Of a stretch of 54,334 nucleotides of DNA, positions 1 through 54,334 are shown piece by piece. The first letter of the stretch is position 1. Every line of letters begins with the position of its first letter. Both the position numbers and the translations under genes were made by a program. The notes below the pieces were generated by a model. That model was not told the origin of the DNA. It did not search any database and worked only from the letters and a program-made list of their open reading frames with translations. Origin of the DNA: a virus (lineage: Duplodnaviria; Caudoviricetes); the IMG/VR virus record IMGVR_UViG_3300048849_000181, positions 1 through 54,334 of that record, one strand, 5' to 3'.

Positions 1-795
1 TTAAAACCTCAAGATATCAAAGCTAGCATTTATGCTCGGCTTCCATTTGGGATCATTCGGGTATTTACTGTATCTACCTTGAAAACTGAATCGGCCGGCA
101 TCGAACCTAACCGCCGGGCCGTAACTTAACTGACCGTTGTCCATATTGTAGGCGGTGTTCGCCTGGACGCGCAAACCAAAGGTTGGCTGTTTCTGTTCGA
201 TCTCGATGAAGTCGGCACCATTGATCTTGAATAAAGGGTTGTCGGAACTTACTGCAAGGATGCTTTTCTTTGCTCCCAGAAACCAGCTTCGCTTCCAGTA
301 TTGAGTAGCTTTGATCTGAACATTAGCTGTAAAGTCGGCTGTGGCCACTGAATCGTTCTCGTTCGGTGGTGTGAATTTTAGTGTAAGACCGTTGCCTGTG
401 TATGTATAGTACGGTTGGTGCGTACTGCTCAATTGCTTTTTAAGCTGTAGATTCTCTGCCTCCAGACTCCCCTTTACAACCAGAAGTTGTTTGAGTTGCT
501 TAGTCCGGATATCAAGAGCCATAGCCGTAGTGTCGATGATACCTTTAGTACTGGCATTGGACGAAAGGACTTCCACCGGCGCCTTATGACCAGTCACATC
601 ATAGATCACGGTTTCAATGCCTTTGTCATCAACCTTTCGGGCGATCTCTTTAGCCTCTTTGAGAACTTGGGATTTCACAAGCTTGTTGCTTTGTTTGAAA
701 TCAGCTAGCTCCCTGGTGTTGCTGATGTATTTATAGATGAATACCCCGGCCACTACGACAAGGATTATTTCTAAGATGATTCGTGCGTTCCTCAT
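1..795 (-). CDS. Putative spanin-like lysis protein (N-terminal TM anchor, coiled coil, C-terminal beta-strands ending in Phe)
   Basis: Hydrophobic N-terminus IILEIILVVVAGVFIY, heptad-rich middle, amphipathic C-terminal strands ending FDILRF; last gene of the lysis cassette. Confidence 0.55.
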   Translation of the reverse strand: MRNARIILEIILVVVAGVFIYKYISNTRELADFKQSNKLVKSQVLKEAKEIARKVDDKGIETVIYDVTGHKAPVEVLSSNASTKGIIDTTAMALDIRTKQLKQLLVVKGSLEAENLQLKKQLSSTHQPYYTYTGNGLTLKFTPPNENDSVATADFTANVQIKATQYWKRSWFLGAKKSILAVSSDNPLFKINGADFIEIEQKQPTFGLRVQANTAYNMDNGQLSYGPAVRFDAGRFSFQGRYSKYPNDPKWKPSINASFDILRF

Positions 796-796
796 G

Positions 797-1165
797 CTAT
801 TTCTCTTTTACAATGCTTTTTGCCTTTTGGCCTACTGTTGTCCGAATGGTACTGTCCAATTCCTTTTTATCTTGGGCCTGTTGAAGGATAATTCCATTCT
901 TGATAAGTAGAGCTGTTGTGAGAGCATCTTTGTCGGCGCGTGCTTGGGTAAGTTCTTTTCGGAGCTCTGTTTTTTCAGCCTCGCAGTTGATGTTTACCTG
1001 GTCAGAACTCGTTCCAAACCGATATACAAAGTACCACATAACCGATATTGCCACCAGCATATAATACGTTGGTGGGGATGCTAGAGCCTGCTTGAATCCG
1101 GAAAACCATGACCCTTTATCCTTAGTTAAGTCGACCTGTCCCATGTTAACTTCTTCTTCCGGCAT
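797..1165 (-). CDS. Single-TM membrane protein of the lysis cassette (holin or spanin-subunit candidate)
   Basis: One TM segment (YYMLVAISVMWYFVY) followed by coiled coil; coupled to the endolysin stop. Confidence 0.45.
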   Translation of the reverse strand: MPEEEVNMGQVDLTKDKGSWFSGFKQALASPPTYYMLVAISVMWYFVYRFGTSSDQVNINCEAEKTELRKELTQARADKDALTTALLIKNGIILQQAQDKKELDSTIRTTVGQKAKSIVKEK

Positions 1166-1824
1166 TAGACTTTATTCAATTCAGCCAAAGTAGCGGGCCC
1201 AACTATTCCGTCCTGATCCAGCCCGTGTTTCTTTTGGAATTCTAGAACTGCAGCTTTGGTGTTTTTACCCAAGATCCCGTCCGCATCAATCCCGAGTTTA
1301 GTTTGGATATGCTTCACATGATTAATATACATCTGCTCATCGGTAGCATGCTGCTCCTCTACTGGAGTAAAGTAAACAACAGCTTCTCGTTTGCGGCGGC
1401 TCAACAGAATTGGCTTACCATCTGCAAACTTCCACTTCTCGAACTCAGTTCTGATGCTCTTGTCGTCCTTGTTGGCGTTTACTTTCTTTAGAAGCGTAGA
1501 TCCCTTGAAGCCCTTAGTGCCAGTGCCGATATTGTAGGTGAGAGACGTAAGCGCATCAAATTGATTCTGATTGATATCATCCCTGGTAACAGAATAAACA
1601 CCAAGTTCAAACTGGCGCACCATCATCCGGAAATATCTTATTGCTTGCTCGGTGGTAAGCGGCGGATCCATCATCTTAACTTTTAGCCCAGAATCGGGGT
1701 AAAACGTCATCCCAACCCCAATCGTCGGGATTCCGGATGAATCAAGATACGGCCGTTTTACCAGGCCTTCTTCCTGCATTATAAATTGAACACCTTTGTT
1801 TGATAGCTGCGTAATCTCTTTCAT
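1165..1824 (-). CDS. Endolysin: GH24 phage lysozyme plus C-terminal peptidoglycan-binding domain
   Basis: EEG..PYLDSSGIPTIGVG catalytic motif, QNQFDALTSLTYNIG, RRKRE; C-terminal ADGILGKNTKAAVLEFQ..GL..DGIVGPAT. Confidence 0.92.
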   Translation of the reverse strand: MKEITQLSNKGVQFIMQEEGLVKRPYLDSSGIPTIGVGMTFYPDSGLKVKMMDPPLTTEQAIRYFRMMVRQFELGVYSVTRDDINQNQFDALTSLTYNIGTGTKGFKGSTLLKKVNANKDDKSIRTEFEKWKFADGKPILLSRRKREAVVYFTPVEEQHATDEQMYINHVKHIQTKLGIDADGILGKNTKAAVLEFQKKHGLDQDGIVGPATLAELNKV

Positions 1825-1849
1825 TTCACCCTCACTATGATTTGTGAAA

Positions 1850-1912
1850 CAAAACTACCTCCACCTATAAGGATGACGGAGGGTAAGGTTTGACAATGGT
1901 GTATATTGTCAA
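1850..1912 (-). promoter_or_regulatory. Late-type promoter 1 (lysis genes): -7 box plus 23-bp palindrome
   Basis: TAGTTTTG on minus strand at 1850-1857; TTGACAATggtgtatATTGTCAA at 1890-1912. Confidence 0.75.
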
Positions 1913-1938
1913 GCCTTTATAAGTAAATTCGATAGGTA

Positions 1939-3282
1939 CTACTTCACCTGGAGAATGGAAGCCAAAGAGAGTCCGCCTTTGAATTCATCATCGAAGATTG
2001 CAGGAGCGTATGGCATGGGAACTTTCTTGTAGTTCATAAAGTTCTTGCCATGAGTATAAGACCATGTTGTGATTCCGTATTGAAGTGTGGCTGGCAACGT
2101 CCGGAATCCGGTGGTGATCTCCTTGTACTTAGCGGACCGTTGTACTTCTTCCGTTGGCTTACATGCAATATCCAGTTCCGATAAATGAACCAACAGATTA
2201 TTCTTGGCCATTTCATCAAGACGTTTCTTGAACTGCTTGTAATCCATTTTCAGGTTAGTGTGCATTTGCGAGCTGATACCGTGTACCAGGCCTTTCCTTT
2301 TGAGTTCACCGGCATAGGCGATCACCACGGTCGCTTTCTTACTGGCAGTTTCAAAATCATAATCGGATATGAAGTTGTTGGCAGTCGGCTGCACCTCTAA
2401 AACCCATTTGGCTATTTGCTCCGGATAACTTTCGCCCATATGGGTAAGCGCATAGCACGGTCTGGGCTTGCCATTATCCTGGTGCGCTTCATTTGTTATA
2501 TCCCAGGAGAAAATATCGTTCTTGAATTCCTTTACTGTGGTTTGTACGTGCTTTTTCAGCAAGGCGATGTATTTGTCCTTAACCTTTGCCGCCTCGTGCC
2601 AGAAAGCCGGAAGATTCTTTTCTTGGCCTGGCCAAACGAAACAAGCATGACCATGGACACGCATGCTTTTGGCTTTAGCAAGTTTAACGAGGGCCTTTGC
2701 GTCTGAGAAATCAAACTGCCCTTCTTTCGGCTGTACGTGGCCGGTCTTGATTCCGTTCTCAGGTGTTAAAGACTCAAACTGCTCATAGGTTTTTTCGATC
2801 ACCTTGGCGTTTTTCAGATCACCTTCCTTGAATGCTACGCCCCATTTCACGGGAGATTGTTTCAGGGATGCTGCCGGTGGCATCGGATCCGGAGCGGGTG
2901 AAGGTTTAGGAAATGGAACAATCACGGGCTCCGGCTTAGTTTCAACAGGAACAGGCACTGGTGGAACTTCAATTACGGGATCTGGTTTAACCGATTCTTC
3001 CTTTGCTGGCTCAGGTATGACCTCGACAGGTTTGTCGGGCTGTTGTTCAGGGAAATGTGCTGGCGCCGGGGGAATAGGCGCTACCACAATTGGCGGATCA
3101 GTTGGAATGATCACAGGATCCTCTTCTGGCTTTTCGGGTTCGATCGCCGGTGGCACATCTGGGATGGGCTCTTTAACAGGATCTTTAACCGGATCAACTG
3201 TAATCGGTACCTGAACCGGCGCAGCCTGCTCGGCTTTTATAATTCCCAACAGACGCAATAATTTTAGAAGTAACTTTTTCAT
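1939..3282 (-). CDS. GH10 (endo-xylanase family) glycoside hydrolase with amphipathic N-terminus and long Pro/Glu-rich linker
   Basis: TPENGIK, HGHACFVW, WDITNE (acid/base), QMH, LSELD (nucleophile), ITTW; start reassigned to ATG 3282 (MKKLLLKLLRLLG). Confidence 0.85.
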   Translation of the reverse strand: MKKLLLKLLRLLGIIKAEQAAPVQVPITVDPVKDPVKEPIPDVPPAIEPEKPEEDPVIIPTDPPIVVAPIPPAPAHFPEQQPDKPVEVIPEPAKEESVKPDPVIEVPPVPVPVETKPEPVIVPFPKPSPAPDPMPPAASLKQSPVKWGVAFKEGDLKNAKVIEKTYEQFESLTPENGIKTGHVQPKEGQFDFSDAKALVKLAKAKSMRVHGHACFVWPGQEKNLPAFWHEAAKVKDKYIALLKKHVQTTVKEFKNDIFSWDITNEAHQDNGKPRPCYALTHMGESYPEQIAKWVLEVQPTANNFISDYDFETASKKATVVIAYAGELKRKGLVHGISSQMHTNLKMDYKQFKKRLDEMAKNNLLVHLSELDIACKPTEEVQRSAKYKEITTGFRTLPATLQYGITTWSYTHGKNFMNYKKVPMPYAPAIFDDEFKGGLSLASILQVK

Positions 3283-3306
3283 AGATAAGTTTAGAATTGT
3301 ACTGCA

Positions 3307-3369
3307 TAAACTTACTTCTGCCGCCGACAGCAGGAAACGTAAACCCTTGACAATGGTGCATATTGTCAA
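3307..3369 (-). promoter_or_regulatory. Late-type promoter 2 (GH10 gene)
   Basis: TAAGTTTA at 3307-3314; palindrome TTGACAATggtgcatATTGTCAA at 3347-3369. Confidence 0.7.
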
Positions 3370-3425
3370 TTATTTTGGTAGTTATTACCTATTTTAATTG
3401 CCGTCTTTGCTACGAATATTTACAC

Positions 3426-3545
3426 ATGAAAAACATTGTAATAATCGCGGCATTATTATTGGCTATGACTAGCTGTAAAAAAGAAGATCCGAAGCCTACC
3501 CAGGCAGAAATACAAGCCATGTCAAAGGCTCATAAGGTTATGTAA
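3426..3545 (+). CDS. Very short (39 aa) or truncated lipoprotein
   Basis: MKNIVIIAALLLAMTS-CKKEDPK signal peptide II; ends overlapping the stop of the convergent tail gene. Confidence 0.55.
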   Translation: MKNIVIIAALLLAMTSCKKEDPKPTQAEIQAMSKAHKVM

Positions 3546-6500
3546 GTATAGCCGTTAGGGCATCTCGATACCCTTGTTTAGTCGTGAAATCATCGTTAAA
3601 CAGTAGCGGGTAGTCAGCGTTACCTGATTCAATCACTTTCCAATAACCGGAATCTATGATCCCCCATGTTGTGATTCCGAACTTCTGCACGGAGGGTATC
3701 GCTTTGAATGCATTGAAAATGGTAACGAACTTCGCGGCTTGTGAGGCTTCAAGCTCCGGTGTTAAGACAAATGGGTTTGGTACGGTTCCTTCGCGAAGCT
3801 GAATTGCAAGCTCGGAGATATGGATTTTTAAACCTGTATCAACAAGGCGTTGCAAGTTGCTTGTTATGCCGTTGTTTGACATACTGAGGTAAGTGTGAAG
3901 CTGTAAGCCCCAACCGTGCATCGGTATACCTGCAGCTTGGTACTCAGTTGCAAGCCTAACCATCTCATCAACCTTTTTCCAACCGTATTCCCAGCCGTAA
4001 TCATTAAGGAAGTACAGGCACGTTGGATCTGCCTCATAGGCATACTGAAAAGCTAATTTAATGTAGTCGGGGCCTAATACACGCAACCAAACACAGTTTT
4101 TGAAAACTACACGTGCGGTGGTATCTATGTCTGCAGCTTCAAGGAATGGTTCGTTAACTACATCCCAGGATTTAATTACACCAGACACTGAGGCTGTATT
4201 CTTGTAATGCAGAATTGGGGCCTGAATCAGATCCTTTAGTTTGTCCTTCCATTGTTGGGTTGTCAGGGTTCCTGCCGTTTCGTAGTCCTTAATGTACTGA
4301 GGGATATACGCATCCTTTGCCCATAATAAACAATGTCCGTGAACAGTGAGCCCGTTTTCTTTTGCCCAGGCTACCTGCGTATCAGCATTCGCATAATTAA
4401 AGGTGGTTTCATTTACCCTTGTTGTTGTGGTCTTTAGATCGTTCTCAATCGTGAACCTGGGCGCATGATTGATCAACGTTGTAGTATAGTTGGTATTTGA
4501 TGTCTGCCCTCTCTTTGTCACAAGTCCAAGGGGAAAGTTCGCTGCCTTGAATGTGGTCGGGGTAATATCAATAGGTGGATCAACGCCACCGCCGGTATCA
4601 GGTACGTACCCAGTATCATTGGTGTTATCTACAGGCAGGCTAGTTGGATCGTTAACGGTTATTGATCCAGGCGTTGTCGCTGTTTCATAACCAACGATCA
4701 GCCCGTTTTCGATTAGCAGTTTCTTGTTATCGGTGGTGCCTGCAAATGGTGGGATAATTATAGATCCGGATATTGTCCGTTTACCGGAATTTACCGTAAA
4801 TCCGTCGCGGTCCATTGTAATTTCTTTTCCGTTTCCTCCGGCTCGATACGCCCAATTAGTGAAAAATCCCCTGCGCCCCATCGAAGAAAATCCATCAGAG
4901 TTGTTTGGCGATAAACCCACTCGGAAGCCTGGGCCGTATACAGGAACGATAGTCGGCCTACCAAAGTCATTAAGCTGCAATGTATAACCTTCAATGGCTA
5001 CATCATCATCCATAATGATAACGGCATCACCATCCGCATCCTCGATTATGATATTGTTGTTTTCGGCGGTAATCCTAACCTTTCCGGTCAGTAAGTTCCG
5101 GGCAACTATGTAATCGGCGTTGATCAGGTTTGCGGTGATCGTTCCCGTGGCAGGATCAATAATAGCAGTTCCAGGCGGCAGGTAGTCCACTCCCGTCAAA
5201 GTCTTGACGTACTCAGCCATCCGCTTGAAATAATTGGATTTGCTGATTGTAGTCTTGACTTGCTGCTTGGTTTCCTGAATATCACTAAGCACCCGTTCAG
5301 TAAGCGTGTAGGGAACAAAGTTTGCGATCTCAACAACGATCTTAGTAGAGGGCGTAATCTGCTCCGGAAAGTTAACCGGATATTGCACCTTACTCACCCT
5401 GATCAGCTCATTAATTCCAAGTGCCTCATCCACTATTGTCACCCGATCTCCAGGCTGCAGCATGATGTTGTTGTCTCGGGTATAAAGCGGATCCAGTTCC
5501 AGGCTGTATAGGACTTGAGGTTTGGAATTGGTATTTAGCCATTCCAGTGTAGCTGCCCTTAGTTTAGCCTCAGCAGCGGTAACAAGCTCAGTTGGTAAAG
5601 GCATATCAAACAAGGTATACGTGTCGCCTGGTTGTGCCTGGAAGGTTGCGTTTGGTAGAGTAAGATTGTTACCGTCCTGAGAGACTTTCAGGGTGTAGGT
5701 TTTGGTTAAGTTATCGAAGTCCAAGATGTCAAATTCTTGACCTTGCAGCTCTCCGGATGTGAATGATAGCTTTGGCGTTTCAACAGACTTGTAATCGTTC
5801 AGATCAAAAGATAAACTGTCATCTATTACCTTGAATGTTCCGGACCCTTCTACCCATGCGACCGCATCGCTTATGGTCCCTTTTACCTCTGGATAAATAT
5901 CTTGGTTCTCGTAATCACCTTCCTTGACGCCGTAAAGTGCAACATTGTTCTCCAGATACCCATCATCAAACATCAGCTGAGTTGCGCCATCCCTGTAGTC
6001 CTCTGCTAGGTTGCGGGTGCTACCATAGCCATAAGCACGGGTAACAATGTTTTTGTCGTTCTGGTAGGCGTATGAAAGACTGTACAACCCATTTCCCTGA
6101 CCATATTTAAAAGTGAGTGGCCTTGTTGTGCCGACTTGCTTTGTAAACCGAATTACTTTACCGGTGACATCCCATTCAATTCCGAACGCTTCGGCTCCGG
6201 TGTCAAGCGCGGTTCTGCAAGTGTGGCCGGAGAAGTTAATCGTTTTCGGGTCCAAATCATCACAGACGCCGACGGTCCAACCTGGATCTATTTCGTTTAT
6301 GCAATCTACAATCAACTTAGCAAGTTCCGCGGGTGTGCAGAAGAACTGAAAAGTCCGGTTACCAAGGTGGCGTAGCTTCTTATCGTAGAGCCGGTAAAGA
6401 ATAGATTCAAAAACAACTGAGTATTTGTAAACCAACACTTCATTTTCAACTCCTTTACTCACGCTGGGTACTGTGTTCACGGTGTAGGGTTCACCCTTGT

Positions 6501-6657
6501 ACATGATATACGCGCCCACAGGACAAGTCAACACACCAGGTAGCAAGACTTCGGCCCGAATCTCTTTTGCACCCATCAGCTCCCATATAATTGAGATATC
6601 GTCTCGTAACGGGAATGACTCGATTGGTGTGGATGCTTTTAGGACGTCGGTATACAT
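3538..6657 (-). CDS. Tail-tip/baseplate hub-like (Tal-type) protein with C-terminal GH10 domain
   Basis: N-terminal phage tail motifs (FKYGQGNGLYSL, IVTRAYGYGSTRNL, LQPGDRVTIVD); last ~340 aa have TIENDLK, HGHCLLW, WDVVNE, QLH, ISELA, ITTWG. Confidence 0.85.
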   Translation of the reverse strand: MYTDVLKASTPIESFPLRDDISIIWELMGAKEIRAEVLLPGVLTCPVGAYIMYKGEPYTVNTVPSVSKGVENEVLVYKYSVVFESILYRLYDKKLRHLGNRTFQFFCTPAELAKLIVDCINEIDPGWTVGVCDDLDPKTINFSGHTCRTALDTGAEAFGIEWDVTGKVIRFTKQVGTTRPLTFKYGQGNGLYSLSYAYQNDKNIVTRAYGYGSTRNLAEDYRDGATQLMFDDGYLENNVALYGVKEGDYENQDIYPEVKGTISDAVAWVEGSGTFKVIDDSLSFDLNDYKSVETPKLSFTSGELQGQEFDILDFDNLTKTYTLKVSQDGNNLTLPNATFQAQPGDTYTLFDMPLPTELVTAAEAKLRAATLEWLNTNSKPQVLYSLELDPLYTRDNNIMLQPGDRVTIVDEALGINELIRVSKVQYPVNFPEQITPSTKIVVEIANFVPYTLTERVLSDIQETKQQVKTTISKSNYFKRMAEYVKTLTGVDYLPPGTAIIDPATGTITANLINADYIVARNLLTGKVRITAENNNIIIEDADGDAVIIMDDDVAIEGYTLQLNDFGRPTIVPVYGPGFRVGLSPNNSDGFSSMGRRGFFTNWAYRAGGNGKEITMDRDGFTVNSGKRTISGSIIIPPFAGTTDNKKLLIENGLIVGYETATTPGSITVNDPTSLPVDNTNDTGYVPDTGGGVDPPIDITPTTFKAANFPLGLVTKRGQTSNTNYTTTLINHAPRFTIENDLKTTTTRVNETTFNYANADTQVAWAKENGLTVHGHCLLWAKDAYIPQYIKDYETAGTLTTQQWKDKLKDLIQAPILHYKNTASVSGVIKSWDVVNEPFLEAADIDTTARVVFKNCVWLRVLGPDYIKLAFQYAYEADPTCLYFLNDYGWEYGWKKVDEMVRLATEYQAAGIPMHGWGLQLHTYLSMSNNGITSNLQRLVDTGLKIHISELAIQLREGTVPNPFVLTPELEASQAAKFVTIFNAFKAIPSVQKFGITTWGIIDSGYWKVIESGNADYPLLFNDDFTTKQGYRDALTAILT

Positions 6658-6673
6658 GCTTTGCGAAATATCA

Positions 6674-6736
6674 CGAAGCTAATGCAACAGTAACTCAGGC
6701 CTTAAAGTTACATTTGACAATAGTATATATTGTCAA
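6674..6736 (-). promoter_or_regulatory. Late-type promoter 3 (tail-tip gene)
   Basis: TAGCTTCG at 6674-6681; palindrome TTGACAATagtatatATTGTCAA at 6714-6736. Confidence 0.7.
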
Positions 6737-6867
6737 GGCTTAAACAAAAATCCCACTGATTAGGTGGGTAAATGGGTATAGGGCTTACGTGTGTTGGGTG
6801 GTATATAATCTATCTATGCAATTTATTTACACTTTAATTTTCTACATTTACGCCTCAAACAATAACA

Positions 6868-7065
6868 ATGGAAAAACAAATTAACGTCGGAGATTGGGTA
6901 TCTCACTCTCAATTAGCCCCTGATCACAAACTTCTTGTCGTAAAAGTTGATACTGATATTCTTACTGTCAGATATTATGATGGAAAATTCCACACGGTAG
7001 ATCTTTATTCTTTCGAGGTATCACCTTTCGACATCGATAGGTATAATGAATTGCCATTCGCTTAG
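6868..7065 (+). CDS. Small hypothetical moron protein (SH3-like/YodC-like beta protein)
   Basis: 65-aa ORF opposite to tail genes, VGDWV start pattern, followed by hairpin 7050-7076. Confidence 0.5.
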   Translation: MEKQINVGDWVSHSQLAPDHKLLVVKVDTDILTVRYYDGKFHTVDLYSFEVSPFDIDRYNELPFA

Positions 7066-7076
7066 CATGGCAATTC

Positions 7077-9335
7077 CTATGTCATCAATAGTTTGGCCAC
7101 TACCGGAGCGATTACATCGGTCATAACGAGGTATCCACCATCGTTCGGGTGAAGTCCGTCAGACTGTAAATATTTGTAGGCCGTAGGGACTGAAATCAGA
7201 TTATTGTAGTACATATCCAGGTATGGAACACCCATGATGTTGCATACATCAATAATTGCATTCCTGTAATCAATAAGCTTTAAGCCTATAGCATTTGCAT
7301 CTGTTTTATCTGACCGCTCAATTGGGGTAAGAAATAGGATTTTACAGGCAGGAGCGTTCGTTCTCAGCCAAGTTATAGCCTTGTATAAACTACCTTTAAC
7401 CGTCGTGTCTATCCCGTTTGCACCGTCCGCATAAGTTCCAATCGGTAATGCTCTAAAGAAGTCGTTAGTTCCTGCAGAAAATACACAAGCGTTTGATCCG
7501 GTAACAAACTGGTAAGTCAACTGCGCCCCAGATAACGTTGCTGCTTGCGGATAAATATTAGCTATTGTTGCGCCATTATCACCTCTATTTAGAACAGATA
7601 TACCAAGTTTCGCCCCGACTTGCTCAACAAATGAGGTATAACCGCCTGTACCATGAACAATTGAATCTCCAACCCATGTTACGGTTTTACCCGCCAAAGC
7701 ATTTGCTGTGGTCGGCAGTAGTTCTGGTAAGATGGTATTCGGAACACCGTAGGCCACGTATGTACTCCCGGCAACCGTACCGTATTCGACCATGAAGCTA
7801 TTTCTAGCCGCAGTAATATTTGCTGCTGTCTGAGATAAATTAACTTTCAGTGTTGCTGCTGTAGCTGGGATTGCTGCTGTCAGGGTCGCTGAAGTTCCTA
7901 CACGTACGCCGCTTGAGTTGAAAAAATGAAGGGTATCGTCGGTAGTTGTGACGTTTGACGCCCCTTTTGTAACTACAATATTGCCTTTTGCAGGGTCAAC
8001 AGGAACAGTAACATAGGCCCACGCTGTGCTTGCTACGATCACCCCATCTGAATTATTCAGTAATGCGCCTGTAGTAACCATAGTATCCTTGTCGAAAAGA
8101 TTCTGCCTGTTTAAGAAGAAAGACGTCTTATCTGGAGTAATTGCTTTATCCGCAACTTTTGCTGTTGCAATACTTTGGTCTGGGATGACGGGCGCCTCTA
8201 CTGCGCTGCTAGATAACTTGACGTAATAGGCTTCGTATGCAGTGTCCGTCCCTAGCGCGCTCATAATTGTACCGTATGATGGTGTAGCCTGGTTGAAGCG
8301 TGTATTATACCGTTTGAATGCCGCGCCAGCCGGAATAACGTGGGTTTTGTTCGCGCTGCCTGTAAGAACTCCGCCAGTAGTTAGTTTAACCTTGTTCGCA
8401 TCATAGAACACCACCACGAAACCTGTTGCCGTATCGTAGGTTAATCCTGAAACGGTCTCCGTGGTACCTGGTGTCACCGGCTGATAATCGCTATAAGATG
8501 AGTTCGCAAATGCCGAGAAAACACCTGCCGTGTTTAGATAGCCGCCCTCAGTCACAACACCGTTGAATTTATTCTTTCCGGCTATAAACTTTGACTCAAG
8601 CCCTAAAACGCCCGGATAGTTGGCTTTTGCGACATAAGGCGTAAGATCCGGAAGTATCTGTTCGACGTTGTTTGATGAGAGTTTTAACGCATAGGCCGTG
8701 TAAGCGGTGGCAGAGGAGCCAATTTCATACTGTATCGCACCATAATTAGGTGTGGTTTGGTTGTATCTGGTATTGAACCTTACTGTTGTAGCATTCGCCG
8801 GGATCGTATGCATTAATGACGCTGTAGAACTAATAAACGTCTTTGAAGAGTCGTAAAACACGAAATTAGGGCCTGCAGTAATCCCCGAAGCGGTCATGAC
8901 GTTTCCAGGTACAACAGGAATATAGTCGCTGTAAGAGGAATTTGCTGCAGGAAGGGGTGATCCCCCGGTAGAAAGATAGTATCCCTCGGTTATTTTTCCG
9001 TTCTTATTGAACTTGTTTTTCCCTACGACAAAGTTCCCTTCTATGGAGGCTATATTCGGGAATAAAGACTTTGTCAGAACATCGAAAAGTGTAGGTACAA
9101 GTTTGTCGTCACCGTAGTCCCCACCAATCCATTTGAATTCAGTGTAGCCGTCTACATCATTTCCAATATCTACAATCTTCAATTTTCTAAAACTAGTTGG
9201 TACACCGTCAACCATGACCACGGTATTCTTTATTGCCGCATTAGCAGCCGCAACAGTGGCATATGGGCCCCGCCAAGAATCAAGTGCACCAGGTAATAAA
9301 TTCTTTAATGGTCCAGGTATATCAAAAGGAATCAT
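7077..9335 (-). CDS. Tail-associated/receptor-binding protein with three repeated beta-domains and C-terminal SGNH/GDSL esterase
   Basis: SGNH blocks WVGDSI, G, GTNDF, DGLHPN; internal repeats GKNKFN..TEG.YL..ANSSYSDY.PV.PG; follows the distal tail gene. Confidence 0.8.
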   Translation of the reverse strand: MIPFDIPGPLKNLLPGALDSWRGPYATVAAANAAIKNTVVMVDGVPTSFRKLKIVDIGNDVDGYTEFKWIGGDYGDDKLVPTLFDVLTKSLFPNIASIEGNFVVGKNKFNKNGKITEGYYLSTGGSPLPAANSSYSDYIPVVPGNVMTASGITAGPNFVFYDSSKTFISSTASLMHTIPANATTVRFNTRYNQTTPNYGAIQYEIGSSATAYTAYALKLSSNNVEQILPDLTPYVAKANYPGVLGLESKFIAGKNKFNGVVTEGGYLNTAGVFSAFANSSYSDYQPVTPGTTETVSGLTYDTATGFVVVFYDANKVKLTTGGVLTGSANKTHVIPAGAAFKRYNTRFNQATPSYGTIMSALGTDTAYEAYYVKLSSSAVEAPVIPDQSIATAKVADKAITPDKTSFFLNRQNLFDKDTMVTTGALLNNSDGVIVASTAWAYVTVPVDPAKGNIVVTKGASNVTTTDDTLHFFNSSGVRVGTSATLTAAIPATAATLKVNLSQTAANITAARNSFMVEYGTVAGSTYVAYGVPNTILPELLPTTANALAGKTVTWVGDSIVHGTGGYTSFVEQVGAKLGISVLNRGDNGATIANIYPQAATLSGAQLTYQFVTGSNACVFSAGTNDFFRALPIGTYADGANGIDTTVKGSLYKAITWLRTNAPACKILFLTPIERSDKTDANAIGLKLIDYRNAIIDVCNIMGVPYLDMYYNNLISVPTAYKYLQSDGLHPNDGGYLVMTDVIAPVVAKLLMT

Positions 9336-9337
9336 AT

Positions 9338-10072
9338 TTATGCTATAGTAAATTTGTGTCTGTGATTAGTTGAATATGGTGCTCCGAGTTGGAGGCTGTA
9401 AATTTTGTAGTTCGTAGTCCCAATGGTTACGGTACCAGATAAGGTGTATGTGACGGCCGGGAAATATGGATTATCCAAATCCGTCACACTGGTGATGCCA
9501 TGATCGGACTGCAAGGCCAAGCTTATGATACGGTTGAAAGTCCCTGTCTGCACTTCTACCGTACTTGTAAACGGTACAGCAGTCAAAGCCTGAACGTCCG
9601 CTGCTGTTATTGGAACCGAACTACTTGTTCCGTAATAAATTGCAGAAGTCGGAAATATAAGACCTAATAACTCGTCAAATTCCATTGAAACTTTAGTCAC
9701 GATCTGACTACTTCCTTTTATCGGTGTCAGGCGGCTCCAGGCTGTAAAACCCTTGAACTTGGCATTTACCGTTTCATCGATCTCCTGCACGTAGATGGTT
9801 GCCTTTTGAACCTTGACAATTGTTTCAAGCGCAGCTTTTTTTAAATTGTAATCAGCTTCGCTTGTTGCGAAGATTGTTCCTGTGATTTTGAATAGCCTCG
9901 GCTCATCCCCTGGTACCGTAGTAAGATCCCAGTCAACAACTCCGTTCTCCCATTTATGGGAAAATACCTCTGCTGGATTATTCGGCCGCTCAAAAGAGTT
10001 AACTGAATCTCTGCTTGAATCTGCCAGGAACCCGCAAGAGTCAAAAAGATTTGTTCCGTTTATTTTATACAT
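9338..10072 (-). CDS. Distal tail protein-like with C-terminal extension
   Basis: Directly after tape measure gene; start reassigned to ATG 10072 (MYKINGTNL). Confidence 0.6.
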   Translation of the reverse strand: MYKINGTNLFDSCGFLADSSRDSVNSFERPNNPAEVFSHKWENGVVDWDLTTVPGDEPRLFKITGTIFATSEADYNLKKAALETIVKVQKATIYVQEIDETVNAKFKGFTAWSRLTPIKGSSQIVTKVSMEFDELLGLIFPTSAIYYGTSSSVPITAADVQALTAVPFTSTVEVQTGTFNRIISLALQSDHGITSVTDLDNPYFPAVTYTLSGTVTIGTTNYKIYSLQLGAPYSTNHRHKFTIA

Positions 10073-13000
10073 ATTGGTTTCCACTTCCCCGTAACGATGT
10101 TCCCGAGGAAGCGCTATTTTTTGCAATGGTTTTTAATTCTGTTAATTGGGAATCCATGCGCTGGATCATAATTCCTGTGTTTTCTGCTGTCTGCTGCTGC
10201 CATCTTACCCCTTGCATAGAAGCATCAAGTATTTGCATGGCGGTAGCGTTTCCGGTGGTTTGAAGCATAGCTAATACTTTCAGGTAATCGTATGAACCTC
10301 TTGAAATTCCTTCCAAGGCGTTCGCCTGGTCACTGGTGATCTGCGTAATGTTCTTTTGAAGAGCAGAGGTTTTAGATCCGGAATCCGGATCATCCAAATC
10401 AATCCCAGTTGCCGCTGCAAGATCTGCCAGGTCCTTTTTTGCCTTCTCAGCCGCGGCCATGTAAACGGAACGTAGCTTTTCGATTTCTTCTGGAGACAAA
10501 CTGCTGTCCGCTGTTGCCGCTGAAAACTGATCATAGAAACCTTGAAGCTGCTGCTGAATTAGCTTACCTTTAAATCCATTTAAAATAGACTTCCGGATAA
10601 TATCCTCGAATGACTTTCCGAAGTCCTGGGTACCGTCCGTGAGTTTGCTGACGAAGTCGTCTGCGATTTCAGATAAGGATGAGCCAATATTCTCAGCATT
10701 AAGCGCGTTCTGCAGGTCAACAGCTTGTTGTTTAACCTTGATCAGGTTCTCAACGATCTTTGCCGTAGCATCATCAAGCTTGCCATTATCAAGGTAGTCC
10801 TGAAGGGCGCCCAGCGGCGTGTTCTCCGACAACCTTGTGAATACAGGGTTGTTCCGAAACTCTTTGTCGTATGCTGTAGCGATGCCAGCATTGTATTTGG
10901 CAATCTCATCATCCAGTCCTTTGTCCCCTGTTAAGACAATCTTTCCGGATAGTTTTGCTTGGTACGTTTCGGTGTCTTTCGCTATTTGAGAAAGCGCCTC
11001 AGAGTATTTAAGCAACCGATCGGTTCCATAAGCATCGTTGATCAGGGCAACTTGTCGTTCAAGTGCACTGTTTATTGCGTCAAGCTGCTTGCTCTGCAGT
11101 TCTGCGGAATAAGACCTTTGCGCCTCCCTTTCTGCAGAACGATCAAACAGGCCTTCAAGCGAAGAGATGATTGAGAAACCAGCGCCGAATACACCAAGCC
11201 CCGCGCCCAATGCACTAAGCATATCACCCTTGCCACTGGCCGCTTTCAGATCAGCCATTCCCTTCTTGATGTTGCCGACCTGGCCTACGACATTCCCGAC
11301 AGTAGAAAGCATCTTACCAAAACCCTCATCGACCTTGGAAACGGATGATGCGAGATTGTCGATTTGATTGGCCAGGTTGATCAGTCGATCCGGCATGCGG
11401 TCCTTTAGCGCCTTCTCGGTGTCTGTGATCAGCTTTCTAATTTGATCAGCCATTTCCTTGCTCACCTTACCCTGCAGGGTTAAGGTATCAAGCATGTTCT
11501 TGGCGTTGTAGATCACCTTGGCAGCATTCTCATCAGAAAGGCGATCAATACCTTCAAACAGCCTTTTATACGCATCAAGTGTTTGAACCTTGTTATCGTC
11601 AAGGCTTTTTAGATCTTCCTGGTAACGGAGAGTTCGGGCGGCCTGCGCTTCAGGGTTACCTTCAAGAGTGGCAAAGTCTGCATTGTACTTTTCCATCAGT
11701 ACCTTCCGCTGTTGGCTGTAGGTCATGAACTCTTTTACCAGCGCATCGTATTTCTTCTGCTCGGCGTTTACCTCATCCTGGATACGCTTGTCGTAATCAT
11801 GTAGTCGTTCCAATTCGGCGCCGTTCATTTGGGTAGGATCCTTTGTAAGCAGCTTAGCCCTGCCTGCTTCCAGGTACTCCAGGTATGTATCGTATTTTCT
11901 TTTATTTTCCTCCAGTGTTAAGTTATAAACAGTGTTGTCATTTAACCGGTGTTCGTCCGCAGCATCCTTGCCTAATCTGGTCTTGTATTCCTCATACTCA
12001 GCATACAAGCCTTTTTGTTTATCCAGTTCGATCTTTACCTTTTCCGTAGTTTGTCTATACTGAAGGTCAGAGATAGCCTGGTCCCGGGTTTCAGTCAGCT
12101 TGGATGTATCTACCAGGTGAAGCTTGTTCTTTGGATCCGCATTGAACTTGGCCGCTTCGTCGGCGATGCGCTTGAACTTATCACGGATGGCTTGCAACTC
12201 AGACTCATCTTTGGTTGCTGATTTACGCGTGTATTCGGCATTAATCTCGTCGATACGTTTTTGCAAGGATTCTTGTTGCTTAATCGCAGGATCTACTGGA
12301 GTCTTTGGAACCTTGTCTCCTTCTGTTGCAAAGAAGTTAAACTTGTATTTTTTCGCAATAGCGGCGGCATCTGCCTGGAACTTATCAGCTATTTTAGTCC
12401 GGTCATTTGTAAGTTTGTCAGCTTGCCGTGATTCCCTGTTCGCTGCATTGATGATCACCTTATCGGTGTAACCTGCATCCTGCTCAAAGGCGACTTTCAA
12501 GCGCTCACCGATAGTGAGGTTCTCGTAACCGGATATATCATTCGGGTTGCTAATGGTCGCACGCCCCTTCTCTCTGATTTGTTCCGCCTTGTAAGCTTCT
12601 TTGGCAGCGTCCTCTAGGGCTAGTTGCGCAGCGGCTTTCATGAGCGTCATTTTCAGGTAAGCATCAGCATTCCTTATTAATCCCTGCTCAGCTTCATTTA
12701 GGTTCTTAACCTGGCCAGTAGTTTTCCCGATGGTCTCGTTGTACTCTTTGACAACACTGGATTTGCTTAATATCCCTTCTTTCGCCAGGCCAATGTTTAT
12801 GCGCAGCTCATTTACGTTTTTAGCAGCATTAGCATACTCGCTGCTGGACATTGCATCATTCAGCTTGGCTTGCTCCTTTTGGGCATCTGTTAGCTGCTTT
12901 TTAAACAGGTCTAATGATGACAAGTAGTTCATGATCGGCTCAACCGCAAACGCAAGCAGGCCGGCGATACCTATCCCCGGTAAGGCAGCAGCAACGTACT

Positions 13001-13907
13001 TGAGCCCCGTCCAGAGTTTACCGACACCAATCGAGCTTTTTGCGACAGCATTACCCATTTCATCAAAACCTTTCTTACCGGCATTCTGTAAGCGGCCGAT
13101 CTCAGCAGAAGTTTCCTCGATCTTCTGGTTAAGGTTCACGAATGATTGCGGTGCCCGAGCTTTCAACAAGCCCTCGTTGTACATCTTGAGCTTGGCGTTT
13201 AGGATCTCGATCTTACCCGCTGTTCCGGTGATCTTGTTCCCGAGTTCATCGAAGCCAGCTTTACCGACGTTACGCAAACGGGCAATCTCTGCCTGAGTTT
13301 CTCGCACTTTGTTGTTGTATTCGCTTAGGCGTTTGCTGTCAGTAGATGAATCTGCAATGTTTTGGTATGATTGGAGTTCGATCTTTAAAGACCTGATTGC
13401 CTTTTGAGCATTTTGCACAGCCTGGGTATTGCTGTTTGCTCCTGTTACAGCCTCGTTGTATGCCTTTTTGGCCTGGACACCATAGCCTGCGGCTTCACTG
13501 GAAAGCCTGTTCCATTCAGCGGAAGATCCAACAACGGTGCCGCCAGTAACTGTTCCAACCGATCCGGATTTGGCGGCGTTGATTTCGTCTTGTGAATTGG
13601 ATATCTGAACTGGCCTGATCTGCCTACCATTCGCATCGAAGGCAGCATTCTTCCGCTTGATAGCTTCTGTCGCCCGGTCGGTTGCCTTTGCTTCCTCGTT
13701 GGTAGATTTAACAACATCATCAGAAGCAGTCTTTTGCTTTTTAGTAGCCTCGGTTGCCTTTTCACGGCCTTTTACTTCAGCGTCAATGCTTGAACCGATT
13801 TCTTTTTGGATCTTATCGCTGTTCTCTTTTGCAATCTTGGCAATACCGGCCAAGGTCTTCTTGAGTTCGGAATCGTCACCAGTAATCTTGAAATTTAATT
13901 CAGGCAT
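10065..13907 (-). CDS. Tail tape measure protein
   Basis: ~1280 aa, Ala/Lys/Glu-rich helical, two hydrophobic Gly-rich patches; start ATG 13907 (MPELNFKITGD). Confidence 0.85.
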   Translation of the reverse strand: MPELNFKITGDDSELKKTLAGIAKIAKENSDKIQKEIGSSIDAEVKGREKATEATKKQKTASDDVVKSTNEEAKATDRATEAIKRKNAAFDANGRQIRPVQISNSQDEINAAKSGSVGTVTGGTVVGSSAEWNRLSSEAAGYGVQAKKAYNEAVTGANSNTQAVQNAQKAIRSLKIELQSYQNIADSSTDSKRLSEYNNKVRETQAEIARLRNVGKAGFDELGNKITGTAGKIEILNAKLKMYNEGLLKARAPQSFVNLNQKIEETSAEIGRLQNAGKKGFDEMGNAVAKSSIGVGKLWTGLKYVAAALPGIGIAGLLAFAVEPIMNYLSSLDLFKKQLTDAQKEQAKLNDAMSSSEYANAAKNVNELRINIGLAKEGILSKSSVVKEYNETIGKTTGQVKNLNEAEQGLIRNADAYLKMTLMKAAAQLALEDAAKEAYKAEQIREKGRATISNPNDISGYENLTIGERLKVAFEQDAGYTDKVIINAANRESRQADKLTNDRTKIADKFQADAAAIAKKYKFNFFATEGDKVPKTPVDPAIKQQESLQKRIDEINAEYTRKSATKDESELQAIRDKFKRIADEAAKFNADPKNKLHLVDTSKLTETRDQAISDLQYRQTTEKVKIELDKQKGLYAEYEEYKTRLGKDAADEHRLNDNTVYNLTLEENKRKYDTYLEYLEAGRAKLLTKDPTQMNGAELERLHDYDKRIQDEVNAEQKKYDALVKEFMTYSQQRKVLMEKYNADFATLEGNPEAQAARTLRYQEDLKSLDDNKVQTLDAYKRLFEGIDRLSDENAAKVIYNAKNMLDTLTLQGKVSKEMADQIRKLITDTEKALKDRMPDRLINLANQIDNLASSVSKVDEGFGKMLSTVGNVVGQVGNIKKGMADLKAASGKGDMLSALGAGLGVFGAGFSIISSLEGLFDRSAEREAQRSYSAELQSKQLDAINSALERQVALINDAYGTDRLLKYSEALSQIAKDTETYQAKLSGKIVLTGDKGLDDEIAKYNAGIATAYDKEFRNNPVFTRLSENTPLGALQDYLDNGKLDDATAKIVENLIKVKQQAVDLQNALNAENIGSSLSEIADDFVSKLTDGTQDFGKSFEDIIRKSILNGFKGKLIQQQLQGFYDQFSAATADSSLSPEEIEKLRSVYMAAAEKAKKDLADLAAATGIDLDDPDSGSKTSALQKNITQITSDQANALEGISRGSYDYLKVLAMLQTTGNATAMQILDASMQGVRWQQQTAENTGIMIQRMDSQLTELKTIAKNSASSGTSLRGSGNQYV

Positions 13908-13911
13908 GGCA

Positions 13912-13974
13912 CGAAAGTACCCGAAGGAAAACACGCAGGAAAAGGCTTGTTTTGACAATATATACCATTGTCAA
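13912..13974 (-). promoter_or_regulatory. Late-type promoter 4 (tape measure gene)
   Basis: TACTTTCG at 13912-13919; palindrome TTGACAATatataccATTGTCAA at 13952-13974, spacer inverted relative to the other four copies. Confidence 0.7.
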
Positions 13975-14082
13975 GCATTGGTGAGATCAAGGAGTCTCGA
14001 TGAAATGGATGGTCACAACAATTATACAGTAGCTATGTGGATTATTAAGTATTTTCAGTTTCACTTAAACTGAACAAAGAAT

Positions 14083-14700
14083 ATGAAAAAAGTTTTCCAA
14101 AAAGTATTTTTTAGCCTGCTATTATTTGGCTTAACCTTTTCGGCTTGTAAAAAAGAAAACAACACTACACAAGCAAACGAAACTCAAGGGCAAAAGATGG
14201 TGACCAAGAAGGAGGTGATTTCTCAATCAGCAACATTGTCATCAACTGAGTATGTTTACCTAGCCAGAACAAACAGTGTATATGGCGGACCTGATCCAAT
14301 AGATAACTGGGACACCTTTAGGATCTATCAGGAGGGTAGTAACAGAAACTTAAGAGTGGAATACGAAGCTCGAGAATATTCATTAAGTAAGCCTTTATCA
14401 GCTCCACTATTAGTTGGGCCAGGGATTGTATATATACATGCATATCCAAACTACTTTTATGACTATTCTTTAGAAAACGAATATATGAATCTCTCGACCG
14501 GTTCAACTGGCGGTGTTAAACAAAAGGTTTATGTAATTAAAATTAAAAAGGTGATTGACTTTGACACAAAAGAAGATATCACTTCTAAAGTCAACATATT
14601 TCCTACAGACGGAATAAAGGTTCAAATAACAATGAATACAATAAACCTTGATACTCACGTGGGTCCTACCAAACCTTGGTGGCCCGTTATTACTCCATAA
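14083..14700 (+). CDS. Lipoprotein moron of unknown function
   Basis: MKKVFQKVFFSLLLFGLTFSA-CKKENN lipobox; AT-rich; opposite strand to tail genes. Confidence 0.75.
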   Translation: MKKVFQKVFFSLLLFGLTFSACKKENNTTQANETQGQKMVTKKEVISQSATLSSTEYVYLARTNSVYGGPDPIDNWDTFRIYQEGSNRNLRVEYEAREYSLSKPLSAPLLVGPGIVYIHAYPNYFYDYSLENEYMNLSTGSTGGVKQKVYVIKIKKVIDFDTKEDITSKVNIFPTDGIKVQITMNTINLDTHVGPTKPWWPVITP

Positions 14701-14711
14701 CCTAATGCGAA

Positions 14712-14761
14712 ATATCATTTGTAATTGGCTTGTATTCAAATTAGCCAATTACCAATGATAT
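14712..14761 (+). terminator. Long hairpin after lipoprotein gene
   Basis: ATATCATTtGTAATTGGCT ... AGCCAATTACcAATGATAT inverted repeat. Confidence 0.5.
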
Positions 14762-14863
14762 CTTTGGATCCTTTTGCCGCTTCGTTAATTCAGGCATATT
14801 GCAAGTATGCCCACCCCCTGAATTAGGGTGAATTTACAGTTTTGACAGTATGCACAGCCTCAA
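14741..14863 (-). pseudogene. Degenerate duplicate of tape measure gene start and its late promoter
   Basis: TTAATTCAGGCAT (MPEL) at 14785-14797 identical to 13895-13907; decayed palindrome TTGACAgT... starts 45 nt away, same spacing as at the real gene. Confidence 0.55.
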
Positions 14864-14868
14864 GTATT

Positions 14869-14902
14869 AAAAAAAAGAGCCTTTCAGATTTGAAAGGCTC
14901 TT
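14869..14902 (-). terminator. Intrinsic terminator downstream of GH10 moron
   Basis: AAGAGCCTTTCA-N4-TGAAAGGCTCTT with long T tract on minus strand. Confidence 0.8.
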
Positions 14903-14915
14903 GATTCGCGTGAGA

Positions 14916-17063
14916 TTATAGAGTATCCACCTGGATGTTACCCCATGCAGAGTAGTCGTCAACCTCTCCCCTTCCTCTAAAACCTACCTTTGTTTGAGCT
15001 AATAAATTCGAGTCTGTTGCGGTTCCCATGTGGTAATCATTGATGTAAACATCTATTGTTGATCCATTAGCTACAACCTTCACTACATCACCATCCTTGG
15101 CGTCAAACGGACTAGTAAGAAGCGTACTATTGTTATCATCCAAACGTCTTACTAATAACCACTTTCTATTTGTAGTTGAGTCATTTACCCGAACGGTAAA
15201 GAAATCCTTTACAGTGCTTGCTCTAAAAATTAGCATCGCACATCCAGGAGTTGTATAATCCAGCTTTGTACGTAATAGTTTTGCGGTCAAAGTAAAATTC
15301 GACAAACCACTATTAACAGTTGCAAGATTATATCTATCGCTAGTTCCTGCAATCGCTTCAAGTCCAACAGCTGTTACTTCCATACCGTCGTTACCAGAAC
15401 CAGTGGAGGCAACTGCCCAAGTTTTTGTCGATGTTCCGCCATTTGTGGTGAGACCATTAATGTTTCCTCTTGCACCAGCTGCAAATTCATCAAACACCAC
15501 TGGGAGTGGAGAGACTTTAATAAACTTCCAAGATGAAAATTTATCATCAAAGCCTCGCATTTTGTAACCGATTTTCGTTTCGGTTTGATACTGTGTTTCA
15601 GTGACAGTACATTGAAATATTCCGTCAATGTAAAGGCTGATTTTTGATCCATTGCACATAACCTTAATAATTTGTCCAGACGCCGGCTTAATAGAAGTCT
15701 TAAACAACTCTGTTTCGGTACTTCCACTACGTTTCATCAGCCTCCACTTACTATTGGCGCCTGCATTTTCAGCTTGTACAGCTAGCAAGTCGTTTTGTCC
15801 CAAGTACCTAAACACCATGTACATGACGCGAGATGTATAAATGTCTCTTGTCACATAGCCAGTTTCCGTTTCAAGAACATAGTCACTAATTCCAGCTTGC
15901 AGTATTGGGAAATTAAAGGTGTTCTGAGTAGTTTGTGACGCACTTAGGCCGGTTTCATCGATTTGAATCTTTGCAGCCTGATTTGGGCCTTCAAGCGTCC
16001 ATATCTTTGGAGTCGTCCCGCTGGTTAAATCGCCGATTACAGTATCATCATTGCCTAACTCAAAGTCTTGGAAAATCAATGGGCTGGATACAGGTTGCTC
16101 TAATAAGCTCAACACCTTGTAATACGCTTCTTTTGGCTGGTAAGAATAATCAAATAACATAGGATATTGCACTAGACCACCTACGTTATAATAGTTGTCA
16201 CGATCTGAAACAGACCACATAGTTATACCCCATTTCTTGTCCTGATCTACGATAGCCTTATCATAGGCACGAAATATTCCCCAATAAGCTTCTGCTAATT
16301 TACGAGCCATTTCTTCCGTGTAGTCAGGACCATCGGCCTCCGTTCTAATATCAAGTTCAGAAATAGCAACCTTAAAATCCGCGTCTGCATACATTTTAAG
16401 TTTTTCCCTCAAAAGATCAATATCAACCTCTAATCCTACATGCATCTGAAAACCAACACCATGAAAAGGCACTCCTGCTGCCGCAAGAGTAGCTTTAAGG
16501 GCAACTGTTTTGTTAAATCTACCCATAGATTCAAATTGCTGATTGTAGTCATTGTAAAAAAGCGTACAATCAGGGTCTGCCGCCGCCGCGGCCTGGAATG
16601 CGATTCTGAAATAGTCTTCTCCTAATACACGATACCAGAGACAATCTTGGAATGTTCCATCGTCCTTTAACGCTTCATTTACTACGTCCCAGCTATGAAC
16701 GTCGGTTTTAAAGTGATTAACTACAGTTGTAATGTGGTTTTGGATAATCTGGGTGATCTTCGTTACTGCATTTGGAGTATTTTCAAACGCTTTCACCCAG
16801 GCAGGAATATTCGCATCTTTTGCCCAGATTAAAGTATGACCATGAATCCGTAAGCCTCGCGCTTTTGCAAAGGCAACAATTTGATCTGCAGCCGTAAAGT
16901 CATAAACACTTTCAGAATCGCCGTGGACGACGCCGAATTTCATTTCGTTCTCTGGTGTTAACGTTTCTGCATCTGAATCGAACTTTGCAGTATACTCTGG
17001 CCTAGTTAATAATGATTGCTTAATTGCAAATCCCACTGGGAAACTAAAAGTTTTTAAATTCAT
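14916..17063 (-). CDS. GH10 glycoside hydrolase with two tandem C-terminal beta-sandwich (ConA/lectin-like) domains; no signal peptide
   Basis: TPENEMK, HGHTLIW, WDVVNE, FYNDYN, GFQMH, ISELD, ITMW; duplicated C-terminal domain (KVMCNGSKISLYIDG / KVVANGSTIDVYIND). Confidence 0.9.
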   Translation of the reverse strand: MNLKTFSFPVGFAIKQSLLTRPEYTAKFDSDAETLTPENEMKFGVVHGDSESVYDFTAADQIVAFAKARGLRIHGHTLIWAKDANIPAWVKAFENTPNAVTKITQIIQNHITTVVNHFKTDVHSWDVVNEALKDDGTFQDCLWYRVLGEDYFRIAFQAAAAADPDCTLFYNDYNQQFESMGRFNKTVALKATLAAAGVPFHGVGFQMHVGLEVDIDLLREKLKMYADADFKVAISELDIRTEADGPDYTEEMARKLAEAYWGIFRAYDKAIVDQDKKWGITMWSVSDRDNYYNVGGLVQYPMLFDYSYQPKEAYYKVLSLLEQPVSSPLIFQDFELGNDDTVIGDLTSGTTPKIWTLEGPNQAAKIQIDETGLSASQTTQNTFNFPILQAGISDYVLETETGYVTRDIYTSRVMYMVFRYLGQNDLLAVQAENAGANSKWRLMKRSGSTETELFKTSIKPASGQIIKVMCNGSKISLYIDGIFQCTVTETQYQTETKIGYKMRGFDDKFSSWKFIKVSPLPVVFDEFAAGARGNINGLTTNGGTSTKTWAVASTGSGNDGMEVTAVGLEAIAGTSDRYNLATVNSGLSNFTLTAKLLRTKLDYTTPGCAMLIFRASTVKDFFTVRVNDSTTNRKWLLVRRLDDNNSTLLTSPFDAKDGDVVKVVANGSTIDVYINDYHMGTATDSNLLAQTKVGFRGRGEVDDYSAWGNIQVDTL

Positions 17064-17228
17064 CGTTTTAAATTTTAATGGTTAAGTTCAATTTTTATAT
17101 CAAGATGGGAATGATTGCGTCGACTCAACCACCAAACTCGATAATCAAACTTACTAATATTTTTAGCATAAACCACCATAATACTACGAATGTTAGCAAC
17201 TTGAATATTTGCAAACATTCGGATTCAG

Positions 17229-17486
17229 GAGTGACCACTGCGGCAAACAAGGTAGTTGGCAAGGTGCACGATCCAAAGTTCCATATGCCAGTAATCCTGG
17301 ATGATTATAATGAAAAGCTGTGGCTGGATAAAGAGCTTTCGCCTACTGCGCTGCTGAGCCTGTGTCAACCTTATCCCGGATGAGAAGATGGATGCTTACC
17401 GTGTGAGCACCGAGGTAAATGCAACCGTGATTAAGGGGGTTATCAATAACCGGCCGGAGTTGATGTTGCCGTTGAATAGTCAATAA
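17229..17486 (+). pseudogene. C-terminal remnant of SOS response-associated peptidase (SRAP/YedK family), frameshifted
   Basis: VTTAAN..VHDPKFHMPVIL..E..WL..PYP, continuing after a 1-nt shift near 17376 as DEKMDAYRVSTEVN; catalytic N-terminal Cys region absent. Confidence 0.75.
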
Positions 17487-17532
17487 AAAGCCCGACTCGT
17501 TAGGTCAGGCGTTTAATATATCTTGTCTCCAT

Positions 17533-17691
17533 TTAGCTATTAAACAGCCACCATAACAGCCATAAAAAAAGTCCTACGATGATCACAAAACCAAAGAAAC
17601 TTAGAATTACAAACCAAGGCATAGAGAAAAAATACCATGCTTCCAAAGATACCGCGATCACGATTAGACTTTTGCCGATTTTCTTTTTCAT
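17533..17691 (-). CDS. Small hydrophobic membrane protein (52 aa, not in ORF track)
   Basis: MKKKIGKSLIVIAVSLEAWYFFSMPWFVILSFFGFVIIVGLFLWLLWWLFNS; ATGA overlap with upstream gene. Confidence 0.6.
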   Translation of the reverse strand: MKKKIGKSLIVIAVSLEAWYFFSMPWFVILSFFGFVIIVGLFLWLLWWLFNS

Positions 17692-18050
17692 GCTGCTTCC
17701 TCGCCTTCCTGTTCTTTAGCAAGCTCTACACGCATGCCGGCGGCAAACGCCTGGATTCTTTCAGGTGCCATACGGAGGAACATCTTGTTGATGTCGTTGA
17801 GTTCAAACAACGCATCCAGGATCGGCACTTCAGCAGATGTATCCACACCTGCCTTGTGATGCTTTAGGATGAATTCAATTGACCGCTTGAGTGTCTTCAC
17901 GTGGTTGTGCACCGCCTGAGACTTAAAGTTTGTATCCATGTGCTGAGCATACTCAAGTTCCATCATTGAAGCAAGCGCATACACCTGTCTGTATGATTCG
18001 GCAATCAGCTGTTTGCGTGCCGGCGTCATGGGTTGATTGAATTTTAACAT
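17688..18050 (-). CDS. Hypothetical phage protein
   Basis: 120-aa ORF in tightly coupled operon. Confidence 0.65.
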   Translation of the reverse strand: MLKFNQPMTPARKQLIAESYRQVYALASMMELEYAQHMDTNFKSQAVHNHVKTLKRSIEFILKHHKAGVDTSAEVPILDALFELNDINKMFLRMAPERIQAFAAGMRVELAKEQEGEEAA

Positions 18051-18886
18051 GGAAATATCCCTTTCTGAGCGTTATAGACCTCTTCTATTTGTTGAGGGGT
18101 TATAACGCGCCCGTATTGGTCGATGTAATTCTTGTTCAAGTCGTTTACGTGGCCTAGAATGGATGTGAGTTTAATCTCCTTCGGCTTGTTCTGTTCTTCA
18201 ATCCATTTTTCGGCTGCTTCTTTGGTGGAGAACGCTTTGCTTGTACTGGGGTCTGTTACCACCGCATTGAAAGCGTATAAAGGGGTAGAACATGCTGCGA
18301 TATTCCATTCGCCGTTTTCCAGCCATGCGCTTGTGTATTTATCCCCCTCATACAAGTCCACCCGATCCTCACTACACAAAACGAACTTAAAGGCAGTTAT
18401 GCCTACTTCTCTGATGAAGTCGGAGAAGGATATCACCTTATAGCCCTCTTCGTAATCTGAATTGTAAGCACAACCATCTTCGTAGGAAATTGATGTAGGC
18501 AAAGGAGGTTGTAAATCAATCGGCTTCTTGTTAGACGCCCACTTCCAGCCTTTCCCCTCATAATGCTCCATGAGCAACTTAAATTCCCGCTCGTTGTTGA
18601 TCTGTATAGCGCATTTACCGGATAGGATTGAGGGCTTAAACTTACTACTGAACAGCATATTCACTACTTCCTTTGCTGAGGTTTCCTCACGATCACTAAG
18701 CATAGAGTGGCGTTTGTTGACCAACATCCAGTCGGTATCTTTTTTATGAAATACCAGGTACATGTAGTCGTCGTAAAAATCAAAACAATTGTGATCTATT
18801 TTTTCACCCAAAAATTTTAGTATGGCTTTCAATTCAAATGCTTGTTGTGCTGTTTCAACAAGCACCTTGTAATTTGATTTTTTCAT
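18044..18886 (-). CDS. Hypothetical phage protein
   Basis: 280-aa ORF overlapping neighbours. Confidence 0.7.
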   Translation of the reverse strand: MKKSNYKVLVETAQQAFELKAILKFLGEKIDHNCFDFYDDYMYLVFHKKDTDWMLVNKRHSMLSDREETSAKEVVNMLFSSKFKPSILSGKCAIQINNEREFKLLMEHYEGKGWKWASNKKPIDLQPPLPTSISYEDGCAYNSDYEEGYKVISFSDFIREVGITAFKFVLCSEDRVDLYEGDKYTSAWLENGEWNIAACSTPLYAFNAVVTDPSTSKAFSTKEAAEKWIEEQNKPKEIKLTSILGHVNDLNKNYIDQYGRVITPQQIEEVYNAQKGIFPC

Positions 18887-19071
18887 CGTTTCGTCTCCTT
18901 TTTAGCCTGCTTGATAAGCAGATTCATGTTTTCTTTGATGTAGGGAGCATACCGGCCCGCACGTTCATTATCGTACAGAAAAAGCAGGTATGAGGCTGGG
19001 ACACTTACGAGTGGGTAGTCGCGAAACTTGCCAAATGCCATCTTCGTGTTGTCGTTGATTTCTTCTGGCAT
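18883..19071 (-). CDS. DUF3820/exonuclease X C-terminal-like small protein
   Basis: MAFGKFRDYPLVSVPASYLLFL motif. Confidence 0.7.
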   Translation of the reverse strand: MPEEINDNTKMAFGKFRDYPLVSVPASYLLFLYDNERAGRYAPYIKENMNLLIKQAKKETKR

Positions 19072-19073
19072 GG

Positions 19074-19352
19074 TTAGATCTCCTTTTCTTTAGATTTATC
19101 GAGCTGATTCTTGAACCTGGACTTTGCAGACTTCAACCCTTTGATTTGATTTTCTAAAGCGGTAATGGTTTCTCCACGTCTCGCGTAAGCTTTTTTGTAC
19201 CAGTCAAGATCCTGTTCAAGTTTCACTCGGTCCTTGGCCATGATATCCATTGAATCAGCTATTCTTTGGAGCGAACCGGCTACAACCACCTCTATACTTG
19301 TCTTGTCAGCCGTCGGTTCGTCTTTGCTGAACTCCTTTAAAGTCTTACCCAT
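19074..19352 (-). CDS. Hypothetical coiled-coil protein
   Basis: GSLQRIADSM motif then coiled coil. Confidence 0.65.
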   Translation of the reverse strand: MGKTLKEFSKDEPTADKTSIEVVVAGSLQRIADSMDIMAKDRVKLEQDLDWYKKAYARRGETITALENQIKGLKSAKSRFKNQLDKSKEKEI

Positions 19353-19773
19353 TATGGCCTCCTTTCTTCTCAGGCAGAATAACGGTTTTAAAATTGAACC
19401 TACTCTGCTTAATCAATCGACCTTTTAATGAACTACCTTCAAGCTCGCCAAGGTGATCAGTCACAATCTTCTCCGGTATCTCTGAATACCTAGGTTCTAC
19501 GCGAAGGTGGAGCGACAACCAGTTTATCGTAAATCCATCCCACTTCCATCTATTACTTATTTCCGGCTTCCAGTACCAAATACCGCGTGTATTAAGCCGA
19601 AACGTGAATGTAAATCCTGCTTTTACTTGTCTCAATTTGACAAGAACAAACCCTCTTAGTGTAGAGGTTGGCTTGGTGTAGTATCCGCCATCGTTCTTCA
19701 TGTAGGATTCATAAGCGTAGATGCCGCTGTTTGATATGCCGGATAGATCCCGGCTTCTTACTTCGTAGCTCAT
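19345..19773 (-). CDS. Hypothetical phage protein
   Basis: 142-aa ORF coupled to neighbours. Confidence 0.55.
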   Translation of the reverse strand: MSYEVRSRDLSGISNSGIYAYESYMKNDGGYYTKPTSTLRGFVLVKLRQVKAGFTFTFRLNTRGIWYWKPEISNRWKWDGFTINWLSLHLRVEPRYSEIPEKIVTDHLGELEGSSLKGRLIKQSRFNFKTVILPEKKGGHNG

Positions 19774-19949
19774 TTTTGATCCCCCTTTTCAATAAAACAC
19801 CTATGGAAATCAATAGCAGCTAAAATCATCCAGATTACAAAACCAATCCACGCGCAGTAATAAGCATGACCTGTTTTATACTGGATCAGTTCACTGGATA
19901 ACACGGCCAGTAGAAAAGACCTAATGAATAAATCGAGGTTCTTATTCAT
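19770..19949 (-). CDS. Small membrane protein (59 aa, not in ORF track)
   Basis: MNKNLDLFIRSFLLAVLSSELIQYKTGHAYYCAWIGFVIWMILAAIDF...; fills the gap with overlaps on both sides. Confidence 0.55.
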   Translation of the reverse strand: MNKNLDLFIRSFLLAVLSSELIQYKTGHAYYCAWIGFVIWMILAAIDFHRCFIEKGDQK

Positions 19950-20385
19950 CGCATGACTCTCCTATAGCTTTAGTGATTGCCTGGCTTGCCTGATCGACTG
20001 CTTTAAACCAGTCCGCAGGTGATGGTTGACCAGACGATAACCCCCCCTGCTCACACATATGTAGATGTACAAGGTTTTGCAAGGCAGCAAGAAGTTCCGG
20101 TGCAGCCGCGATAAGTTTTGCGTCCGGGTGGTTTATGTCCTGAAACCATCTTGCGTGATGCTCACGGCCTTTTACGACCTGAGCCAATGTTTCCGCTCTT
20201 TCCATCAGTTGCATGCCATTACCGTGATCCACGTTGAACCTCGGTAGTGCGCCTCCCATTCCCCATCTTGTGAAATCCATTACTGTAAGATCATATGGGC
20301 TTTCCCCTCCGCATAGATTAAGGTGCTTGCTTGCGAGATTTAGCTCCCAACGCCATGGTCCAGGCGTTCCTTTAAATTCCTTCAT
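19942..20385 (-). CDS. Hypothetical phage protein (TPGPW...DAKLIAAAPELL family)
   Basis: Common phage early-gene motif; start reassigned to MKEFKGTPGPW. Confidence 0.7.
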   Translation of the reverse strand: MKEFKGTPGPWRWELNLASKHLNLCGGESPYDLTVMDFTRWGMGGALPRFNVDHGNGMQLMERAETLAQVVKGREHHARWFQDINHPDAKLIAAAPELLAALQNLVHLHMCEQGGLSSGQPSPADWFKAVDQASQAITKAIGESCDE

Positions 20386-20386
20386 C

Positions 20387-20704
20387 CTAATGCTCCCCCA
20401 TATATTCACCGTACATACTTTTCAACTCTTTCTCGTCCGCACTCAAAGCATCAAGCATACGCAAGCAGGTGACTGCCGTTTCGATACACTCTGCTTTAAG
20501 CCTATCTAAGGAACCTTTTCCTTCGTCGAGGAGATTTGCTTCACGAATCAGTTCGCCTGATTCCTCGGCTACGATAGCGGCTCTCCTGATATTGCACGAA
20601 GGCCAGTTTGGATGCTTGGCTTCTGCCCGGCTTAATTCCATAAGCACACTGACGATTGTTGCTGCAAACTCAGGGCTTTTAACGTTTAGTTTTAATTCAG
20701 TCAT
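20387..20704 (-). CDS. MazG-like all-helical protein
   Basis: AEESGEL and KAECIETA resemble MazG-type EExxE motifs. Confidence 0.5.
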   Translation of the reverse strand: MTELKLNVKSPEFAATIVSVLMELSRAEAKHPNWPSCNIRRAAIVAEESGELIREANLLDEGKGSLDRLKAECIETAVTCLRMLDALSADEKELKSMYGEYMGEH

Positions 20705-20709
20705 GTGGA

Positions 20710-20889
20710 TTAGAATAAACGGTTTTGACTGGACCTGGATGGAACACCAACACTGGCAACCATATCATCTACATCTTTTTCCAACTTCTTGGATTTGGCA
20801 AGGGCAATACTGGAGCGGGTCCGGAAGTATTCCTTTTGGGCCTCTCGCATTTCTTTTACGAGATCGGCTAGTTTTACAATGTCTGTCAT
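20710..20889 (-). CDS. Small phage protein (59 aa, not in ORF track)
   Basis: MTDIVKLADLVKEMREAQKEYFRTRSS...QNRLF; preceded by the conserved leader motif. Confidence 0.7.
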   Translation of the reverse strand: MTDIVKLADLVKEMREAQKEYFRTRSSIALAKSKKLEKDVDDMVASVGVPSRSSQNRLF

Positions 20890-20917
20890 TCTGCTTTAAA
20901 TATTAAGGGGTTAATAA

Positions 20918-21124
20918 CTATCTGGCCTGTTCCCCGTTAAGGTCGCTCATGTCGAAATCTTTCTCGTTGAACCTGGTGCCAGTCAGACGGGCTATATGCT
21001 TGGCGATCTTTTCGCCGGCAACTAAACCCACCTCTTTGTCTAATTCTTTCAGCAGAGCAATGCTTTCCTTCTGTTGCTGCAGAAGTACACTTTTGTCTCT
21101 CTTGACTAATTCTAATTCACTCAT
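20918..21124 (-). CDS. Hypothetical protein
   Basis: 68-aa ORF in operon. Confidence 0.55.
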   Translation of the reverse strand: MSELELVKRDKSVLLQQQKESIALLKELDKEVGLVAGEKIAKHIARLTGTRFNEKDFDMSDLNGEQAR

Positions 21125-21222
21125 TGTTGTATTTGATCTATGTATTTAAGTGCAACCACTCCCAGGATCACTGCAATCACCCATATTGCTGTAAGGATGT
21201 TGCGGACTTGAATTCTGGTCAT
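21121..21222 (-). CDS. Single-TM microprotein (33 aa)
   Basis: MTRIQVRNILTAIWVIAVILGVVALKYIDQIQQ; ATGA overlaps at both ends. Confidence 0.55.
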   Translation of the reverse strand: MTRIQVRNILTAIWVIAVILGVVALKYIDQIQQ

Positions 21223-21332
21223 GGCTCTACCGGGTTAAAATCTTCGTCGTATTCTGGGCAGGTAAAGACATCTTCAAGGAACCAGGCGAGGCCCAGCCCT
21301 GCGTAGATCAAGAACAGGATCAATGCGCCCAT
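21219..21332 (-). CDS. Single-TM microprotein (37 aa)
   Basis: MGALILFLIYAGLGLAWFLEDVFTCPEYDEDFNPVEP; overlaps neighbours. Confidence 0.5.
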   Translation of the reverse strand: MGALILFLIYAGLGLAWFLEDVFTCPEYDEDFNPVEP

Positions 21333-21439
21333 AAGTACCCGTATGTAAGAAGTGATACGATAAACCCTGCAAAAAGACAGATGAAGAACACCTGTGTTTT
21401 GCTTACCTGTTGGCCTCGGCCGTGCTGTCCAATATTCAT
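21320..21439 (-). CDS. Single-TM microprotein (39 aa)
   Basis: MNIGQHGRGQQVSKTQVFFICLFAGFIVSLLTYGYLWAH; ATGA overlap with upstream gene. Confidence 0.5.
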   Translation of the reverse strand: MNIGQHGRGQQVSKTQVFFICLFAGFIVSLLTYGYLWAH

Positions 21440-21696
21440 GATAGGTTGTATTTAGCGGAAAGATTAGACCACATCATATCAAAGATTTCGGCATGATGAT
21501 CTTCGTTTCCGAATGGCACCAGCTGTGCACTCGAATAAATCATGTTTTTAATCCGGCATTTGATCACCAGGAAGATCTTACCTTCAGGCGCGAAACGCTT
21601 GTTATGTACCCGTGTAACCTCGGTGGTGTAAGGTTTGGTTTCCTTTTGCTCTACCGGTGTAGCTCCACTGTGCTGAGCATGAATTCTCTCGTTCAT
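21436..21696 (-). CDS. Hypothetical protein, first CDS of accessory operon
   Basis: 86-aa ORF preceded by TTTAAAGCAAA leader motif. Confidence 0.6.
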   Translation of the reverse strand: MNERIHAQHSGATPVEQKETKPYTTEVTRVHNKRFAPEGKIFLVIKCRIKNMIYSSAQLVPFGNEDHHAEIFDMMWSNLSAKYNLS

Positions 21697-21956
21697 ATCT
21701 ATTTGCTTTAAATTTGCGGGTACAAATAAAGCGGCTGTTACACCGCTTTATCATTGAGTCAACCTTCACTATTCCCGGCCTCTCGCCTCTTCCATGTGGA
21801 TGGATTCGCCCACCCTGCTATCCCGGTTGCCCGGGCTCTGCTCTCAGTTTTTATGCTGTGCCTGAACTGTTGGAATTACCCGATCGTTACAGGACTTAAA
21901 TGCTTTTAAAAAGTGTGCGCCATCCAGCAACACACTTTTATCTAAATTAACGCTCG

Positions 21957-22030
21957 TAGCGGGGACACGACTCGAACGTGCGACCTGGAGATTATGAGAC
22001 TCCCGAGCTAGCCAACTGCTCTACCCCGCC
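21957..22030 (-). tRNA. tRNA with CAT anticodon (Met-type, initiator-like D arm)
   Basis: GGCGGGG-TAGAGCAGTTGGCTAGCTC-G-GGAGTCTCATAATCTCC-AGGTC-GCACGTTCGAGTCGTGT-CCCCGCT-A cloverleaf; CCA not encoded. Confidence 0.9.
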
Positions 22031-22108
22031 ATTTTATTTAAAAAGAACAAGTTTTAACACCTATTCTATAAAGAGTTGTTATAGAACATTTATTCTATTT
22101 TAAGTATC

Positions 22109-22139
22109 AAAAAACAAGATCACTTTCGTGACCTTGTTC
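22109..22139 (-). terminator. Intrinsic terminator
   Basis: GAACAAGGTCAC-GAAA-GTGATCTTGTTTTTT on minus strand. Confidence 0.8.
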
Positions 22140-22169
22140 ATCCTTAACACCTTAACGCTTTCTCTATTT

Positions 22170-22210
22170 CAAATGTAAAAACATAACTCTATATAACCAA
22201 ATTGTTATGT
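22170..22210 (-). promoter_or_regulatory. Sigma70-type promoter with ATAAC-N6-GTTAT operator over -33
   Basis: TACATTTG at 22170-22177, TTG 20 nt upstream, ATAACcaaattGTTAT at 22193-22208. Confidence 0.65.
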
Positions 22211-22264
22211 AGATAAAATAGTAAACAACTACTAATCAGCACAATTATTTACTTATGCAAACAT

Positions 22265-22944
22265 TTACTTCAATCCTGCAAGTTGCTCACCAAACTCAAA
22301 GAAGCTCATACTCTGCCCAGATGATCCACTATCACCGTCCTTTTCCTCGTAAGATGGGATGCAGGCATTCAGCATCATTGCATTGATGTACGGCTTGTCG
22401 AGCGCCTCGTCGAAGTCGTTGATCCGCCAGTACTTCATAATGGATCCGACAATCCCCCATGGCGAATCCGATCCGGGCTGCTTTACATTAGATCCAGGCT
22501 TCGGACGGATGCCGTAGATGCGAAAAAAGACTGTACGTCTAACCTCCGGTAGACTTCCTTGGTTGCAAGGCTTAATTCTTCATTGGTGAACTCGTCGGCA
22601 ATCGTCTGGATCAAATACCCTGGAGCAGGTTTGTTTTCGTTTTGTACAGCTGTAGCTATGTAAGCAGCCATTGCGTAGGTGTTCTGGTGCATAAGATCCA
22701 TAAGGTTGTCAATGGCGCCTTCCTTATCGCTATCCAGCACCAAGCTGTTTGAGATCGCAGTCAACCGGTAGTTCGTAGACATCTTAGTGTTGCGGAGATA
22801 CAGCATCTTTTTAACCGGCTTTCTTAAGCCGAAGTATTCCAGTAGTTTGATAAACTTGTTCTTCGGCTTTAGTTGAACCTCTTTCAGTGCTGTGGGCACA
22901 TCAAGCACAGCAGAAAGGATCGCGTCTTTTTCTTGTATGGTCAT
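22265..22944 (-). CDS. Tail assembly chaperone long form (gpGT-like) via -1 frameshift
   Basis: Slippery T TTT TTC at 22522-22528; -1 frame open to TAA 22265 (FRIYGIRPKPG..DSPWGIVGSIMKYW..NAMMLNACIPSY). Confidence 0.8.
22483..22944 (-). CDS. Tail assembly chaperone short form (gpG-like)
   Basis: Follows major tail gene; start ATG 22944 (MTIQEK). Confidence 0.75.
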   Translation of the reverse strand: MTIQEKDAILSAVLDVPTALKEVQLKPKNKFIKLLEYFGLRKPVKKMLYLRNTKMSTNYRLTAISNSLVLDSDKEGAIDNLMDLMHQNTYAMAAYIATAVQNENKPAPGYLIQTIADEFTNEELSLATKEVYRRLDVQSFFASTASVRSLDLM

Positions 22945-23008
22945 ATGAATGGTTGAGTGATACAAAAAAGCCCGGCGTTAACCAGGCTCTTAATAATTAT
23001 TTGGTTGC

Positions 23009-23539
23009 TTATGCCGCTGTAAGGAACTTGAATCCCCAAGGCGATACTGCAGCTCCTGTTGCATCTGCTGGAGTTGTAGCTTCTCCGGACATGCTCAATG
23101 CAACGAATCCTTTACGGGAGAAGTTGTTTGCAATACCAGCAGTTACCGCAGCAACAGGGATGCTCAACTGGAACTTCTTTCCGTTGTACGCTTTTGATGT
23201 AAACCTGATTGCAAGGTTGATGATTCCAGGGTTTGCAGGATAGCTGTAGGTTGATGTTCCAGCGTCCCAGGTACCGCCCAGTAAAAGCGCAACTTTATCT
23301 CCAGCAAGATCCAAAGATTTGCAGGCAAACGTTGCGCCATCGGTGTCTCCCGGAAGCACGAAGCGTACGCCGCCTTTATCCTCCACGCGGATCTTCACCT
23401 TTTCAAGTGGTGGTACCGTGAAGGAAACAGAATCATCTTCGATATCTCCAACCATCACAAAACCTGTAGTTGGCATTGCGCCATTTACTCCAATCGGTGC
23501 CAGCTCCACGCTTTCTACACCATAAACCGGTTGTGCCAT
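23009..23539 (-). CDS. Major tail tube protein
   Basis: 176 aa, Gly/Ala/Thr-rich beta protein between tail terminator and chaperone. Confidence 0.75.
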   Translation of the reverse strand: MAQPVYGVESVELAPIGVNGAMPTTGFVMVGDIEDDSVSFTVPPLEKVKIRVEDKGGVRFVLPGDTDGATFACKSLDLAGDKVALLLGGTWDAGTSTYSYPANPGIINLAIRFTSKAYNGKKFQLSIPVAAVTAGIANNFSRKGFVALSMSGEATTPADATGAAVSPWGFKFLTAA

Positions 23540-23588
23540 ATTCTTTTAAAATTTAATAGTTTGTCAATCCCTGTTTCCAGGCTTAATT

Positions 23589-23996
23589 TTAGTTTCTTAA
23601 TGAGGTCCACTCGACCCTGATGTTTACGAACCAGTTATTGCCATCCCGATAAGGGATGCCAGGCGTACTCACGTCAAATGAGTAATCATAACCATACACA
23701 TCCTTCAGAACCTCCATGCACTTCTCAGTAATCACTCGGAACCTGGTTGTATTAGGCTGCGTTGAATCATTGGTCAAGGTAATGTTCGGCACATGAATGT
23801 TCACGTTGAACACACCCTCTTGTACTTGATCCGCATTCATGGCCAGCGTGCCCACAACGATATCCTCCTTCAAGCTGTTCAATGGTCTATTCAGTTCGTA
23901 GATGGCGCCAGTTAAACTAACCGCAGCTTTTATGCCTGTCTGGACCAGCCTTTGGAAGATCACATTCTGTGCGGTCAATGCTGTGGTAGTTGCCAT
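23589..23996 (-). CDS. Tail terminator-like protein
   Basis: Synteny; EDIVV..VNIHVP pattern. Confidence 0.6.
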   Translation of the reverse strand: MATTTALTAQNVIFQRLVQTGIKAAVSLTGAIYELNRPLNSLKEDIVVGTLAMNADQVQEGVFNVNIHVPNITLTNDSTQPNTTRFRVITEKCMEVLKDVYGYDYSFDVSTPGIPYRDGNNWFVNIRVEWTSLRN

Positions 23997-24467
23997 TTAT
24001 GAAAATGCTGTGATTACGTTTTTAAATGCTTTCTCAAGCTTTGCTTTTGCGCCTAGGGTGCTGCCGGTGATCACGTCGTAACCAAGTGCCTCAACGTAGC
24101 CTGCATATCGCATCGCCGCACCGGTGATCAAAGCCCATCCTTTTGGAACACCTCCTGCAAGTTCTTCAGCATACTGCTGAGCAGCTACGATTCCAGCGGC
24201 TTTGTCTGTGCCGTTTACAGATGGTTCAAAATCTTCATGAACAATCTCTCCGTCATACTGAAGGATGAAAAAGATGGAACTCCTTAAATTACCTGTATCA
24301 TCATTGAAACCGCCTTGATCAGGAGTCTTAAGTCGAGCATCCCTAACGAACTGTAAACCGATTTGCATCAGCTCATTCTGAGTCACCTTAACGACTCGTT
24401 TTAAGTAGTCCTGAGTGATCTTGCTGATATCAGCAGCAGTAAAGTTTGGTTCTATCCTTATCTTCAT
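23997..24467 (-). CDS. Tail completion/neck protein (HK97 gp10-like)
   Basis: DTGNLRSSI and YAGYVE motifs. Confidence 0.75.
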   Translation of the reverse strand: MKIRIEPNFTAADISKITQDYLKRVVKVTQNELMQIGLQFVRDARLKTPDQGGFNDDTGNLRSSIFFILQYDGEIVHEDFEPSVNGTDKAAGIVAAQQYAEELAGGVPKGWALITGAAMRYAGYVEALGYDVITGSTLGAKAKLEKAFKNVITAFS

Positions 24468-24799
24468 ATCCAGCCGAGTATACTTGCGTTTCCAACCTGG
24501 TACCCGCCAAGCTCTCCTTCAAAGATTTCCTGATCATTTACACCGATAAGCTTTACGACTGCATTCTGAGGAACGTCAAAGTTCGGGTCATATTCGAAGC
24601 CGAGATCGTAAGCATATTCGGTTAACTGGCCATCCTTTCCAGTTTTCTTTTTACCAGCACCGGCCCGTCTTGCTCTGCAGCTATAGACAGCTTCAGCACC
24701 CGGTGCACCAGGTATCCATGTACCCGTATTCTCATCATACACGTCCTCGCTTGCTTTGGTCGTGTAAATCAGCTTATGAGGATACCTTTCAATTACCAT
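24464..24799 (-). CDS. Head closure-like protein
   Basis: Synteny in head-tail connector block. Confidence 0.55.
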   Translation of the reverse strand: MVIERYPHKLIYTTKASEDVYDENTGTWIPGAPGAEAVYSCRARRAGAGKKKTGKDGQLTEYAYDLGFEYDPNFDVPQNAVVKLIGVNDQEIFEGELGGYQVGNASILGWI

Positions 24800-25116
24800 G
24801 GCGATGCTCCATTAATGGTGTCTTCCTGGGGCGCAAGCTCGTCCGGCAATCCGTAACGAACTAAGATGATGGACCTGAGTTTAAGCAGATCATTCATATC
24901 ATGCTCGGTTACTTGATAATCCAGTTCCTTGACGCTTTTCGGTGCAAGAGCGATACTGAAAACGAGCCCTGCAAGCGCAATTTCCACCGGCTTGATGTTA
25001 TCAGGAATAAGATAAGTTTCCGATGCATCCAGACCGGCTTTCAGCAAAGCCAATTCAAGAGCCATAGCCGGTAGTGGTCTGTTTAATTCTGCTTGCAGGG
25101 CTTGTAGATTCGTCAT
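24793..25116 (-). CDS. Head-tail adaptor-like protein
   Basis: Synteny; helical 107 aa. Confidence 0.55.
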   Translation of the reverse strand: MTNLQALQAELNRPLPAMALELALLKAGLDASETYLIPDNIKPVEIALAGLVFSIALAPKSVKELDYQVTEHDMNDLLKLRSIILVRYGLPDELAPQEDTINGASPW

Positions 25117-25122
25117 TTCGGG

Positions 25123-25572
25123 TTATTTAGGCTTCTTTTCTACGTGGCCAAGTTTAACTAGGTGAGCAAGGCGCTCTTCTCCAAGTCCGGTAACATCGTC
25201 ACCAGCCTTGTATTCCTTTGTGAAATCCTTAGAATCACGAAACGACTTGTCTTTGGTGACCACATATTTTGCCTTTGGATCGATCTCTTCTAGCTCTGGC
25301 TCCACCGATACAGCTGCAGTTGTGCCCGTCTTTGCTGTAGCAAGAATGTCCTTCAACAGGTCGCTTGCAGACTCTTTAAATTGATTGATCCCATCAATCA
25401 CCAACTGATTTGATTTGATCACCTCTTCATTAGACTTCAGCAACTCGGCAACATACTCAGGAGTTTCAGCAGTTAACCGCTCTCCCTGAACCTGCTCTTT
25501 GTTCTCAGTAGCACCACCCGCACCTTGTACGGGGGTGGCTGCTTTGTTTTCTTCAGGAGTAGTATTTGCCAT
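25123..25572 (-). CDS. Hypothetical virion-associated protein
   Basis: Coupled to capsid gene; C-terminal FRD..Y.AGD..ERL..L motif. Confidence 0.55.
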   Translation of the reverse strand: MANTTPEENKAATPVQGAGGATENKEQVQGERLTAETPEYVAELLKSNEEVIKSNQLVIDGINQFKESASDLLKDILATAKTGTTAAVSVEPELEEIDPKAKYVVTKDKSFRDSKDFTKEYKAGDDVTGLGEERLAHLVKLGHVEKKPK

Positions 25573-26654
25573 TACGCTTGAATGATTGTAGTGTCCTGCA
25601 AATAGATTTCGTCAACATTGGTGATTACCGGTACCACACGAGCTTGCATCTTTGTGTATTCAGATACTTGAGGCTCGTTGTGGCGATACTTTGAAATCAG
25701 ATAGTAATTGTCTACGAGCTCATAAGTAACTCCAGCAACCGGGTGGTTTTGCTCAGCAAGTTTCGCGTAAACCAACAACCCTACCTGGCCAGCAGTTGTG
25801 TAGACGATTGAACCAGGCTTCCAAGGTTTTATAGACTTACGCTTGGTATTTTTCTCCTTACGGATTGTGCGATCAATCGGCACAAAGATAAATCCACCAC
25901 GTTTTTTAGCTAAAGCATTCAACTGATCAATATCAGGTGCAGGAATGTTCCCACCTACGAAGTTCTGACCGAATGCATACAGCTCTTTCGTTTGGGTAAG
26001 ATTTGAAATAGCATCAATGGTTTCTGAGTCAGTGTAAGCAACCTGGATAACGTTACCATCGTTCTTTGACATCGAAACGATCTTTCTAACATCATCCCAA
26101 TACTTGTAAGTTGGATCTGCGAGCGCTTTAGAAACCCCAAACTTATGACTATCTAAATAGCCGTAATTCAAACGGATTCCTGTTCCAACATTATCGGCAT
26201 CGGTTACCATTACTTCACCTGTTGAAAACCCTTCCAAAAAAGATGCTTCATTCAGCTCGTAACCACCACCAAGCACCTTCTGAGTGTCTTTGAATAGCTC
26301 AGCAACAATCTGAGCATCTGTCCCTCCTTGTGCGATCAACGCATCAAGGTCCGTTAATTGCTTTTCATTCAGCCAAAGCTTCATGGACATCTTAGCAATT
26401 TCTCCGTTGGCTTTACCCATCGAATCACGCATTTTTAGCGGGTCATCACTGTCCATTGCCACATAATCCGCAGCTACAAGGATGTTTTCCTGATGCAAGG
26501 TTTCCCACTTACCATTTACAGAGAACTGTGGTCTTAGCAAAGTCCTGTGTAGATATGGCAAAGGATTGGTTGTATCATTAAGTTTTTTGGTGATACGGAC
26601 AGTAACACCAGGGAGATACTTAGCAACCCACTGTATAAATGCTGATTGTTCCAT
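25572..26654 (-). CDS. Major capsid protein
   Basis: 360 aa after scaffold and decoration genes; start MEQSAF. Confidence 0.75.
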   Translation of the reverse strand: MEQSAFIQWVAKYLPGVTVRITKKLNDTTNPLPYLHRTLLRPQFSVNGKWETLHQENILVAADYVAMDSDDPLKMRDSMGKANGEIAKMSMKLWLNEKQLTDLDALIAQGGTDAQIVAELFKDTQKVLGGGYELNEASFLEGFSTGEVMVTDADNVGTGIRLNYGYLDSHKFGVSKALADPTYKYWDDVRKIVSMSKNDGNVIQVAYTDSETIDAISNLTQTKELYAFGQNFVGGNIPAPDIDQLNALAKKRGGFIFVPIDRTIRKEKNTKRKSIKPWKPGSIVYTTAGQVGLLVYAKLAEQNHPVAGVTYELVDNYYLISKYRHNEPQVSEYTKMQARVVPVITNVDEIYLQDTTIIQA

Positions 26655-26655
26655 T

Positions 26656-27054
26656 TTAGTCTGCTTGTTGGCCAATTAAAGGCATAACTACTTTGAATGC
26701 TTCTGCGATAGTCGCGAAATCATAAGGCGCTGCCTCTGGGTTAATTTCTCCCTGCGTCATAATAGCTGCAGATGCTTTTTTTGTTAGAATACTTGCGATC
26801 AGCGCACCTGCATAGACATGGCCTTCCGGTAATGCCGCATACGCCGTTGCTCCTGCGTTAACAGGCATAGGCTTGTATTCTTTTGTTGCCGTTTCCATGA
26901 TAATTGGATGTGCAGCATTGATTACTTCAGGCGCAAAGCCTGTTACATCCAGCGCTTTTCCGCCCGGGATGGTTGCGAAGACTTTCCTAATAGCGACATT
27001 GTCCTTCTCAGTATTAATCTGCACCCCATCATTTGATAAATTGACTGTTGCCAT
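26656..27054 (-). CDS. Head decoration protein
   Basis: 132 aa between scaffold and capsid genes. Confidence 0.6.
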   Translation of the reverse strand: MATVNLSNDGVQINTEKDNVAIRKVFATIPGGKALDVTGFAPEVINAAHPIIMETATKEYKPMPVNAGATAYAALPEGHVYAGALIASILTKKASAAIMTQGEINPEAAPYDFATIAEAFKVVMPLIGQQAD

Positions 27055-27064
27055 CTTCTTTTGT

Positions 27065-27721
27065 TTATAGGTTTTCCATTACCGCGTCCAACTCTGCGTC
27101 AGTCGCTACTTTTACTTTGCCTACTTGCTGCCCAAACGCAGCAGCCGGCCTATCACCACCTAATCCTGCATTCGATTGCTCCTGGATAAAATCAGCTGCA
27201 TCAGTTTCGGTTTCTGCGAGGTAGTCGTTAAACTCTTCATCAGTATCGAACTTCATGCGGTTGAAATCTTTGATTGCTTTGTTTTTGAAAGCATCAGGAG
27301 TGTTCTCAAGGATCTTGGCAAGCTGTTCCTTGCGGGTATTTGTCACTTTTTCACCTTTGATGGATGCTACTTCACCGGTTAAAGCCGCGATACCTGCAAG
27401 CGCTTGTTTTAAAAGCTTTTCGGTAGGCGTTTCTGCTGGATCAGGCGCGGGTGCAGGTGGTATAGGCGGTGTAGGGTTAGCTGGATCAACAGGATCACTT
27501 TCCGTTTCCTTTTTAAGCCTCAATCGTTCACGATCATCATCCCTTGCCATATCGGCAAATGCATAAAAATCATTGAACGTGTCTAAGACATCATCAATCT
27601 GGCCCACCTCTGTAACCTTTGCATCTACCTTCGCTGCAATGGCATCAATTCTTTTGTTCGATAAGTTTACACCTGGGTACTTAGCCTTCAGTTGCGCCTT
27701 AATCTCTTTGATAAGTGACAT
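27065..27721 (-). CDS. Capsid scaffolding protein
   Basis: Charged helical protein with Pro-rich hinge; start MSLIKEIK. Confidence 0.65.
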   Translation of the reverse strand: MSLIKEIKAQLKAKYPGVNLSNKRIDAIAAKVDAKVTEVGQIDDVLDTFNDFYAFADMARDDDRERLRLKKETESDPVDPANPTPPIPPAPAPDPAETPTEKLLKQALAGIAALTGEVASIKGEKVTNTRKEQLAKILENTPDAFKNKAIKDFNRMKFDTDEEFNDYLAETETDAADFIQEQSNAGLGGDRPAAAFGQQVGKVKVATDAELDAVMENL

Positions 27722-27791
27722 AAATAGTTTGTTTGGGTTAGTTAATGCTAAGTTGCAGCCGGTAATTACTCGTATACACCTTGCGTGAACC

Positions 27792-27854
27792 CAAAAGTAG
27801 CCCGGGGGAATAAGGGCATGAAGAGGAGGTTTTGACAATAGTATATATTGTCAA
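27792..27854 (-). promoter_or_regulatory. Late-type promoter 5 (scaffold/capsid operon)
   Basis: TACTTTTG at 27792-27799; palindrome TTGACAATagtatatATTGTCAA at 27832-27854. Confidence 0.75.
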
Positions 27855-27998
27855 ATAATTTGTGCAGATAGCTATGGTTATTGACTTTGTAAGCGATCGT
27901 GCTCTCTAATGGTAGAACCGAATGAATTCCAACTTATCCCTTATCGGACTTGGAAAGCATGTATATTGGTCTCTAAAAGAAAAAACAAGAGATGAGTG

Positions 27999-28844
27999 TC
28001 AATTAGCATCTTGCCGTACCATCGTGGTTCTAATTGCGGCAAAATCGGAAAGTGTTTTTAGGGTCTTGTATTGTTCGTCTGCCTGTAAAAACAATTGATT
28101 CTCTTTCTCGTCACCCTCTTTAGTCAACTTAGAATACCTAAATGCAAGTTTTCTACTAAATGGATTGATTACAAAGCTCTGAATCAAATAGGTGATTCCA
28201 TTTTCGAGAAAATAATCTTGATGAATTTCCCATTCATGTATGGACGTAACACCATCCGAATTTTTTTTAGTGACATCCCACTTGCCTACGATCACGCTTC
28301 CATCAACCTTTTGGAGCCTATCTATGTCATCAATAAGGGCGACGAACTTTCTGGATTCCGTGTCAAGACTCTGCTGTAATTCTATTTTCTCCAGCTTCAT
28401 CTTGGTGTTGTCGTCGATGAGTTCACTCTCAGCGTCAACTACTTCATTCAACTTTTTAATCGTATCACTGTGCTCATCTCGCAGCTTAATATATTTCATT
28501 ACTGGCATGCGGCCAGCCTTGGATGCTTCGAGAATATCAGTCTCGTTTTTTGCTTCAATCTCAGCATGAAACAACTTTACTCGTGCTTTGATGTATGGAA
28601 ATAGAAAAGTATAAAATAGGCTTATAAGTGCTGGATAAACCAACATTTTATAGTTGCTGTAATTTCCTTTAATCAACTGAATATAGGACGAGTAACCATC
28701 GCTTTTCAAATCCGCTGTTGAGTAAAAAAATAAGGCAACGGGAATACTCCAGTTAAAAAGCAGCCAGGCGATTACAAAGGATGAAACAAGGGGATTGCTT
28801 GCGCGATCCTTTAGATCGGATAAGAATTCTTTGAACGGTTCCAT
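27999..28844 (-). CDS. Membrane moron protein (2 TM, coiled coil, C-terminal beta domain)
   Basis: NPLVSSFVIAWLLFNW and LVYPALISLFYTFLFP TM segments; AT-rich. Confidence 0.7.
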   Translation of the reverse strand: MEPFKEFLSDLKDRASNPLVSSFVIAWLLFNWSIPVALFFYSTADLKSDGYSSYIQLIKGNYSNYKMLVYPALISLFYTFLFPYIKARVKLFHAEIEAKNETDILEASKAGRMPVMKYIKLRDEHSDTIKKLNEVVDAESELIDDNTKMKLEKIELQQSLDTESRKFVALIDDIDRLQKVDGSVIVGKWDVTKKNSDGVTSIHEWEIHQDYFLENGITYLIQSFVINPFSRKLAFRYSKLTKEGDEKENQLFLQADEQYKTLKTLSDFAAIRTTMVRQDAN

Positions 28845-28931
28845 GAGCGTTAATTGATGCTCTAAGATATGTAAGAAATCTATTCTTGCAAATCGACATT
28901 TCTCGTATATTGTAAACCATATCTAAATAAC

Positions 28932-29633
28932 ATGCTCTCACTTCTACAAAAAGCGATTATAAAGGCTCCCCCTACTGTTACCGATTCTTTAAAACACTCA
29001 CTTGCCGAGATGCAGCACAAGGTTGATAGTCTCGAAAAGGTAGTGATAAAAACGGAAATCGGAACTGGATTTTTTTCTGAAGCACTAGCAACCAACCTGT
29101 CGCTTTTTGTAGCAATAATCGGGTTATCCGGGTTGATCGGATGGCGGTATTTTCAAACAATTTTAAGAAATCATAAAAAGGATATAGATGTGAAGGTAAA
29201 TAAAAGCGTAACCAGTCTCGAATCAACAATAACTGAACAATATGGAACCCTTAACACGGATCTCCAGAAGACCGTTCATGATGTGAACCGAGCGATGTAT
29301 GCTAATTTTATGAATGATGAATACCCTCTAATTGCATTTGATTGGGGACTTTCTTGCGCAGAGTCTGCATGGGTCACCTATCCTGAAGACGTAAATAAAG
29401 TGGAGCTGTGGCTTGATGCTGTCGAAAAACACCTCAAGGGTATATCGGTTGGTGACCCGAGACTCATTAAAGATTTAGAACGTTATGATGAAAAATTTAG
29501 AAAGCTCGAAGAAATTGAGAATGATGTAATAAAGGAGAAGCTGACGATTGTAAAAAAAGAATTCTATCACCTCGTATATTCTAAGCCAGAACCGCCGGAG
29601 AACATAATGGAAAATGAGAACCCACCTTTATAG
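28932..29633 (+). CDS. Single-TM moron protein
   Basis: LSLFVAIIGLSGLIGW TM; opposite strand within head module. Confidence 0.7.
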   Translation: MLSLLQKAIIKAPPTVTDSLKHSLAEMQHKVDSLEKVVIKTEIGTGFFSEALATNLSLFVAIIGLSGLIGWRYFQTILRNHKKDIDVKVNKSVTSLESTITEQYGTLNTDLQKTVHDVNRAMYANFMNDEYPLIAFDWGLSCAESAWVTYPEDVNKVELWLDAVEKHLKGISVGDPRLIKDLERYDEKFRKLEEIENDVIKEKLTIVKKEFYHLVYSKPEPPENIMENENPPL

Positions 29634-30698
29634 TTAGATATTGGCAAGGAGCTTCAACAAGCGATCCTTATTATCTCGATAGAAGTAAGGCAAGTTCTTC
29701 CACCCCATCATCCGCTCATTATTGTCTTTGATCCACTTAATTGCTTTATCCGGCAGCGATTCGATGCGCACGCCTTTCTGCAGCTCCTTCACAGCCTCTG
29801 GCGTGTCTTCTCCCCTTGCAATTAAACGCTGGTACTTCGACATCATCTCATCACTCATAAGTATCGGAATTTTAAAGCAAAGACAATTTGGATGCCACCC
29901 TTTCCAATCAAACCATACAGGGTAACTTCCTTCCATGGTCCGGCATAGTTCGCACCTGGTCTTAGGCTTTGCTGTGGCAGATAACCTGATCTCATAACCA
30001 AGCACTAAAGCATTATCCTGGTAAGTCGCACCATCGGCCGCTCTTAACGCCATGTTCAACTCTGTTCGAGCTAAACGTTCGCTGTTTTTTGCAGCAGACC
30101 TATACACACCCTGCCCTGGATTATAGGCCTTCGCCGGCTTACTCAACTTAAGCTTTCCCCTAGCATCACGAACCCGGCGGAACAACCTGTCAGGCTCACG
30201 TAAGTCCTGTCTGATCTCCCGGCCGATTTGCTTCGCACTTTTACCTTCGGCAAGACCAACATCAAGCGCCATATCAACGTTGTTCTTGAACTGTTCAGCA
30301 GACTTCCAAACACGATCAGATAAGGTGAGGCCGTTCTGCTTACGCTGGATAAAAGCTTCCATTCTGTTGGTGGTAGGCTTAAACAGGGCCTCCTTGATCT
30401 TTGGCGGTATCTCATAACCTTCGAGCCGCTTTTCAAAGTAAGCAACGTTCTTGTGGTGCGAGCTGCTCCATGAATACTTGATACCAGATTCAATAATGCC
30501 GGTGGTATTCTTTACAAACTCCTTCATCATCTTGTTAAGCTTACGCTGTATAACAAGCACCTGGGCACCTGATTCAATCAAAGGCACAAGCTGCGCCATG
30601 ATCACGTTGTACTGCTTTTCAATTGCAGCAACCACCTTATCCTGGTTCTTGAAGTGATCCTTTTCGTACTCTTTGTTTATTTGCTCGCTGGTGGGCAT
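29634..30698 (-). CDS. Head morphogenesis (minor head, SPP1 gp7/Mu F-like) protein
   Basis: RLARTE, CELC, WHPNCLC motifs; after portal. Confidence 0.8.
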   Translation of the reverse strand: MPTSEQINKEYEKDHFKNQDKVVAAIEKQYNVIMAQLVPLIESGAQVLVIQRKLNKMMKEFVKNTTGIIESGIKYSWSSSHHKNVAYFEKRLEGYEIPPKIKEALFKPTTNRMEAFIQRKQNGLTLSDRVWKSAEQFKNNVDMALDVGLAEGKSAKQIGREIRQDLREPDRLFRRVRDARGKLKLSKPAKAYNPGQGVYRSAAKNSERLARTELNMALRAADGATYQDNALVLGYEIRLSATAKPKTRCELCRTMEGSYPVWFDWKGWHPNCLCFKIPILMSDEMMSKYQRLIARGEDTPEAVKELQKGVRIESLPDKAIKWIKDNNERMMGWKNLPYFYRDNKDRLLKLLANI

Positions 30699-30699
30699 A

Positions 30700-30942
30700 C
30701 TAGTACTTCTCCATTATCAGGTAGGTATAACCGGCATATTGACCAGCCACAACAAACGACTTCACAATCCATCCTTGCTTTGACAGATTCTTAATGTCTG
30801 AGATTGCTTCCTGATCGTTGCTGTAATACTTGACAAATACTTGCTTAGGAACAGCCGGGGTGCAGATAATCCGGCTTGTAACTACTGATGATGATATGGA
30901 TACAATCGCAACAGCGATCAACATTAGTAGGTGCTTTTTCAT
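30700..30942 (-). CDS. Small exported/membrane-anchored protein
   Basis: MKKHLLMLIAVAIVSIS signal-like N-terminus; LSKQGWIV motif; start reassigned to 30942. Confidence 0.55.
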   Translation of the reverse strand: MKKHLLMLIAVAIVSISSSVVTSRIICTPAVPKQVFVKYYSNDQEAISDIKNLSKQGWIVKSFVVAGQYAGYTYLIMEKY

Positions 30943-30952
30943 AAAATCTGAC

Positions 30953-32434
30953 TTAAACTGTTTCTTCTTCAATCTCTCTACCCAACGTATCCTGCTCACC
31001 CTTAATAGCCAGCACCTCAGCTGCATCATCATCAGTAAGGCCAGCCATTTTAACCGCTGTAGAGAGCGAAGCAATACCTCCCTGATAAGCCACTGATGCG
31101 TTATCAATGCTATCCCGCTGATCATCGATCCGGAACAATGTGAACTTAGGTGTCATATGAAGGTTTTTAGATGGCAGAAGTGTTGTGTTAATTGCCACGC
31201 ATGCAGATTTCAAGAAGTTAAGCTCGCGTTGAGCGCACTCACCGTAGGTATCATCCAGTTTGTTCTGTGCAGCTAAGTGTGCATCCATCAATATCCGGTC
31301 AAACGCCACGCCTGAAGGTGAAGTGCCTAAACCTTTCATTTCCTTGAAGCTGATGTTTGGTGTCTGCGTACAGGTATAGATGAAATCAAGGCTGGTTTCA
31401 ATCTCAAGCTTGATGGACTCAGGCGCCTGCTCCCAGGTTACATACTTGATGTCGGCTTTATCTCCCTGCAGTGTTACAACCTTACCTTGCTCTCCTTTGT
31501 CAGCGAATCCCTTGATTGTTCCTGTAACAACAAGGATTGGCGAACCATTGTAATCATTGGTATCCGCGAAGTTCGAAAGCATTGTTTCAAGCCTCGATAT
31601 TACAGACTGAACGTCGGCCCACTCTGGTCGATCCTGCGGGTAATAGATGATGGGTATCTTACCATAAGAATGAGCGGTCTTTTCAGTGAGTAGCCATCCG
31701 GTTCCCTCCTTTTGAAATTTAAACACGAAGGTGTCTGTGTAGATATCGACATGCTCAATCTTGTCGTTTGCCGACTTAATCACATCAGCGGTGACTTCTA
31801 CACTCGTAACATCTTTGGTGGTGGTGTATTTACGCCCAAAGTAAACAAGATCACCCAGGCCGTTGAAAACAGGCAGCAGCTCATCACCGAGTAAAGGACT
31901 CAACACACGCATGCGCATCCGTTTTGTGGCTTTCGGTGCAAGTTCTTCCCAGTACCCTGCTTGTACATCCTCACTGTACCAAAGGGCAGCGCACTGAAGC
32001 TCTGACATCATTCGCTTAGCTATCTCCTTGGCCCGGTACTTCAGCTTGTTATCCTCCCGGCATTTTTTAACCATGGCCAGTAGGGTTTCATCCTGCTTTG
32101 TTTTGGTCTTGCAATCAATCTCCATGTTACCCACGTTCATGAAAGCAACCCGGCGATTAACAATAAGCTTTTGCAGAGGAAGCGCAATCCGGTTAACCTC
32201 TTCGTACGTGGTAGTCAGAATGTCTTTATTATCAGCATCCTTCAGGCCAGACGGCTTCTGAACTTTCTTCTTCTTGCGCAGCGTTTCATCAAACACATCA
32301 TGCTGAGCTGTATCGTACTGTTTGGTGGCTACATCCAGCCCTTCTACCTTCTGCCCAACGGTCAATACCAAATCAACCAAAGGCGCTTCATCTGCCACCT
32401 TACTCACCACTACCTCTTTTGTTTTCTTTGCCAT
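30953..32434 (-). CDS. Portal protein (SPP1 gp6-like)
   Basis: 493 aa after terminase; GKIPIIYY, SNFADTNDYNGSPIL, SGVA motifs. Confidence 0.85.
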   Translation of the reverse strand: MAKKTKEVVVSKVADEAPLVDLVLTVGQKVEGLDVATKQYDTAQHDVFDETLRKKKKVQKPSGLKDADNKDILTTTYEEVNRIALPLQKLIVNRRVAFMNVGNMEIDCKTKTKQDETLLAMVKKCREDNKLKYRAKEIAKRMMSELQCAALWYSEDVQAGYWEELAPKATKRMRMRVLSPLLGDELLPVFNGLGDLVYFGRKYTTTKDVTSVEVTADVIKSANDKIEHVDIYTDTFVFKFQKEGTGWLLTEKTAHSYGKIPIIYYPQDRPEWADVQSVISRLETMLSNFADTNDYNGSPILVVTGTIKGFADKGEQGKVVTLQGDKADIKYVTWEQAPESIKLEIETSLDFIYTCTQTPNISFKEMKGLGTSPSGVAFDRILMDAHLAAQNKLDDTYGECAQRELNFLKSACVAINTTLLPSKNLHMTPKFTLFRIDDQRDSIDNASVAYQGGIASLSTAVKMAGLTDDDAAEVLAIKGEQDTLGREIEEETV

Positions 32435-32440
32435 CTTATC

Positions 32441-33886
32441 TTATCCAAATACGCTCAACACGCTTGTATCACTGTCTATGTTGTCTAAACCGAAGAACTC
32501 AACCATTCCAGTAAGCGTATCTGGAGCATCATCATGCTCGTTACCGCCGCGGGACGAATAGTTGGTTACATGGTTGTAAAATATCGGCCATCGGGTATCC
32601 CATCCTTCAGGCATTATGATCAGGTTCGTTACTGAACTTGAATTGGTCATGATCCGGGCGATCTTATTTTCCCCCTGGTGGAACCAACCGATTTCAGTTT
32701 TATGGTTTCCAGCAAGCCGCGTCTGATCTTCCACGTTACGAGCGAAACCGCGGCCCCCGTTATTTGATTCTACCCTTGCAAGCTCTACACCATGGTTAAG
32801 AAGTTGACGAGCTGTAAGCGGCTCTGTAGTTTCCATTCCTGCTTGGGTATAGATCACATCCAGAACATAGATGTAAAGTTCCGTTTCATGGTACGCAATG
32901 GAGCACAGGTAATCCTTACCTTGATCGGCAGTATCCACATAAGCCTTGCGCATTTTCTTCGCTGAGTATGGTATTTCGGTGTACGTTTTGAATCCTGAAT
33001 ACAGCAACCCTTCTTTTGGTTGAGGATCCTGCTGGTAAAGGCTACCAAATACATGCGGATTACGGTCACGAACCTTCTGCAGCTTCTCAAGATTATGTTT
33101 TTCCGGATACAGCGCCTCGCCTTCTTGCCGGGGATCGTAATTGTTCGGTGGTCCAAGTTTGATGGCTGGGTAAACAACAATTTCCCAATCCTTGCCTTCA
33201 GTTTTAATCAAGCGGCCGGCAAGATCTTCCGGATGCCAGCGCGTAAATACAAGCAGCTGCTGACTATCATTGTGAAGCCTGGACTCTCCTACAGTATCAT
33301 ACCATTCCTGAACGTTATTACGAATCGTTGGTGACCAAGCAGCCATGGCGTCCTTGTACAAATCATCCATGATCAGTATGTCAACCGTTTCACCGGTAAG
33401 CGGACCGCCGACACCCACTGACCGCAGGCCACCAGTGTGACCTACAACCTCGAACTCGTCGTTTGTTCTGGTATAGCCATCGTTGCCGTTTGATAGGCGG
33501 GTATCCGGAAACAGCTCCTTATAAACCGGCTCATCGATGATCCGCTGCACCTCTCTGTTGAACTTTCGTGCTTTGGTGGAGTTGTAGCAGACAATTGCAA
33601 TCTTCAGATCAGGGTTTCGGCCGAGAATGAACGCGGGCGCTCTCCTGGTTGATCCCTCGGATTTACCATGTTGCGGCGGAACAAACACCATCAGCTTTTT
33701 AATCTTGCCATCAACAAAGTCGTTTAGCTTGCTGTAGTAAGATTTATGGAACCAGGTAGGATTGAACCGTGGGAATGTTGCTTTTGTAAATGGTAGCAGA
33801 TGACTTCTACATGCACGGGTATTACGCTCCAGGATAAGCGTCCTGAGCCTTGCTTCTTGTGCCGATATTGCCTGTGCAGCTATCAT
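32441..33886 (-). CDS. Terminase large subunit
   Basis: VPPQHGKS Walker A, ILIMDD Walker B, TRWHPEDLAG, LYQQDP, HDDAPD nuclease motif. Confidence 0.93.
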   Translation of the reverse strand: MIAAQAISAQEARLRTLILERNTRACRSHLLPFTKATFPRFNPTWFHKSYYSKLNDFVDGKIKKLMVFVPPQHGKSEGSTRRAPAFILGRNPDLKIAIVCYNSTKARKFNREVQRIIDEPVYKELFPDTRLSNGNDGYTRTNDEFEVVGHTGGLRSVGVGGPLTGETVDILIMDDLYKDAMAAWSPTIRNNVQEWYDTVGESRLHNDSQQLLVFTRWHPEDLAGRLIKTEGKDWEIVVYPAIKLGPPNNYDPRQEGEALYPEKHNLEKLQKVRDRNPHVFGSLYQQDPQPKEGLLYSGFKTYTEIPYSAKKMRKAYVDTADQGKDYLCSIAYHETELYIYVLDVIYTQAGMETTEPLTARQLLNHGVELARVESNNGGRGFARNVEDQTRLAGNHKTEIGWFHQGENKIARIMTNSSSVTNLIIMPEGWDTRWPIFYNHVTNYSSRGGNEHDDAPDTLTGMVEFFGLDNIDSDTSVLSVFG

Positions 33887-34485
33887 CGAGATAATTCATC
33901 AATAAGTTTGTTTAGCTCATCATCAGTAAGCGAAGGAATAAGCTCTTTACCATCCTTGCCGGTCAGCTCTTTTTTCTCCGGAGCATACAATCCAAGCAGC
34001 TTCCGGCGCTCTATACGAAGCTTGTTGATCAGGTCCTGATAACGAGGATCACCAAACAGGATCTCTTCCTTTTCGGTCTGCTCAATGGCTGTAGTTTGAA
34101 TCTTTGCTTCAGCGTCTGTAAGTGCACCACCTGGGCCAACCGCTTTGCCGCCTCGGGCAGCTACGCCTGACTGTTTTTTGGATTTAAGCTTCTGATCAGT
34201 CTTTGACCGGTCCCAGGCAATCCATAGTTCTTGTATCTGGGCATCAATAGCCTCAAGCTCTAACTGGATAGCTGCATCCACATCGTCAATGCGGGTTTTG
34301 CGCCACTCTGCGAGCAGGTGATCCACGTCACTCTTTACAGTGGAGACAGAGTAGGTTTGCAGATTCTCACGCTTCATTACTTCCTCGCGGATCTGTCTCA
34401 TGTTGTAGCCGCGCTTGTACAGCTCTCCGACGATCACCAGCCTGGCTTCTTTAATTTGCTTTGCGGTTTTGTATGGTGCGGCCAT
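33883..34485 (-). CDS. Terminase small subunit
   Basis: N-terminal HTH, RKLLGL, C-terminal ELTGKDGK; overlaps large subunit gene. Confidence 0.75.
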   Translation of the reverse strand: MAAPYKTAKQIKEARLVIVGELYKRGYNMRQIREEVMKRENLQTYSVSTVKSDVDHLLAEWRKTRIDDVDAAIQLELEAIDAQIQELWIAWDRSKTDQKLKSKKQSGVAARGGKAVGPGGALTDAEAKIQTTAIEQTEKEEILFGDPRYQDLINKLRIERRKLLGLYAPEKKELTGKDGKELIPSLTDDELNKLIDELSR

Positions 34486-34486
34486 G

Positions 34487-35185
34487 CTATTCTTTGATCG
34501 AGGCCCCCGGATACCCCTTTAAGAGTTCTTCAACTTCAAGCTTTACTGTGTCGTATACTTGGAGGTCATCGAAGACGATCATAAGCACCGGAACAGGCGG
34601 AGTAGCTTCGCCTAAACTCGTTTCCTCTGGCGTATTCTCCTTTTCAAAATCATCCTGCGCAGCATCTATGGCGGTACTTATGTCTGGAATGATCATTCCC
34701 CAATCTTCGAGCTCTATCTGGTCCCATTCGTTTGCAAGCATTTCGAACGAGTCATTTCCAAACGACACATTATCCTTGATGACTATTGCCCGAAGCTTAG
34801 CCACCGGCGTATTCTCAGGAAGAATCTTGCAAGGAATAGATTTGGATGCGCGTAGGTTGTTGATAGCCGCCACCCAGGAATTAAAATCAAGCTCAGGATC
34901 TGCATTCTTTTCAGCAAGCAACTCACTGTAGGCAACCTCATCCATATTCATTACTTCGATGGTTGCTCTCAGCCGCATGTTCCCGGCGATAACGACATAA
35001 GCCGCCGCATAAGGGTAGACAATGCACTCGCGCAGCTCAAGCATCTCTGGATCATCCTGGATGGATCTAACTAGCTTCTCGTAACGCTCGTCACGGATGA
35101 AGCGAGGGTTTTGAGGAAGACCTGGTATCTGCCCGGTATTGGGCCATATTTCAACGGTAGGAATGTTTTTGATTTGTACGCTCAT
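34487..35185 (-). CDS. ParB/Srx-like N-terminal domain protein
   Basis: QNPRFI..L..SI, VIAGNMRLRA, IKDN motifs. Confidence 0.75.
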   Translation of the reverse strand: MSVQIKNIPTVEIWPNTGQIPGLPQNPRFIRDERYEKLVRSIQDDPEMLELRECIVYPYAAAYVVIAGNMRLRATIEVMNMDEVAYSELLAEKNADPELDFNSWVAAINNLRASKSIPCKILPENTPVAKLRAIVIKDNVSFGNDSFEMLANEWDQIELEDWGMIIPDISTAIDAAQDDFEKENTPEETSLGEATPPVPVLMIVFDDLQVYDTVKLEVEELLKGYPGASIKE

Positions 35186-35595
35186 GCTTTGCCCTCCTGA
35201 TGTAAGTATTGATCGACAATGGTTGCAACCGAAGCCTTGAAACTTTTAATACTCATGTACGCCCGGGCCTGGCCGATGTAGTACGAAGCATTCTGTCCAG
35301 AATCTCCCAGGCATTCAGCAAGGGATCTGCGCAGTCCGTTCTTAAGCTTGCAGTCGATGATCAGGGCATCCGGATTGAAAAGGCGCAGGATAACCGCTAT
35401 GAACAGCAGCTTATCCAGGTAGTGGCTCTGTGGCTTGCGGGAGAGAGAAACAAACGAGTAGATATCCCGGATCATAATAAGATCATGCATCACCGGCGTT
35501 ATGCCGGTTTGAACCTCTTGGATAAGTTCTGGATGAGTGACTGCAAGCACCTTAAGTACCCTTGCATCAATCATCAACTGTTTTACATCTGCCAC
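35182..35595 (-). CDS. Hypothetical protein, possible helical DNA-binding regulator
   Basis: First gene of packaging operon, GTG start; LRRSLAECLG..NASY HTH-like segment. Confidence 0.5.
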   Translation of the reverse strand: MADVKQLMIDARVLKVLAVTHPELIQEVQTGITPVMHDLIMIRDIYSFVSLSRKPQSHYLDKLLFIAVILRLFNPDALIIDCKLKNGLRRSLAECLGDSGQNASYYIGQARAYMSIKSFKASVATIVDQYLHQEGKA

Positions 35596-35614
35596 GCGTT
35601 TCCCTTTGTTTGCT

Positions 35615-35659
35615 CAAAGCTACAAAGATAACATAACATAACCAAAAGGTTATGTTATG
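35615..35659 (-). promoter_or_regulatory. Promoter of packaging operon with perfect operator palindrome
   Basis: TAGCTTTG at 35615-35622, TTG 20 nt upstream; CATAACATAACC-AAAA-GGTTATGTTATG at 35632-35659. Confidence 0.7.
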
Positions 35660-35666
35660 AAAGCGA

Positions 35667-37196
35667 TTAACGTAAGATTCTGTCTTTTATGAGTTTGTTC
35701 ATAGCACAATACATGAACCAGTATGGATTCGGCTTCGAACTCTGATTTGGATGAATTTTGTCAATTTCGCCAAGAAAAACTCCAACAAGTTTAGGCGTGT
35801 GATTATAATCAAAATTAAGGACTACATCTACTATCTCGCTAAATTCATTCTTCATCGAAAATGTTATATCCCAGGCTTGGTGATGGTTTGGCGCGAAGTC
35901 TTTGTCATGCATAAGAAAACGACTAGATGCTTCAATTAAATAACTTCTATACTGATAATCATCGCTACTGTCAATTCCATTTCTATAATCACTGACGAAT
36001 ACATCACTGAGCTTCTTTAATGTCTTAAGCAAATCAATGTAAGTTGGATAAAACTGAGAAAGTATAAATAACATAACTAACAACGGGTAGTCATACGCAT
36101 TTCGTTCCCTGCCATGCCCAATAACAAATGAATAGTTAGGCAACGAGTAACTTCTGAACCTATCAAAGTTTCTGATCTTAATTAAATCATTATCAATCAA
36201 AGCAGAAACAACATATTTTAAGGCGTCGAAGAACAATGTATGTCGATTTACAATGCTATAAGCCTTATCTAGGTAATCAGGATAACCTTCGCTATGGTTA
36301 GCACCAAGGAACTCCTTTGATTTTAATAAGTTATGCGCTAAATTATTTAGATGCTTCTTGATATCAAACTTGAATATCTCTAAAGAATAAAATTTATCGA
36401 TATACCCTGTGAAATCCACTTCAGCACCGAACCTATGATGAAACATATGTCGGATGTTTTCAATATCACACACGAATATTACTTTATCAAAGCCAAATTT
36501 ATTAATCTCCGTTCTACTATCGTGGTGTGCTGTAAATACATTGAAAATTCGAAATACGTTCTCAGGATCAAGTCTATCTAGATCATCAATAATAAGAACC
36601 AATTTTTCATCCTCAACATTCCTTTTTATCCTAGTTGCAAAGTCTTTGATCATTGCTGTTATTTCATCAGTTTCCCTGATGGAACCCTTTGTGAATCGCT
36701 GTTGAGCTAAATATTCAAGAACTTGCAAGCTTTCATCTGTCCTTACATCCTTTTCGTATTTACGAAACTGCTTCCCCACATCCATAATAGCCTCAATAGC
36801 GGCATTAGCATCGTCATATAATATACTAGCAAATGTTTTCACTAGGGGCACTAAATCTAACTTGTCTTTTGCAAATGTTTGAAGGGTCAACATTTGTTTA
36901 AAATCACTTACCACAAGATTTATTTCTTCCTCATACTTGTCTAGCATTTCCATTAAAATATCATGTTTAATTAGCTCCATGATATCAACATTGTTCGCTA
37001 CAGCATAGTCAACTGGGTTAAGAGTTACAACTTTGTAACCGTCTGTCACATGAAAAAAGTCCTTAAGAAACGATGTCTTACCTGCGCCAAAAGGCCCTGA
37101 AAATAATATTCGTATGTTGTTTTCACTTTCAATGTGGCTTTTAAAGTCTTTTGTTACTGTTGTAGTGGGAATGATAATTATTTGTGGCGTATTCAT
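35667..37196 (-). CDS. KAP-family P-loop NTPase moron
   Basis: GPFGAGKT Walker A, LVLIIDDLDRLDP Walker B, GYIDKF; markedly AT-rich. Confidence 0.85.
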   Translation of the reverse strand: MNTPQIIIIPTTTVTKDFKSHIESENNIRILFSGPFGAGKTSFLKDFFHVTDGYKVVTLNPVDYAVANNVDIMELIKHDILMEMLDKYEEEINLVVSDFKQMLTLQTFAKDKLDLVPLVKTFASILYDDANAAIEAIMDVGKQFRKYEKDVRTDESLQVLEYLAQQRFTKGSIRETDEITAMIKDFATRIKRNVEDEKLVLIIDDLDRLDPENVFRIFNVFTAHHDSRTEINKFGFDKVIFVCDIENIRHMFHHRFGAEVDFTGYIDKFYSLEIFKFDIKKHLNNLAHNLLKSKEFLGANHSEGYPDYLDKAYSIVNRHTLFFDALKYVVSALIDNDLIKIRNFDRFRSYSLPNYSFVIGHGRERNAYDYPLLVMLFILSQFYPTYIDLLKTLKKLSDVFVSDYRNGIDSSDDYQYRSYLIEASSRFLMHDKDFAPNHHQAWDITFSMKNEFSEIVDVVLNFDYNHTPKLVGVFLGEIDKIHPNQSSKPNPYWFMYCAMNKLIKDRILR

Positions 37197-37296
37197 TTTA
37201 TTAAAAATAGAGCCTCAATTTATGGTTTATTACTGAAGGAACTTTAAATTTCAATCAAAAATAGAACACACTTGATGGGCTAAGCGTTATTCCTTC

Positions 37297-37527
37297 ATGG
37301 ATCACCACATAATAGATATCGACTACGACGGACAGCCCCTACACATCACCGCTCTTATCCGGGAGGAAGGAAATCACATGGTGTACGACTGCTATACCGG
37401 AGACGTTCTGCTTGGAACAGTTGTGCCCACCATTGGGGATTATATGGAAGTAGAATGGACTGGAAGCGGAATGCCTTGGCGTTTGGTTAAGCTGATCGGT
37501 GAGGCAATTGAACGGCAGGACTGGTGA
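37297..37527 (+). CDS. Hypothetical protein
   Basis: 76-aa ORF opposite to phage genes. Confidence 0.6.
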   Translation: MDHHIIDIDYDGQPLHITALIREEGNHMVYDCYTGDVLLGTVVPTIGDYMEVEWTGSGMPWRLVKLIGEAIERQDW

Positions 37528-37760
37528 ACGATATAGTCAGACAGCTTGCCTACGGTGATCAAACCAAAACACTTCGCTTGTATATGCCTGGCGGTGGTGG
37601 TGGATCCTGGTATGTTTCCATCGATAGGTTCCACTACGGTCAGGTTATCTGGCAGGGCGATAAGTGGACCGCCTACCTACACGTAGAACTTGAGACGGCT
37701 GATATCGCCTTGATCGAGGAAATGATCACTGAAGTGATGCCGGAGGGGCCTTATGTTTAG
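37524..37760 (+). CDS. Hypothetical protein
   Basis: GTGA-coupled to previous ORF. Confidence 0.55.
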   Translation: MNDIVRQLAYGDQTKTLRLYMPGGGGGSWYVSIDRFHYGQVIWQGDKWTAYLHVELETADIALIEEMITEVMPEGPYV

Positions 37761-38311
37761 GCTGTTTTCTTGGCTTTTACAAACTCTAAGAACTCCCTCG
37801 TTTTTTCTTTTCGTTCTTGCTCGTATTTATCGGATGCTGCTTTTGATAATCTATTTTGATGTGTCATCCATTGGCAGCCGAATATTCGATGTGCTGTAAG
37901 GTTTTCAAGCACTGCAAGCAATGTTTTCGGCTCAACAGGCTTTTTATGGATCTTGGGAGCTTTCTTTTGAATTTCTATGCTACCATCAAGGTTTACATAA
38001 ATCAGCCCTGCATAAGCCGGGATTTCGCTTAAGGGGATCAATCCGGCGGGGCAAGCATAATAAAAGTGAGACGGGCAAGTATGCCTATCATTATAGTTCT
38101 GTAGCTTGTAATGCTTGAATGTCTTTTTGAAATCAGCCTTGAAGTCAGACAATGATATCTTAACTTCTATTTCAGTAACTAGCTGGTTGCTTTTGTTGAT
38201 CATGAAAACATCCGCCTCCTGATAGCCACACCGATTAAAATTAAGCGTTTGGTATGGGTGTGTTTCGTAGAAAGCCACTTGCAAGTGTTGCTGTACTTCT
38301 TTAGCGTTCAT
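37757..38311 (-). CDS. MmcB-like PD-(D/E)XK family protein
   Basis: EADV..EIEVKISLSDFKAD..FYYACP..EIPAYAGLI. Confidence 0.7.
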   Translation of the reverse strand: MNAKEVQQHLQVAFYETHPYQTLNFNRCGYQEADVFMINKSNQLVTEIEVKISLSDFKADFKKTFKHYKLQNYNDRHTCPSHFYYACPAGLIPLSEIPAYAGLIYVNLDGSIEIQKKAPKIHKKPVEPKTLLAVLENLTAHRIFGCQWMTHQNRLSKAASDKYEQERKEKTREFLEFVKAKKTA

Positions 38312-38431
38312 GATTATTTTAAATTATATTACCACTTATTATTTCCCTCGTCACATACTTGTATTGAGAGCGTCGCTGGTCGGCTTGGTACCCGGTCAGT
38401 TTAGGGGATGACTTAGCCAGACATCCCCTTT

Positions 38432-38857
38432 TTATTTTTTAACCAGGATGAGCCATGTTCCGGTGTTTGCTTCGGCTTGTTGCCATTGTTCTAGGTCAGC
38501 TAAATAACCCCAATAGAAATCTTTGTTCACTGGCATTTCACCATAAGGATTCACTGAATAGCACCCATTAGCCTGCATAAAGTCGGCTAAAGTTTCTGTT
38601 GCTTCCTGCTTTTCAAATGGATATCCTGAATCCTGCATTTGTGGCATCACCTCCCTTGCTTGTTCCTCGGTCAGTTGGTCTGAAATCCCGACTATCTCAG
38701 CATCACAAGGCAGATAAATTCTTGGCGTTGTGTAACCATCAAAAAAAGATAAATATGGCCTTTCATCGTGGAATACCTTAAACTCTCGCGCCCCCTCCTG
38801 CACTTTCACCGCAATGATCTCAGCTACTCCGGTGTTGATTTGTTTGATTTCGCTCAT
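38432..38857 (-). CDS. Hypothetical protein
   Basis: 141-aa ORF. Confidence 0.6.
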   Translation of the reverse strand: MSEIKQINTGVAEIIAVKVQEGAREFKVFHDERPYLSFFDGYTTPRIYLPCDAEIVGISDQLTEEQAREVMPQMQDSGYPFEKQEATETLADFMQANGCYSVNPYGEMPVNKDFYWGYLADLEQWQQAEANTGTWLILVKK

Positions 38858-38861
38858 GGGG

Positions 38862-38996
38862 TTAGGATTGGGGTTGATTGAATTGAATAACTATTCCAAG
38901 CATAGGTACAGGAAACACATACAAACACTTCTTTTTGCTATCCCAGAATGCACCTATCCATAGGTCATACCATGCGAATATTGGTTTTATCTTCAT
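38862..38996 (-). CDS. Small Trp-rich phage protein (44 aa, not in ORF track)
   Basis: MKIKPIFAWYDLWIGAFWDSKKKCLYVFPVPMLGIVIQF. Confidence 0.6.
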   Translation of the reverse strand: MKIKPIFAWYDLWIGAFWDSKKKCLYVFPVPMLGIVIQFNQPQS

Positions 38997-39014
38997 AATC
39001 TCTTTTCTTTATCC

Positions 39015-39218
39015 CTACACGGTGGAAGGGGGTTGGTTAATGGTTTGGACTTCGCATTTTGGAGCCAATGGATAGTACATTGTGTCATTTATAAAGTAGG
39101 TAGGCACACCAGCAACATATTGCTTTATCATGCCGCACTTAATACAAAATACAGAACCTCCATCTACTCTTTTGCTTAATATTTTGCCGTTCCACTTGTG
39201 ACGCTTACCTGTTTCCAT
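39015..39218 (-). CDS. Small Zn-finger-like protein
   Basis: HKW..CIKCG..C. Confidence 0.55.
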   Translation of the reverse strand: METGKRHKWNGKILSKRVDGGSVFCIKCGMIKQYVAGVPTYFINDTMYYPLAPKCEVQTINQPPSTV

Positions 39219-39262
39219 ATTGTCTTAGGTTATTCCTCTACACTGATGCGCAATGGAGGGGG

Positions 39263-39499
39263 TTACTTCCATTTGCCACCGCATAGGGCGCATACATTAT
39301 TGTTTTTAGCCTTAATTCCGTACTTACAATCACAAGGTATTTTAGCTTTGATATCGCTTAGGTTTTCACCGTAAGCAATCATAGCTTTTAAAACAGCTTC
39401 TTTTCTGTTTCTAGTCCAAGCATAGACACTGTCACAGTGTAGGTCGAGAACCTTCTCTGCCTCAATTTTCAATAGTTCATTCTTTGTTAATTCTTCCAT
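39263..39499 (-). CDS. Hypothetical protein with C-terminal Cys motif
   Basis: CDC..CALCGG. Confidence 0.55.
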   Translation of the reverse strand: MEELTKNELLKIEAEKVLDLHCDSVYAWTRNRKEAVLKAMIAYGENLSDIKAKIPCDCKYGIKAKNNNVCALCGGKWK

Positions 39500-39531
39500 C
39501 TTTCTTTCTGGTTACGCCTTTTCGGCTTTGG

Positions 39532-39714
39532 TTAGTTTGGTCTTCGATCAGGGCCTCCAATTGGCCTAAAGTCTTTATTAGACATTGCATTGAAATCGTC
39601 TGCTATCTCCTGAGCAATCTCAATTGTCGGAACATCCTTGGTAATGTCCTTGTCGGTTTCGGTATCATACACCCTGTATATGCCTTGTTCTGTTCTTACT
39701 TTGTACTTTTCCAT
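39532..39714 (-). CDS. Hypothetical protein
   Basis: 60-aa ORF between two GCCGAAA(A)GGC hairpins. Confidence 0.5.
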   Translation of the reverse strand: MEKYKVRTEQGIYRVYDTETDKDITKDVPTIEIAQEIADDFNAMSNKDFRPIGGPDRRPN

Positions 39715-39758
39715 TCTCTTTACGTGTTATAGCCTTTCGGCTGGTTAGTACTGGTTAT

Positions 39759-40232
39759 TTAAAGTCCGTAGATTAATGCCGCAGAATCACGACCGTGGCT
39801 ACTAGTCCGCTTATCCCACCCTGTCAGCATCTTAAAATACTCCGGGCTCATCTTGGTCTTGATCTGATTAGGAGCGACCAGATCGAAGGATATCCCCTCT
39901 GACCTCAAAAACTCCTCCCACTGCTTGCACTGGATCTTGATTGCGCCGGCACCTTGCATTTTTACCATTGCGTTTGCTCCATACCGCTTGCGCTTCCTCG
40001 CATCCTCCACCCTTACGAAGATCTTCCCTCCTTCATTCTTAGCCCTGGCATGCTGATTCTGGACAGATGCAAAGGCTTCATGGATCTTCAGGGTGCAAAC
40101 CGCTTCCAGCTGCTTTGTCTCCTTGTTGTAGACAGATAAACCCGTTTTTGTACCCGGATCAATGCCGATGACGTATAGCAAAGGCAGTTGTTCGGCACCA
40201 TGACGTTCGAGAAGCGGCCGTTTAGCGATCAT
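39759..40232 (-). CDS. RuvC-like Holliday junction resolvase
   Basis: VIGIDPG, VRVED, HGRDSA RNase H-fold motifs. Confidence 0.75.
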   Translation of the reverse strand: MIAKRPLLERHGAEQLPLLYVIGIDPGTKTGLSVYNKETKQLEAVCTLKIHEAFASVQNQHARAKNEGGKIFVRVEDARKRKRYGANAMVKMQGAGAIKIQCKQWEEFLRSEGISFDLVAPNQIKTKMSPEYFKMLTGWDKRTSSHGRDSAALIYGL

Positions 40233-41035
40233 AACACCTCCTTTCTTTTTGCTGCAAGCAGCTTTTTCAGATCAACCTCATCGAGGATTAACGTTTGGAA
40301 GTAGGCGTACAAGCCAAGGCGCTGAGCCTGGATGATTATCTTGTCCTCCATCTTCTGTGCATTGTTCAGCGTTCTTCCAATATCGATGCGCTTGAACTTA
40401 TCCAAAGTATTGGCCTGCTCGGCTGTCAGTTCATTGATAACCTCGTTAGTGGCTTCAGAGATAAATACCGCCTGCTCTTGCTCTGAATAGGCAAAGCACT
40501 TGATTCCACGAAGGAACCGGTAAACAACTGGTGCGATCAATGAAATGTCTCTGCCAATCTTGTAAGCCTCAAATGCATTTACAGCATTGGATACGGCAAG
40601 ATCAAACCTTTCCTCTTTTGTGGGCTCGGATTTAACCACTGGTGCAGGTTTAGTGAGGTTTATCCTGGCCTCCTCCTTCATGTAGTTTTTAATCCACTCA
40701 ACGAAGGTGATAAAGCTAAGCCCCATGTAATCGCCGTACTCTTTGGCAAGGCCCCTGGTGAAGGCGATGCTGATCTCCTCTACCCGAAGGTTTCCGAATC
40801 TGGACTTTGCCATCTTCATGGTTTCATCACTGATTAATTTAAGTTCGTTCCCTTCCGGTGCAAAAAAACGGGTCATAACATAGCATTTGGAGATGCTAGC
40901 TTTGAATATTTCGTACAGCTCTATATCCGAAATATCCTTAATCATTATGCTTTGAAGAGCAAGCCTTATTTCGGTTTCCCTTTGTGGGAGGGCAGATAAG
41001 CTGGTTGTATTCTGGTAAAGTTGTATTTCGCTCAT
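40229..41035 (-). CDS. Replication-associated protein (helicase loader-like position)
   Basis: Directly after initiator; LRVEEISIAFTRG..YG motif. Confidence 0.5.
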   Translation of the reverse strand: MSEIQLYQNTTSLSALPQRETEIRLALQSIMIKDISDIELYEIFKASISKCYVMTRFFAPEGNELKLISDETMKMAKSRFGNLRVEEISIAFTRGLAKEYGDYMGLSFITFVEWIKNYMKEEARINLTKPAPVVKSEPTKEERFDLAVSNAVNAFEAYKIGRDISLIAPVVYRFLRGIKCFAYSEQEQAVFISEATNEVINELTAEQANTLDKFKRIDIGRTLNNAQKMEDKIIIQAQRLGLYAYFQTLILDEVDLKKLLAAKRKEVL

Positions 41036-41040
41036 GGTTT

Positions 41041-41979
41041 TTACAGGTAAGGGTTTTTAGCTTCGTTGTAGGACTGCTGAAGCTTTTCAAATTTTGATTG
41101 GGAGTTGTTTCGTGAAGAGGCTTTTTCGGCGGCAATCTTTTCTTTTTCGATCTGGAGTCGGTTGCTCCAGTTATCAGCATTCCAAGCTCCATCTTGGAAT
41201 TTTTCATTGATTGTCCCGATAAAAGACCCAAATAGATGTGTTTTTTGACCGGAAATGGCCTTGAATTCCTTGTAGCTTGCATACTGGATGTTGAAGTGTT
41301 CAAGCTGATTCTTGAAAGCAAGAATATTCACAAACTGAAAAATCAGTTTTTTCTGAAGAGCAAATTTCATTTCCGAAAAACCGAAATCAGCAACAAGAAT
41401 TTCGATCAGTTTTGATTTCTCAAAAGCAAGATTTTCATCATCACCAATCATTCCCGACTTTACGGCATGGATCTGTTCTTTAAAAAACTCAGTCAATAAT
41501 TCATTCTCATCAGAGGAACTCAAATCATAAAATTCCAGTATTATGTTTGTTTGTTCTTCTGTTAGATTGTTATATTGTTTTACTTGTTTGTATAAGGTAT
41601 CAGTACCATTATCACTAGCATTACCACTACCTATATCGCTACTCTTACCACTACCTTTATCAGTACCTTTACTACTACCTTTATCAAATCTGATAAGGGT
41701 TACAAGAGATCCTTTCATGGGATTAAAGGACGGTTGATACTTGATGTATCCTTTGGAATCGAGAGTCTTTAATGCGGAAGTATAAGTGTTGGCGCTTCCG
41801 ATCTTTGACAGCTTCATTACGTCGTTCCTGTTGATAGATAACTGCGTATCGTAGTCACATCTATTCCATAGCAAAAACAGGGCGTTATATAAGCTCACGT
41901 GCAGTGGGCTTAAATCGTCTTCCATCATTTTGATGTTGACGTTTTTGTGGTGAGTTATATAGTTTACATCCTGTTTCAT
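41041..41979 (-). CDS. Phage replication initiator
   Basis: N-terminal wHTH-like region (LYNALFLLWN..LKTLDSKGYIKY), low-complexity linker encoded by tandem repeats. Confidence 0.75.
   Translation of the reverse strand: MKQDVNYITHHKNVNIKMMEDDLSPLHVSLYNALFLLWNRCDYDTQLSINRNDVMKLSKIGSANTYTSALKTLDSKGYIKYQPSFNPMKGSLVTLIRFDKGSSKGTDKGSGKSSDIGSGNASDNGTDTLYKQVKQYNNLTEEQTNIILEFYDLSSSDENELLTEFFKEQIHAVKSGMIGDDENLAFEKSKLIEILVADFGFSEMKFALQKKLIFQFVNILAFKNQLEHFNIQYASYKEFKAISGQKTHLFGSFIGTINEKFQDGAWNADNWSNRLQIEKEKIAAEKASSRNNSQSKFEKLQQSYNEAKNPYL
41598..41681. repeat. Seven tandem 12-bp repeats (iteron-like, probable origin)
   Basis: TATCAGTACCAT TATCACTAGCAT TACCACTACCTA TATCGCTACTCT TACCACTACCTT TATCAGTACCTT TACTACTACCTT next to AT-rich 41540-41597. 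Confidence 0.75.
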
Positions 41980-42149
41980 TGACTTATTCTATTGCTTATT
42001 AGTATTGTAGGATATCGAGAAAGACATATGAGATTTGCTTAAATAAAAATGGCTCAAAAGCCGTTCAGGTGTTGCGCTACCCTACTTAGCCTTTAAGCCA
42101 TTAAATTCCTTTGTCCTATTCTTACAGCGCAACCCGAACAGAATATAAG

Positions 42150-42189
42150 CAAATATAAAACATAACTTTAAATAACCATAATGTTATGT
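42150..42189 (-). promoter_or_regulatory. Promoter of replication operon with ATAAC-N6-GTTAT operator
   Basis: TATATTTG at 42150-42157; ATAACcataatGTTAT at 42172-42187. Confidence 0.65.
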
Positions 42190-42426
42190 TTGTAAAACAT
42201 CAAAATGATCGGCTACAGGCTTCAAATCACGCGGGTTGCAGTAGAATACCATTCCCTTGTTATCGCGCACCCTGGCGTTCCCTGTAGCGTTTTCCGGTGA
42301 AACAATTGTCACCACCTCAGTCATTGCCTTTAAAACATCACATACCTGGTGTCTGTGCGCCGAGGATCCGTTTACTACTCCTGCGCTATGTCCTGGAATT
42401 AGGATTGCTTTATCTCCTTTTTTCAT
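42184..42426 (-). CDS. Hypothetical small protein
   Basis: 80-aa ORF, coupled. Confidence 0.55.
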   Translation of the reverse strand: MKKGDKAILIPGHSAGVVNGSSAHRHQVCDVLKAMTEVVTIVSPENATGNARVRDNKGMVFYCNPRDLKPVADHFDVLQT

Positions 42427-42770
42427 ATTTTTGGCTTTACGAGTGCAACCTTTTGCCTGAACTCCTTACTTGTTTCCATGAGCTCGTCGTATACGGTTAT
42501 TGAATTGATTACGGTGGAGTGATGACGGCTGAATATCCTGCCCACCTGCTTGAGCGTTAACCTTGGATTTGCAAGCATCATAAGCCTTATAGCGATGTGT
42601 CTTGCCTGGGAAAGATCATCGAACCTACGAGGACCAACAAGGTCTGTGCGGCTAACCTCTAATGCTTCACAAACGGCGGTTATTATAACCTCAGGGTCAG
42701 TTTGTTTAATATTGTTTACTGCCTCGCGCTTTTTGCTGTCCGGCAGTCCTGTAAAAATGAACGGATCCAT
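42423..42770 (-). CDS. Stand-alone DnaA domain IV-like HTH protein
   Basis: ARHIAIRL..LTLKQVGRIFSRHHSTVINS matches DnaA C-terminal signature. Confidence 0.8.
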   Translation of the reverse strand: MDPFIFTGLPDSKKREAVNNIKQTDPEVIITAVCEALEVSRTDLVGPRRFDDLSQARHIAIRLMMLANPRLTLKQVGRIFSRHHSTVINSITVYDELMETSKEFRQKVALVKPKI

Positions 42771-42774
42771 AGGT

Positions 42775-42978
42775 TTAGAATTGAGGTTCTTTTGGATTGA
42801 AATATTTGATTTTAGGCTCTGGCTTCTGCGATGCCTTGATAATATTGAACACAGTTGATGTGGAGCGGCCAAACTGTTTTCCTAACTGGGCGTAACGGTC
42901 CGGGATTTCCGGATCCATTCTATTGAAGGCGGCAATAATCTGCTGGCGCTCTTCGGGGGTTGTTTTTCTGGGTTTCAT
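42775..42978 (-). CDS. Small HTH protein
   Basis: YAQLGKQFGRSTSTVFNII. Confidence 0.65.
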   Translation of the reverse strand: MKPRKTTPEERQQIIAAFNRMDPEIPDRYAQLGKQFGRSTSTVFNIIKASQKPEPKIKYFNPKEPQF

Positions 42979-42980
42979 AC

Positions 42981-43865
42981 TTAGCTTATACAATAACCAC
43001 CATGACAGGCGGAATGAGTTTTGGAGAAAAGGTCCTGCTGAATGTTTACATTTTGTATTTCCAGGATTGACCATTTTTTATGGAAGGTATTATCGTTTGA
43101 CATAGCCTCCTGAACAGCTGCCCAAAAATTAATAGACGGATTCCTGATCGTATTCTGCTTGATCTGTTGCAGATTCTTATGGAAACAGAACTGGCAGTTT
43201 GTATCTTCCGGAAACTCGACATCAAACGGCTCCCAGTACTTCTGCACGTCAATATGAAACACCTGGTTTTCGACTAAAGGGAATTCTCCGATCCTATAAG
43301 GCATATCGATGTGTCTTTGGAACCATTCTGTTGGCCCTATCCCGCCCTTTCTCGATTTATTCCACATCTGGCTGTAAATAGGAAATTTATAGTTTTCGGT
43401 AAAAGTGTCCACGCGATCTGATTCATCTGCCCTGTATCCAATTCGCATTTTACAAGGAAGCTCATAGTACATGTAAAGACATTTGAAAATTGGATCGATT
43501 TTCAAGAGCGTTGTACACTTGCTTGTAAAAGCATTAGGGATAAAAGCTTCTTCCCGGATCATGGTGTCGTAGCCAATGCCCCGTACCCAAATGATCTCCC
43601 TACCAATGTGCTGTTCTAAATCAAACATTGTCTTAACCGTTAGAGGGTCTTCAGCTGTAGCTACAAATTCAGGCATGTGCGGACAAAACTTTTGCAGCTT
43701 GTCGTTTACCATTTGTTTCATTTTTGCATCGATCTTAAAGCTTGTATTTGCGTTTGCGTTATGATCGTCGATACATACCAAAGCGAAAATTTCTACATCG
43801 GCCGGATAGTTAGCAGCAATATATGATGAGGTTTTTCCGCCGGAAAGGCTGTTGACTGTAATCAT
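42981..43865 (-). CDS. PAPS reductase-like (PP-loop) protein
   Basis: SLSGGKTS PP-loop, KCT..LKI.PI, IGYRADE, NCQFCFHK, terminal CHGGYC. Confidence 0.75.
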   Translation of the reverse strand: MITVNSLSGGKTSSYIAANYPADVEIFALVCIDDHNANANTSFKIDAKMKQMVNDKLQKFCPHMPEFVATAEDPLTVKTMFDLEQHIGREIIWVRGIGYDTMIREEAFIPNAFTSKCTTLLKIDPIFKCLYMYYELPCKMRIGYRADESDRVDTFTENYKFPIYSQMWNKSRKGGIGPTEWFQRHIDMPYRIGEFPLVENQVFHIDVQKYWEPFDVEFPEDTNCQFCFHKNLQQIKQNTIRNPSINFWAAVQEAMSNDNTFHKKWSILEIQNVNIQQDLFSKTHSACHGGYCIS

Positions 43866-45160
43866 TATGCTGCCTCCTTCTTAACTGCCTTACGCCTATC
43901 CGCAATAGCCTTCATGTTCTTGTTGATCAAGTCAATGATTTGTTGATTGTAATCGGTCGCTTGGTTCCTGATGCCCCTTGATTGTACAATTCTAAAGTCA
44001 GTGAGGGAAACCTCTACCGTTTCAACTGACTGGCCGTTGATCTGGGCCGAAAATATCAGCGAATCTTCTTTTTTGTAGTAGGCATTAGTAAATACACAAT
44101 GGTGGTGCGAAAGTCCTTCATTGAGAAATTCCTCGACATGCTCCAATACTTTAACCGTTAGCCTACCTGATGTAAATGCCAGTCCGAAGAACATGCCCTT
44201 AGACTTAATATATGCCTTTTGGCTACTTTCGATTTTTTGCTTCTGCTTCTCGATTGTTCTGCGTTTTTCTTCTGCTACTTTCTTCTTAACTAGGCGGTCG
44301 TGGTCTTTCTTCAGATTGGTCGGGCAAACATATTTTGGGCTTCGTCTGTCCTTACGGAAGTACTCAAGTAAGTCCATATAGTCCAGCCAGGTTACCGCGT
44401 CTTTTGCCGTAATCATGTATTTGTTCCTGATGCAGATTTTAACAGAATCCCAATGCCTTTTTACATCATGCCGCTTGTTACCTAACCTCAATTCAAGTAG
44501 ACCGTACTGCTTAACCTTCAGGAGTGTTTCGGCTACATTGTCCGAAATGATTTTGTTGAAGATCTGATAAGGCGATATACCATGCACCGCAACTGTATAG
44601 CCATTGCGCTTGTACTCAGGCAAACACTTGATCTTTGGATATATCTTTGTAGGCCATAGGTCATACTTGTTTCCGTAATAGCTGTCTGTGGAACGGATTT
44701 CCATATCTCCATAGAAGTTGTTTCCGTTGCCCATTGAGCCACACAGTCGGCCAACTACTTGCATTTCCAAGTCTGGGTTGAAAAACTGCTGGATGACCTC
44801 CCACACATAGTAACGAGCTTTCTCCCCTGCTTTATGGTAACTGAATATTTCGAAAATTCTTACGACCTGGAACTCATTGTTGACATCAAGTACCGCCATC
44901 CATTCCCGCTGATCAAGTTTTCTTTTCAAGGTGTCCTCGACATGGAGCCTAGTGCCACATGCCGGGCAAATACATGATTTTACTTTTTGGGGACCAGCCC
45001 ACACGTGCCCACAGTCAAGGCAGGAAGTCTGCTTTTTAGTTCTGTAGGCAACGTGCTTTAGGCAATGTTTTAAACCCCACTCCCGCTGCACCGCGTACAA
45101 TGGCGGCAGCGATTGACTCAGATTAAAAGTTTGAGCCTGCAGTTTGGTTCTTGGTCTCAT
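43865..45160 (-). CDS. PcfJ-like domain protein
   Basis: CLDCG..CPACG Zn ribbon, WLDYMDLL, HDRL, EG..HHCV, ETVEV, QSRG..N. Confidence 0.85.
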   Translation of the reverse strand: MRPRTKLQAQTFNLSQSLPPLYAVQREWGLKHCLKHVAYRTKKQTSCLDCGHVWAGPQKVKSCICPACGTRLHVEDTLKRKLDQREWMAVLDVNNEFQVVRIFEIFSYHKAGEKARYYVWEVIQQFFNPDLEMQVVGRLCGSMGNGNNFYGDMEIRSTDSYYGNKYDLWPTKIYPKIKCLPEYKRNGYTVAVHGISPYQIFNKIISDNVAETLLKVKQYGLLELRLGNKRHDVKRHWDSVKICIRNKYMITAKDAVTWLDYMDLLEYFRKDRRSPKYVCPTNLKKDHDRLVKKKVAEEKRRTIEKQKQKIESSQKAYIKSKGMFFGLAFTSGRLTVKVLEHVEEFLNEGLSHHHCVFTNAYYKKEDSLIFSAQINGQSVETVEVSLTDFRIVQSRGIRNQATDYNQQIIDLINKNMKAIADRRKAVKKEAA

Positions 45161-45161
45161 A

Positions 45162-45530
45162 TCAGAACAACGAAATTTGGTTAACGAGATCCTGGTCAAT
45201 TGGAGCGGCCTTCTTGGCTGCTTTCTTTGGTTCTGAATCCGAAGATGGTTTCTTCTCTGCTTTGATGGATTGATTTACCACTACATGAGCTTTAACTGCC
45301 GCGCCTGGCTTGATATCATCTTCATCGTAGTAGTGAACTGCCATCCCGAAAATCTCTTCATCAGCGAAGCCCTGACGGCCTGTCTTTTTAACCTCGTTTA
45401 AAATGTAGGTGCAGCAGTCCTTTATATTTTTGGCTGGCTTCTTTAAAGTCTCGGCAAACAGCGGATCTTTGGCTGCTAAGCCTTTTAAATGCGTATCGAT
45501 AACGGTGGTGAACATATCTGTAGCTTGCAT
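45162..45530 (-). CDS. PcfK-like / AcrIIA9-family protein
   Basis: KNIKDCCTYILNEVKK.G..GFADEEIFGMAVHYYDEDDI; C-terminal QISLF. Confidence 0.85.
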   Translation of the reverse strand: MQATDMFTTVIDTHLKGLAAKDPLFAETLKKPAKNIKDCCTYILNEVKKTGRQGFADEEIFGMAVHYYDEDDIKPGAAVKAHVVVNQSIKAEKKPSSDSEPKKAAKKAAPIDQDLVNQISLF

Positions 45531-45540
45531 ATCATTTATT

Positions 45541-46290
45541 TTAATAAATCCCCAATAATCCCTCACAAACCTTCATCGTGTCCGGGGCAAAGTCTTTCCC
45601 GTACATCCATTGGACATAACCCAGATCGTTCTTGGCCTTTGTCCCTTTCTTACTTCCGAAGTTGAACACGATATCCCCATCTGCATCCAGGGTAAACTTG
45701 CCGGACAAGTCAAGCACCTTGCGATCATAATTACAGAAGCTATGCAGTTCGTTTATGTCCAGTGGCAGATCAGGGTACCGCTCCAGCTGGTTTACGAATA
45801 CATCAACGGTGGCCAGTATATCAGCTTCGGCGCTGTGAGCATTTTCAAGTTCAGCGCCACAGTAGAATTGGTAAGCAGCCGATAATGTCCGCGGCTCTTT
45901 GCGCTTGAAGATGTTGCCGGCATCAACCATGGCAAAGCTTTGGTAATCCCAGAAGCGGCAGGTACGGGCAAACTCATGGAAGAGTAGCGGCACATCAAAG
46001 CTGTTTGAGTTGAAGCCACCAACGTCGCAACCTTCAAGGAAGGTGAAGAGCTCGCTGGATAACTGCTGGAACGTTGGTTGATCTGCGACCATTTCGTTTG
46101 TGATGCCGTGGATGGCTGATGCTTCTGCAGGGATCAGGCACCCGGGGTTAACCAGGTGCGTTAACACTTCTCTTGAATAATCCGGGTGAACTTTGCAGAT
46201 TGCAATTTCAACGATGCGATCGGTTTGAGTATTTAGGCCGGTACACTCCAAATCAAGGAATGCCAACGGTCGTTTAAGTTTTAGTTTCAT
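45541..46290 (-). CDS. DEDDh 3'-5' exonuclease (Pol III epsilon-like)
   Basis: FLDLECTG, GFNSNSFD, AHSAEAD. Confidence 0.9.
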   Translation of the reverse strand: MKLKLKRPLAFLDLECTGLNTQTDRIVEIAICKVHPDYSREVLTHLVNPGCLIPAEASAIHGITNEMVADQPTFQQLSSELFTFLEGCDVGGFNSNSFDVPLLFHEFARTCRFWDYQSFAMVDAGNIFKRKEPRTLSAAYQFYCGAELENAHSAEADILATVDVFVNQLERYPDLPLDINELHSFCNYDRKVLDLSGKFTLDADGDIVFNFGSKKGTKAKNDLGYVQWMYGKDFAPDTMKVCEGLLGIY

Positions 46291-46313
46291 TGTTTTGCTT
46301 TAATTATTAAGGG

Positions 46314-47051
46314 TTAAAATGGTGTGACACCAAAAGGAATGTCCATCCCTTTACACGCCACGTTTACTGTTTTTGCTGTCAGTTCTTTAACCTCCCGCTC
46401 GAATTGCTCAGCATTGCTGTTACTGTCGCTTAAATGAAGCAGGAGGATGTTGTTTACTTTAGATAGATCATTCGCTCTGAGGAAATCTTTGCAAGTTTCA
46501 ATGCTCATGTGACTGGATAAAGTCCGGTCCTTTAAGAAATCATGAATGCTGCCCACCGCTGCGCGCTCATTGATGATCTCCCGTGAAAAGTTTGCCTCAA
46601 CCATGATGTTGGTCAGCCCGGGGAAGACATAGGGAACGTAATAGCTATCTGTGATGAAAACAGTTGTTCCGATCTCAGGATGACGAATAAGAAAGCCCAA
46701 CGGCTCCGCGCAATCATGCTTAACATCGAAGGCCATCACTTCGAAATTTCCAGCCTTAAACTTCTGCCCATGAGCAATGTTCACGATCCTATGGCTTTTC
46801 AGATTCAAAGCCTCCTGGGTGCCCTTGCTCATCACTACCCTGATCCCCGCAAGCAAGGCATCTTTCACCGCTTTCGAGTGATCACCATGTTCATGTGTGC
46901 ACACGGCATATACCACTTTGGAAAGGTTGAAATTAAGTGCTTGCTTCACCAGACTGAACTTCACCCCTAATTCCAGAATCAGGCATTCATCATTATTGTA
47001 AAAAAGGTAGCAGTTGCCGGCACTATTGGAGCCTAAGATTTTACAGCGCAT
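46314..47051 (-). CDS. MBL-fold metallo-hydrolase
   Basis: GSNSAGNCY, THEHGDH, HD, TDS, HLS; start MRCKILGS. Confidence 0.88.
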   Translation of the reverse strand: MRCKILGSNSAGNCYLFYNNDECLILELGVKFSLVKQALNFNLSKVVYAVCTHEHGDHSKAVKDALLAGIRVVMSKGTQEALNLKSHRIVNIAHGQKFKAGNFEVMAFDVKHDCAEPLGFLIRHPEIGTTVFITDSYYVPYVFPGLTNIMVEANFSREIINERAAVGSIHDFLKDRTLSSHMSIETCKDFLRANDLSKVNNILLLHLSDSNSNAEQFEREVKELTAKTVNVACKGMDIPFGVTPF

Positions 47052-47091
47052 ATTATTTGTAAAGGCGGCTTTTACACCGCCGGTTGATTGA

Positions 47092-47967
47092 TTAAAATGG
47101 AGCTTTTGCCTGACCGGTTCCGTTGATGTTTGGTGTGTGAGCCGGTTCGTTGAACGATTGGTTTGGCTGCATAGCCGGTTTTGGATCTTCTTTGACTTCT
47201 TCAGCATTATCGAAGGATAGCGGCTGTTTGTTTGCGTTTTCCAATATTTCGGATTTGATAGCTTGTTCTACTGGAATCTCGACATGCTCTATATCTTCGA
47301 TGTCATATACCTCCTCTTCAGTTTTCATTCCCATGGAAATCTCTGGAGCATACTCGTTGGTCCAGAAGGAAGCTGCACGATATATCAGCATTTTCTTCGG
47401 CATAGTTTTCCACTTGCTGCCATCTTTGGTGTACCAGCGTTCTTCAATAGCCATCCTAATACTTACTTCCGAAGATTCAAGAACATCTGTGCTGCCTTTT
47501 TCTTTTGTGTAAGCAACACACTCGATGTTGTCGATCTCAGAGCCGTCAAATACAATTTCTTTAGGCTCTTTCCTCTTAGTAGCATTGTTCCAGACGTATT
47601 CAGTAATCGTGATTTTTCCGATTTTGCCAAGATTTCTGAAGCGATATTTTAGTGCTTCAAAGCGGCCACAAGTATTTACTGTGGCGATAAGAAACTTTGA
47701 TGACCAAGATGGCCTACCATATATAATCACCAGGTTCTGCATGACCATTAAAGGATCAGCGCCCATACGTTGAGACAGAGACAAGGCGATCATGCAATTG
47801 GCTGTAGCTTTTTCAGGGGTGATTTTTTCCGATGGCTTATACATGTCCGGGACGAGCTCGGACATTGAAAACATTTTAGATACCCGTTGCATTACCGCGA
47901 ATTGTTCAGCATCAAAGAAATTGAAGCTTAAGGAGGTGTTTTTCTGTGTTGACAGTTGAGTTGACAT
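47092..47967 (-). CDS. RecT/Bet-like single-strand annealing protein
   Basis: ANCMIAL..MGADPLMVMQNL..GRPSW, W..MP..ML.YRAA; acidic tail ending APF. Confidence 0.75.
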   Translation of the reverse strand: MSTQLSTQKNTSLSFNFFDAEQFAVMQRVSKMFSMSELVPDMYKPSEKITPEKATANCMIALSLSQRMGADPLMVMQNLVIIYGRPSWSSKFLIATVNTCGRFEALKYRFRNLGKIGKITITEYVWNNATKRKEPKEIVFDGSEIDNIECVAYTKEKGSTDVLESSEVSIRMAIEERWYTKDGSKWKTMPKKMLIYRAASFWTNEYAPEISMGMKTEEEVYDIEDIEHVEIPVEQAIKSEILENANKQPLSFDNAEEVKEDPKPAMQPNQSFNEPAHTPNINGTGQAKAPF

Positions 47968-47995
47968 ATTTTATTGATTGAAGATTTTTGAATGA

Positions 47996-48292
47996 TTATT
48001 TACCTAATGCTTTGTTGATTGCCGCTCTCGCGATTTTAGTTTTCTCTTCTTTTGTGAAGTTATGAGGACCTTTATCGATGTCTCCAATAACGATTTGGAG
48101 GGCTTCAAGTAACTCAGGGGATGCTGCTATAAGCTGTGCATCGGCGGGCTTGAGTATTGACTCTGCAATCAAGAATCCCCCGTAGTAGTCAGTTGCAGTA
48201 TGACCGCTTTCATGAGGAAAGCCATCACCGCAATCTGTTATTACATCGCCGTTATTGTTGCCAAGTTTCCATGTACCTTTTGAATGTCCCAT
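47996..48292 (-). CDS. Hypothetical phage protein (DAQLIAASPELL family)
   Basis: Shares motif with 19942-20385. Confidence 0.7.
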   Translation of the reverse strand: MGHSKGTWKLGNNNGDVITDCGDGFPHESGHTATDYYGGFLIAESILKPADAQLIAASPELLEALQIVIGDIDKGPHNFTKEEKTKIARAAINKALGK

Positions 48293-50241
48293 TACGCTAC
48301 CCTCAATACTTTATCATCCGGTGAAACGATCAGGTTGATCACTTGTGATTCGATCTCAGGGATCATTGTAACCGACTCCCTGTTGTCAATGAAGATTGGA
48401 GCACAAATGCCATAGTGAGCACTCAAGGTTCTAATGATGTCGATACCAGCCCAGCATTTACCTGCTGTGTTTAGGTCCGAGAAAGGCACACCCCTATACA
48501 TGGTTTCACAAGTTTCAACCGGGTTTCCATCAACTGTATAGTCGAACATTTTGAAGGTAACGTACTTGAACAGCCCATTAATCCGACTTTCCGTAATCGA
48601 TATCTTTGCCCTGGTAAAATCCTCGATTGTAAATTCAATACCTTCAAGGTCTGCAATCTGCTGAGCAAGGTTGCTTTCTTCAGCTTCAAGTTCCGAAAGG
48701 CGTTTCTTACCATTCGCGCGCTGAGTTCTGGTTGAAAGTTGCTCTTTAAGCGTATCGATCTGGTAAGCTATAGCCGATCGCTTCTCTTTTAGATCAAAGA
48801 GATCAATGACAGGCGATACAACTGCTTCAGACTCTAGGAGCTTTAATTCATTGCTCAGCTGAACATATTGTGCGTCGTTAGCAATTAATGCATCGACTGA
48901 TTCAGCATTTTGAGAAAGGTCGAATGCTGCCAGTTCGCCTTTAGCAGATGTCAACTGTTCCTGAAGGGTTGCAAGTGCAGCCTTCAAGGTAGAAACCAAC
49001 TGAGTTGAGGATTCAACCTCTTTTTTGTGGCTGTTCGCGTCTGATACGATCAGATTAAGCATCAGCTGTTTTTCAGAAAGGAAGTTGCTTGTCAGCTTTT
49101 GCTTTTTAGCCTCAACATCTTCTGCGTCAAGCTCGCGTTTACAAGTTGGGCAGCAGAATGCGCCATCATCAAATGATATCTGCTCTTCGTTTTTCGCAAC
49201 CCATTTATCACGAAGCTGATCAGTTTTAACCGCAAGATCGGCCACTTTCGTTTCAGATGACTGGATAAGCAGGGTCTTGCTTTTTATATCCTGCTCAAGG
49301 GTCTGAACATTGTTGCTAAGCTGATTAAAACGCTGCTGCCTTTGATTGGCAGCAGATTGTACTTCAGACTGGATCCTGAATTCTATCTGCTTAAGCTTGG
49401 TTTTGAGATTATGGATCTCGTTTTGCTTAGTTTGGATCTTTTTATATTCCCGATCATAGGCAGCCGTCCGATCATTCATCGCGGCTTCTATTCCTGCAAT
49501 CTCATTTTGCTTTTCGGCAATTTCAGCCTCGATGGACGAATAATCTAAAGCCTGCGGAAGAGATCTTTGCAATTCATCGATACGGGCCGGTATCGCAACG
49601 ATATCGTCTTTCAGCTTTTTCTTTTTAGCCGACACTTCACGTTTATATTCAACAAGAGACTTGTTGCTTAACGCGCTGATCAGGGAAGTAAATTCGGGCT
49701 TGGTTCCTGCAACTTCTGCATCTGACACGTTACCAGCTAGGTCAAACAGGATAGATCTCCGCTCAGTCCATTTCAGGGTATTGAAATAGTTCGGGTTCGT
49801 CAACAGCTTCAATGCGCCTTCGGCAATTATGCTGTCGATCTTAGCCTGGTACTCCTTAGCTTGCATCGGTACGTCGTTGCAGTAGAAAAGGTTTTCATTG
49901 CCTGAGTAAACCGCATCCTTCTGCCCTTTTGGTTTTACCCACTTCTCCCGAAACACCCTTTTAAACACATCCCGGTTGCCGCCGGTGGTGATATGAAGGA
50001 TAACCTCGTGTTCAGCCCGGTTTAAGGATGTGTCAACCGTATTTTTGATATTGAAGTCCTTACGATCCTGGCTATCTTTGCCATACAGAGCCCAGAACCA
50101 GGCATCCGCGATCGTTGTCTTGAAGCCGCCATTTGCCGCATAGATGTTTGTTACGTCCGTGAAGTCGATGACCAATTCTTTTACGCCTTTGAAGTTTCGG
50201 ATCTCCATCTTGTCGATGAACATGTTTAACATTTGTTTCAT
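48292..50241 (-). CDS. SMC/Rad50-like AAA ATPase
   Basis: RNFKG, ANGGFKTT Walker A variant, long coiled coil with CPTC hook, PIFIDNRES Walker B. Confidence 0.88.
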   Translation of the reverse strand: MKQMLNMFIDKMEIRNFKGVKELVIDFTDVTNIYAANGGFKTTIADAWFWALYGKDSQDRKDFNIKNTVDTSLNRAEHEVILHITTGGNRDVFKRVFREKWVKPKGQKDAVYSGNENLFYCNDVPMQAKEYQAKIDSIIAEGALKLLTNPNYFNTLKWTERRSILFDLAGNVSDAEVAGTKPEFTSLISALSNKSLVEYKREVSAKKKKLKDDIVAIPARIDELQRSLPQALDYSSIEAEIAEKQNEIAGIEAAMNDRTAAYDREYKKIQTKQNEIHNLKTKLKQIEFRIQSEVQSAANQRQQRFNQLSNNVQTLEQDIKSKTLLIQSSETKVADLAVKTDQLRDKWVAKNEEQISFDDGAFCCPTCKRELDAEDVEAKKQKLTSNFLSEKQLMLNLIVSDANSHKKEVESSTQLVSTLKAALATLQEQLTSAKGELAAFDLSQNAESVDALIANDAQYVQLSNELKLLESEAVVSPVIDLFDLKEKRSAIAYQIDTLKEQLSTRTQRANGKKRLSELEAEESNLAQQIADLEGIEFTIEDFTRAKISITESRINGLFKYVTFKMFDYTVDGNPVETCETMYRGVPFSDLNTAGKCWAGIDIIRTLSAHYGICAPIFIDNRESVTMIPEIESQVINLIVSPDDKVLRVA

Positions 50242-50266
50242 TGCTTTAATTATTAAGGGTTGTTGT

Positions 50267-50380
50267 TTACTTGGGTGAGTTTTCCAGTTCCTGCATGATC
50301 TCTGCGCAGGTCTGTTCCATGGATTCGATCTTTGAGAGCATCTCAGAAATCAGTTGGTTGAGATTAAATTTTTCGGACAT
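50267..50380 (-). CDS. Small protein (37 aa, not in ORF track)
   Basis: MSEKFNLNQLISEMLSKIESMEQTCAEIMQELENSPK fills the operon gap. Confidence 0.45.
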   Translation of the reverse strand: MSEKFNLNQLISEMLSKIESMEQTCAEIMQELENSPK

Positions 50381-50603
50381 TAAGAGCGTGTTTATAATAG
50401 TTGAGGATCTTTTTAGCCTCCGGAACAATCTGGTAAGCGTCAAATGATGGCTTCAAATTCACGTGCAGCTCATTTCTGATGTATGCAGCCCAATCATTGA
50501 AGCCTTGTGTTGAATTGTCGTACTCCAAGGGGATCACAGTTCTCGAAACAGCAAGAACTTTTGTTCCTGCATTTGCTTTTTGCTTTGACGCTTGATTTTC
50601 CAT
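50364..50603 (-). CDS. Hypothetical protein
   Basis: 79-aa ORF preceded by conserved leader motif. Confidence 0.6.
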   Translation of the reverse strand: MENQASKQKANAGTKVLAVSRTVIPLEYDNSTQGFNDWAAYIRNELHVNLKPSFDAYQIVPEAKKILNYYKHALNVRKI

Positions 50604-50650
50604 AGCTTTGTTTTGCTTTAAATATTAAGGGGACTTTGGTTTCTTTAATT

Positions 50651-50680
50651 GAGCCTCATGTTGCTGCATGAGGCTTTTTT
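50651..50680. terminator. Hairpin terminator
   Basis: AGCCTCATG-N6-CATGAGGCT followed by T tract on + strand. Confidence 0.6.
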
Positions 50681-50681
50681 G

Positions 50682-50963
50682 TTATTTCTTGGCTTTGAAG
50701 TAGTTCTGTTCCATGAAATCTTCCACATCTTTTCTCTTGAAGCGAAGGCATCCGCCTACTGTTGTAAATCCAATCAGCTGCTTGTTGTCATTTACCCAGG
50801 TCTTTCCAAACCCGGTGAGTTCCATGAGCTCCTGAGCGGTCAGATATGGCTTCTGCTTGCTCTTGGCCTCAGCCTTAAGTTCTTCGACATAGTTGCCCAT
50901 CTCTTCGATCTTTGAAATCAGGTTGAGTAAAATCCTGTTGTCTACGATTGCTACTTCTGGCAT
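50682..50963 (-). CDS. Excisionase-like HTH protein
   Basis: YLTAQELMELTGFGKTWV..GGCLRFKRKDVEDFM. Confidence 0.75.
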   Translation of the reverse strand: MPEVAIVDNRILLNLISKIEEMGNYVEELKAEAKSKQKPYLTAQELMELTGFGKTWVNDNKQLIGFTTVGGCLRFKRKDVEDFMEQNYFKAKK

Positions 50964-51190
50964 AAGTCTTCTTCCCTCCATACTTTTAAATAATCCACTT
51001 TGTTAACTGTCTCTTTTTCGGTCTTGATCACCCGTTCAGGATGCTTAAGTTTAATTCTTCCACTGATCAAAGAGCTGATCGTATTCAACTGGGAGTAATC
51101 AGCATAAAATTGTCTACCGACTTCCAGACCTTCAATGTGAGAGGTCCACGTTACTCTCTTTGGTATTCTAACCACGTTTACTTTTACCAT
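50951..51190 (-). CDS. Hypothetical small DNA-binding-like protein
   Basis: Coupled to LuxR-HTH gene; LEVG..F and KVWRE pattern. Confidence 0.55.
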   Translation of the reverse strand: MVKVNVVRIPKRVTWTSHIEGLEVGRQFYADYSQLNTISSLISGRIKLKHPERVIKTEKETVNKVDYLKVWREEDLCQK

Positions 51191-51756
51191 TATATAATGC
51201 CTTTTTTTGTCGCCCAATAGATCATTGCGTTCTTGTCTTTGAATCCGGTCTTCATCCTGATGTTTGCAAAGTGGTTTTGAACCGTGTGGACTGAAATGAA
51301 TAGTTTTTCTGCAATCTCCTTATCCTCCAGGTTAACCAATCTAAACACAGGGGTTTCACGCTTACTTAGCAGAGCAGTCCCCACCAGGATGTTACTACAT
51401 GCTATTCCCTCTTGCTCGCACTTTCCTCTATTTGGGCAGGGCACGTATTCAGGTTGAGACAGCTTGTCGTTTTCGTCGATGTCAGCATCGTCGTTTAGCG
51501 CACCGTAGTTGCACATGATGTACTTCTCCAGCTTCTTATCCTCATCCGGACCGACCATCTTTTCGATAGCCGCTTCTTTAACCGGATTAGCCTTCATGTC
51601 ACGTCTGACAATTTCCTTCCTACAATCAGGAGTTGTTTGATAACAGTAAGGCTTGCCTCCGTACAGGCACATAGCCCTCGGCTCCGGTCCATTCATCACA
51701 GTAAAGAACTCTGTGTTGTTATCAATTAATCCTGCGGGTATTCTGTTAACTGTCAT
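51190..51756 (-). CDS. Regulator with Cys-rich region and C-terminal LuxR-type HTH
   Basis: LSKRE..DKEIAEKLFISVHTVQNHFANIRMKTG; CPNRGKC..EGIAC. Confidence 0.85.
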   Translation of the reverse strand: MTVNRIPAGLIDNNTEFFTVMNGPEPRAMCLYGGKPYCYQTTPDCRKEIVRRDMKANPVKEAAIEKMVGPDEDKKLEKYIMCNYGALNDDADIDENDKLSQPEYVPCPNRGKCEQEGIACSNILVGTALLSKRETPVFRLVNLEDKEIAEKLFISVHTVQNHFANIRMKTGFKDKNAMIYWATKKGII

Positions 51757-51796
51757 TTTAGTAGTTGTTAGCTATTGTTGCCTGTTTGATTATATT

Positions 51797-51874
51797 TACC
51801 TTTGTTTTATTGTACAATACAAATATAAAGTTCTTTACAATGAAATACAAGTTCTTTATATAAAGTTTTTTATA
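51797..51874. promoter_or_regulatory. Lysis/lysogeny switch: divergent promoters and three operator-like sites
   Basis: TACCTTTG (+) 51797-51804; TATATTTG (-) 51820-51827; TATAAAGttCTTTACA 51824, ATACAAGttCTTTATA 51845, TATAAAGttTTTTATA 51859. Confidence 0.7.
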
Positions 51875-51884
51875 AATTTCTCAC

Positions 51885-52601
51885 ATGACTGATTTACAAG
51901 TATTTAAACTTGCTCTCGAACATCTAAAAATATCGAAATCATTAAGCCAAAAGAAGGTCGGGGAACTACTTGGATATACAAATGAATCAGCTTTTTCCCA
52001 AGTAGTGAACGGGAAAGTGAAAATGCCGGATGACATCTACGATAGGATGGAGATCATAGATCCGGATATAAAGAAGTTTATATTATTTGAAACAACTTAT
52101 AGAAACTTTGATAATGATAATACGGCTAAGACGGTACCACCACCTATGAAGCCAGACACTAAACAACTAATGACTAGCTCTCAAAACCACAAAAAACCAG
52201 AAGGATTAATACCCTTCTACAATGCGGACTTTATAGCCGGTAACGCGGAACTTTACTATGATGACGAAACTATCTACCCTGAGTACTATATGGACGTTCC
52301 TGAATTTTCAGGAAGCACAGCTTTCCGGGCGTACGGGGATAGCATGGAGCCTCGGATCAAGTCTGGGAATATTCTGTTTGGAGTAAAGCGGGAAAATTGG
52401 AACTTATACCTGGAGTACGGACAGATATATGGTATTACATGTAAGGACGGATCTAGATTCCTGAAGTATGTTCGCAAGCATCAAGATGAAAGATTTTTAC
52501 TTTTAAAAAGCGAAAACCCGAACTACGATGATATGGAGATGCCGAAATCTGAAATAAAAAATATTTGGCTTATAAACGGCTGGATAGACAAAAGAAATTA
52601 A
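51885..52601 (+). CDS. CI-like repressor (XRE HTH plus S24 autopeptidase)
   Basis: SQKKVGELLG..SAFSQVVNG HTH; GDSMEP serine motif, FLKYV lysine, LKSENPNY. Confidence 0.9.
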   Translation: MTDLQVFKLALEHLKISKSLSQKKVGELLGYTNESAFSQVVNGKVKMPDDIYDRMEIIDPDIKKFILFETTYRNFDNDNTAKTVPPPMKPDTKQLMTSSQNHKKPEGLIPFYNADFIAGNAELYYDDETIYPEYYMDVPEFSGSTAFRAYGDSMEPRIKSGNILFGVKRENWNLYLEYGQIYGITCKDGSRFLKYVRKHQDERFLLLKSENPNYDDMEMPKSEIKNIWLINGWIDKRN

Positions 52602-53296
52602 TGGACCTTACACTCACATTTTCAAAGTCTCGCTCTGGCTCATTCGGTCAGGTGGTCCGGGAATGTGGCAGGTTTAATGAATTCACCTTCGCTGATGGAC
52701 GCTACACGCTCACCATTTCCTATATGGAAGCGCTTAGCCTGTGGGATTCCTTTCAAATCATATTTGCAAACGCAGTAACCTGGGCATCTTTTGAGTTTAA
52801 GATCAAAGATCGGCCGGTAGCAGGCAGGGCAGATATCAAGCGGATATACTACGACCTGCAAGAATTGATGTATTGCCTTAAGCAATATCAAACTGTAGCG
52901 GACCCGGAAGCATACTGTGCACAGGATTTTTGGGGATGCAACAGACTGAAGTCTGTCCAGATAATGCCAGACTTCTACCATACTGCGGCCGGGTGGTTTT
53001 CGTTTGGCGCCCTGGTGGATGGTAACTGGAAAATAGATAAGCAGCAGATCCTTGGAACACTGTTAAAGGAGGCCCAATTAAAGCACCTGGACAGCTGCCC
53101 GAATTTTAACAAGAAACGAATAGAACAGGTGGTGCAGGCGCTACCTGATCAGATCGACATTGCAACGCGCAACTGGAAGCTAAAAACGAGCCTACAGTTT
53201 GCCGACGGAACATTTAAGCAGGTATGCACCGGCATAGAGTGGACCGGCCATTACGCGGAGTATAAGCCTGAAAATTTTTTAATTAAACACACATGA
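52601..53296 (+). CDS. Hypothetical protein of the lysogenic operon
   Basis: TAATG coupling to repressor; several Cys. Confidence 0.65.
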   Translation: MDLTLTFSKSRSGSFGQVVRECGRFNEFTFADGRYTLTISYMEALSLWDSFQIIFANAVTWASFEFKIKDRPVAGRADIKRIYYDLQELMYCLKQYQTVADPEAYCAQDFWGCNRLKSVQIMPDFYHTAAGWFSFGALVDGNWKIDKQQILGTLLKEAQLKHLDSCPNFNKKRIEQVVQALPDQIDIATRNWKLKTSLQFADGTFKQVCTGIEWTGHYAEYKPENFLIKHT

Positions 53297-53883
53297 ATAA
53301 AATTCTACTTACACTGCTTTTTGTCACCTCAACTGTTCAGCTATTTGGGCAGAAAAAAGAAAAAGACACTGCTAAAGTGATTCTTCCCACAAAAGACGGC
53401 CTGGTTTATTATGAATCTGTCATTGACAGCATTGGTTCAAAATCTAAAGAATCGCTTTACAACGCTTCACTTAAATGGATGGCAGAAAGTTTTGTAGACT
53501 CCAAAGAGGTTATACAGATAAAAGATCCTGTTGCTGGTTCAATAGTTGGATCTGGCCGTTTTGATTACACACCCAAGGGATTCATGTCTACTTCCCAACG
53601 AATGTCGTTCATGGTTGAAATTACAGTGAAGGATAATAAGTCAAGAATAAGGCTTTATAAGTTCAAAAATAAAATATTGGGATCATCTGGTTATGGGTTA
53701 GTAGCAGCTAGCGGTGATTCAGATTATATTTCGATCGACAAGGGATATCAAACATATTTAAGCAATAAGAGATTTCCTAAGGAAAACAGATCTTACTTCC
53801 AAGCTATAGATGAACGGATACAAGGAATAATTAAATCCTATAAGGAGTTCCTAAGTTCAAATTCCAACGATGACAATTTTTGA
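53293..53883 (+). CDS. Exported DUF4468-like protein
   Basis: Signal peptide; SKESLYNASLKW..SKEVIQIKD..GSIVGSG pattern. Confidence 0.7.
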   Translation: MNKILLTLLFVTSTVQLFGQKKEKDTAKVILPTKDGLVYYESVIDSIGSKSKESLYNASLKWMAESFVDSKEVIQIKDPVAGSIVGSGRFDYTPKGFMSTSQRMSFMVEITVKDNKSRIRLYKFKNKILGSSGYGLVAASGDSDYISIDKGYQTYLSNKRFPKENRSYFQAIDERIQGIIKSYKEFLSSNSNDDNF

Positions 53884-53989
53884 TCGAGCGTCTCAATTAT
53901 ACCCATAAAGTGTGATACACAAACATTCACATCTTTTAAACACAATTATTTACTAAATTATAAAACCCTAATTTAAAGCAACTTAAGTC

Positions 53990-54334
53990 ATGCAGCAACA
54001 CGATTTAAAGGCCATCGGCGCCCGGATAAAAACCATACGCAAGACCACCGATGCTCTTCAACAGGATTTAGCCAAAGATTCTGGATTGACGGTCAAAACT
54101 ATTTCTCATGTTGAAAATGGCCACACCTTGCCCCCTCAGGAACTTTTAGGCGCCTTATCTGATAAGTACGGCTATAACATCGACTGGATCCTGACCGGCA
54201 CGGGTAAAGAGAAGAAAACCAAAGGCAAGGATAATTCAAACGCGAACATCCAAGCGAAGGTGCATAAGTTGGATATGGAACTCAAGGAAATGAAAAAGAT
54301 GCTCCAGGCATTACTGGAGAAAATTAACAGCTAA
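53990..54334 (+). CDS. XRE-family HTH regulator
   Basis: IGARIKTIR..QQDLA..ISHVENG..NIDWILTG. Confidence 0.88.
   Translation: MQQHDLKAIGARIKTIRKTTDALQQDLAKDSGLTVKTISHVENGHTLPPQELLGALSDKYGYNIDWILTGTGKEKKTKGKDNSNANIQAKVHKLDMELKEMKKMLQALLEKINS

Follow-up and report, generated by a model that had tools for sequence, protein, structure and literature searches.

The GH10 domains and the provirus that carries them

What use does a single temperate phage have for three GH10 domains, each set in a protein of a different build? The window, by which we mean the whole 54,334-nucleotide stretch of DNA analyzed, is classed as a provirus in IMG/VR and encodes an S24 repressor, a terminase, an SPP1-type portal, a tape measure protein, and an endolysin, in keeping with the prophage label of the first-pass annotation. 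The phage is a temperate siphovirus and its host is probably a Sphingobacteriaceae (Pedobacter-like) soil bacterium; the only sequencing run containing the window DNA is a soil metagenome DNA run. All three GH10 genes are bordered on either side by phage structural or lysis genes. We refer to their products as P0001 (the Pro-linker GH10), P0002 (the Tal-GH10), and P0003 (the GH10-lectin protein).

A search of the whole record with the GH10 model PF00331 of clan GH-A returned three matches, at 1978-2862, 3562-4545, and 16110-17048, which are the positions at which the domains had first been noticed. All lie on the minus strand, have no internal stops, and score above the curated cutoff (164.7, 206.8, and 264.5 bits against 22.1, with the DNA-level search in agreement), covering model positions 7 to 300, 8 to 307, and 11 to 309 of 311. 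With hmmscan, the Pfam GH10 E values were 4e-48 (P0001), 6.2e-61 (P0002), and 1.6e-78 (P0003), so that the failure to match GH10 models, named at the outset as grounds for rejection, did not occur. The best solved relatives are GH10 endo-xylanases, namely, 1vbr for P0001 (E = 1e-30) and P0003 (E = 4e-52) and 7nl2 for the P0002 domain (E = 1.6e-38). This end-to-end homology to solved GH10 barrels (E values of 1e-30 to 4e-52) predicts a (beta/alpha)8 barrel fold.

Each domain also has the expected motifs (E-N..K, HGH, W-D-[IV]-x-N-E, and S-E-L). We checked the N-E and S-E codons on the DNA (2488-2493 and 2176-2181 in P0001, 4150-4155 and 3811-3816 in P0002, and 16674-16679 and 16356-16361 in P0003), and both motifs align with those of solved xylanases. 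We take the acid/base to be the Glu of N-E, at the end of beta-4, and the nucleophile to be the Glu of [ST]-E, at the end of beta-7. N-E and S-E are invariant in the P0003 family (14/14), the P0001 family (19/19), and the Tal-GH10 proteins (4/4), and the four Tal fusions and both other families also retain the E-N..K, HGH, Q-x-H, and W positions. All three are true GH10 domains in phage use and, judging by these residues, are apparently active.

As first described, the domains are mutually divergent (pairwise identities of 26, 31, and 34%) and occur in three architectures: behind a Pro-rich linker, fused to Prophage_tail (PF06605; E = 5.9e-12), and followed by two C-terminal lectin-like beta-sandwiches. 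The accompanying statement that they lack a signal peptide or lipobox holds, by inspection, for the three window proteins and fails for the P0001 family, in which 7 of 19 aligned members have a lipobox-like ..Q-C motif.

One GH10 domain is part of the tail tip

P0002 (3538..6657, minus strand; 1,039 amino acids [aa]) is a tail-tip (Tal-like) protein fused to GH10, as assigned from Pfam, PHROG, a family alignment, and PDB entry 7nl2. The Tal N-terminal domain (about 5233-6657), which gives the Prophage_tail match, is followed on the same strand by a conserved middle region (4558-5232) and the GH10 part (3541-4557), and PHROG tail-protein families match the N-terminal half. Within the window, this combination of a structural tail domain and GH10 in one open frame is found in P0002 and not in P0001 or P0003. 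The virion-borne entry role suggested in the first-pass annotation is, on this in-frame fusion, well supported for the Tal protein.

The fusion recurs in the related proviruses L091, L092, and L094 and in the proteins P0156 and P0158, and it makes up 4 clusters among the best 150 representatives of 1.84 billion proteins. P0157, a Tal with 57% identity, has Pectate_lyase_4 in the C-terminal slot occupied by GH10 in P0002, and P0158, a metagenomic Tal, combines GH10 in one chain with a lectin-like domain that shows homology to each of the two P0003 repeats (E = 2e-18 and 1e-16). Between the window and L091, Tal identity is 32% at the N terminus, 79% over residues 487 to 1039, and 97% over the last 280 residues; this contrast points to mobility of the GH10-bearing Tal module.

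In P0002, the residue after the nucleophile, usually Asp, is Ala (ISELAI). The replacement is seen in three of the four Tal-GH10 fusions, with the canonical S-E-L-D retained in P0158, and it may lower Tal-GH10 activity, a point against the use on host glycans favored below. The Tal-GH10 also has insertions in the loops after beta-4 and beta-7.

Upstream of Tal is a variable slot. In the window, it contains a tail protein (7077..9335, minus strand; matched by PHROG families for tail fiber and virion structural proteins) with an SGNH/GDSL esterase domain at its C terminus (about 7116-7673; Lipase_GDSL_2, E = 1.9e-17), which may partner the tail GH10 as a deacylase; in relatives, the slot is taken by a GH10-lectin protein or by one resembling pectate lyase. 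The tape measure gene (10065..13958, minus strand; PHROG family, E = 6.2e-09) places the tail module between the P0003 gene and the tail-tip genes.

A second GH10 gene adjoins the lysis genes

P0001 (1939..3282, minus strand; 447 aa), characterized by Pfam and a 19-member family alignment, consists of a short amphipathic N-terminal helix (about 3229-3282), a Pro-rich linker (about 2863-3225), and the GH10 domain (1978-2862). It likely starts at the ATG at 3282; we rejected a TTG at 3369, as homologues begin at the equivalent of that ATG. The endolysin gene (1165..1824; Phage_lysozyme plus PG_binding_1) lies directly downstream on the minus strand, followed on that strand by two lysis-cassette membrane proteins, one with a single transmembrane helix and a coiled coil (797-1165) and the other with a transmembrane helix, a coiled coil, and a beta-rich C terminus ending in ..ILRF (1-795). 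Homologues of both are found downstream of a GH10 gene in L092 to L095, L004, and L005, and they accompany such a gene in relatives as well as in two Pedobacter chromosomes. By inspection, P0001 in the window has no recognizable export signal, which counts against its reaching extracytoplasmic glycan before lysis.

The third GH10 gene is a moron

P0003 (14916..17063, minus strand; 715 aa) joins a GH10 domain (16089-17063) to two tandem lectin-like (ConA/LamG, DUF1080-like) domains (15504-16088 and 14919-15503), which were assigned with AF2 and Foldseek and an Atlas lead to PF06439. Foldseek matched the AF2 model of the lectin part (pLDDT, 59.5) to tandem galectins, laminin LG pairs, BT3469, and CBM66. 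There are 13 full-length homologues with 46 to 83% identity, and the full-length gene also occurs in nonphage chromosomal settings in two Pedobacter genomes.

Terminator-like hairpins flank the gene. One, with a 12-bp stem and a T-run, comes straight after the stop codon (14875..14902, minus strand), and the other (17490..17510, minus strand) lies upstream and ends the preceding tail-gene transcription unit. The GC content of the region is 0.388 to 0.417, against about 0.45 to 0.47 in neighboring windows, and the island also holds an opposite-strand open reading frame (ORF) and a truncated SRAP fragment. In L001, there is no GH10 gene between the chaperone-position ORFs and the tape measure. 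With terminators on both sides, deviant GC, an otherwise conserved operon interrupted, and an empty site in L001, P0003 has the features of a moron. A TAAGTTTG motif, spotted by eye at this unit, is a candidate promoter element.

The exit and lysogeny roles proposed in the first-pass annotation are plausible for the GH10s outside the tail, given the gene positions, the lipobox-bearing relatives, and the terminator-flanked moron.

GH10 genes are a lineage-wide feature of probable Pedobacter origin

We compared six proviruses, the window and L091 to L095. In each, the Pro-linker GH10 gene separates Tal from the lysis genes, and the tail module has a GH10 of its own, fused to Tal in four and, in L093 and L095, present in a GH10-lectin protein of 797 or 830 aa (N-terminal domain, GH10, and lectin) directly upstream of Tal. 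The GH10 set is therefore a lineage-wide system and not decaying host DNA: two of the three genes are conserved in five other proviruses, which speaks strongly against recent decaying insertions absent from relatives. The exact trio, for which a survey of related prophages had been suggested, is found only in the window, with two GH10s in the relatives. Among 50,697 GenBank phage records, only 5, all unannotated fecal-metagenome fragments, matched P0003. Of the 75 records that match the Tal portion of P0002, not one extends over its GH10 portion.

In a careful GH10 tree of 56 rows, the phage groups and both Pedobacter clades are split from SusC-linked and other GH10s (support, 100/99). The phage groups and the lipoprotein-type Pedobacter clade group together (94/95), and a 2-residue loop insertion is common to the Tal-type and lectin-type phage GH10s and that Pedobacter clade. 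The first-pass annotation spoke of repeated recruitment; since the three phage groups cluster together only weakly (73/73) within the Pedobacter radiation, a single old capture followed by diversification appears as likely as three captures.

The setting of the cellular relatives is informative. In 7 of 11 Pedobacter loci (the other 4 being short contigs without usable flanks), the GH10 genes lie inside polysaccharide biosynthesis clusters and not in SusC-linked utilization loci, and their products bear lipoprotein or SPI signals. In L013, the order is ABC ATPase-GT4-GT4-glycerophosphotransferase-GH10-GH10-GT47-like-GH10, with the ABC-GT4-GT4-glycerophosphotransferase block found again in L006, L009, L011, and L012; in L007, it is Wzz/Wzc-like-GT2-GT4-GT2-Alg14-GT28C-ABC exporter-GH10-GH10-Bac_transf-GT2. 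Of the other GH10 loci, 27 have a SusC-like gene in the flank. The contrast between biosynthesis and utilization loci is imperfect, as two Arcticibacter GH10s (L021 and L023) have ABC/GT4 neighbors yet fall among the SusC-linked group.

Host surface glycan as the favored substrate

We favor host capsule or exopolysaccharide over environmental xylan as the substrate, given that the closest GH10s of cells are encoded in clusters that build surface polysaccharides; the host's sugar coat, and not plant xylan, is the probable target. We give slightly better than even chances to the reading that the three GH10s are depolymerases of a host-made surface glycan, acting at entry, at the surface or release of the infected cell, and through an autonomous unit. 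All three would derive from the GH10 stock of Pedobacter's own polysaccharide biosynthesis loci. The tail-tip GH10, placed beside the SGNH esterase protein, would cut through the layer of glycan as the phage adsorbs and enters. The Pro-linker GH10, with its long proline-rich spacer, may be membrane tethered, in some relatives through a lipidated Cys and in the window through the amphipathic helix, and could strip the same glycan from the infected or lysogenic cell, thereby freeing progeny, preventing them from sticking to debris, or excluding superinfecting phages. The free GH10-lectin protein is probably a soluble, glycan-targeted enzyme encoded on its own moron, whose counterpart in relatives is a module within tail proteins. 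Against this reading, characterized GH10s are overwhelmingly plant xylan enzymes, P0003 lacks the N-terminal attachment domain present in the L093 and L095 proteins, and a xylan-like surface polymer of Pedobacter did not turn up in our literature search.

The main rival, which we consider unlikely, is that these are auxiliary metabolic genes (AMGs), extra xylanases that give a polysaccharide-degrading host more plant xylan carbon during lysogeny or infection. Bona fide endo-xylanases are indeed the best matches of all three domains, and all three are host-type genes flanked by viral genes; P0003, autonomous, terminator flanked, and equipped with carbohydrate-binding-like domains, is what one would expect of a prophage-expressed moron. 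Viral GH10s are listed as AMGs in the available text of a virome study (PMC13669679), and other IMG/VR GH10s are small (346 to 470 aa in eight of the nine ORFs examined), several beginning, by eye, with signal-peptide-like N termini. However, the three window proteins show no secretion signal on inspection, and P0002, joined covalently to the tail tip, serves a core viral step rather than host metabolism; for P0001, lysis adjacent with lipoprotein relatives, and for P0003, a moron, either role is plausible. The retention of a tail-module GH10 in all six proviruses, in a slot that also hosts pectate-lyase-like and esterase modules, and the 100/99 separation of the phage and biosynthesis-locus GH10s from SusC-linked ones likewise speak against a metabolic role.

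Less probable again is a strategy directed at particles, in which virion GH10 and lectin bind and cut environmental xylan, in litter or held on cells by uptake machinery, so that the phage moves through or docks on the particles of xylan-feeding hosts. The tail-tip position, the joining of lectin or carbohydrate-binding-module (CBM)-like domains to GH10, the soil origin of the DNA, and the many GH10 genes in Sphingobacteriaceae and other Bacteroidota, including the SusC-flanked loci, would all suit it. It leaves unexplained the membrane-tethered copy by the lysis genes, with its lipobox in relatives, and the affinity to biosynthesis-locus GH10s, and literature searches turned up no precedent.

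We think it more doubtful still that GH10 in the tail now serves to bind a receptor, as a lectin that turns over little substrate or none. The Ala after the nucleophile and the loop insertions point that way, but both catalytic Glu residues and the E-N..K, HGH, Q-x-H, and W positions persist in the four Tal fusions and the two other families, and P0158 has the canonical nucleophile motif. Host DNA miscalled as provirus, or recent nonfunctional insertion, suggested by the low-GC island with its SRAP fragment and by the chromosomal GH10-lectin genes, is already largely refuted and very improbable given the flanking phage genes, the open frames with intact motifs, and the conservation in five other proviruses.

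The favored host-glycan reading can be extended, tentatively and with less confidence, to an undescribed surface polysaccharide of Pedobacter and related Sphingobacteriaceae, cleavable by GH10 enzymes and with a beta-1,4-xylan-like backbone possibly decorated with glycerophosphate. Dedicated GH10 enzymes of the biosynthesis locus, lipoprotein and periplasmic, would process it, and a temperate siphovirus lineage would have captured the processing enzyme as a receptor-destroying toolkit: a tail-tip blade, a proline-rod membrane enzyme for release or exclusion, and a free lectin-guided copy. If true, the toolkit would be the counterpart, for glycans, of a system that both binds and destroys its receptor.

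Comparison with known systems

BcsZ, PslG, and PelA are glycoside hydrolases encoded within exopolysaccharide synthesis loci. The Pedobacter GH10 pairs, in the core of glycosyltransferase/exporter clusters and with export signals, show the arrangement of such polymer-processing hydrolases but differ in belonging to GH10; our literature search found no paper describing such an arrangement. To GH10 endo-beta-1,4-xylanases of bacteria and fungi (1vbr and 7nl2), the phage domains show full-length homology (26 to 40% identity) with the shared motifs kept. They differ in lacking a secretion signal or classical CBM, in a loop insertion after HGH-x-x-W, in the Tal-type Ala, and in their context of tail and lysis genes instead of a utilization locus.

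GH families have been reported in soil viruses (10.1101/583997). Like the GH10 AMGs of viromes, ours lie in proviral contigs with flanking viral genes; unlike those, which are read as metabolic helpers (PMC13669679, available text), one of ours is fused to a structural protein and another goes with the lysis cassette, and viral core functions are therefore indicated. A viral core function has been argued for GH19 and lysozyme-type CAZymes, with no mention of GH10 in the available part of that preprint (10.1101/2024.12.20.629349).

A further counterpart is a predicted xylanase of Caulobacter phage Cr30 (Pires et al. 2016, as cited in PMC5380687), likewise a phage enzyme annotated for beta-1,4-xylan and counted among depolymerases, given in the available text as a prediction without a family. 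No Caulobacter phage record matched P0003 at an E value of ≤1e-5 among the 50,697 records, and the Cr30 xylanase is therefore not a detectable relative.

From its sequence and gene order, the GH10 set would be a variation on phage depolymerases. As in tail-spike and tail-tip depolymerases, the enzyme forms the C-terminal part of a tail protein, where relatives exchange one module for another (here, GH10, pectate lyase, or SGNH esterase), and there would likewise be several enzymes per virion (PMC5380687, available text). Unlike the usual beta-helix, the fold is by homology a TIM barrel, it is fused to the Tal/Prophage_tail hub of a Bacteroidota siphovirus, and it is accompanied by a second, predicted nonvirion, membrane-tethered GH10 copy.

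Three divergent GH10 domains in one provirus

The window is a 54,334-bp IMG/VR provirus record (CheckV completeness, 65) with almost all genes on the minus strand. Its DNA was found in only one sequencing run, which is a soil-metagenome DNA run. The gene content includes an S24 repressor, replication genes, a large terminase, an SPP1-type portal, a tape measure, tail-tip genes, and an endolysin. Three minus-strand proteins contain a GH10 domain: P0001 (open reading frame [ORF] at 1939-3369, likely start ATG at 3282, 447 aa; E = 4e-48), P0002 (3538-6657, 1039 aa; E = 6.2e-61), and P0003 (14916-17063, 715 aa; E = 1.6e-78). A DNA-level search placed the domains at 1978-2862, 3562-4545, and 16110-17048, bearing out the coordinates of the first-pass annotation, and found no internal stops. 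As that annotation had also claimed, the copies are divergent, with pairwise identities of only 26 to 34%. Solved endo-xylanases align end to end with each domain with the N-E and [ST]-E catalytic motifs in register, and we verified the corresponding codons in all three. Every member of each family keeps the catalytic residues (14/14, 19/19, and 4/4), which excludes the possibility that the domains are recent decaying host insertions.

An IMG/VR search with the proline-linker family of P0001 yielded five further proviruses of 52 to 58 kb (L091 to L095). The proline-linker GH10 lies between the tail-tip (Tal) gene and the lysis genes in all six proviruses (window included). Tal is fused to GH10 in four of them (window, L091, L092, and L094). 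In L093 and L095, Tal lacks GH10, and the gene immediately upstream of it encodes a protein of 797 or 830 aa composed of an N-terminal domain, GH10, and a lectin part. Lysis membrane proteins homologous to the window's pair are encoded downstream in five of the six proviruses and were not detected in L091.

A GH10 module at the tail tip

P0002 places a GH10 domain at the tail tip: it joins a Tal-type Prophage_tail domain (PF06605; E = 5.9e-12) to a C-terminal GH10. Tal plus GH10 accounted for four clusters among the best 150 in an exhaustive representative search. Other enzymes occupy equivalent positions. One Tal protein, P0157, is 57% identical and has Pectate_lyase_4 where the window Tal has GH10, and the slot directly upstream of Tal holds a 752-aa tail protein with a C-terminal SGNH/GDSL esterase domain in the window (7077-9335, minus strand) and a pectate-lyase-like protein in L092. 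By eye, the esterase protein has two or three internal repeats of ∼150 aa (..GKNKFN..SSYSDY..) before the SGNH domain, and these may be carbohydrate-binding modules. A metagenomic protein, P0158, consists of Tal, GH10, and a domain homologous to both C-terminal repeats of P0003 (E = 2e-18 and 1e-16). This fusion shows that, in relatives, tail proteins physically incorporate the GH10-lectin module.

Between the window and L091, Tal identity rises from 32% at the N terminus to 79% over residues 487 to 1039 and 97% over the last 280 residues; this gradient of identity marks the GH10 half of Tal as a mobile module. At the DNA coordinates, the C-terminal half including GH10 (window 3538-5200 versus L091 5683-7362) is 79 to 97% identical, and the other tail genes barely match, which indicates that the enzyme module was exchanged recently. 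Tal-part matches numbered 75 among GenBank phage records, and none of them covered the GH10 part. Likewise, Tal N-terminal relatives occurred in seven of 301 sampled Sphingobacteriaceae genomes (a sample in which a missing match means not found, not absent), with the GH10 part in none of the seven.

The GH10-less Tal of L093 (2428-7605, 1725 aa) has no Pfam match but matches PHROG 2204, "glycerophosphoryl diester phosphodiesterase" (E = 6e-77, residues 1115 to 1345). If real, this match would fit the glycerophosphotransferase of the Pedobacter loci described below; it may also be merely a common noncatalytic tail segment.

A proline-linker GH10 next to the lysis genes

P0001 is laid out as an 18-residue amphipathic N terminus, a proline-rich spacer of ∼120 residues, and GH10. 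Directly downstream are the endolysin and then two membrane and coiled-coil proteins. A lipoprotein-type signal (..F-x-Q-C) begins seven of 19 aligned P0001 relatives, including the L092 and L094 copies, and the copies of the window, L091, L093, and L095 have an amphipathic helix in its place. Because an exported lipoprotein cannot belong to the virion, the family is best read from these features as a membrane-tethered enzyme on a proline rod whose probable target is the infected or lysogenic cell. Its proline-rich spacer, the lipobox in relatives, and the adjoining transmembrane (TM) and coiled-coil protein would also suit an o-spanin, a reading that we set aside because it leaves a conserved, catalytically intact 300-aa GH10 unexplained. 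Close proline-linker GH10s (E ≤ 1e-60) were found in none of the 301 sampled Sphingobacteriaceae genomes. PHROGs gave no matches for P0001, P0003, or the 797- and 830-aa tail-module proteins.

The minus-strand gene at 1-795 of the window encodes a protein of 264 aa that has a TM helix at the N terminus, then a coiled coil, and a beta-rich C terminus ending in ..FDILRF. It has no Pfam or PHROG match and is conserved beside endolysins in L092 to L095 and in two Pedobacter loci (L004 and L005). A lysis role in Bacteroidota phages is possible, as either a spanin-like or an outer-membrane-disrupting protein.

A GH10-lectin moron and other possible accessory stretches

P0003 lies apart from the other GH10s, between the tail genes and the tape measure, and consists of GH10 followed by two mutually homologous beta-sandwich domains. 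An Atlas search linked these domains to PF06439 (DUF1080)-type clusters. A moderate AF2 model of the C terminus (pLDDT, 59.5; three-sequence alignment) matched tandem galectins, laminin LG pairs, BT3469, and CBM66, matches that we used for fold class only. The earlier label "lectin-like" therefore stands as a statement on fold class.

The P0003 stretch has a low GC content (0.39 to 0.42), is bounded by terminator-like hairpins (17490-17510 and 14875-14902), and contains, besides P0003, an ORF on the opposite strand and a truncated SRAP fragment. The fragment, a 101-aa ORF (17078-17383, plus strand), matches only the C-terminal quarter of PF02586, just under the cutoff (E = 5e-06). This is the signature of a moron, an autonomous accessory transcription unit. 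A sigma-70 promoter scan, which is not a model of Bacteroidota promoters, performed at chance (12 versus 10.5 expected and 6 versus 6.0). A very hydrophobic 52-aa ORF (17533-17691, minus strand), in which two TM stretches were predicted by eye, overlaps the end of the gene before it and is followed by the hairpin at 17490-17510. A second low-GC stretch (0.38 at 36 to 38 kb) carries a KAP-family P-loop NTPase (35667-37196, minus strand; PF07693, E = 8e-13) that may be a further accessory or defense-type moron. The phage also bears a tRNA-Met with a CAT anticodon (21956-22030, minus strand).

As a single query, P0003 matched no viral contig, and an alignment of its family retrieved only distant viral GH10s (26 to 35% identity); eight of nine examined ORFs were 346 to 470 aa long, and several had signal-peptide-like starts by eye. 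Matches were found in five of 50,697 GenBank phage records, all unannotated fecal-metagenome fragments. Among the 301 sampled Sphingobacteriaceae genomes, only the centre genome had the full-length GH10-lectin protein.

In two Pedobacter genomes (L004, 10001-13908, and L005, 10001-14196), a cassette encodes a full-length GH10-lectin protein, an endolysin, a TM and coiled-coil protein, and a TM, coiled-coil, and beta-rich protein, the last three genes being homologues of window 1-1824. Both settings are nonphage, and they differ from each other. The L004 cassette has GlmS, UDP-Glc dehydrogenase, ManC, Wzi, and two HTH genes on one side and flavohemoglobin on the other, and that of L005 is accompanied by a SusD-like protein, a TonB-dependent receptor, PAP2, an S41 peptidase, a RES domain, and a histidine kinase. 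We read the cassette as a relic of a prophage or, alternatively, as a lysis and glycanase module that has been domesticated.

Host and origin of the GH10 domains

Best matches point to a host in the Sphingobacteriaceae: Pedobacter genomes match the full-length GH10-lectin and lysis genes of the window, and a Tal N terminus 57% identical to that of the window sits in a Sphingobacteriaceae genome. From 169 GH10 domains, we subsampled rows for two trees. In a quick tree (125 rows), the three phage groups formed one cluster (SH-aLRT, 93) beside Pedobacter chromosomal GH10s. A careful tree (56 rows), rooted on actinobacterial, fungal, and other sequences, separated the phage groups and two Pedobacter clades from other Bacteroidota GH10s (UFBoot/SH-aLRT, 100/99) and joined the phage groups to the lipoprotein-type Pedobacter clade (94/95); the phage groups alone received 73/73, and the long branches of P0158 and the proline-linker stem call for caution. 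The loop after HGH-x-x-W carries a 2-residue insertion in the Tal type, the lectin type, and the lipoprotein-type Pedobacter clade and a longer insertion in the proline-linker family. A single capture of GH10 by the phages is about as likely as several.

GH10 genes in Pedobacter polysaccharide loci

GH10 pairs or triplets occur in the core of Pedobacter/Arcticibacter polysaccharide-biosynthesis clusters (L013, L007, L006, L009, L011, L012, L014, L021, and L023), among genes for glycosyltransferases, CDP-glycerol glycerophosphotransferase, an ABC exporter, and Wzz/Wzc-like and Bac_transf proteins. In P. quisquiliarum (L013, 121-10978), the order is ABC ATPase, GT4, GT4, CDP-glycerol glycerophosphotransferase, GH10, GH10, a GT47-like protein (a weak match under the Pfam cutoff), and GH10. 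The block from ABC to glycerophosphotransferase also precedes the GH10 pair in L006, L009, L011, and L012, and the combination of ABC and GT4 recurs in L007, L014, L021, and L023. L007 (265-14587) reads Wzz/Wzc-like, GT2, GT4, GT2, Alg14-like, GT28-C, an uncharacterized protein, ABC exporter, GH10, GH10, with Bac_transf and GT2 past the pair on the other strand. Within pairs, acidic residues follow the lipoprotein signal of one member, and the other member has an SPI-type signal.

With one SusC-like query, a SusC-like gene was found in the flanks of none of 11 loci of the two Pedobacter clades (four of which are short contigs), whereas it was found in those of 27 other loci. The contrast is imperfect, as L021 and L023, with ABC/GT4 neighbors, branch among the SusC-linked group.

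Proposed roles of the phage GH10s

The first-pass annotation left the substrate between host capsule or exopolysaccharide (EPS) and environmental xylan. Most likely, the substrate of the phage GH10s is a surface glycan that the host makes and processes with GH10 hydrolases of its own. The Tal-GH10 and the SGNH esterase would act at entry; the tethered proline-linker GH10 would target the cell envelope, either in late infection or during lysogeny, for release or exclusion; and the moron copy P0003 would be a soluble enzyme guided by its lectin-like domains. Auxiliary xylan metabolism is the strongest competing explanation and the one usually given for viral GH10 in viromes, as in a passage of PMC13669679. 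GH10 is routinely counted among carbon-cycle auxiliary genes in virome studies, and because it is here built into a tail tip and linked to a lysis cassette, such tallies risk taking infection machinery for metabolism.

The bacterial loci matter as well: GH10s within polysaccharide-synthesis loci point to an unstudied class of these enzymes, and hence a bacterial xylan-like surface polymer is possible. Full-text searches covering the main body of papers found no publication on GH10 in EPS loci and nothing relevant on tail-fused or prophage GH10 or on Pedobacter phage depolymerases. Among phage depolymerases, "xylanases" are listed in a passage of PMC5380687 only via a prediction in Caulobacter phage Cr30. 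With the Tal-GH10, the xylanase TIM barrel would join the folds known from tail depolymerases, and the lineage offers a rare view of the receptor-degrading equipment of soil Bacteroidota phages.

Follow-up and report, generated by a model that had tools for sequence, protein, structure and literature searches.

The window, that is, the whole stretch of 54,334 nucleotides that was analysed, is an assembled provirus record, and all the features described here lie on its minus strand. At 3538..6657, with the stop codon at 3538-3540, is found the Tal-GH10 gene P0001, which is read from an ATG start without any internal stop and encodes a protein of 1039 aa. The protein is made up of five parts, namely, in order, a hub, a helix, a spike, a linker and a GH10 barrel. 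The initial annotation had described a hub of about 500 aa followed by a beta-rich spike, a linker and a complete GH10 domain, and this description proved accurate by Pfam, AF2 and Foldseek; the Pro/Thr/Gly linker that it quoted lies at residues 670-702 (nt 4552-4650). Two DNA sequencing runs are listed for the sequence of the window, X1 from soil, which may be its source, and X2 from leaf litter (0.05 share of words), from which no habitat is deduced; no RNA run is listed. As no contig from the two runs covers nt 4540-5565, they neither support nor contradict the linker junction. In the soil run X1, the GH10 segment is present as two variants, one identical to the window and the other differing from it at 39/313 and 27/289 letters.

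Residues 1-450 (5308..6657) form the tail-tip hub, with a Prophage_tail or gp27-like fold. The Pfam family Prophage_tail (PF06605) is matched over residues 115-447 with 46.2 bits (cut-off 31.3), and phrog_19846, at 3.6e-90, is the best of six matching Tal-type families in PHROG. AF2 models the hub with a mean pLDDT of 84.7 (about 85-90). The best Foldseek match is the monocin tip (9j1k_L, E 9.4e-17), and further matches include the tail-associated lysin of phage NF5 (9m7n), Listeria gp18 (3gs9), the 80alpha baseplate chain 6v8i_AE, which is named Tail-Associated Lysin gp59, Mu gp44 (1wru) and VgrG proteins. A profile search of the PDB with the Tal alignment gave chance-level matches only (E at least 0.006, designed repeat proteins), and no sequence relative of the hub was found there. 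By family, fold and gene order, the N-terminus of P0001 is a true Tal hub.

The hub is followed by a long helix at residues 451-490 (5188..5307), which AF2 assigns to residues 452-488 at low confidence in the monomer (pLDDT about 50). Next comes the beta-rich spike, residues 491-669 (4651..5187). As a monomer, it is modelled with a pLDDT of mostly 30-50, reaching about 68-70 towards its C-terminal end. An AlphaFold trimer had been suggested as a check, and when three copies of residues 480-694 were modelled together, they came out as a homotrimer with an ipSAE of 0.90 (0.90, 0.90 and 0.91 in the runs), against 0.00 for the best control. The trimer model has a pLDDT of 83-86, and the contacts agree between runs to at least 88%. 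Of 30 solved homomers, 20 passed the mark applied here, as did 1 of 23 solved single chains, a calibration that counts only roughly because two copies and the tool's own alignments were used in it. The spike is, thus, predicted to be an intertwined homotrimer.

A linker rich in Pro, Thr, Gly and Asp (residues 670-702, 4552..4650), modelled with a pLDDT below 50, connects the spike to the enzyme and ends in a PTTF motif. The junction PTT[FL] is common to the eight carrier-fused GH10 forms that were aligned, while the stand-alone P0032 has TTL. The remaining part, residues 703-1039 (3541..4551), is a GH10 catalytic domain with the (beta/alpha)8 TIM barrel fold. It matches Glyco_hydro_10 (PF00331) over residues 705-1032 with 206.8 bits (cut-off 22.1; 6.2e-61), covering profile positions 8-307 of 311. 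Similarly, 134 GH10 sequences of the PDB match it at E of 1e-10 or below, the best at 1.4e-38. In the AF2 model, the pLDDT exceeds 90 over residues 700-1039, and Foldseek aligns this part to the single-domain GH10 crystal structures listed with a target-normalised TM of 0.83-0.91 and an rmsd of 2.2-3.5 A.

Alignment to the catalytic Glu columns predicts E836 (codon 4150..4152, motif WDVVNE) as the acid/base and E949 (codon 3811..3813, motif ISELA) as the nucleophile. The motifs ENxxK, HGHxxxW, WDVVNE, QxH, SEL and TxW align to those of solved xylanases, and all the canonical catalytic and -1/-2 (glycone) subsite residues are kept. All 21 phage-linked GH10 domains compared keep both Glu, the Asn preceding the acid/base, the Gln and His of QxH, the Glu and Asn of ENxxK and the Trp of TxW. 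From the residues retained, the GH10 of P0001 is predicted to be catalytically competent. It carries an extra loop after the acid/base, and no signal peptide or lipoprotein signal was detected in P0001.

The window harbours two more GH10 genes, which, along with an SGNH esterase tail gene, had escaped the initial annotation. In the tail module, the genes come in the order tape measure, a 262-aa gene, P0004, Tal, P0002 and endolysin, and loci L001-L008 and L010 show the same order. The tape measure protein (1297 aa, 10065..13958) matches phrog_9959, tail length tape measure, at 6.2e-9, and its counterpart in L001 matches TMP_3 (PF20155). The gene of the 262-aa protein (9338..10126), between the tape measure and P0004, occupies the position of the distal tail protein; it has no family match in Pfam or PHROG, and an ORF of 170-304 aa fills this position in all the related loci. 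P0004 (7077..9335) is a 752-aa tail protein with a C-terminal SGNH/GDSL esterase at residues 550-740 (PF13472, 1.9e-17). It is also related to phrog_5240, tail fiber (2.8e-37), and no family was found for its middle part in the atlas search. The protein upstream of Tal bears a GDSL or SASA esterase in five of the seven related Pedobacter, Mucilaginibacter and Flavicella prophage loci. In L001 and L010, GH10 genes are present and no esterase was seen on the upstream protein; esterase and GH10 are not strictly paired.

P0002 (1939..3369, likely ATG start 3282), just downstream of Tal, encodes a GH10 domain that is preceded by a short helix at the N-terminus and about 120 aa of Pro-rich tether, and homologues of P0002 come after Tal in two other proviruses. 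The tail module ends with the endolysin (1165..1824; Phage_lysozyme and PG_binding_1 by Pfam and PHROG). The third GH10 gene, P0003 (14916..17063, identified by Pfam), encodes 715 aa, with GH10 at the extreme N-terminus, no signal peptide and two lectin-like domains thereafter. The kinship of these two domains to each other is seen only via the homologue P0118, and self-BLAST of P0003 and P0004 gave no significant internal repeats. The domains resemble PF06439, a type found attached to GH43 and PL1 enzymes, which is a lead only; a PDB sequence search with the C-terminus of P0003 gave nothing below E 0.36. A sigma-70 promoter scan gave 31 promoters where chance alone predicts 32, Bacteroidota promoters being outside its scope.

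The three GH10 domains of the window fall in three different phage-linked clades: P0001 in clade A (12 rows, support 98), P0003 in B (7 rows, 95) and P0002 in C (3 rows, 100), where support is SH-aLRT only from quick searches and the rows are the best matches to P0001. The clades share just 24-34% identity. None of them contains a signal-peptide-bearing GH10, and all 13 signal-peptide-bearing xylanases of the host family fall outside. Most members of clade A sit on Tal, tail-like or Pro-rich-tethered carriers, and none has a signal-peptide-like N-terminus. A single origin of all phage-linked GH10s was hinted at by the LG+G4 tree (21 rows, SH-aLRT 91); it is not claimed, because the mixture model failed to recover it (backbone 69). 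The GH10 of P0001 is at most 42% identical to the xylanases in 401 host-family genomes, and the same ceiling holds for stand-alone proteins in a set of 1.84 billion representatives. There was no GH10 match among the 50,697 INPHARED records of isolated phages, no matching PHROG family and, in a full-text search of the literature, no report of a tail-borne GH10. Enzyme-bearing tail tips are already known, but none with a full GH10 barrel appears to have been reported so far.

The hub and GH10 occur together in seven proteins (P0001, P0005, P0006, P0007, P0008, P0010 and P0099). P0008 and P0099 stay under the Pfam Prophage_tail cut-off, yet match phrog_19846 at 4e-152 and 1.4e-134. A search for swapped C-terminal domains among homologous tail proteins, another of the suggested checks, did find them. 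P0006 is 90-99% identical to P0001 over residues 1-690, while its GH10 shares only 24-34% and belongs to a different lineage. In P0008, the hub is 25-44% identical, the spike 61-68% and the GH10 86-99%. P0025 carries a P0001-type GH10 at 62-78% identity on a non-Tal carrier, and in the provirus L010 it is the tail gene upstream, rather than Tal, that carries the GH10. Other C-termini, including a PL1 pectate lyase (P0016 and P0019), are found on hub relatives at 55-60% identity. P0009 (77% identical) stops at the linker without a GH10, on a 3.5-kb contig that may be cut. The C-terminal module, as judged from these sequences, is exchanged between tail proteins in the manner of receptor-binding modules. 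The GH10 part is also under strong purifying selection: compared with its counterpart in provirus L001, which is fused as well, it shows 94.3% amino-acid identity, with dS 0.78, dN 0.035 and dN/dS 0.045. A scan of genome contigs found no relative with P0001 alone as the query, and an alignment-based scan found seven hub relatives, none with GH10. The nearest relatives sit in Pedobacter and Mucilaginibacter genomes.

In siphophages of Gram-positive hosts, the modules known to be appended to Tal proteins are peptidoglycan hydrolases, SGNH esterases or CBMs. Streptococcal and lactococcal phages have 'evolved' Tal and Dit proteins (PMC7533335), with C-terminal enzymatic or carbohydrate-binding extensions. 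P0001 resembles gp59 of the S. aureus phage 80alpha (6v8i) in that a gp27-like hub leads into a C-terminal extension with an enzymatic or glycan-binding module. The resemblance extends to its hub fold, which matches 6v8i_AE, and to the neighbouring esterase of P0004, which matches the SGNH part of gp59 at E 5.6e-17. Unlike the 80alpha type, P0001 has an entire GH10 TIM barrel attached by a flexible linker and belongs to a phage of Bacteroidota. A second parallel is offered by the capsule depolymerases of Klebsiella and Acinetobacter phages, which are also virion-borne cutters of surface polysaccharide (a role that is proposed for P0001), and in which the catalytic part is likewise swapped between otherwise similar phages. 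Phage tailspike depolymerases are trimeric right-handed beta-helices, and a GH10 barrel is usually monomeric. In P0001, by contrast, the catalytic barrel hangs by a linker from a spike predicted to be trimeric, and neither Pfam nor AF2 gave any beta-helix or pectate-lyase-like match. It may work like a depolymerase while standing outside the beta-helix tailspike class. With Cellvibrio japonicus Xyn10A and Xyn10C (1clx, 1us3) and Pseudothermotoga Xyn11 (7nl2), it shares the family, fold, catalytic pair and glycone-subsite residues. It differs from such cellular xylanases in the missing signal peptide, the fusion to a virion protein, an Ala at nucleophile+2 and the extra loop.

The Tal family, the fold and the gene order argue for display on the virion. 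The suggestion of the initial annotation, a virion-displayed glycanase or glycan receptor-binding domain, is supported in that it fits all the evidence from sequences and models; we infer the enzymatic activity and the substrate. The GH10 is probably an exchangeable, virion-displayed glycanase for adsorption, with the capsule or slime of the host as its likeliest target, and the spike together with GH10, or GH10 alone, would as part of the same explanation probably serve as an exchangeable specificity module. It is proposed that P0001 is the Tal of a siphovirus-like, temperate prophage whose host is a soil bacterium of the Sphingobacteriaceae type. Residues 1-450 would close the tail tube and residues 491-669 would form the trimeric beta spike; with the flexible linker and GH10 attached, there would be three tethered GH10 heads per virion tip. 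By a retaining mechanism with two glutamates, E836 being the acid/base and E949 the nucleophile, the heads may bind and cleave a beta-1,4-linked, xylan-type polysaccharide met at the host surface. The target would most likely be a capsule or slime layer of the host itself. The esterase of P0004, encoded next to Tal, would strip O-acetyl groups, and P0002 and P0003 may assist; acting together, the GH10s and the esterase would give the tip access to the outer membrane. In the literature searched, no xylan-type polymer made by Sphingobacteriaceae is documented, and nothing usable was found on the EPS composition of Mucilaginibacter. A peptidoglycan-cutting role for GH10 was set aside, as the window has a separate endolysin; we know of no precedent for a GH10 cutting peptidoglycan.

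A doubtful, though serious, candidate for the target is plant or environmental xylan, where particles would stick to hemicellulose in litter and cut their way through it, or recognise xylan borne on the surface of hosts that forage for it. The esterase and lectin-like modules would join in, and encounter rates would go up, as with phage adherence to mucus. The glycone subsites fit a xylanase, and true endo-1,4-beta-xylanases, some of them solved with xylo-oligosaccharides, head the structure and sequence matches. Further, another plant-wall enzyme, the PL1 pectate lyase, sits on sister Tal proteins; the host group is that of Pedobacter and Mucilaginibacter, which are degraders of xylan and pectin; and the lectin-like domains of P0003 may be added as a lead. 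However, the swap of lineage in P0006 at the linker and the unrelated C-termini on close hub relatives make a pattern that is typical of host-receptor specificity switching, and no known xylan-binding CBM family was detected by Pfam in any tail protein. To our knowledge, the attachment mechanism has no precedent. The fuller version is a little more doubtful still: the virion would bring along a plant-cell-wall toolkit made up of GH10 xylanases, an acetyl esterase and lectin-like modules, with pectate lyase added in sister phages, and plant xylan, free in litter or on the surface of foraging hosts, would be the first attachment substrate. If true, what the prey feeds on would lead the phage to it, and the three phage-only GH10 clades would represent an ancient branch, specific to viruses, of a classic biomass-enzyme family.

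It is unlikely that the GH10 serves for binding only, as a lectin-like receptor-binding domain that holds a glycan with its catalysis crippled. The changes in favour of this lie around the active site. At nucleophile+2, P0001 has Ala in place of the usual Asp; the phage-linked domains have Asp in 11, Ala in 8 and Gly in 2, while ordinary GH10 domains have Asp in 54/61 and never Ala or Gly (0/61). The change belongs to clade A, where 10 of the 11 rows in the LG+G4 tree set carry Ala or Gly and P0100 keeps Asp. In enzyme work on Cex, this Asp reportedly supports the His that contacts the nucleophile, and the activity of P0001 may therefore be lowered. The distal lid Trp is also poorly conserved (4/21 phage-linked domains against 46/61 others). 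Nevertheless, lectin-like derivatives of glycosidases usually lose their catalytic residues, whereas all 21 phage-linked domains, across the three clades, still have both Glu with their surrounding residues, and clades B and C retain the Asp.

Far less probable is the view that the GH10 genes serve auxiliary metabolism or lysogenic conversion by boosting the xylan use of the host, the fusion to Tal being incidental. Virus-encoded glycoside hydrolases of soil viromes are reported as auxiliary metabolic genes in PMC6460857, PMC6172770 and PMC11222151, the first of which lists a viral GH10 as an auxiliary CAZyme, and the window, too, has a GH10 gene on a viral contig from soil. P0003, moreover, has terminator-like hairpins on both flanks and lies in a lower-GC stretch, as is often the case for morons. 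In those reports, however, the enzymes are treated as metabolic cargo, while the GH10 of P0001 is in frame with the rest of a structural late gene, without a signal peptide, as part of a tail protein. It is, thus, not the stand-alone metabolic gene that the term implies. The tail-like or tethered carriers of its clade and the low identity to host-family xylanases also speak against this view. Finally, an assembly or gene-calling artefact, for which only the assembled nature of the record and the linker left unspanned by run contigs could be adduced, has next to no probability, because the same hub-spike-linker-GH10 order recurs in six further independent proteins on other contigs at 42-79% identity, the frame is open throughout, and the GH10 is conserved by selection in a second fused copy; the fusion is genuine.

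As a glycanase displayed on the virion, the GH10 of P0001 would extend the adsorption enzymes of phages to a TIM-barrel family, with tethered heads instead of the usual beta-helix spike. Work on soil virus ecology routinely classes the glycoside hydrolases of viral contigs as auxiliary metabolic genes and counts them as contributors to carbon turnover; if a GH10 can be a structural adsorption module, the reading of such counts changes. The phage-only GH10 clades would also be a natural test set for the retuning of a biomass-enzyme fold, since they offer an altered residue near the nucleophile and near-identical tails with different GH10 lineages. They may even point to a xylan-like polymer in the slime of Pedobacter or Mucilaginibacter.

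The Tal-GH10 protein P0001 is encoded at 3538-6657 on the minus strand, in one ATG-started frame of 1039 codons with no internal stops. The initial annotation had read it as a phage tail hub followed by a spike-like segment, a Pro/Thr/Gly linker and a complete GH10 domain, and all four parts were recovered. In Pfam, PF06605 (Prophage_tail) matches residues 115-447 at 46.2 bits (cut-off 31.3). Residues 1-470 also match six long-tail-protein families of PHROG, most strongly phrog_19846 (3.6e-90). The AlphaFold2 model of residues 1-500, built on 31 aligned sequences, has a mean pLDDT of 84.7. Its best Foldseek match is the monocin tip 9j1k_L (E 9.4e-17); further matches include the tail-associated lysin 9m7n, the Listeria prophage gp18 (3gs9), Mu gp44, VgrG proteins and the 80alpha baseplate chain 6v8i_AE, which is the Tail-Associated Lysin gp59. 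As modelled, the hub has a genuine Tal/gp27-like fold. The linker lies at residues 670-702 (nt 4552-4650), and PF00331 (Glyco_hydro_10) then covers residues 705-1032 at 206.8 bits (cut-off 22.1), spanning profile positions 8-307 of 311. The GH10 part matches 134 distinct PDB sequences at E <= 1e-10 (best 7nl2, 1.4e-38), with a target-normalised TM of 0.83-0.91 against the single-domain GH10 structures among the Foldseek matches listed.

When residues 480-1039 were modelled as a monomer, pLDDT stayed at 30-50 across most of the stretch to about residue 700, with a brief rise to ~68-70 at residues 630-669, and exceeded 90 in the GH10 part. Three runs with three copies of residues 480-694 modelled together gave ipSAE values of 0.90, 0.90 and 0.91, whereas none of three controls exceeded 0.00. 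With a partner pLDDT of 83-86 and a contact agreement of at least 88%, the spike is predicted as a confident intertwined assembly. In the calibration of the trimer tool, 20 of 30 solved homomers passed its mark, as did 1 of 23 solved single chains; because that calibration used two copies and the tool's own alignments, these counts are only approximate. Such a trimeric spike implies that each tail tip would carry three GH10 heads, individually tethered by one linker each.

The whole IMG/VR provirus record is covered by the window, and CheckV puts its completeness at 65%. Almost every gene is on the minus strand, and the order is the one usual in temperate siphoviruses: at the right end repressor-type regulators and, toward the left, recombination and replication genes, then terminase, portal, major head protein and tail genes. 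Between the tape measure (1297 aa; 13958-10065, minus strand) and Tal lie a 262-aa protein and then P0004, a 752-aa tail protein with a C-terminal SGNH/GDSL esterase. After Tal come P0002 (476 aa), which is a second GH10 protein, and the endolysin; the third, P0003 (14916-17063, minus strand), is encoded just upstream of the tape measure. The pairwise identity among the three GH10 domains is 26-34%, and they are thus not recent duplicates.

No integrase was detected among the larger ORFs of the window by a PHROG scan and, for some of them, a Pfam scan. The related proviruses L001 and L010 carry one past the lysis genes, and at the window ends (1-795 and 51885-54334) the last ORF on the left runs off the record, so the record is probably cut there. 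The 420-bp gap between P0004 and Tal (6658-7076) contains a 65-aa plus-strand ORF (6868-7065) and no minus-strand ORF of at least 30 aa; L001 has a same-strand 126-aa gene in its place. A 354-aa head-morphogenesis protein (29634-30698, minus strand) also matches a PHROG named Bxa ADP-ribosyl transferase (3e-54), at profile positions 225-383 of 869 only, and appears to share its head-protein part, not the transferase domain. Cargo-like genes of the early region (35667-37196, 42981-43865 and 43865-45199, all minus strand) encode a KAP-family P-loop NTPase, a PAPS-reductase-like protein and a PcfJ-like protein. The GH10 segment at 3856-4435 occurs as two variants in contigs of one soil sequencing run. 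One is the window sequence. The second departs from it at 39 of 313 and 27 of 289 positions; many of these fall at intervals of three, a pattern that points to co-existing alleles with mostly silent differences.

P0001 matches 75 of 50,697 phage records; the 30 matches listed cover its N-terminal half only, at 25-31% identity, and come from phages of Riemerella, Porphyromonas, Bacteroides and Elizabethkingia. Seven hub relatives came up when species genomes were scanned with an alignment. Each belongs to a prophage-like tail module, and the genomes are those of Pedobacter cryoconitis, P. metabolipauper, Mucilaginibacter endophyticus, M. lappiensis, Flavicella sediminum and two more Mucilaginibacter. 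Because of the Pedobacter and Mucilaginibacter relatives, the host most likely belongs to the Sphingobacteriaceae. In none of the seven does Tal carry GH10. In five of them, the tail protein upstream of Tal, at the position of P0004, bears an esterase (GDSL or SASA), which suggests O-acetylated surface glycans as a common target in this phage group. The C-terminal SGNH esterase of P0004 (7077-9335, minus strand) matches the esterase part of 80alpha gp59 (E 5.6e-17).

The P0002 type consists of a short N-terminal helix, which is amphipathic, a Pro-rich tether of ~120 residues and GH10. Such genes follow Tal in the window (1939-3369, minus strand), in L001 (13897-15219; barrel 76% identical) and in L010 (7677-8957), and a further one lies on locus L023 (4702-7173); in every case the position is between Tal and the lysis genes, and the products may either be carried on the virion or act during lysis. 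Beyond these parts, one member has a beta-helix-like module; an extra module is present in a longer version whose gene neighbours an endolysin on a short Sphingobacteriaceae contig. P0003 (715 aa) has GH10 at its extreme N-terminus, lacks a signal peptide and continues into two lectin-like domains, whose likeness to PF06439 is a lead only. Terminator-like hairpins surround its gene (17510-17490 and 14902-14875) in a stretch of lower GC (0.39-0.42), and the gene has the look of an insert transcribed on its own. The relative P0118 is a full-length homologue (56% identical), and the lectin-like domain also occurs at the C-terminal end of the Tal-GH10 protein P0099.

A protein search with P0001 gave 94 matches among 5.8 billion proteins. 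Pfam scans of 28 of these, and of 16 from a representative-protein search, revealed the hub+GH10 architecture in P0005, P0006, P0007, P0008, P0010 and P0099. In P0008, encoded on the separate provirus record L001, and in P0099, Prophage_tail falls below the Pfam cut-off, and phrog_19846 is matched at 4e-152 and 1.4e-134. Another relative, P0009 (693 aa), terminates at the linker, possibly cut by the end of its 3.5-kb contig. The initial annotation had proposed a search for swapped C-terminal domains among homologous tail proteins, and such swaps were found. In binned identity to P0001, P0006 shares 93-99% over the hub, 90-98% over spike and linker (481-690) and 24-34% over GH10, whereas P0008 shares 25-44%, 61-68% and 86-99%, and P0010 22-34%, 22-38% and 62-79%. 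The non-Tal carrier P0025 (1384 aa) has no real similarity to hub or spike, with GH10 at 62-78%. Other C-termini are found on 16 hub relatives (54-60% identity); on P0016 and P0019 this is a PL1 pectate lyase domain (PF00544). In provirus L010, Tal lacks GH10, which is instead carried by an 830-aa tail gene upstream of Tal. A PTT[FL] motif stands exactly where the barrel starts in all eight aligned carrier-fused forms, and this junction is a plausible exchange point.

A spike+GH10 query against 1.84 billion representative proteins gave 6276 matches at E <= 0.001. Among the best 150, the spike is covered only by P0001, P0008, P0010 and P0099, and the nearest GH10-only proteins are 38-42% identical. 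The latter (P0100, P0101, P0102, P0105 and P0106) are without the signal-peptide-like N-termini that almost all lower matches have; several of them have short beta-rich N-terminal segments followed by Pro-rich linkers, and the N-terminus of P0106 matches a PHROG tail protein family. A tree of 82 GH10 domains, later enlarged to 96 (both quick searches with SH-aLRT support), resolved three clades made up solely of phage-linked domains: A, of the P0001 type (12 rows, support 98); B, with P0006, P0007, P0099, P0003, P0118, P0157 and the L010 tail gene (7 rows, support 95); and C, of the P0002 type (3 rows, support 100). The window has one member in each. Judged by carriers and N-termini, and with the rows being best hits to P0001, these clades would be phage-only. 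All 13 signal-peptide-bearing xylanases of host-family genomes fall outside them. A single origin of the three had a support of 91 under one model, was not recovered under a mixture model, and is not claimed. A match at E <= 1e-55 is present in 36 of 401 sampled Sphingobacteriaceae genomes, and those listed cover the GH10 part only (36-42% identity) and none of the spike.

The virion-displayed glycanase or glycan-binding role first proposed is supported. On balance, the GH10 of P0001 is probably an exchangeable, virion-displayed glycanase that acts on a xylan-type polymer at the host surface. In this reading, the three heads tethered at the tail tip would attach to a beta-1,4 xylan-type polymer there and cleave it. 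With help from the P0004 esterase and the P0002 and P0003 GH10 proteins, this would let the tip through to the outer membrane. A host-made capsule or slime is favoured as the target, since different GH10 lineages sit on near-identical tails and unrelated modules on close relatives; the literature searched gave nothing on xylose-backbone polymers in these bacteria. That the heads act on plant or environmental xylan is possible though rather unlikely; it is favoured by the complete xylanase subsites of P0001, the pectate lyase on Tal of sister phages and the plant-polymer lifestyle of the host group.

A domain that binds without cutting is improbable. The hallmark motifs ENxxK, HGHxxxW, WDVVNE, QxH, ISEL and TTW all align to solved xylanases, with E836 (WDVVNE) as the predicted acid/base and E949 (ISEL) as the predicted nucleophile. 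In 21 phage-linked domains compared with 61 ordinary ones (best database hits), both catalytic Glu and the Asn preceding the acid/base are kept in 21/21, as are Q and H of QxH, E and N of ENxxK and the TxW Trp. The distal 'lid' Trp is present in 4/21 against 46/61. At nucleophile+2, ordinary domains have Asp in 54/61, and the phage-linked ones have Asp (11), Ala (8) or Gly (2), with Ala in P0001. In the enzyme Cex, this Asp reportedly supports a His in contact with the nucleophile; the catalytic rate of P0001 may therefore be lower, and for this reason binding alone is kept as a minor rival to the glycanase. A metabolic role is very improbable. Soil virome papers treat glycoside hydrolases as metabolic genes (PMC6172770, PMC11222151), and their supplementary tables might list similar contigs. 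An assembly artefact can be dismissed, as the in-frame fusion recurs in six further proteins and the GH10 part is under selection (P0001 vs P0008: 94.3% amino-acid identity, dS 0.78, dN 0.035, dN/dS 0.045), in contrast to hubs that are just 34% identical.

The GH10 domain matches 8 of the 50,697 phage records at 23-30% identity, all unannotated 'Bacteriophage sp.' contigs from faecal metagenomes, with no isolated phage among them. GH10-only proteins had no match in PHROG families. Scanning 2.9 million IMG/VR contigs for motifs, which requires exact patterns and therefore undercounts, gave 13 matching stretches; two of them were confirmed (the related proviruses L001/L009 and L010). Full-text literature searches (GH10 or xylanase with phage tail, Pedobacter phage depolymerases) gave no report of a tail-borne GH10; in the parts of print covered, GH10 on a virus appears only as a listed 'auxiliary CAZyme' of a mangrove soil virome (PMC6460857).

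Tail-tip proteins with an added enzyme are known; what is unusual for phages in this finding is the GH10 family and the tethered-head geometry. Beyond P0001 itself, it takes in a few phage-linked GH10 lineages, which are shuffled between three positions among the tail genes. As read from these sequences, the lineage swaps together with the unrelated modules would be the signature of receptor switching.
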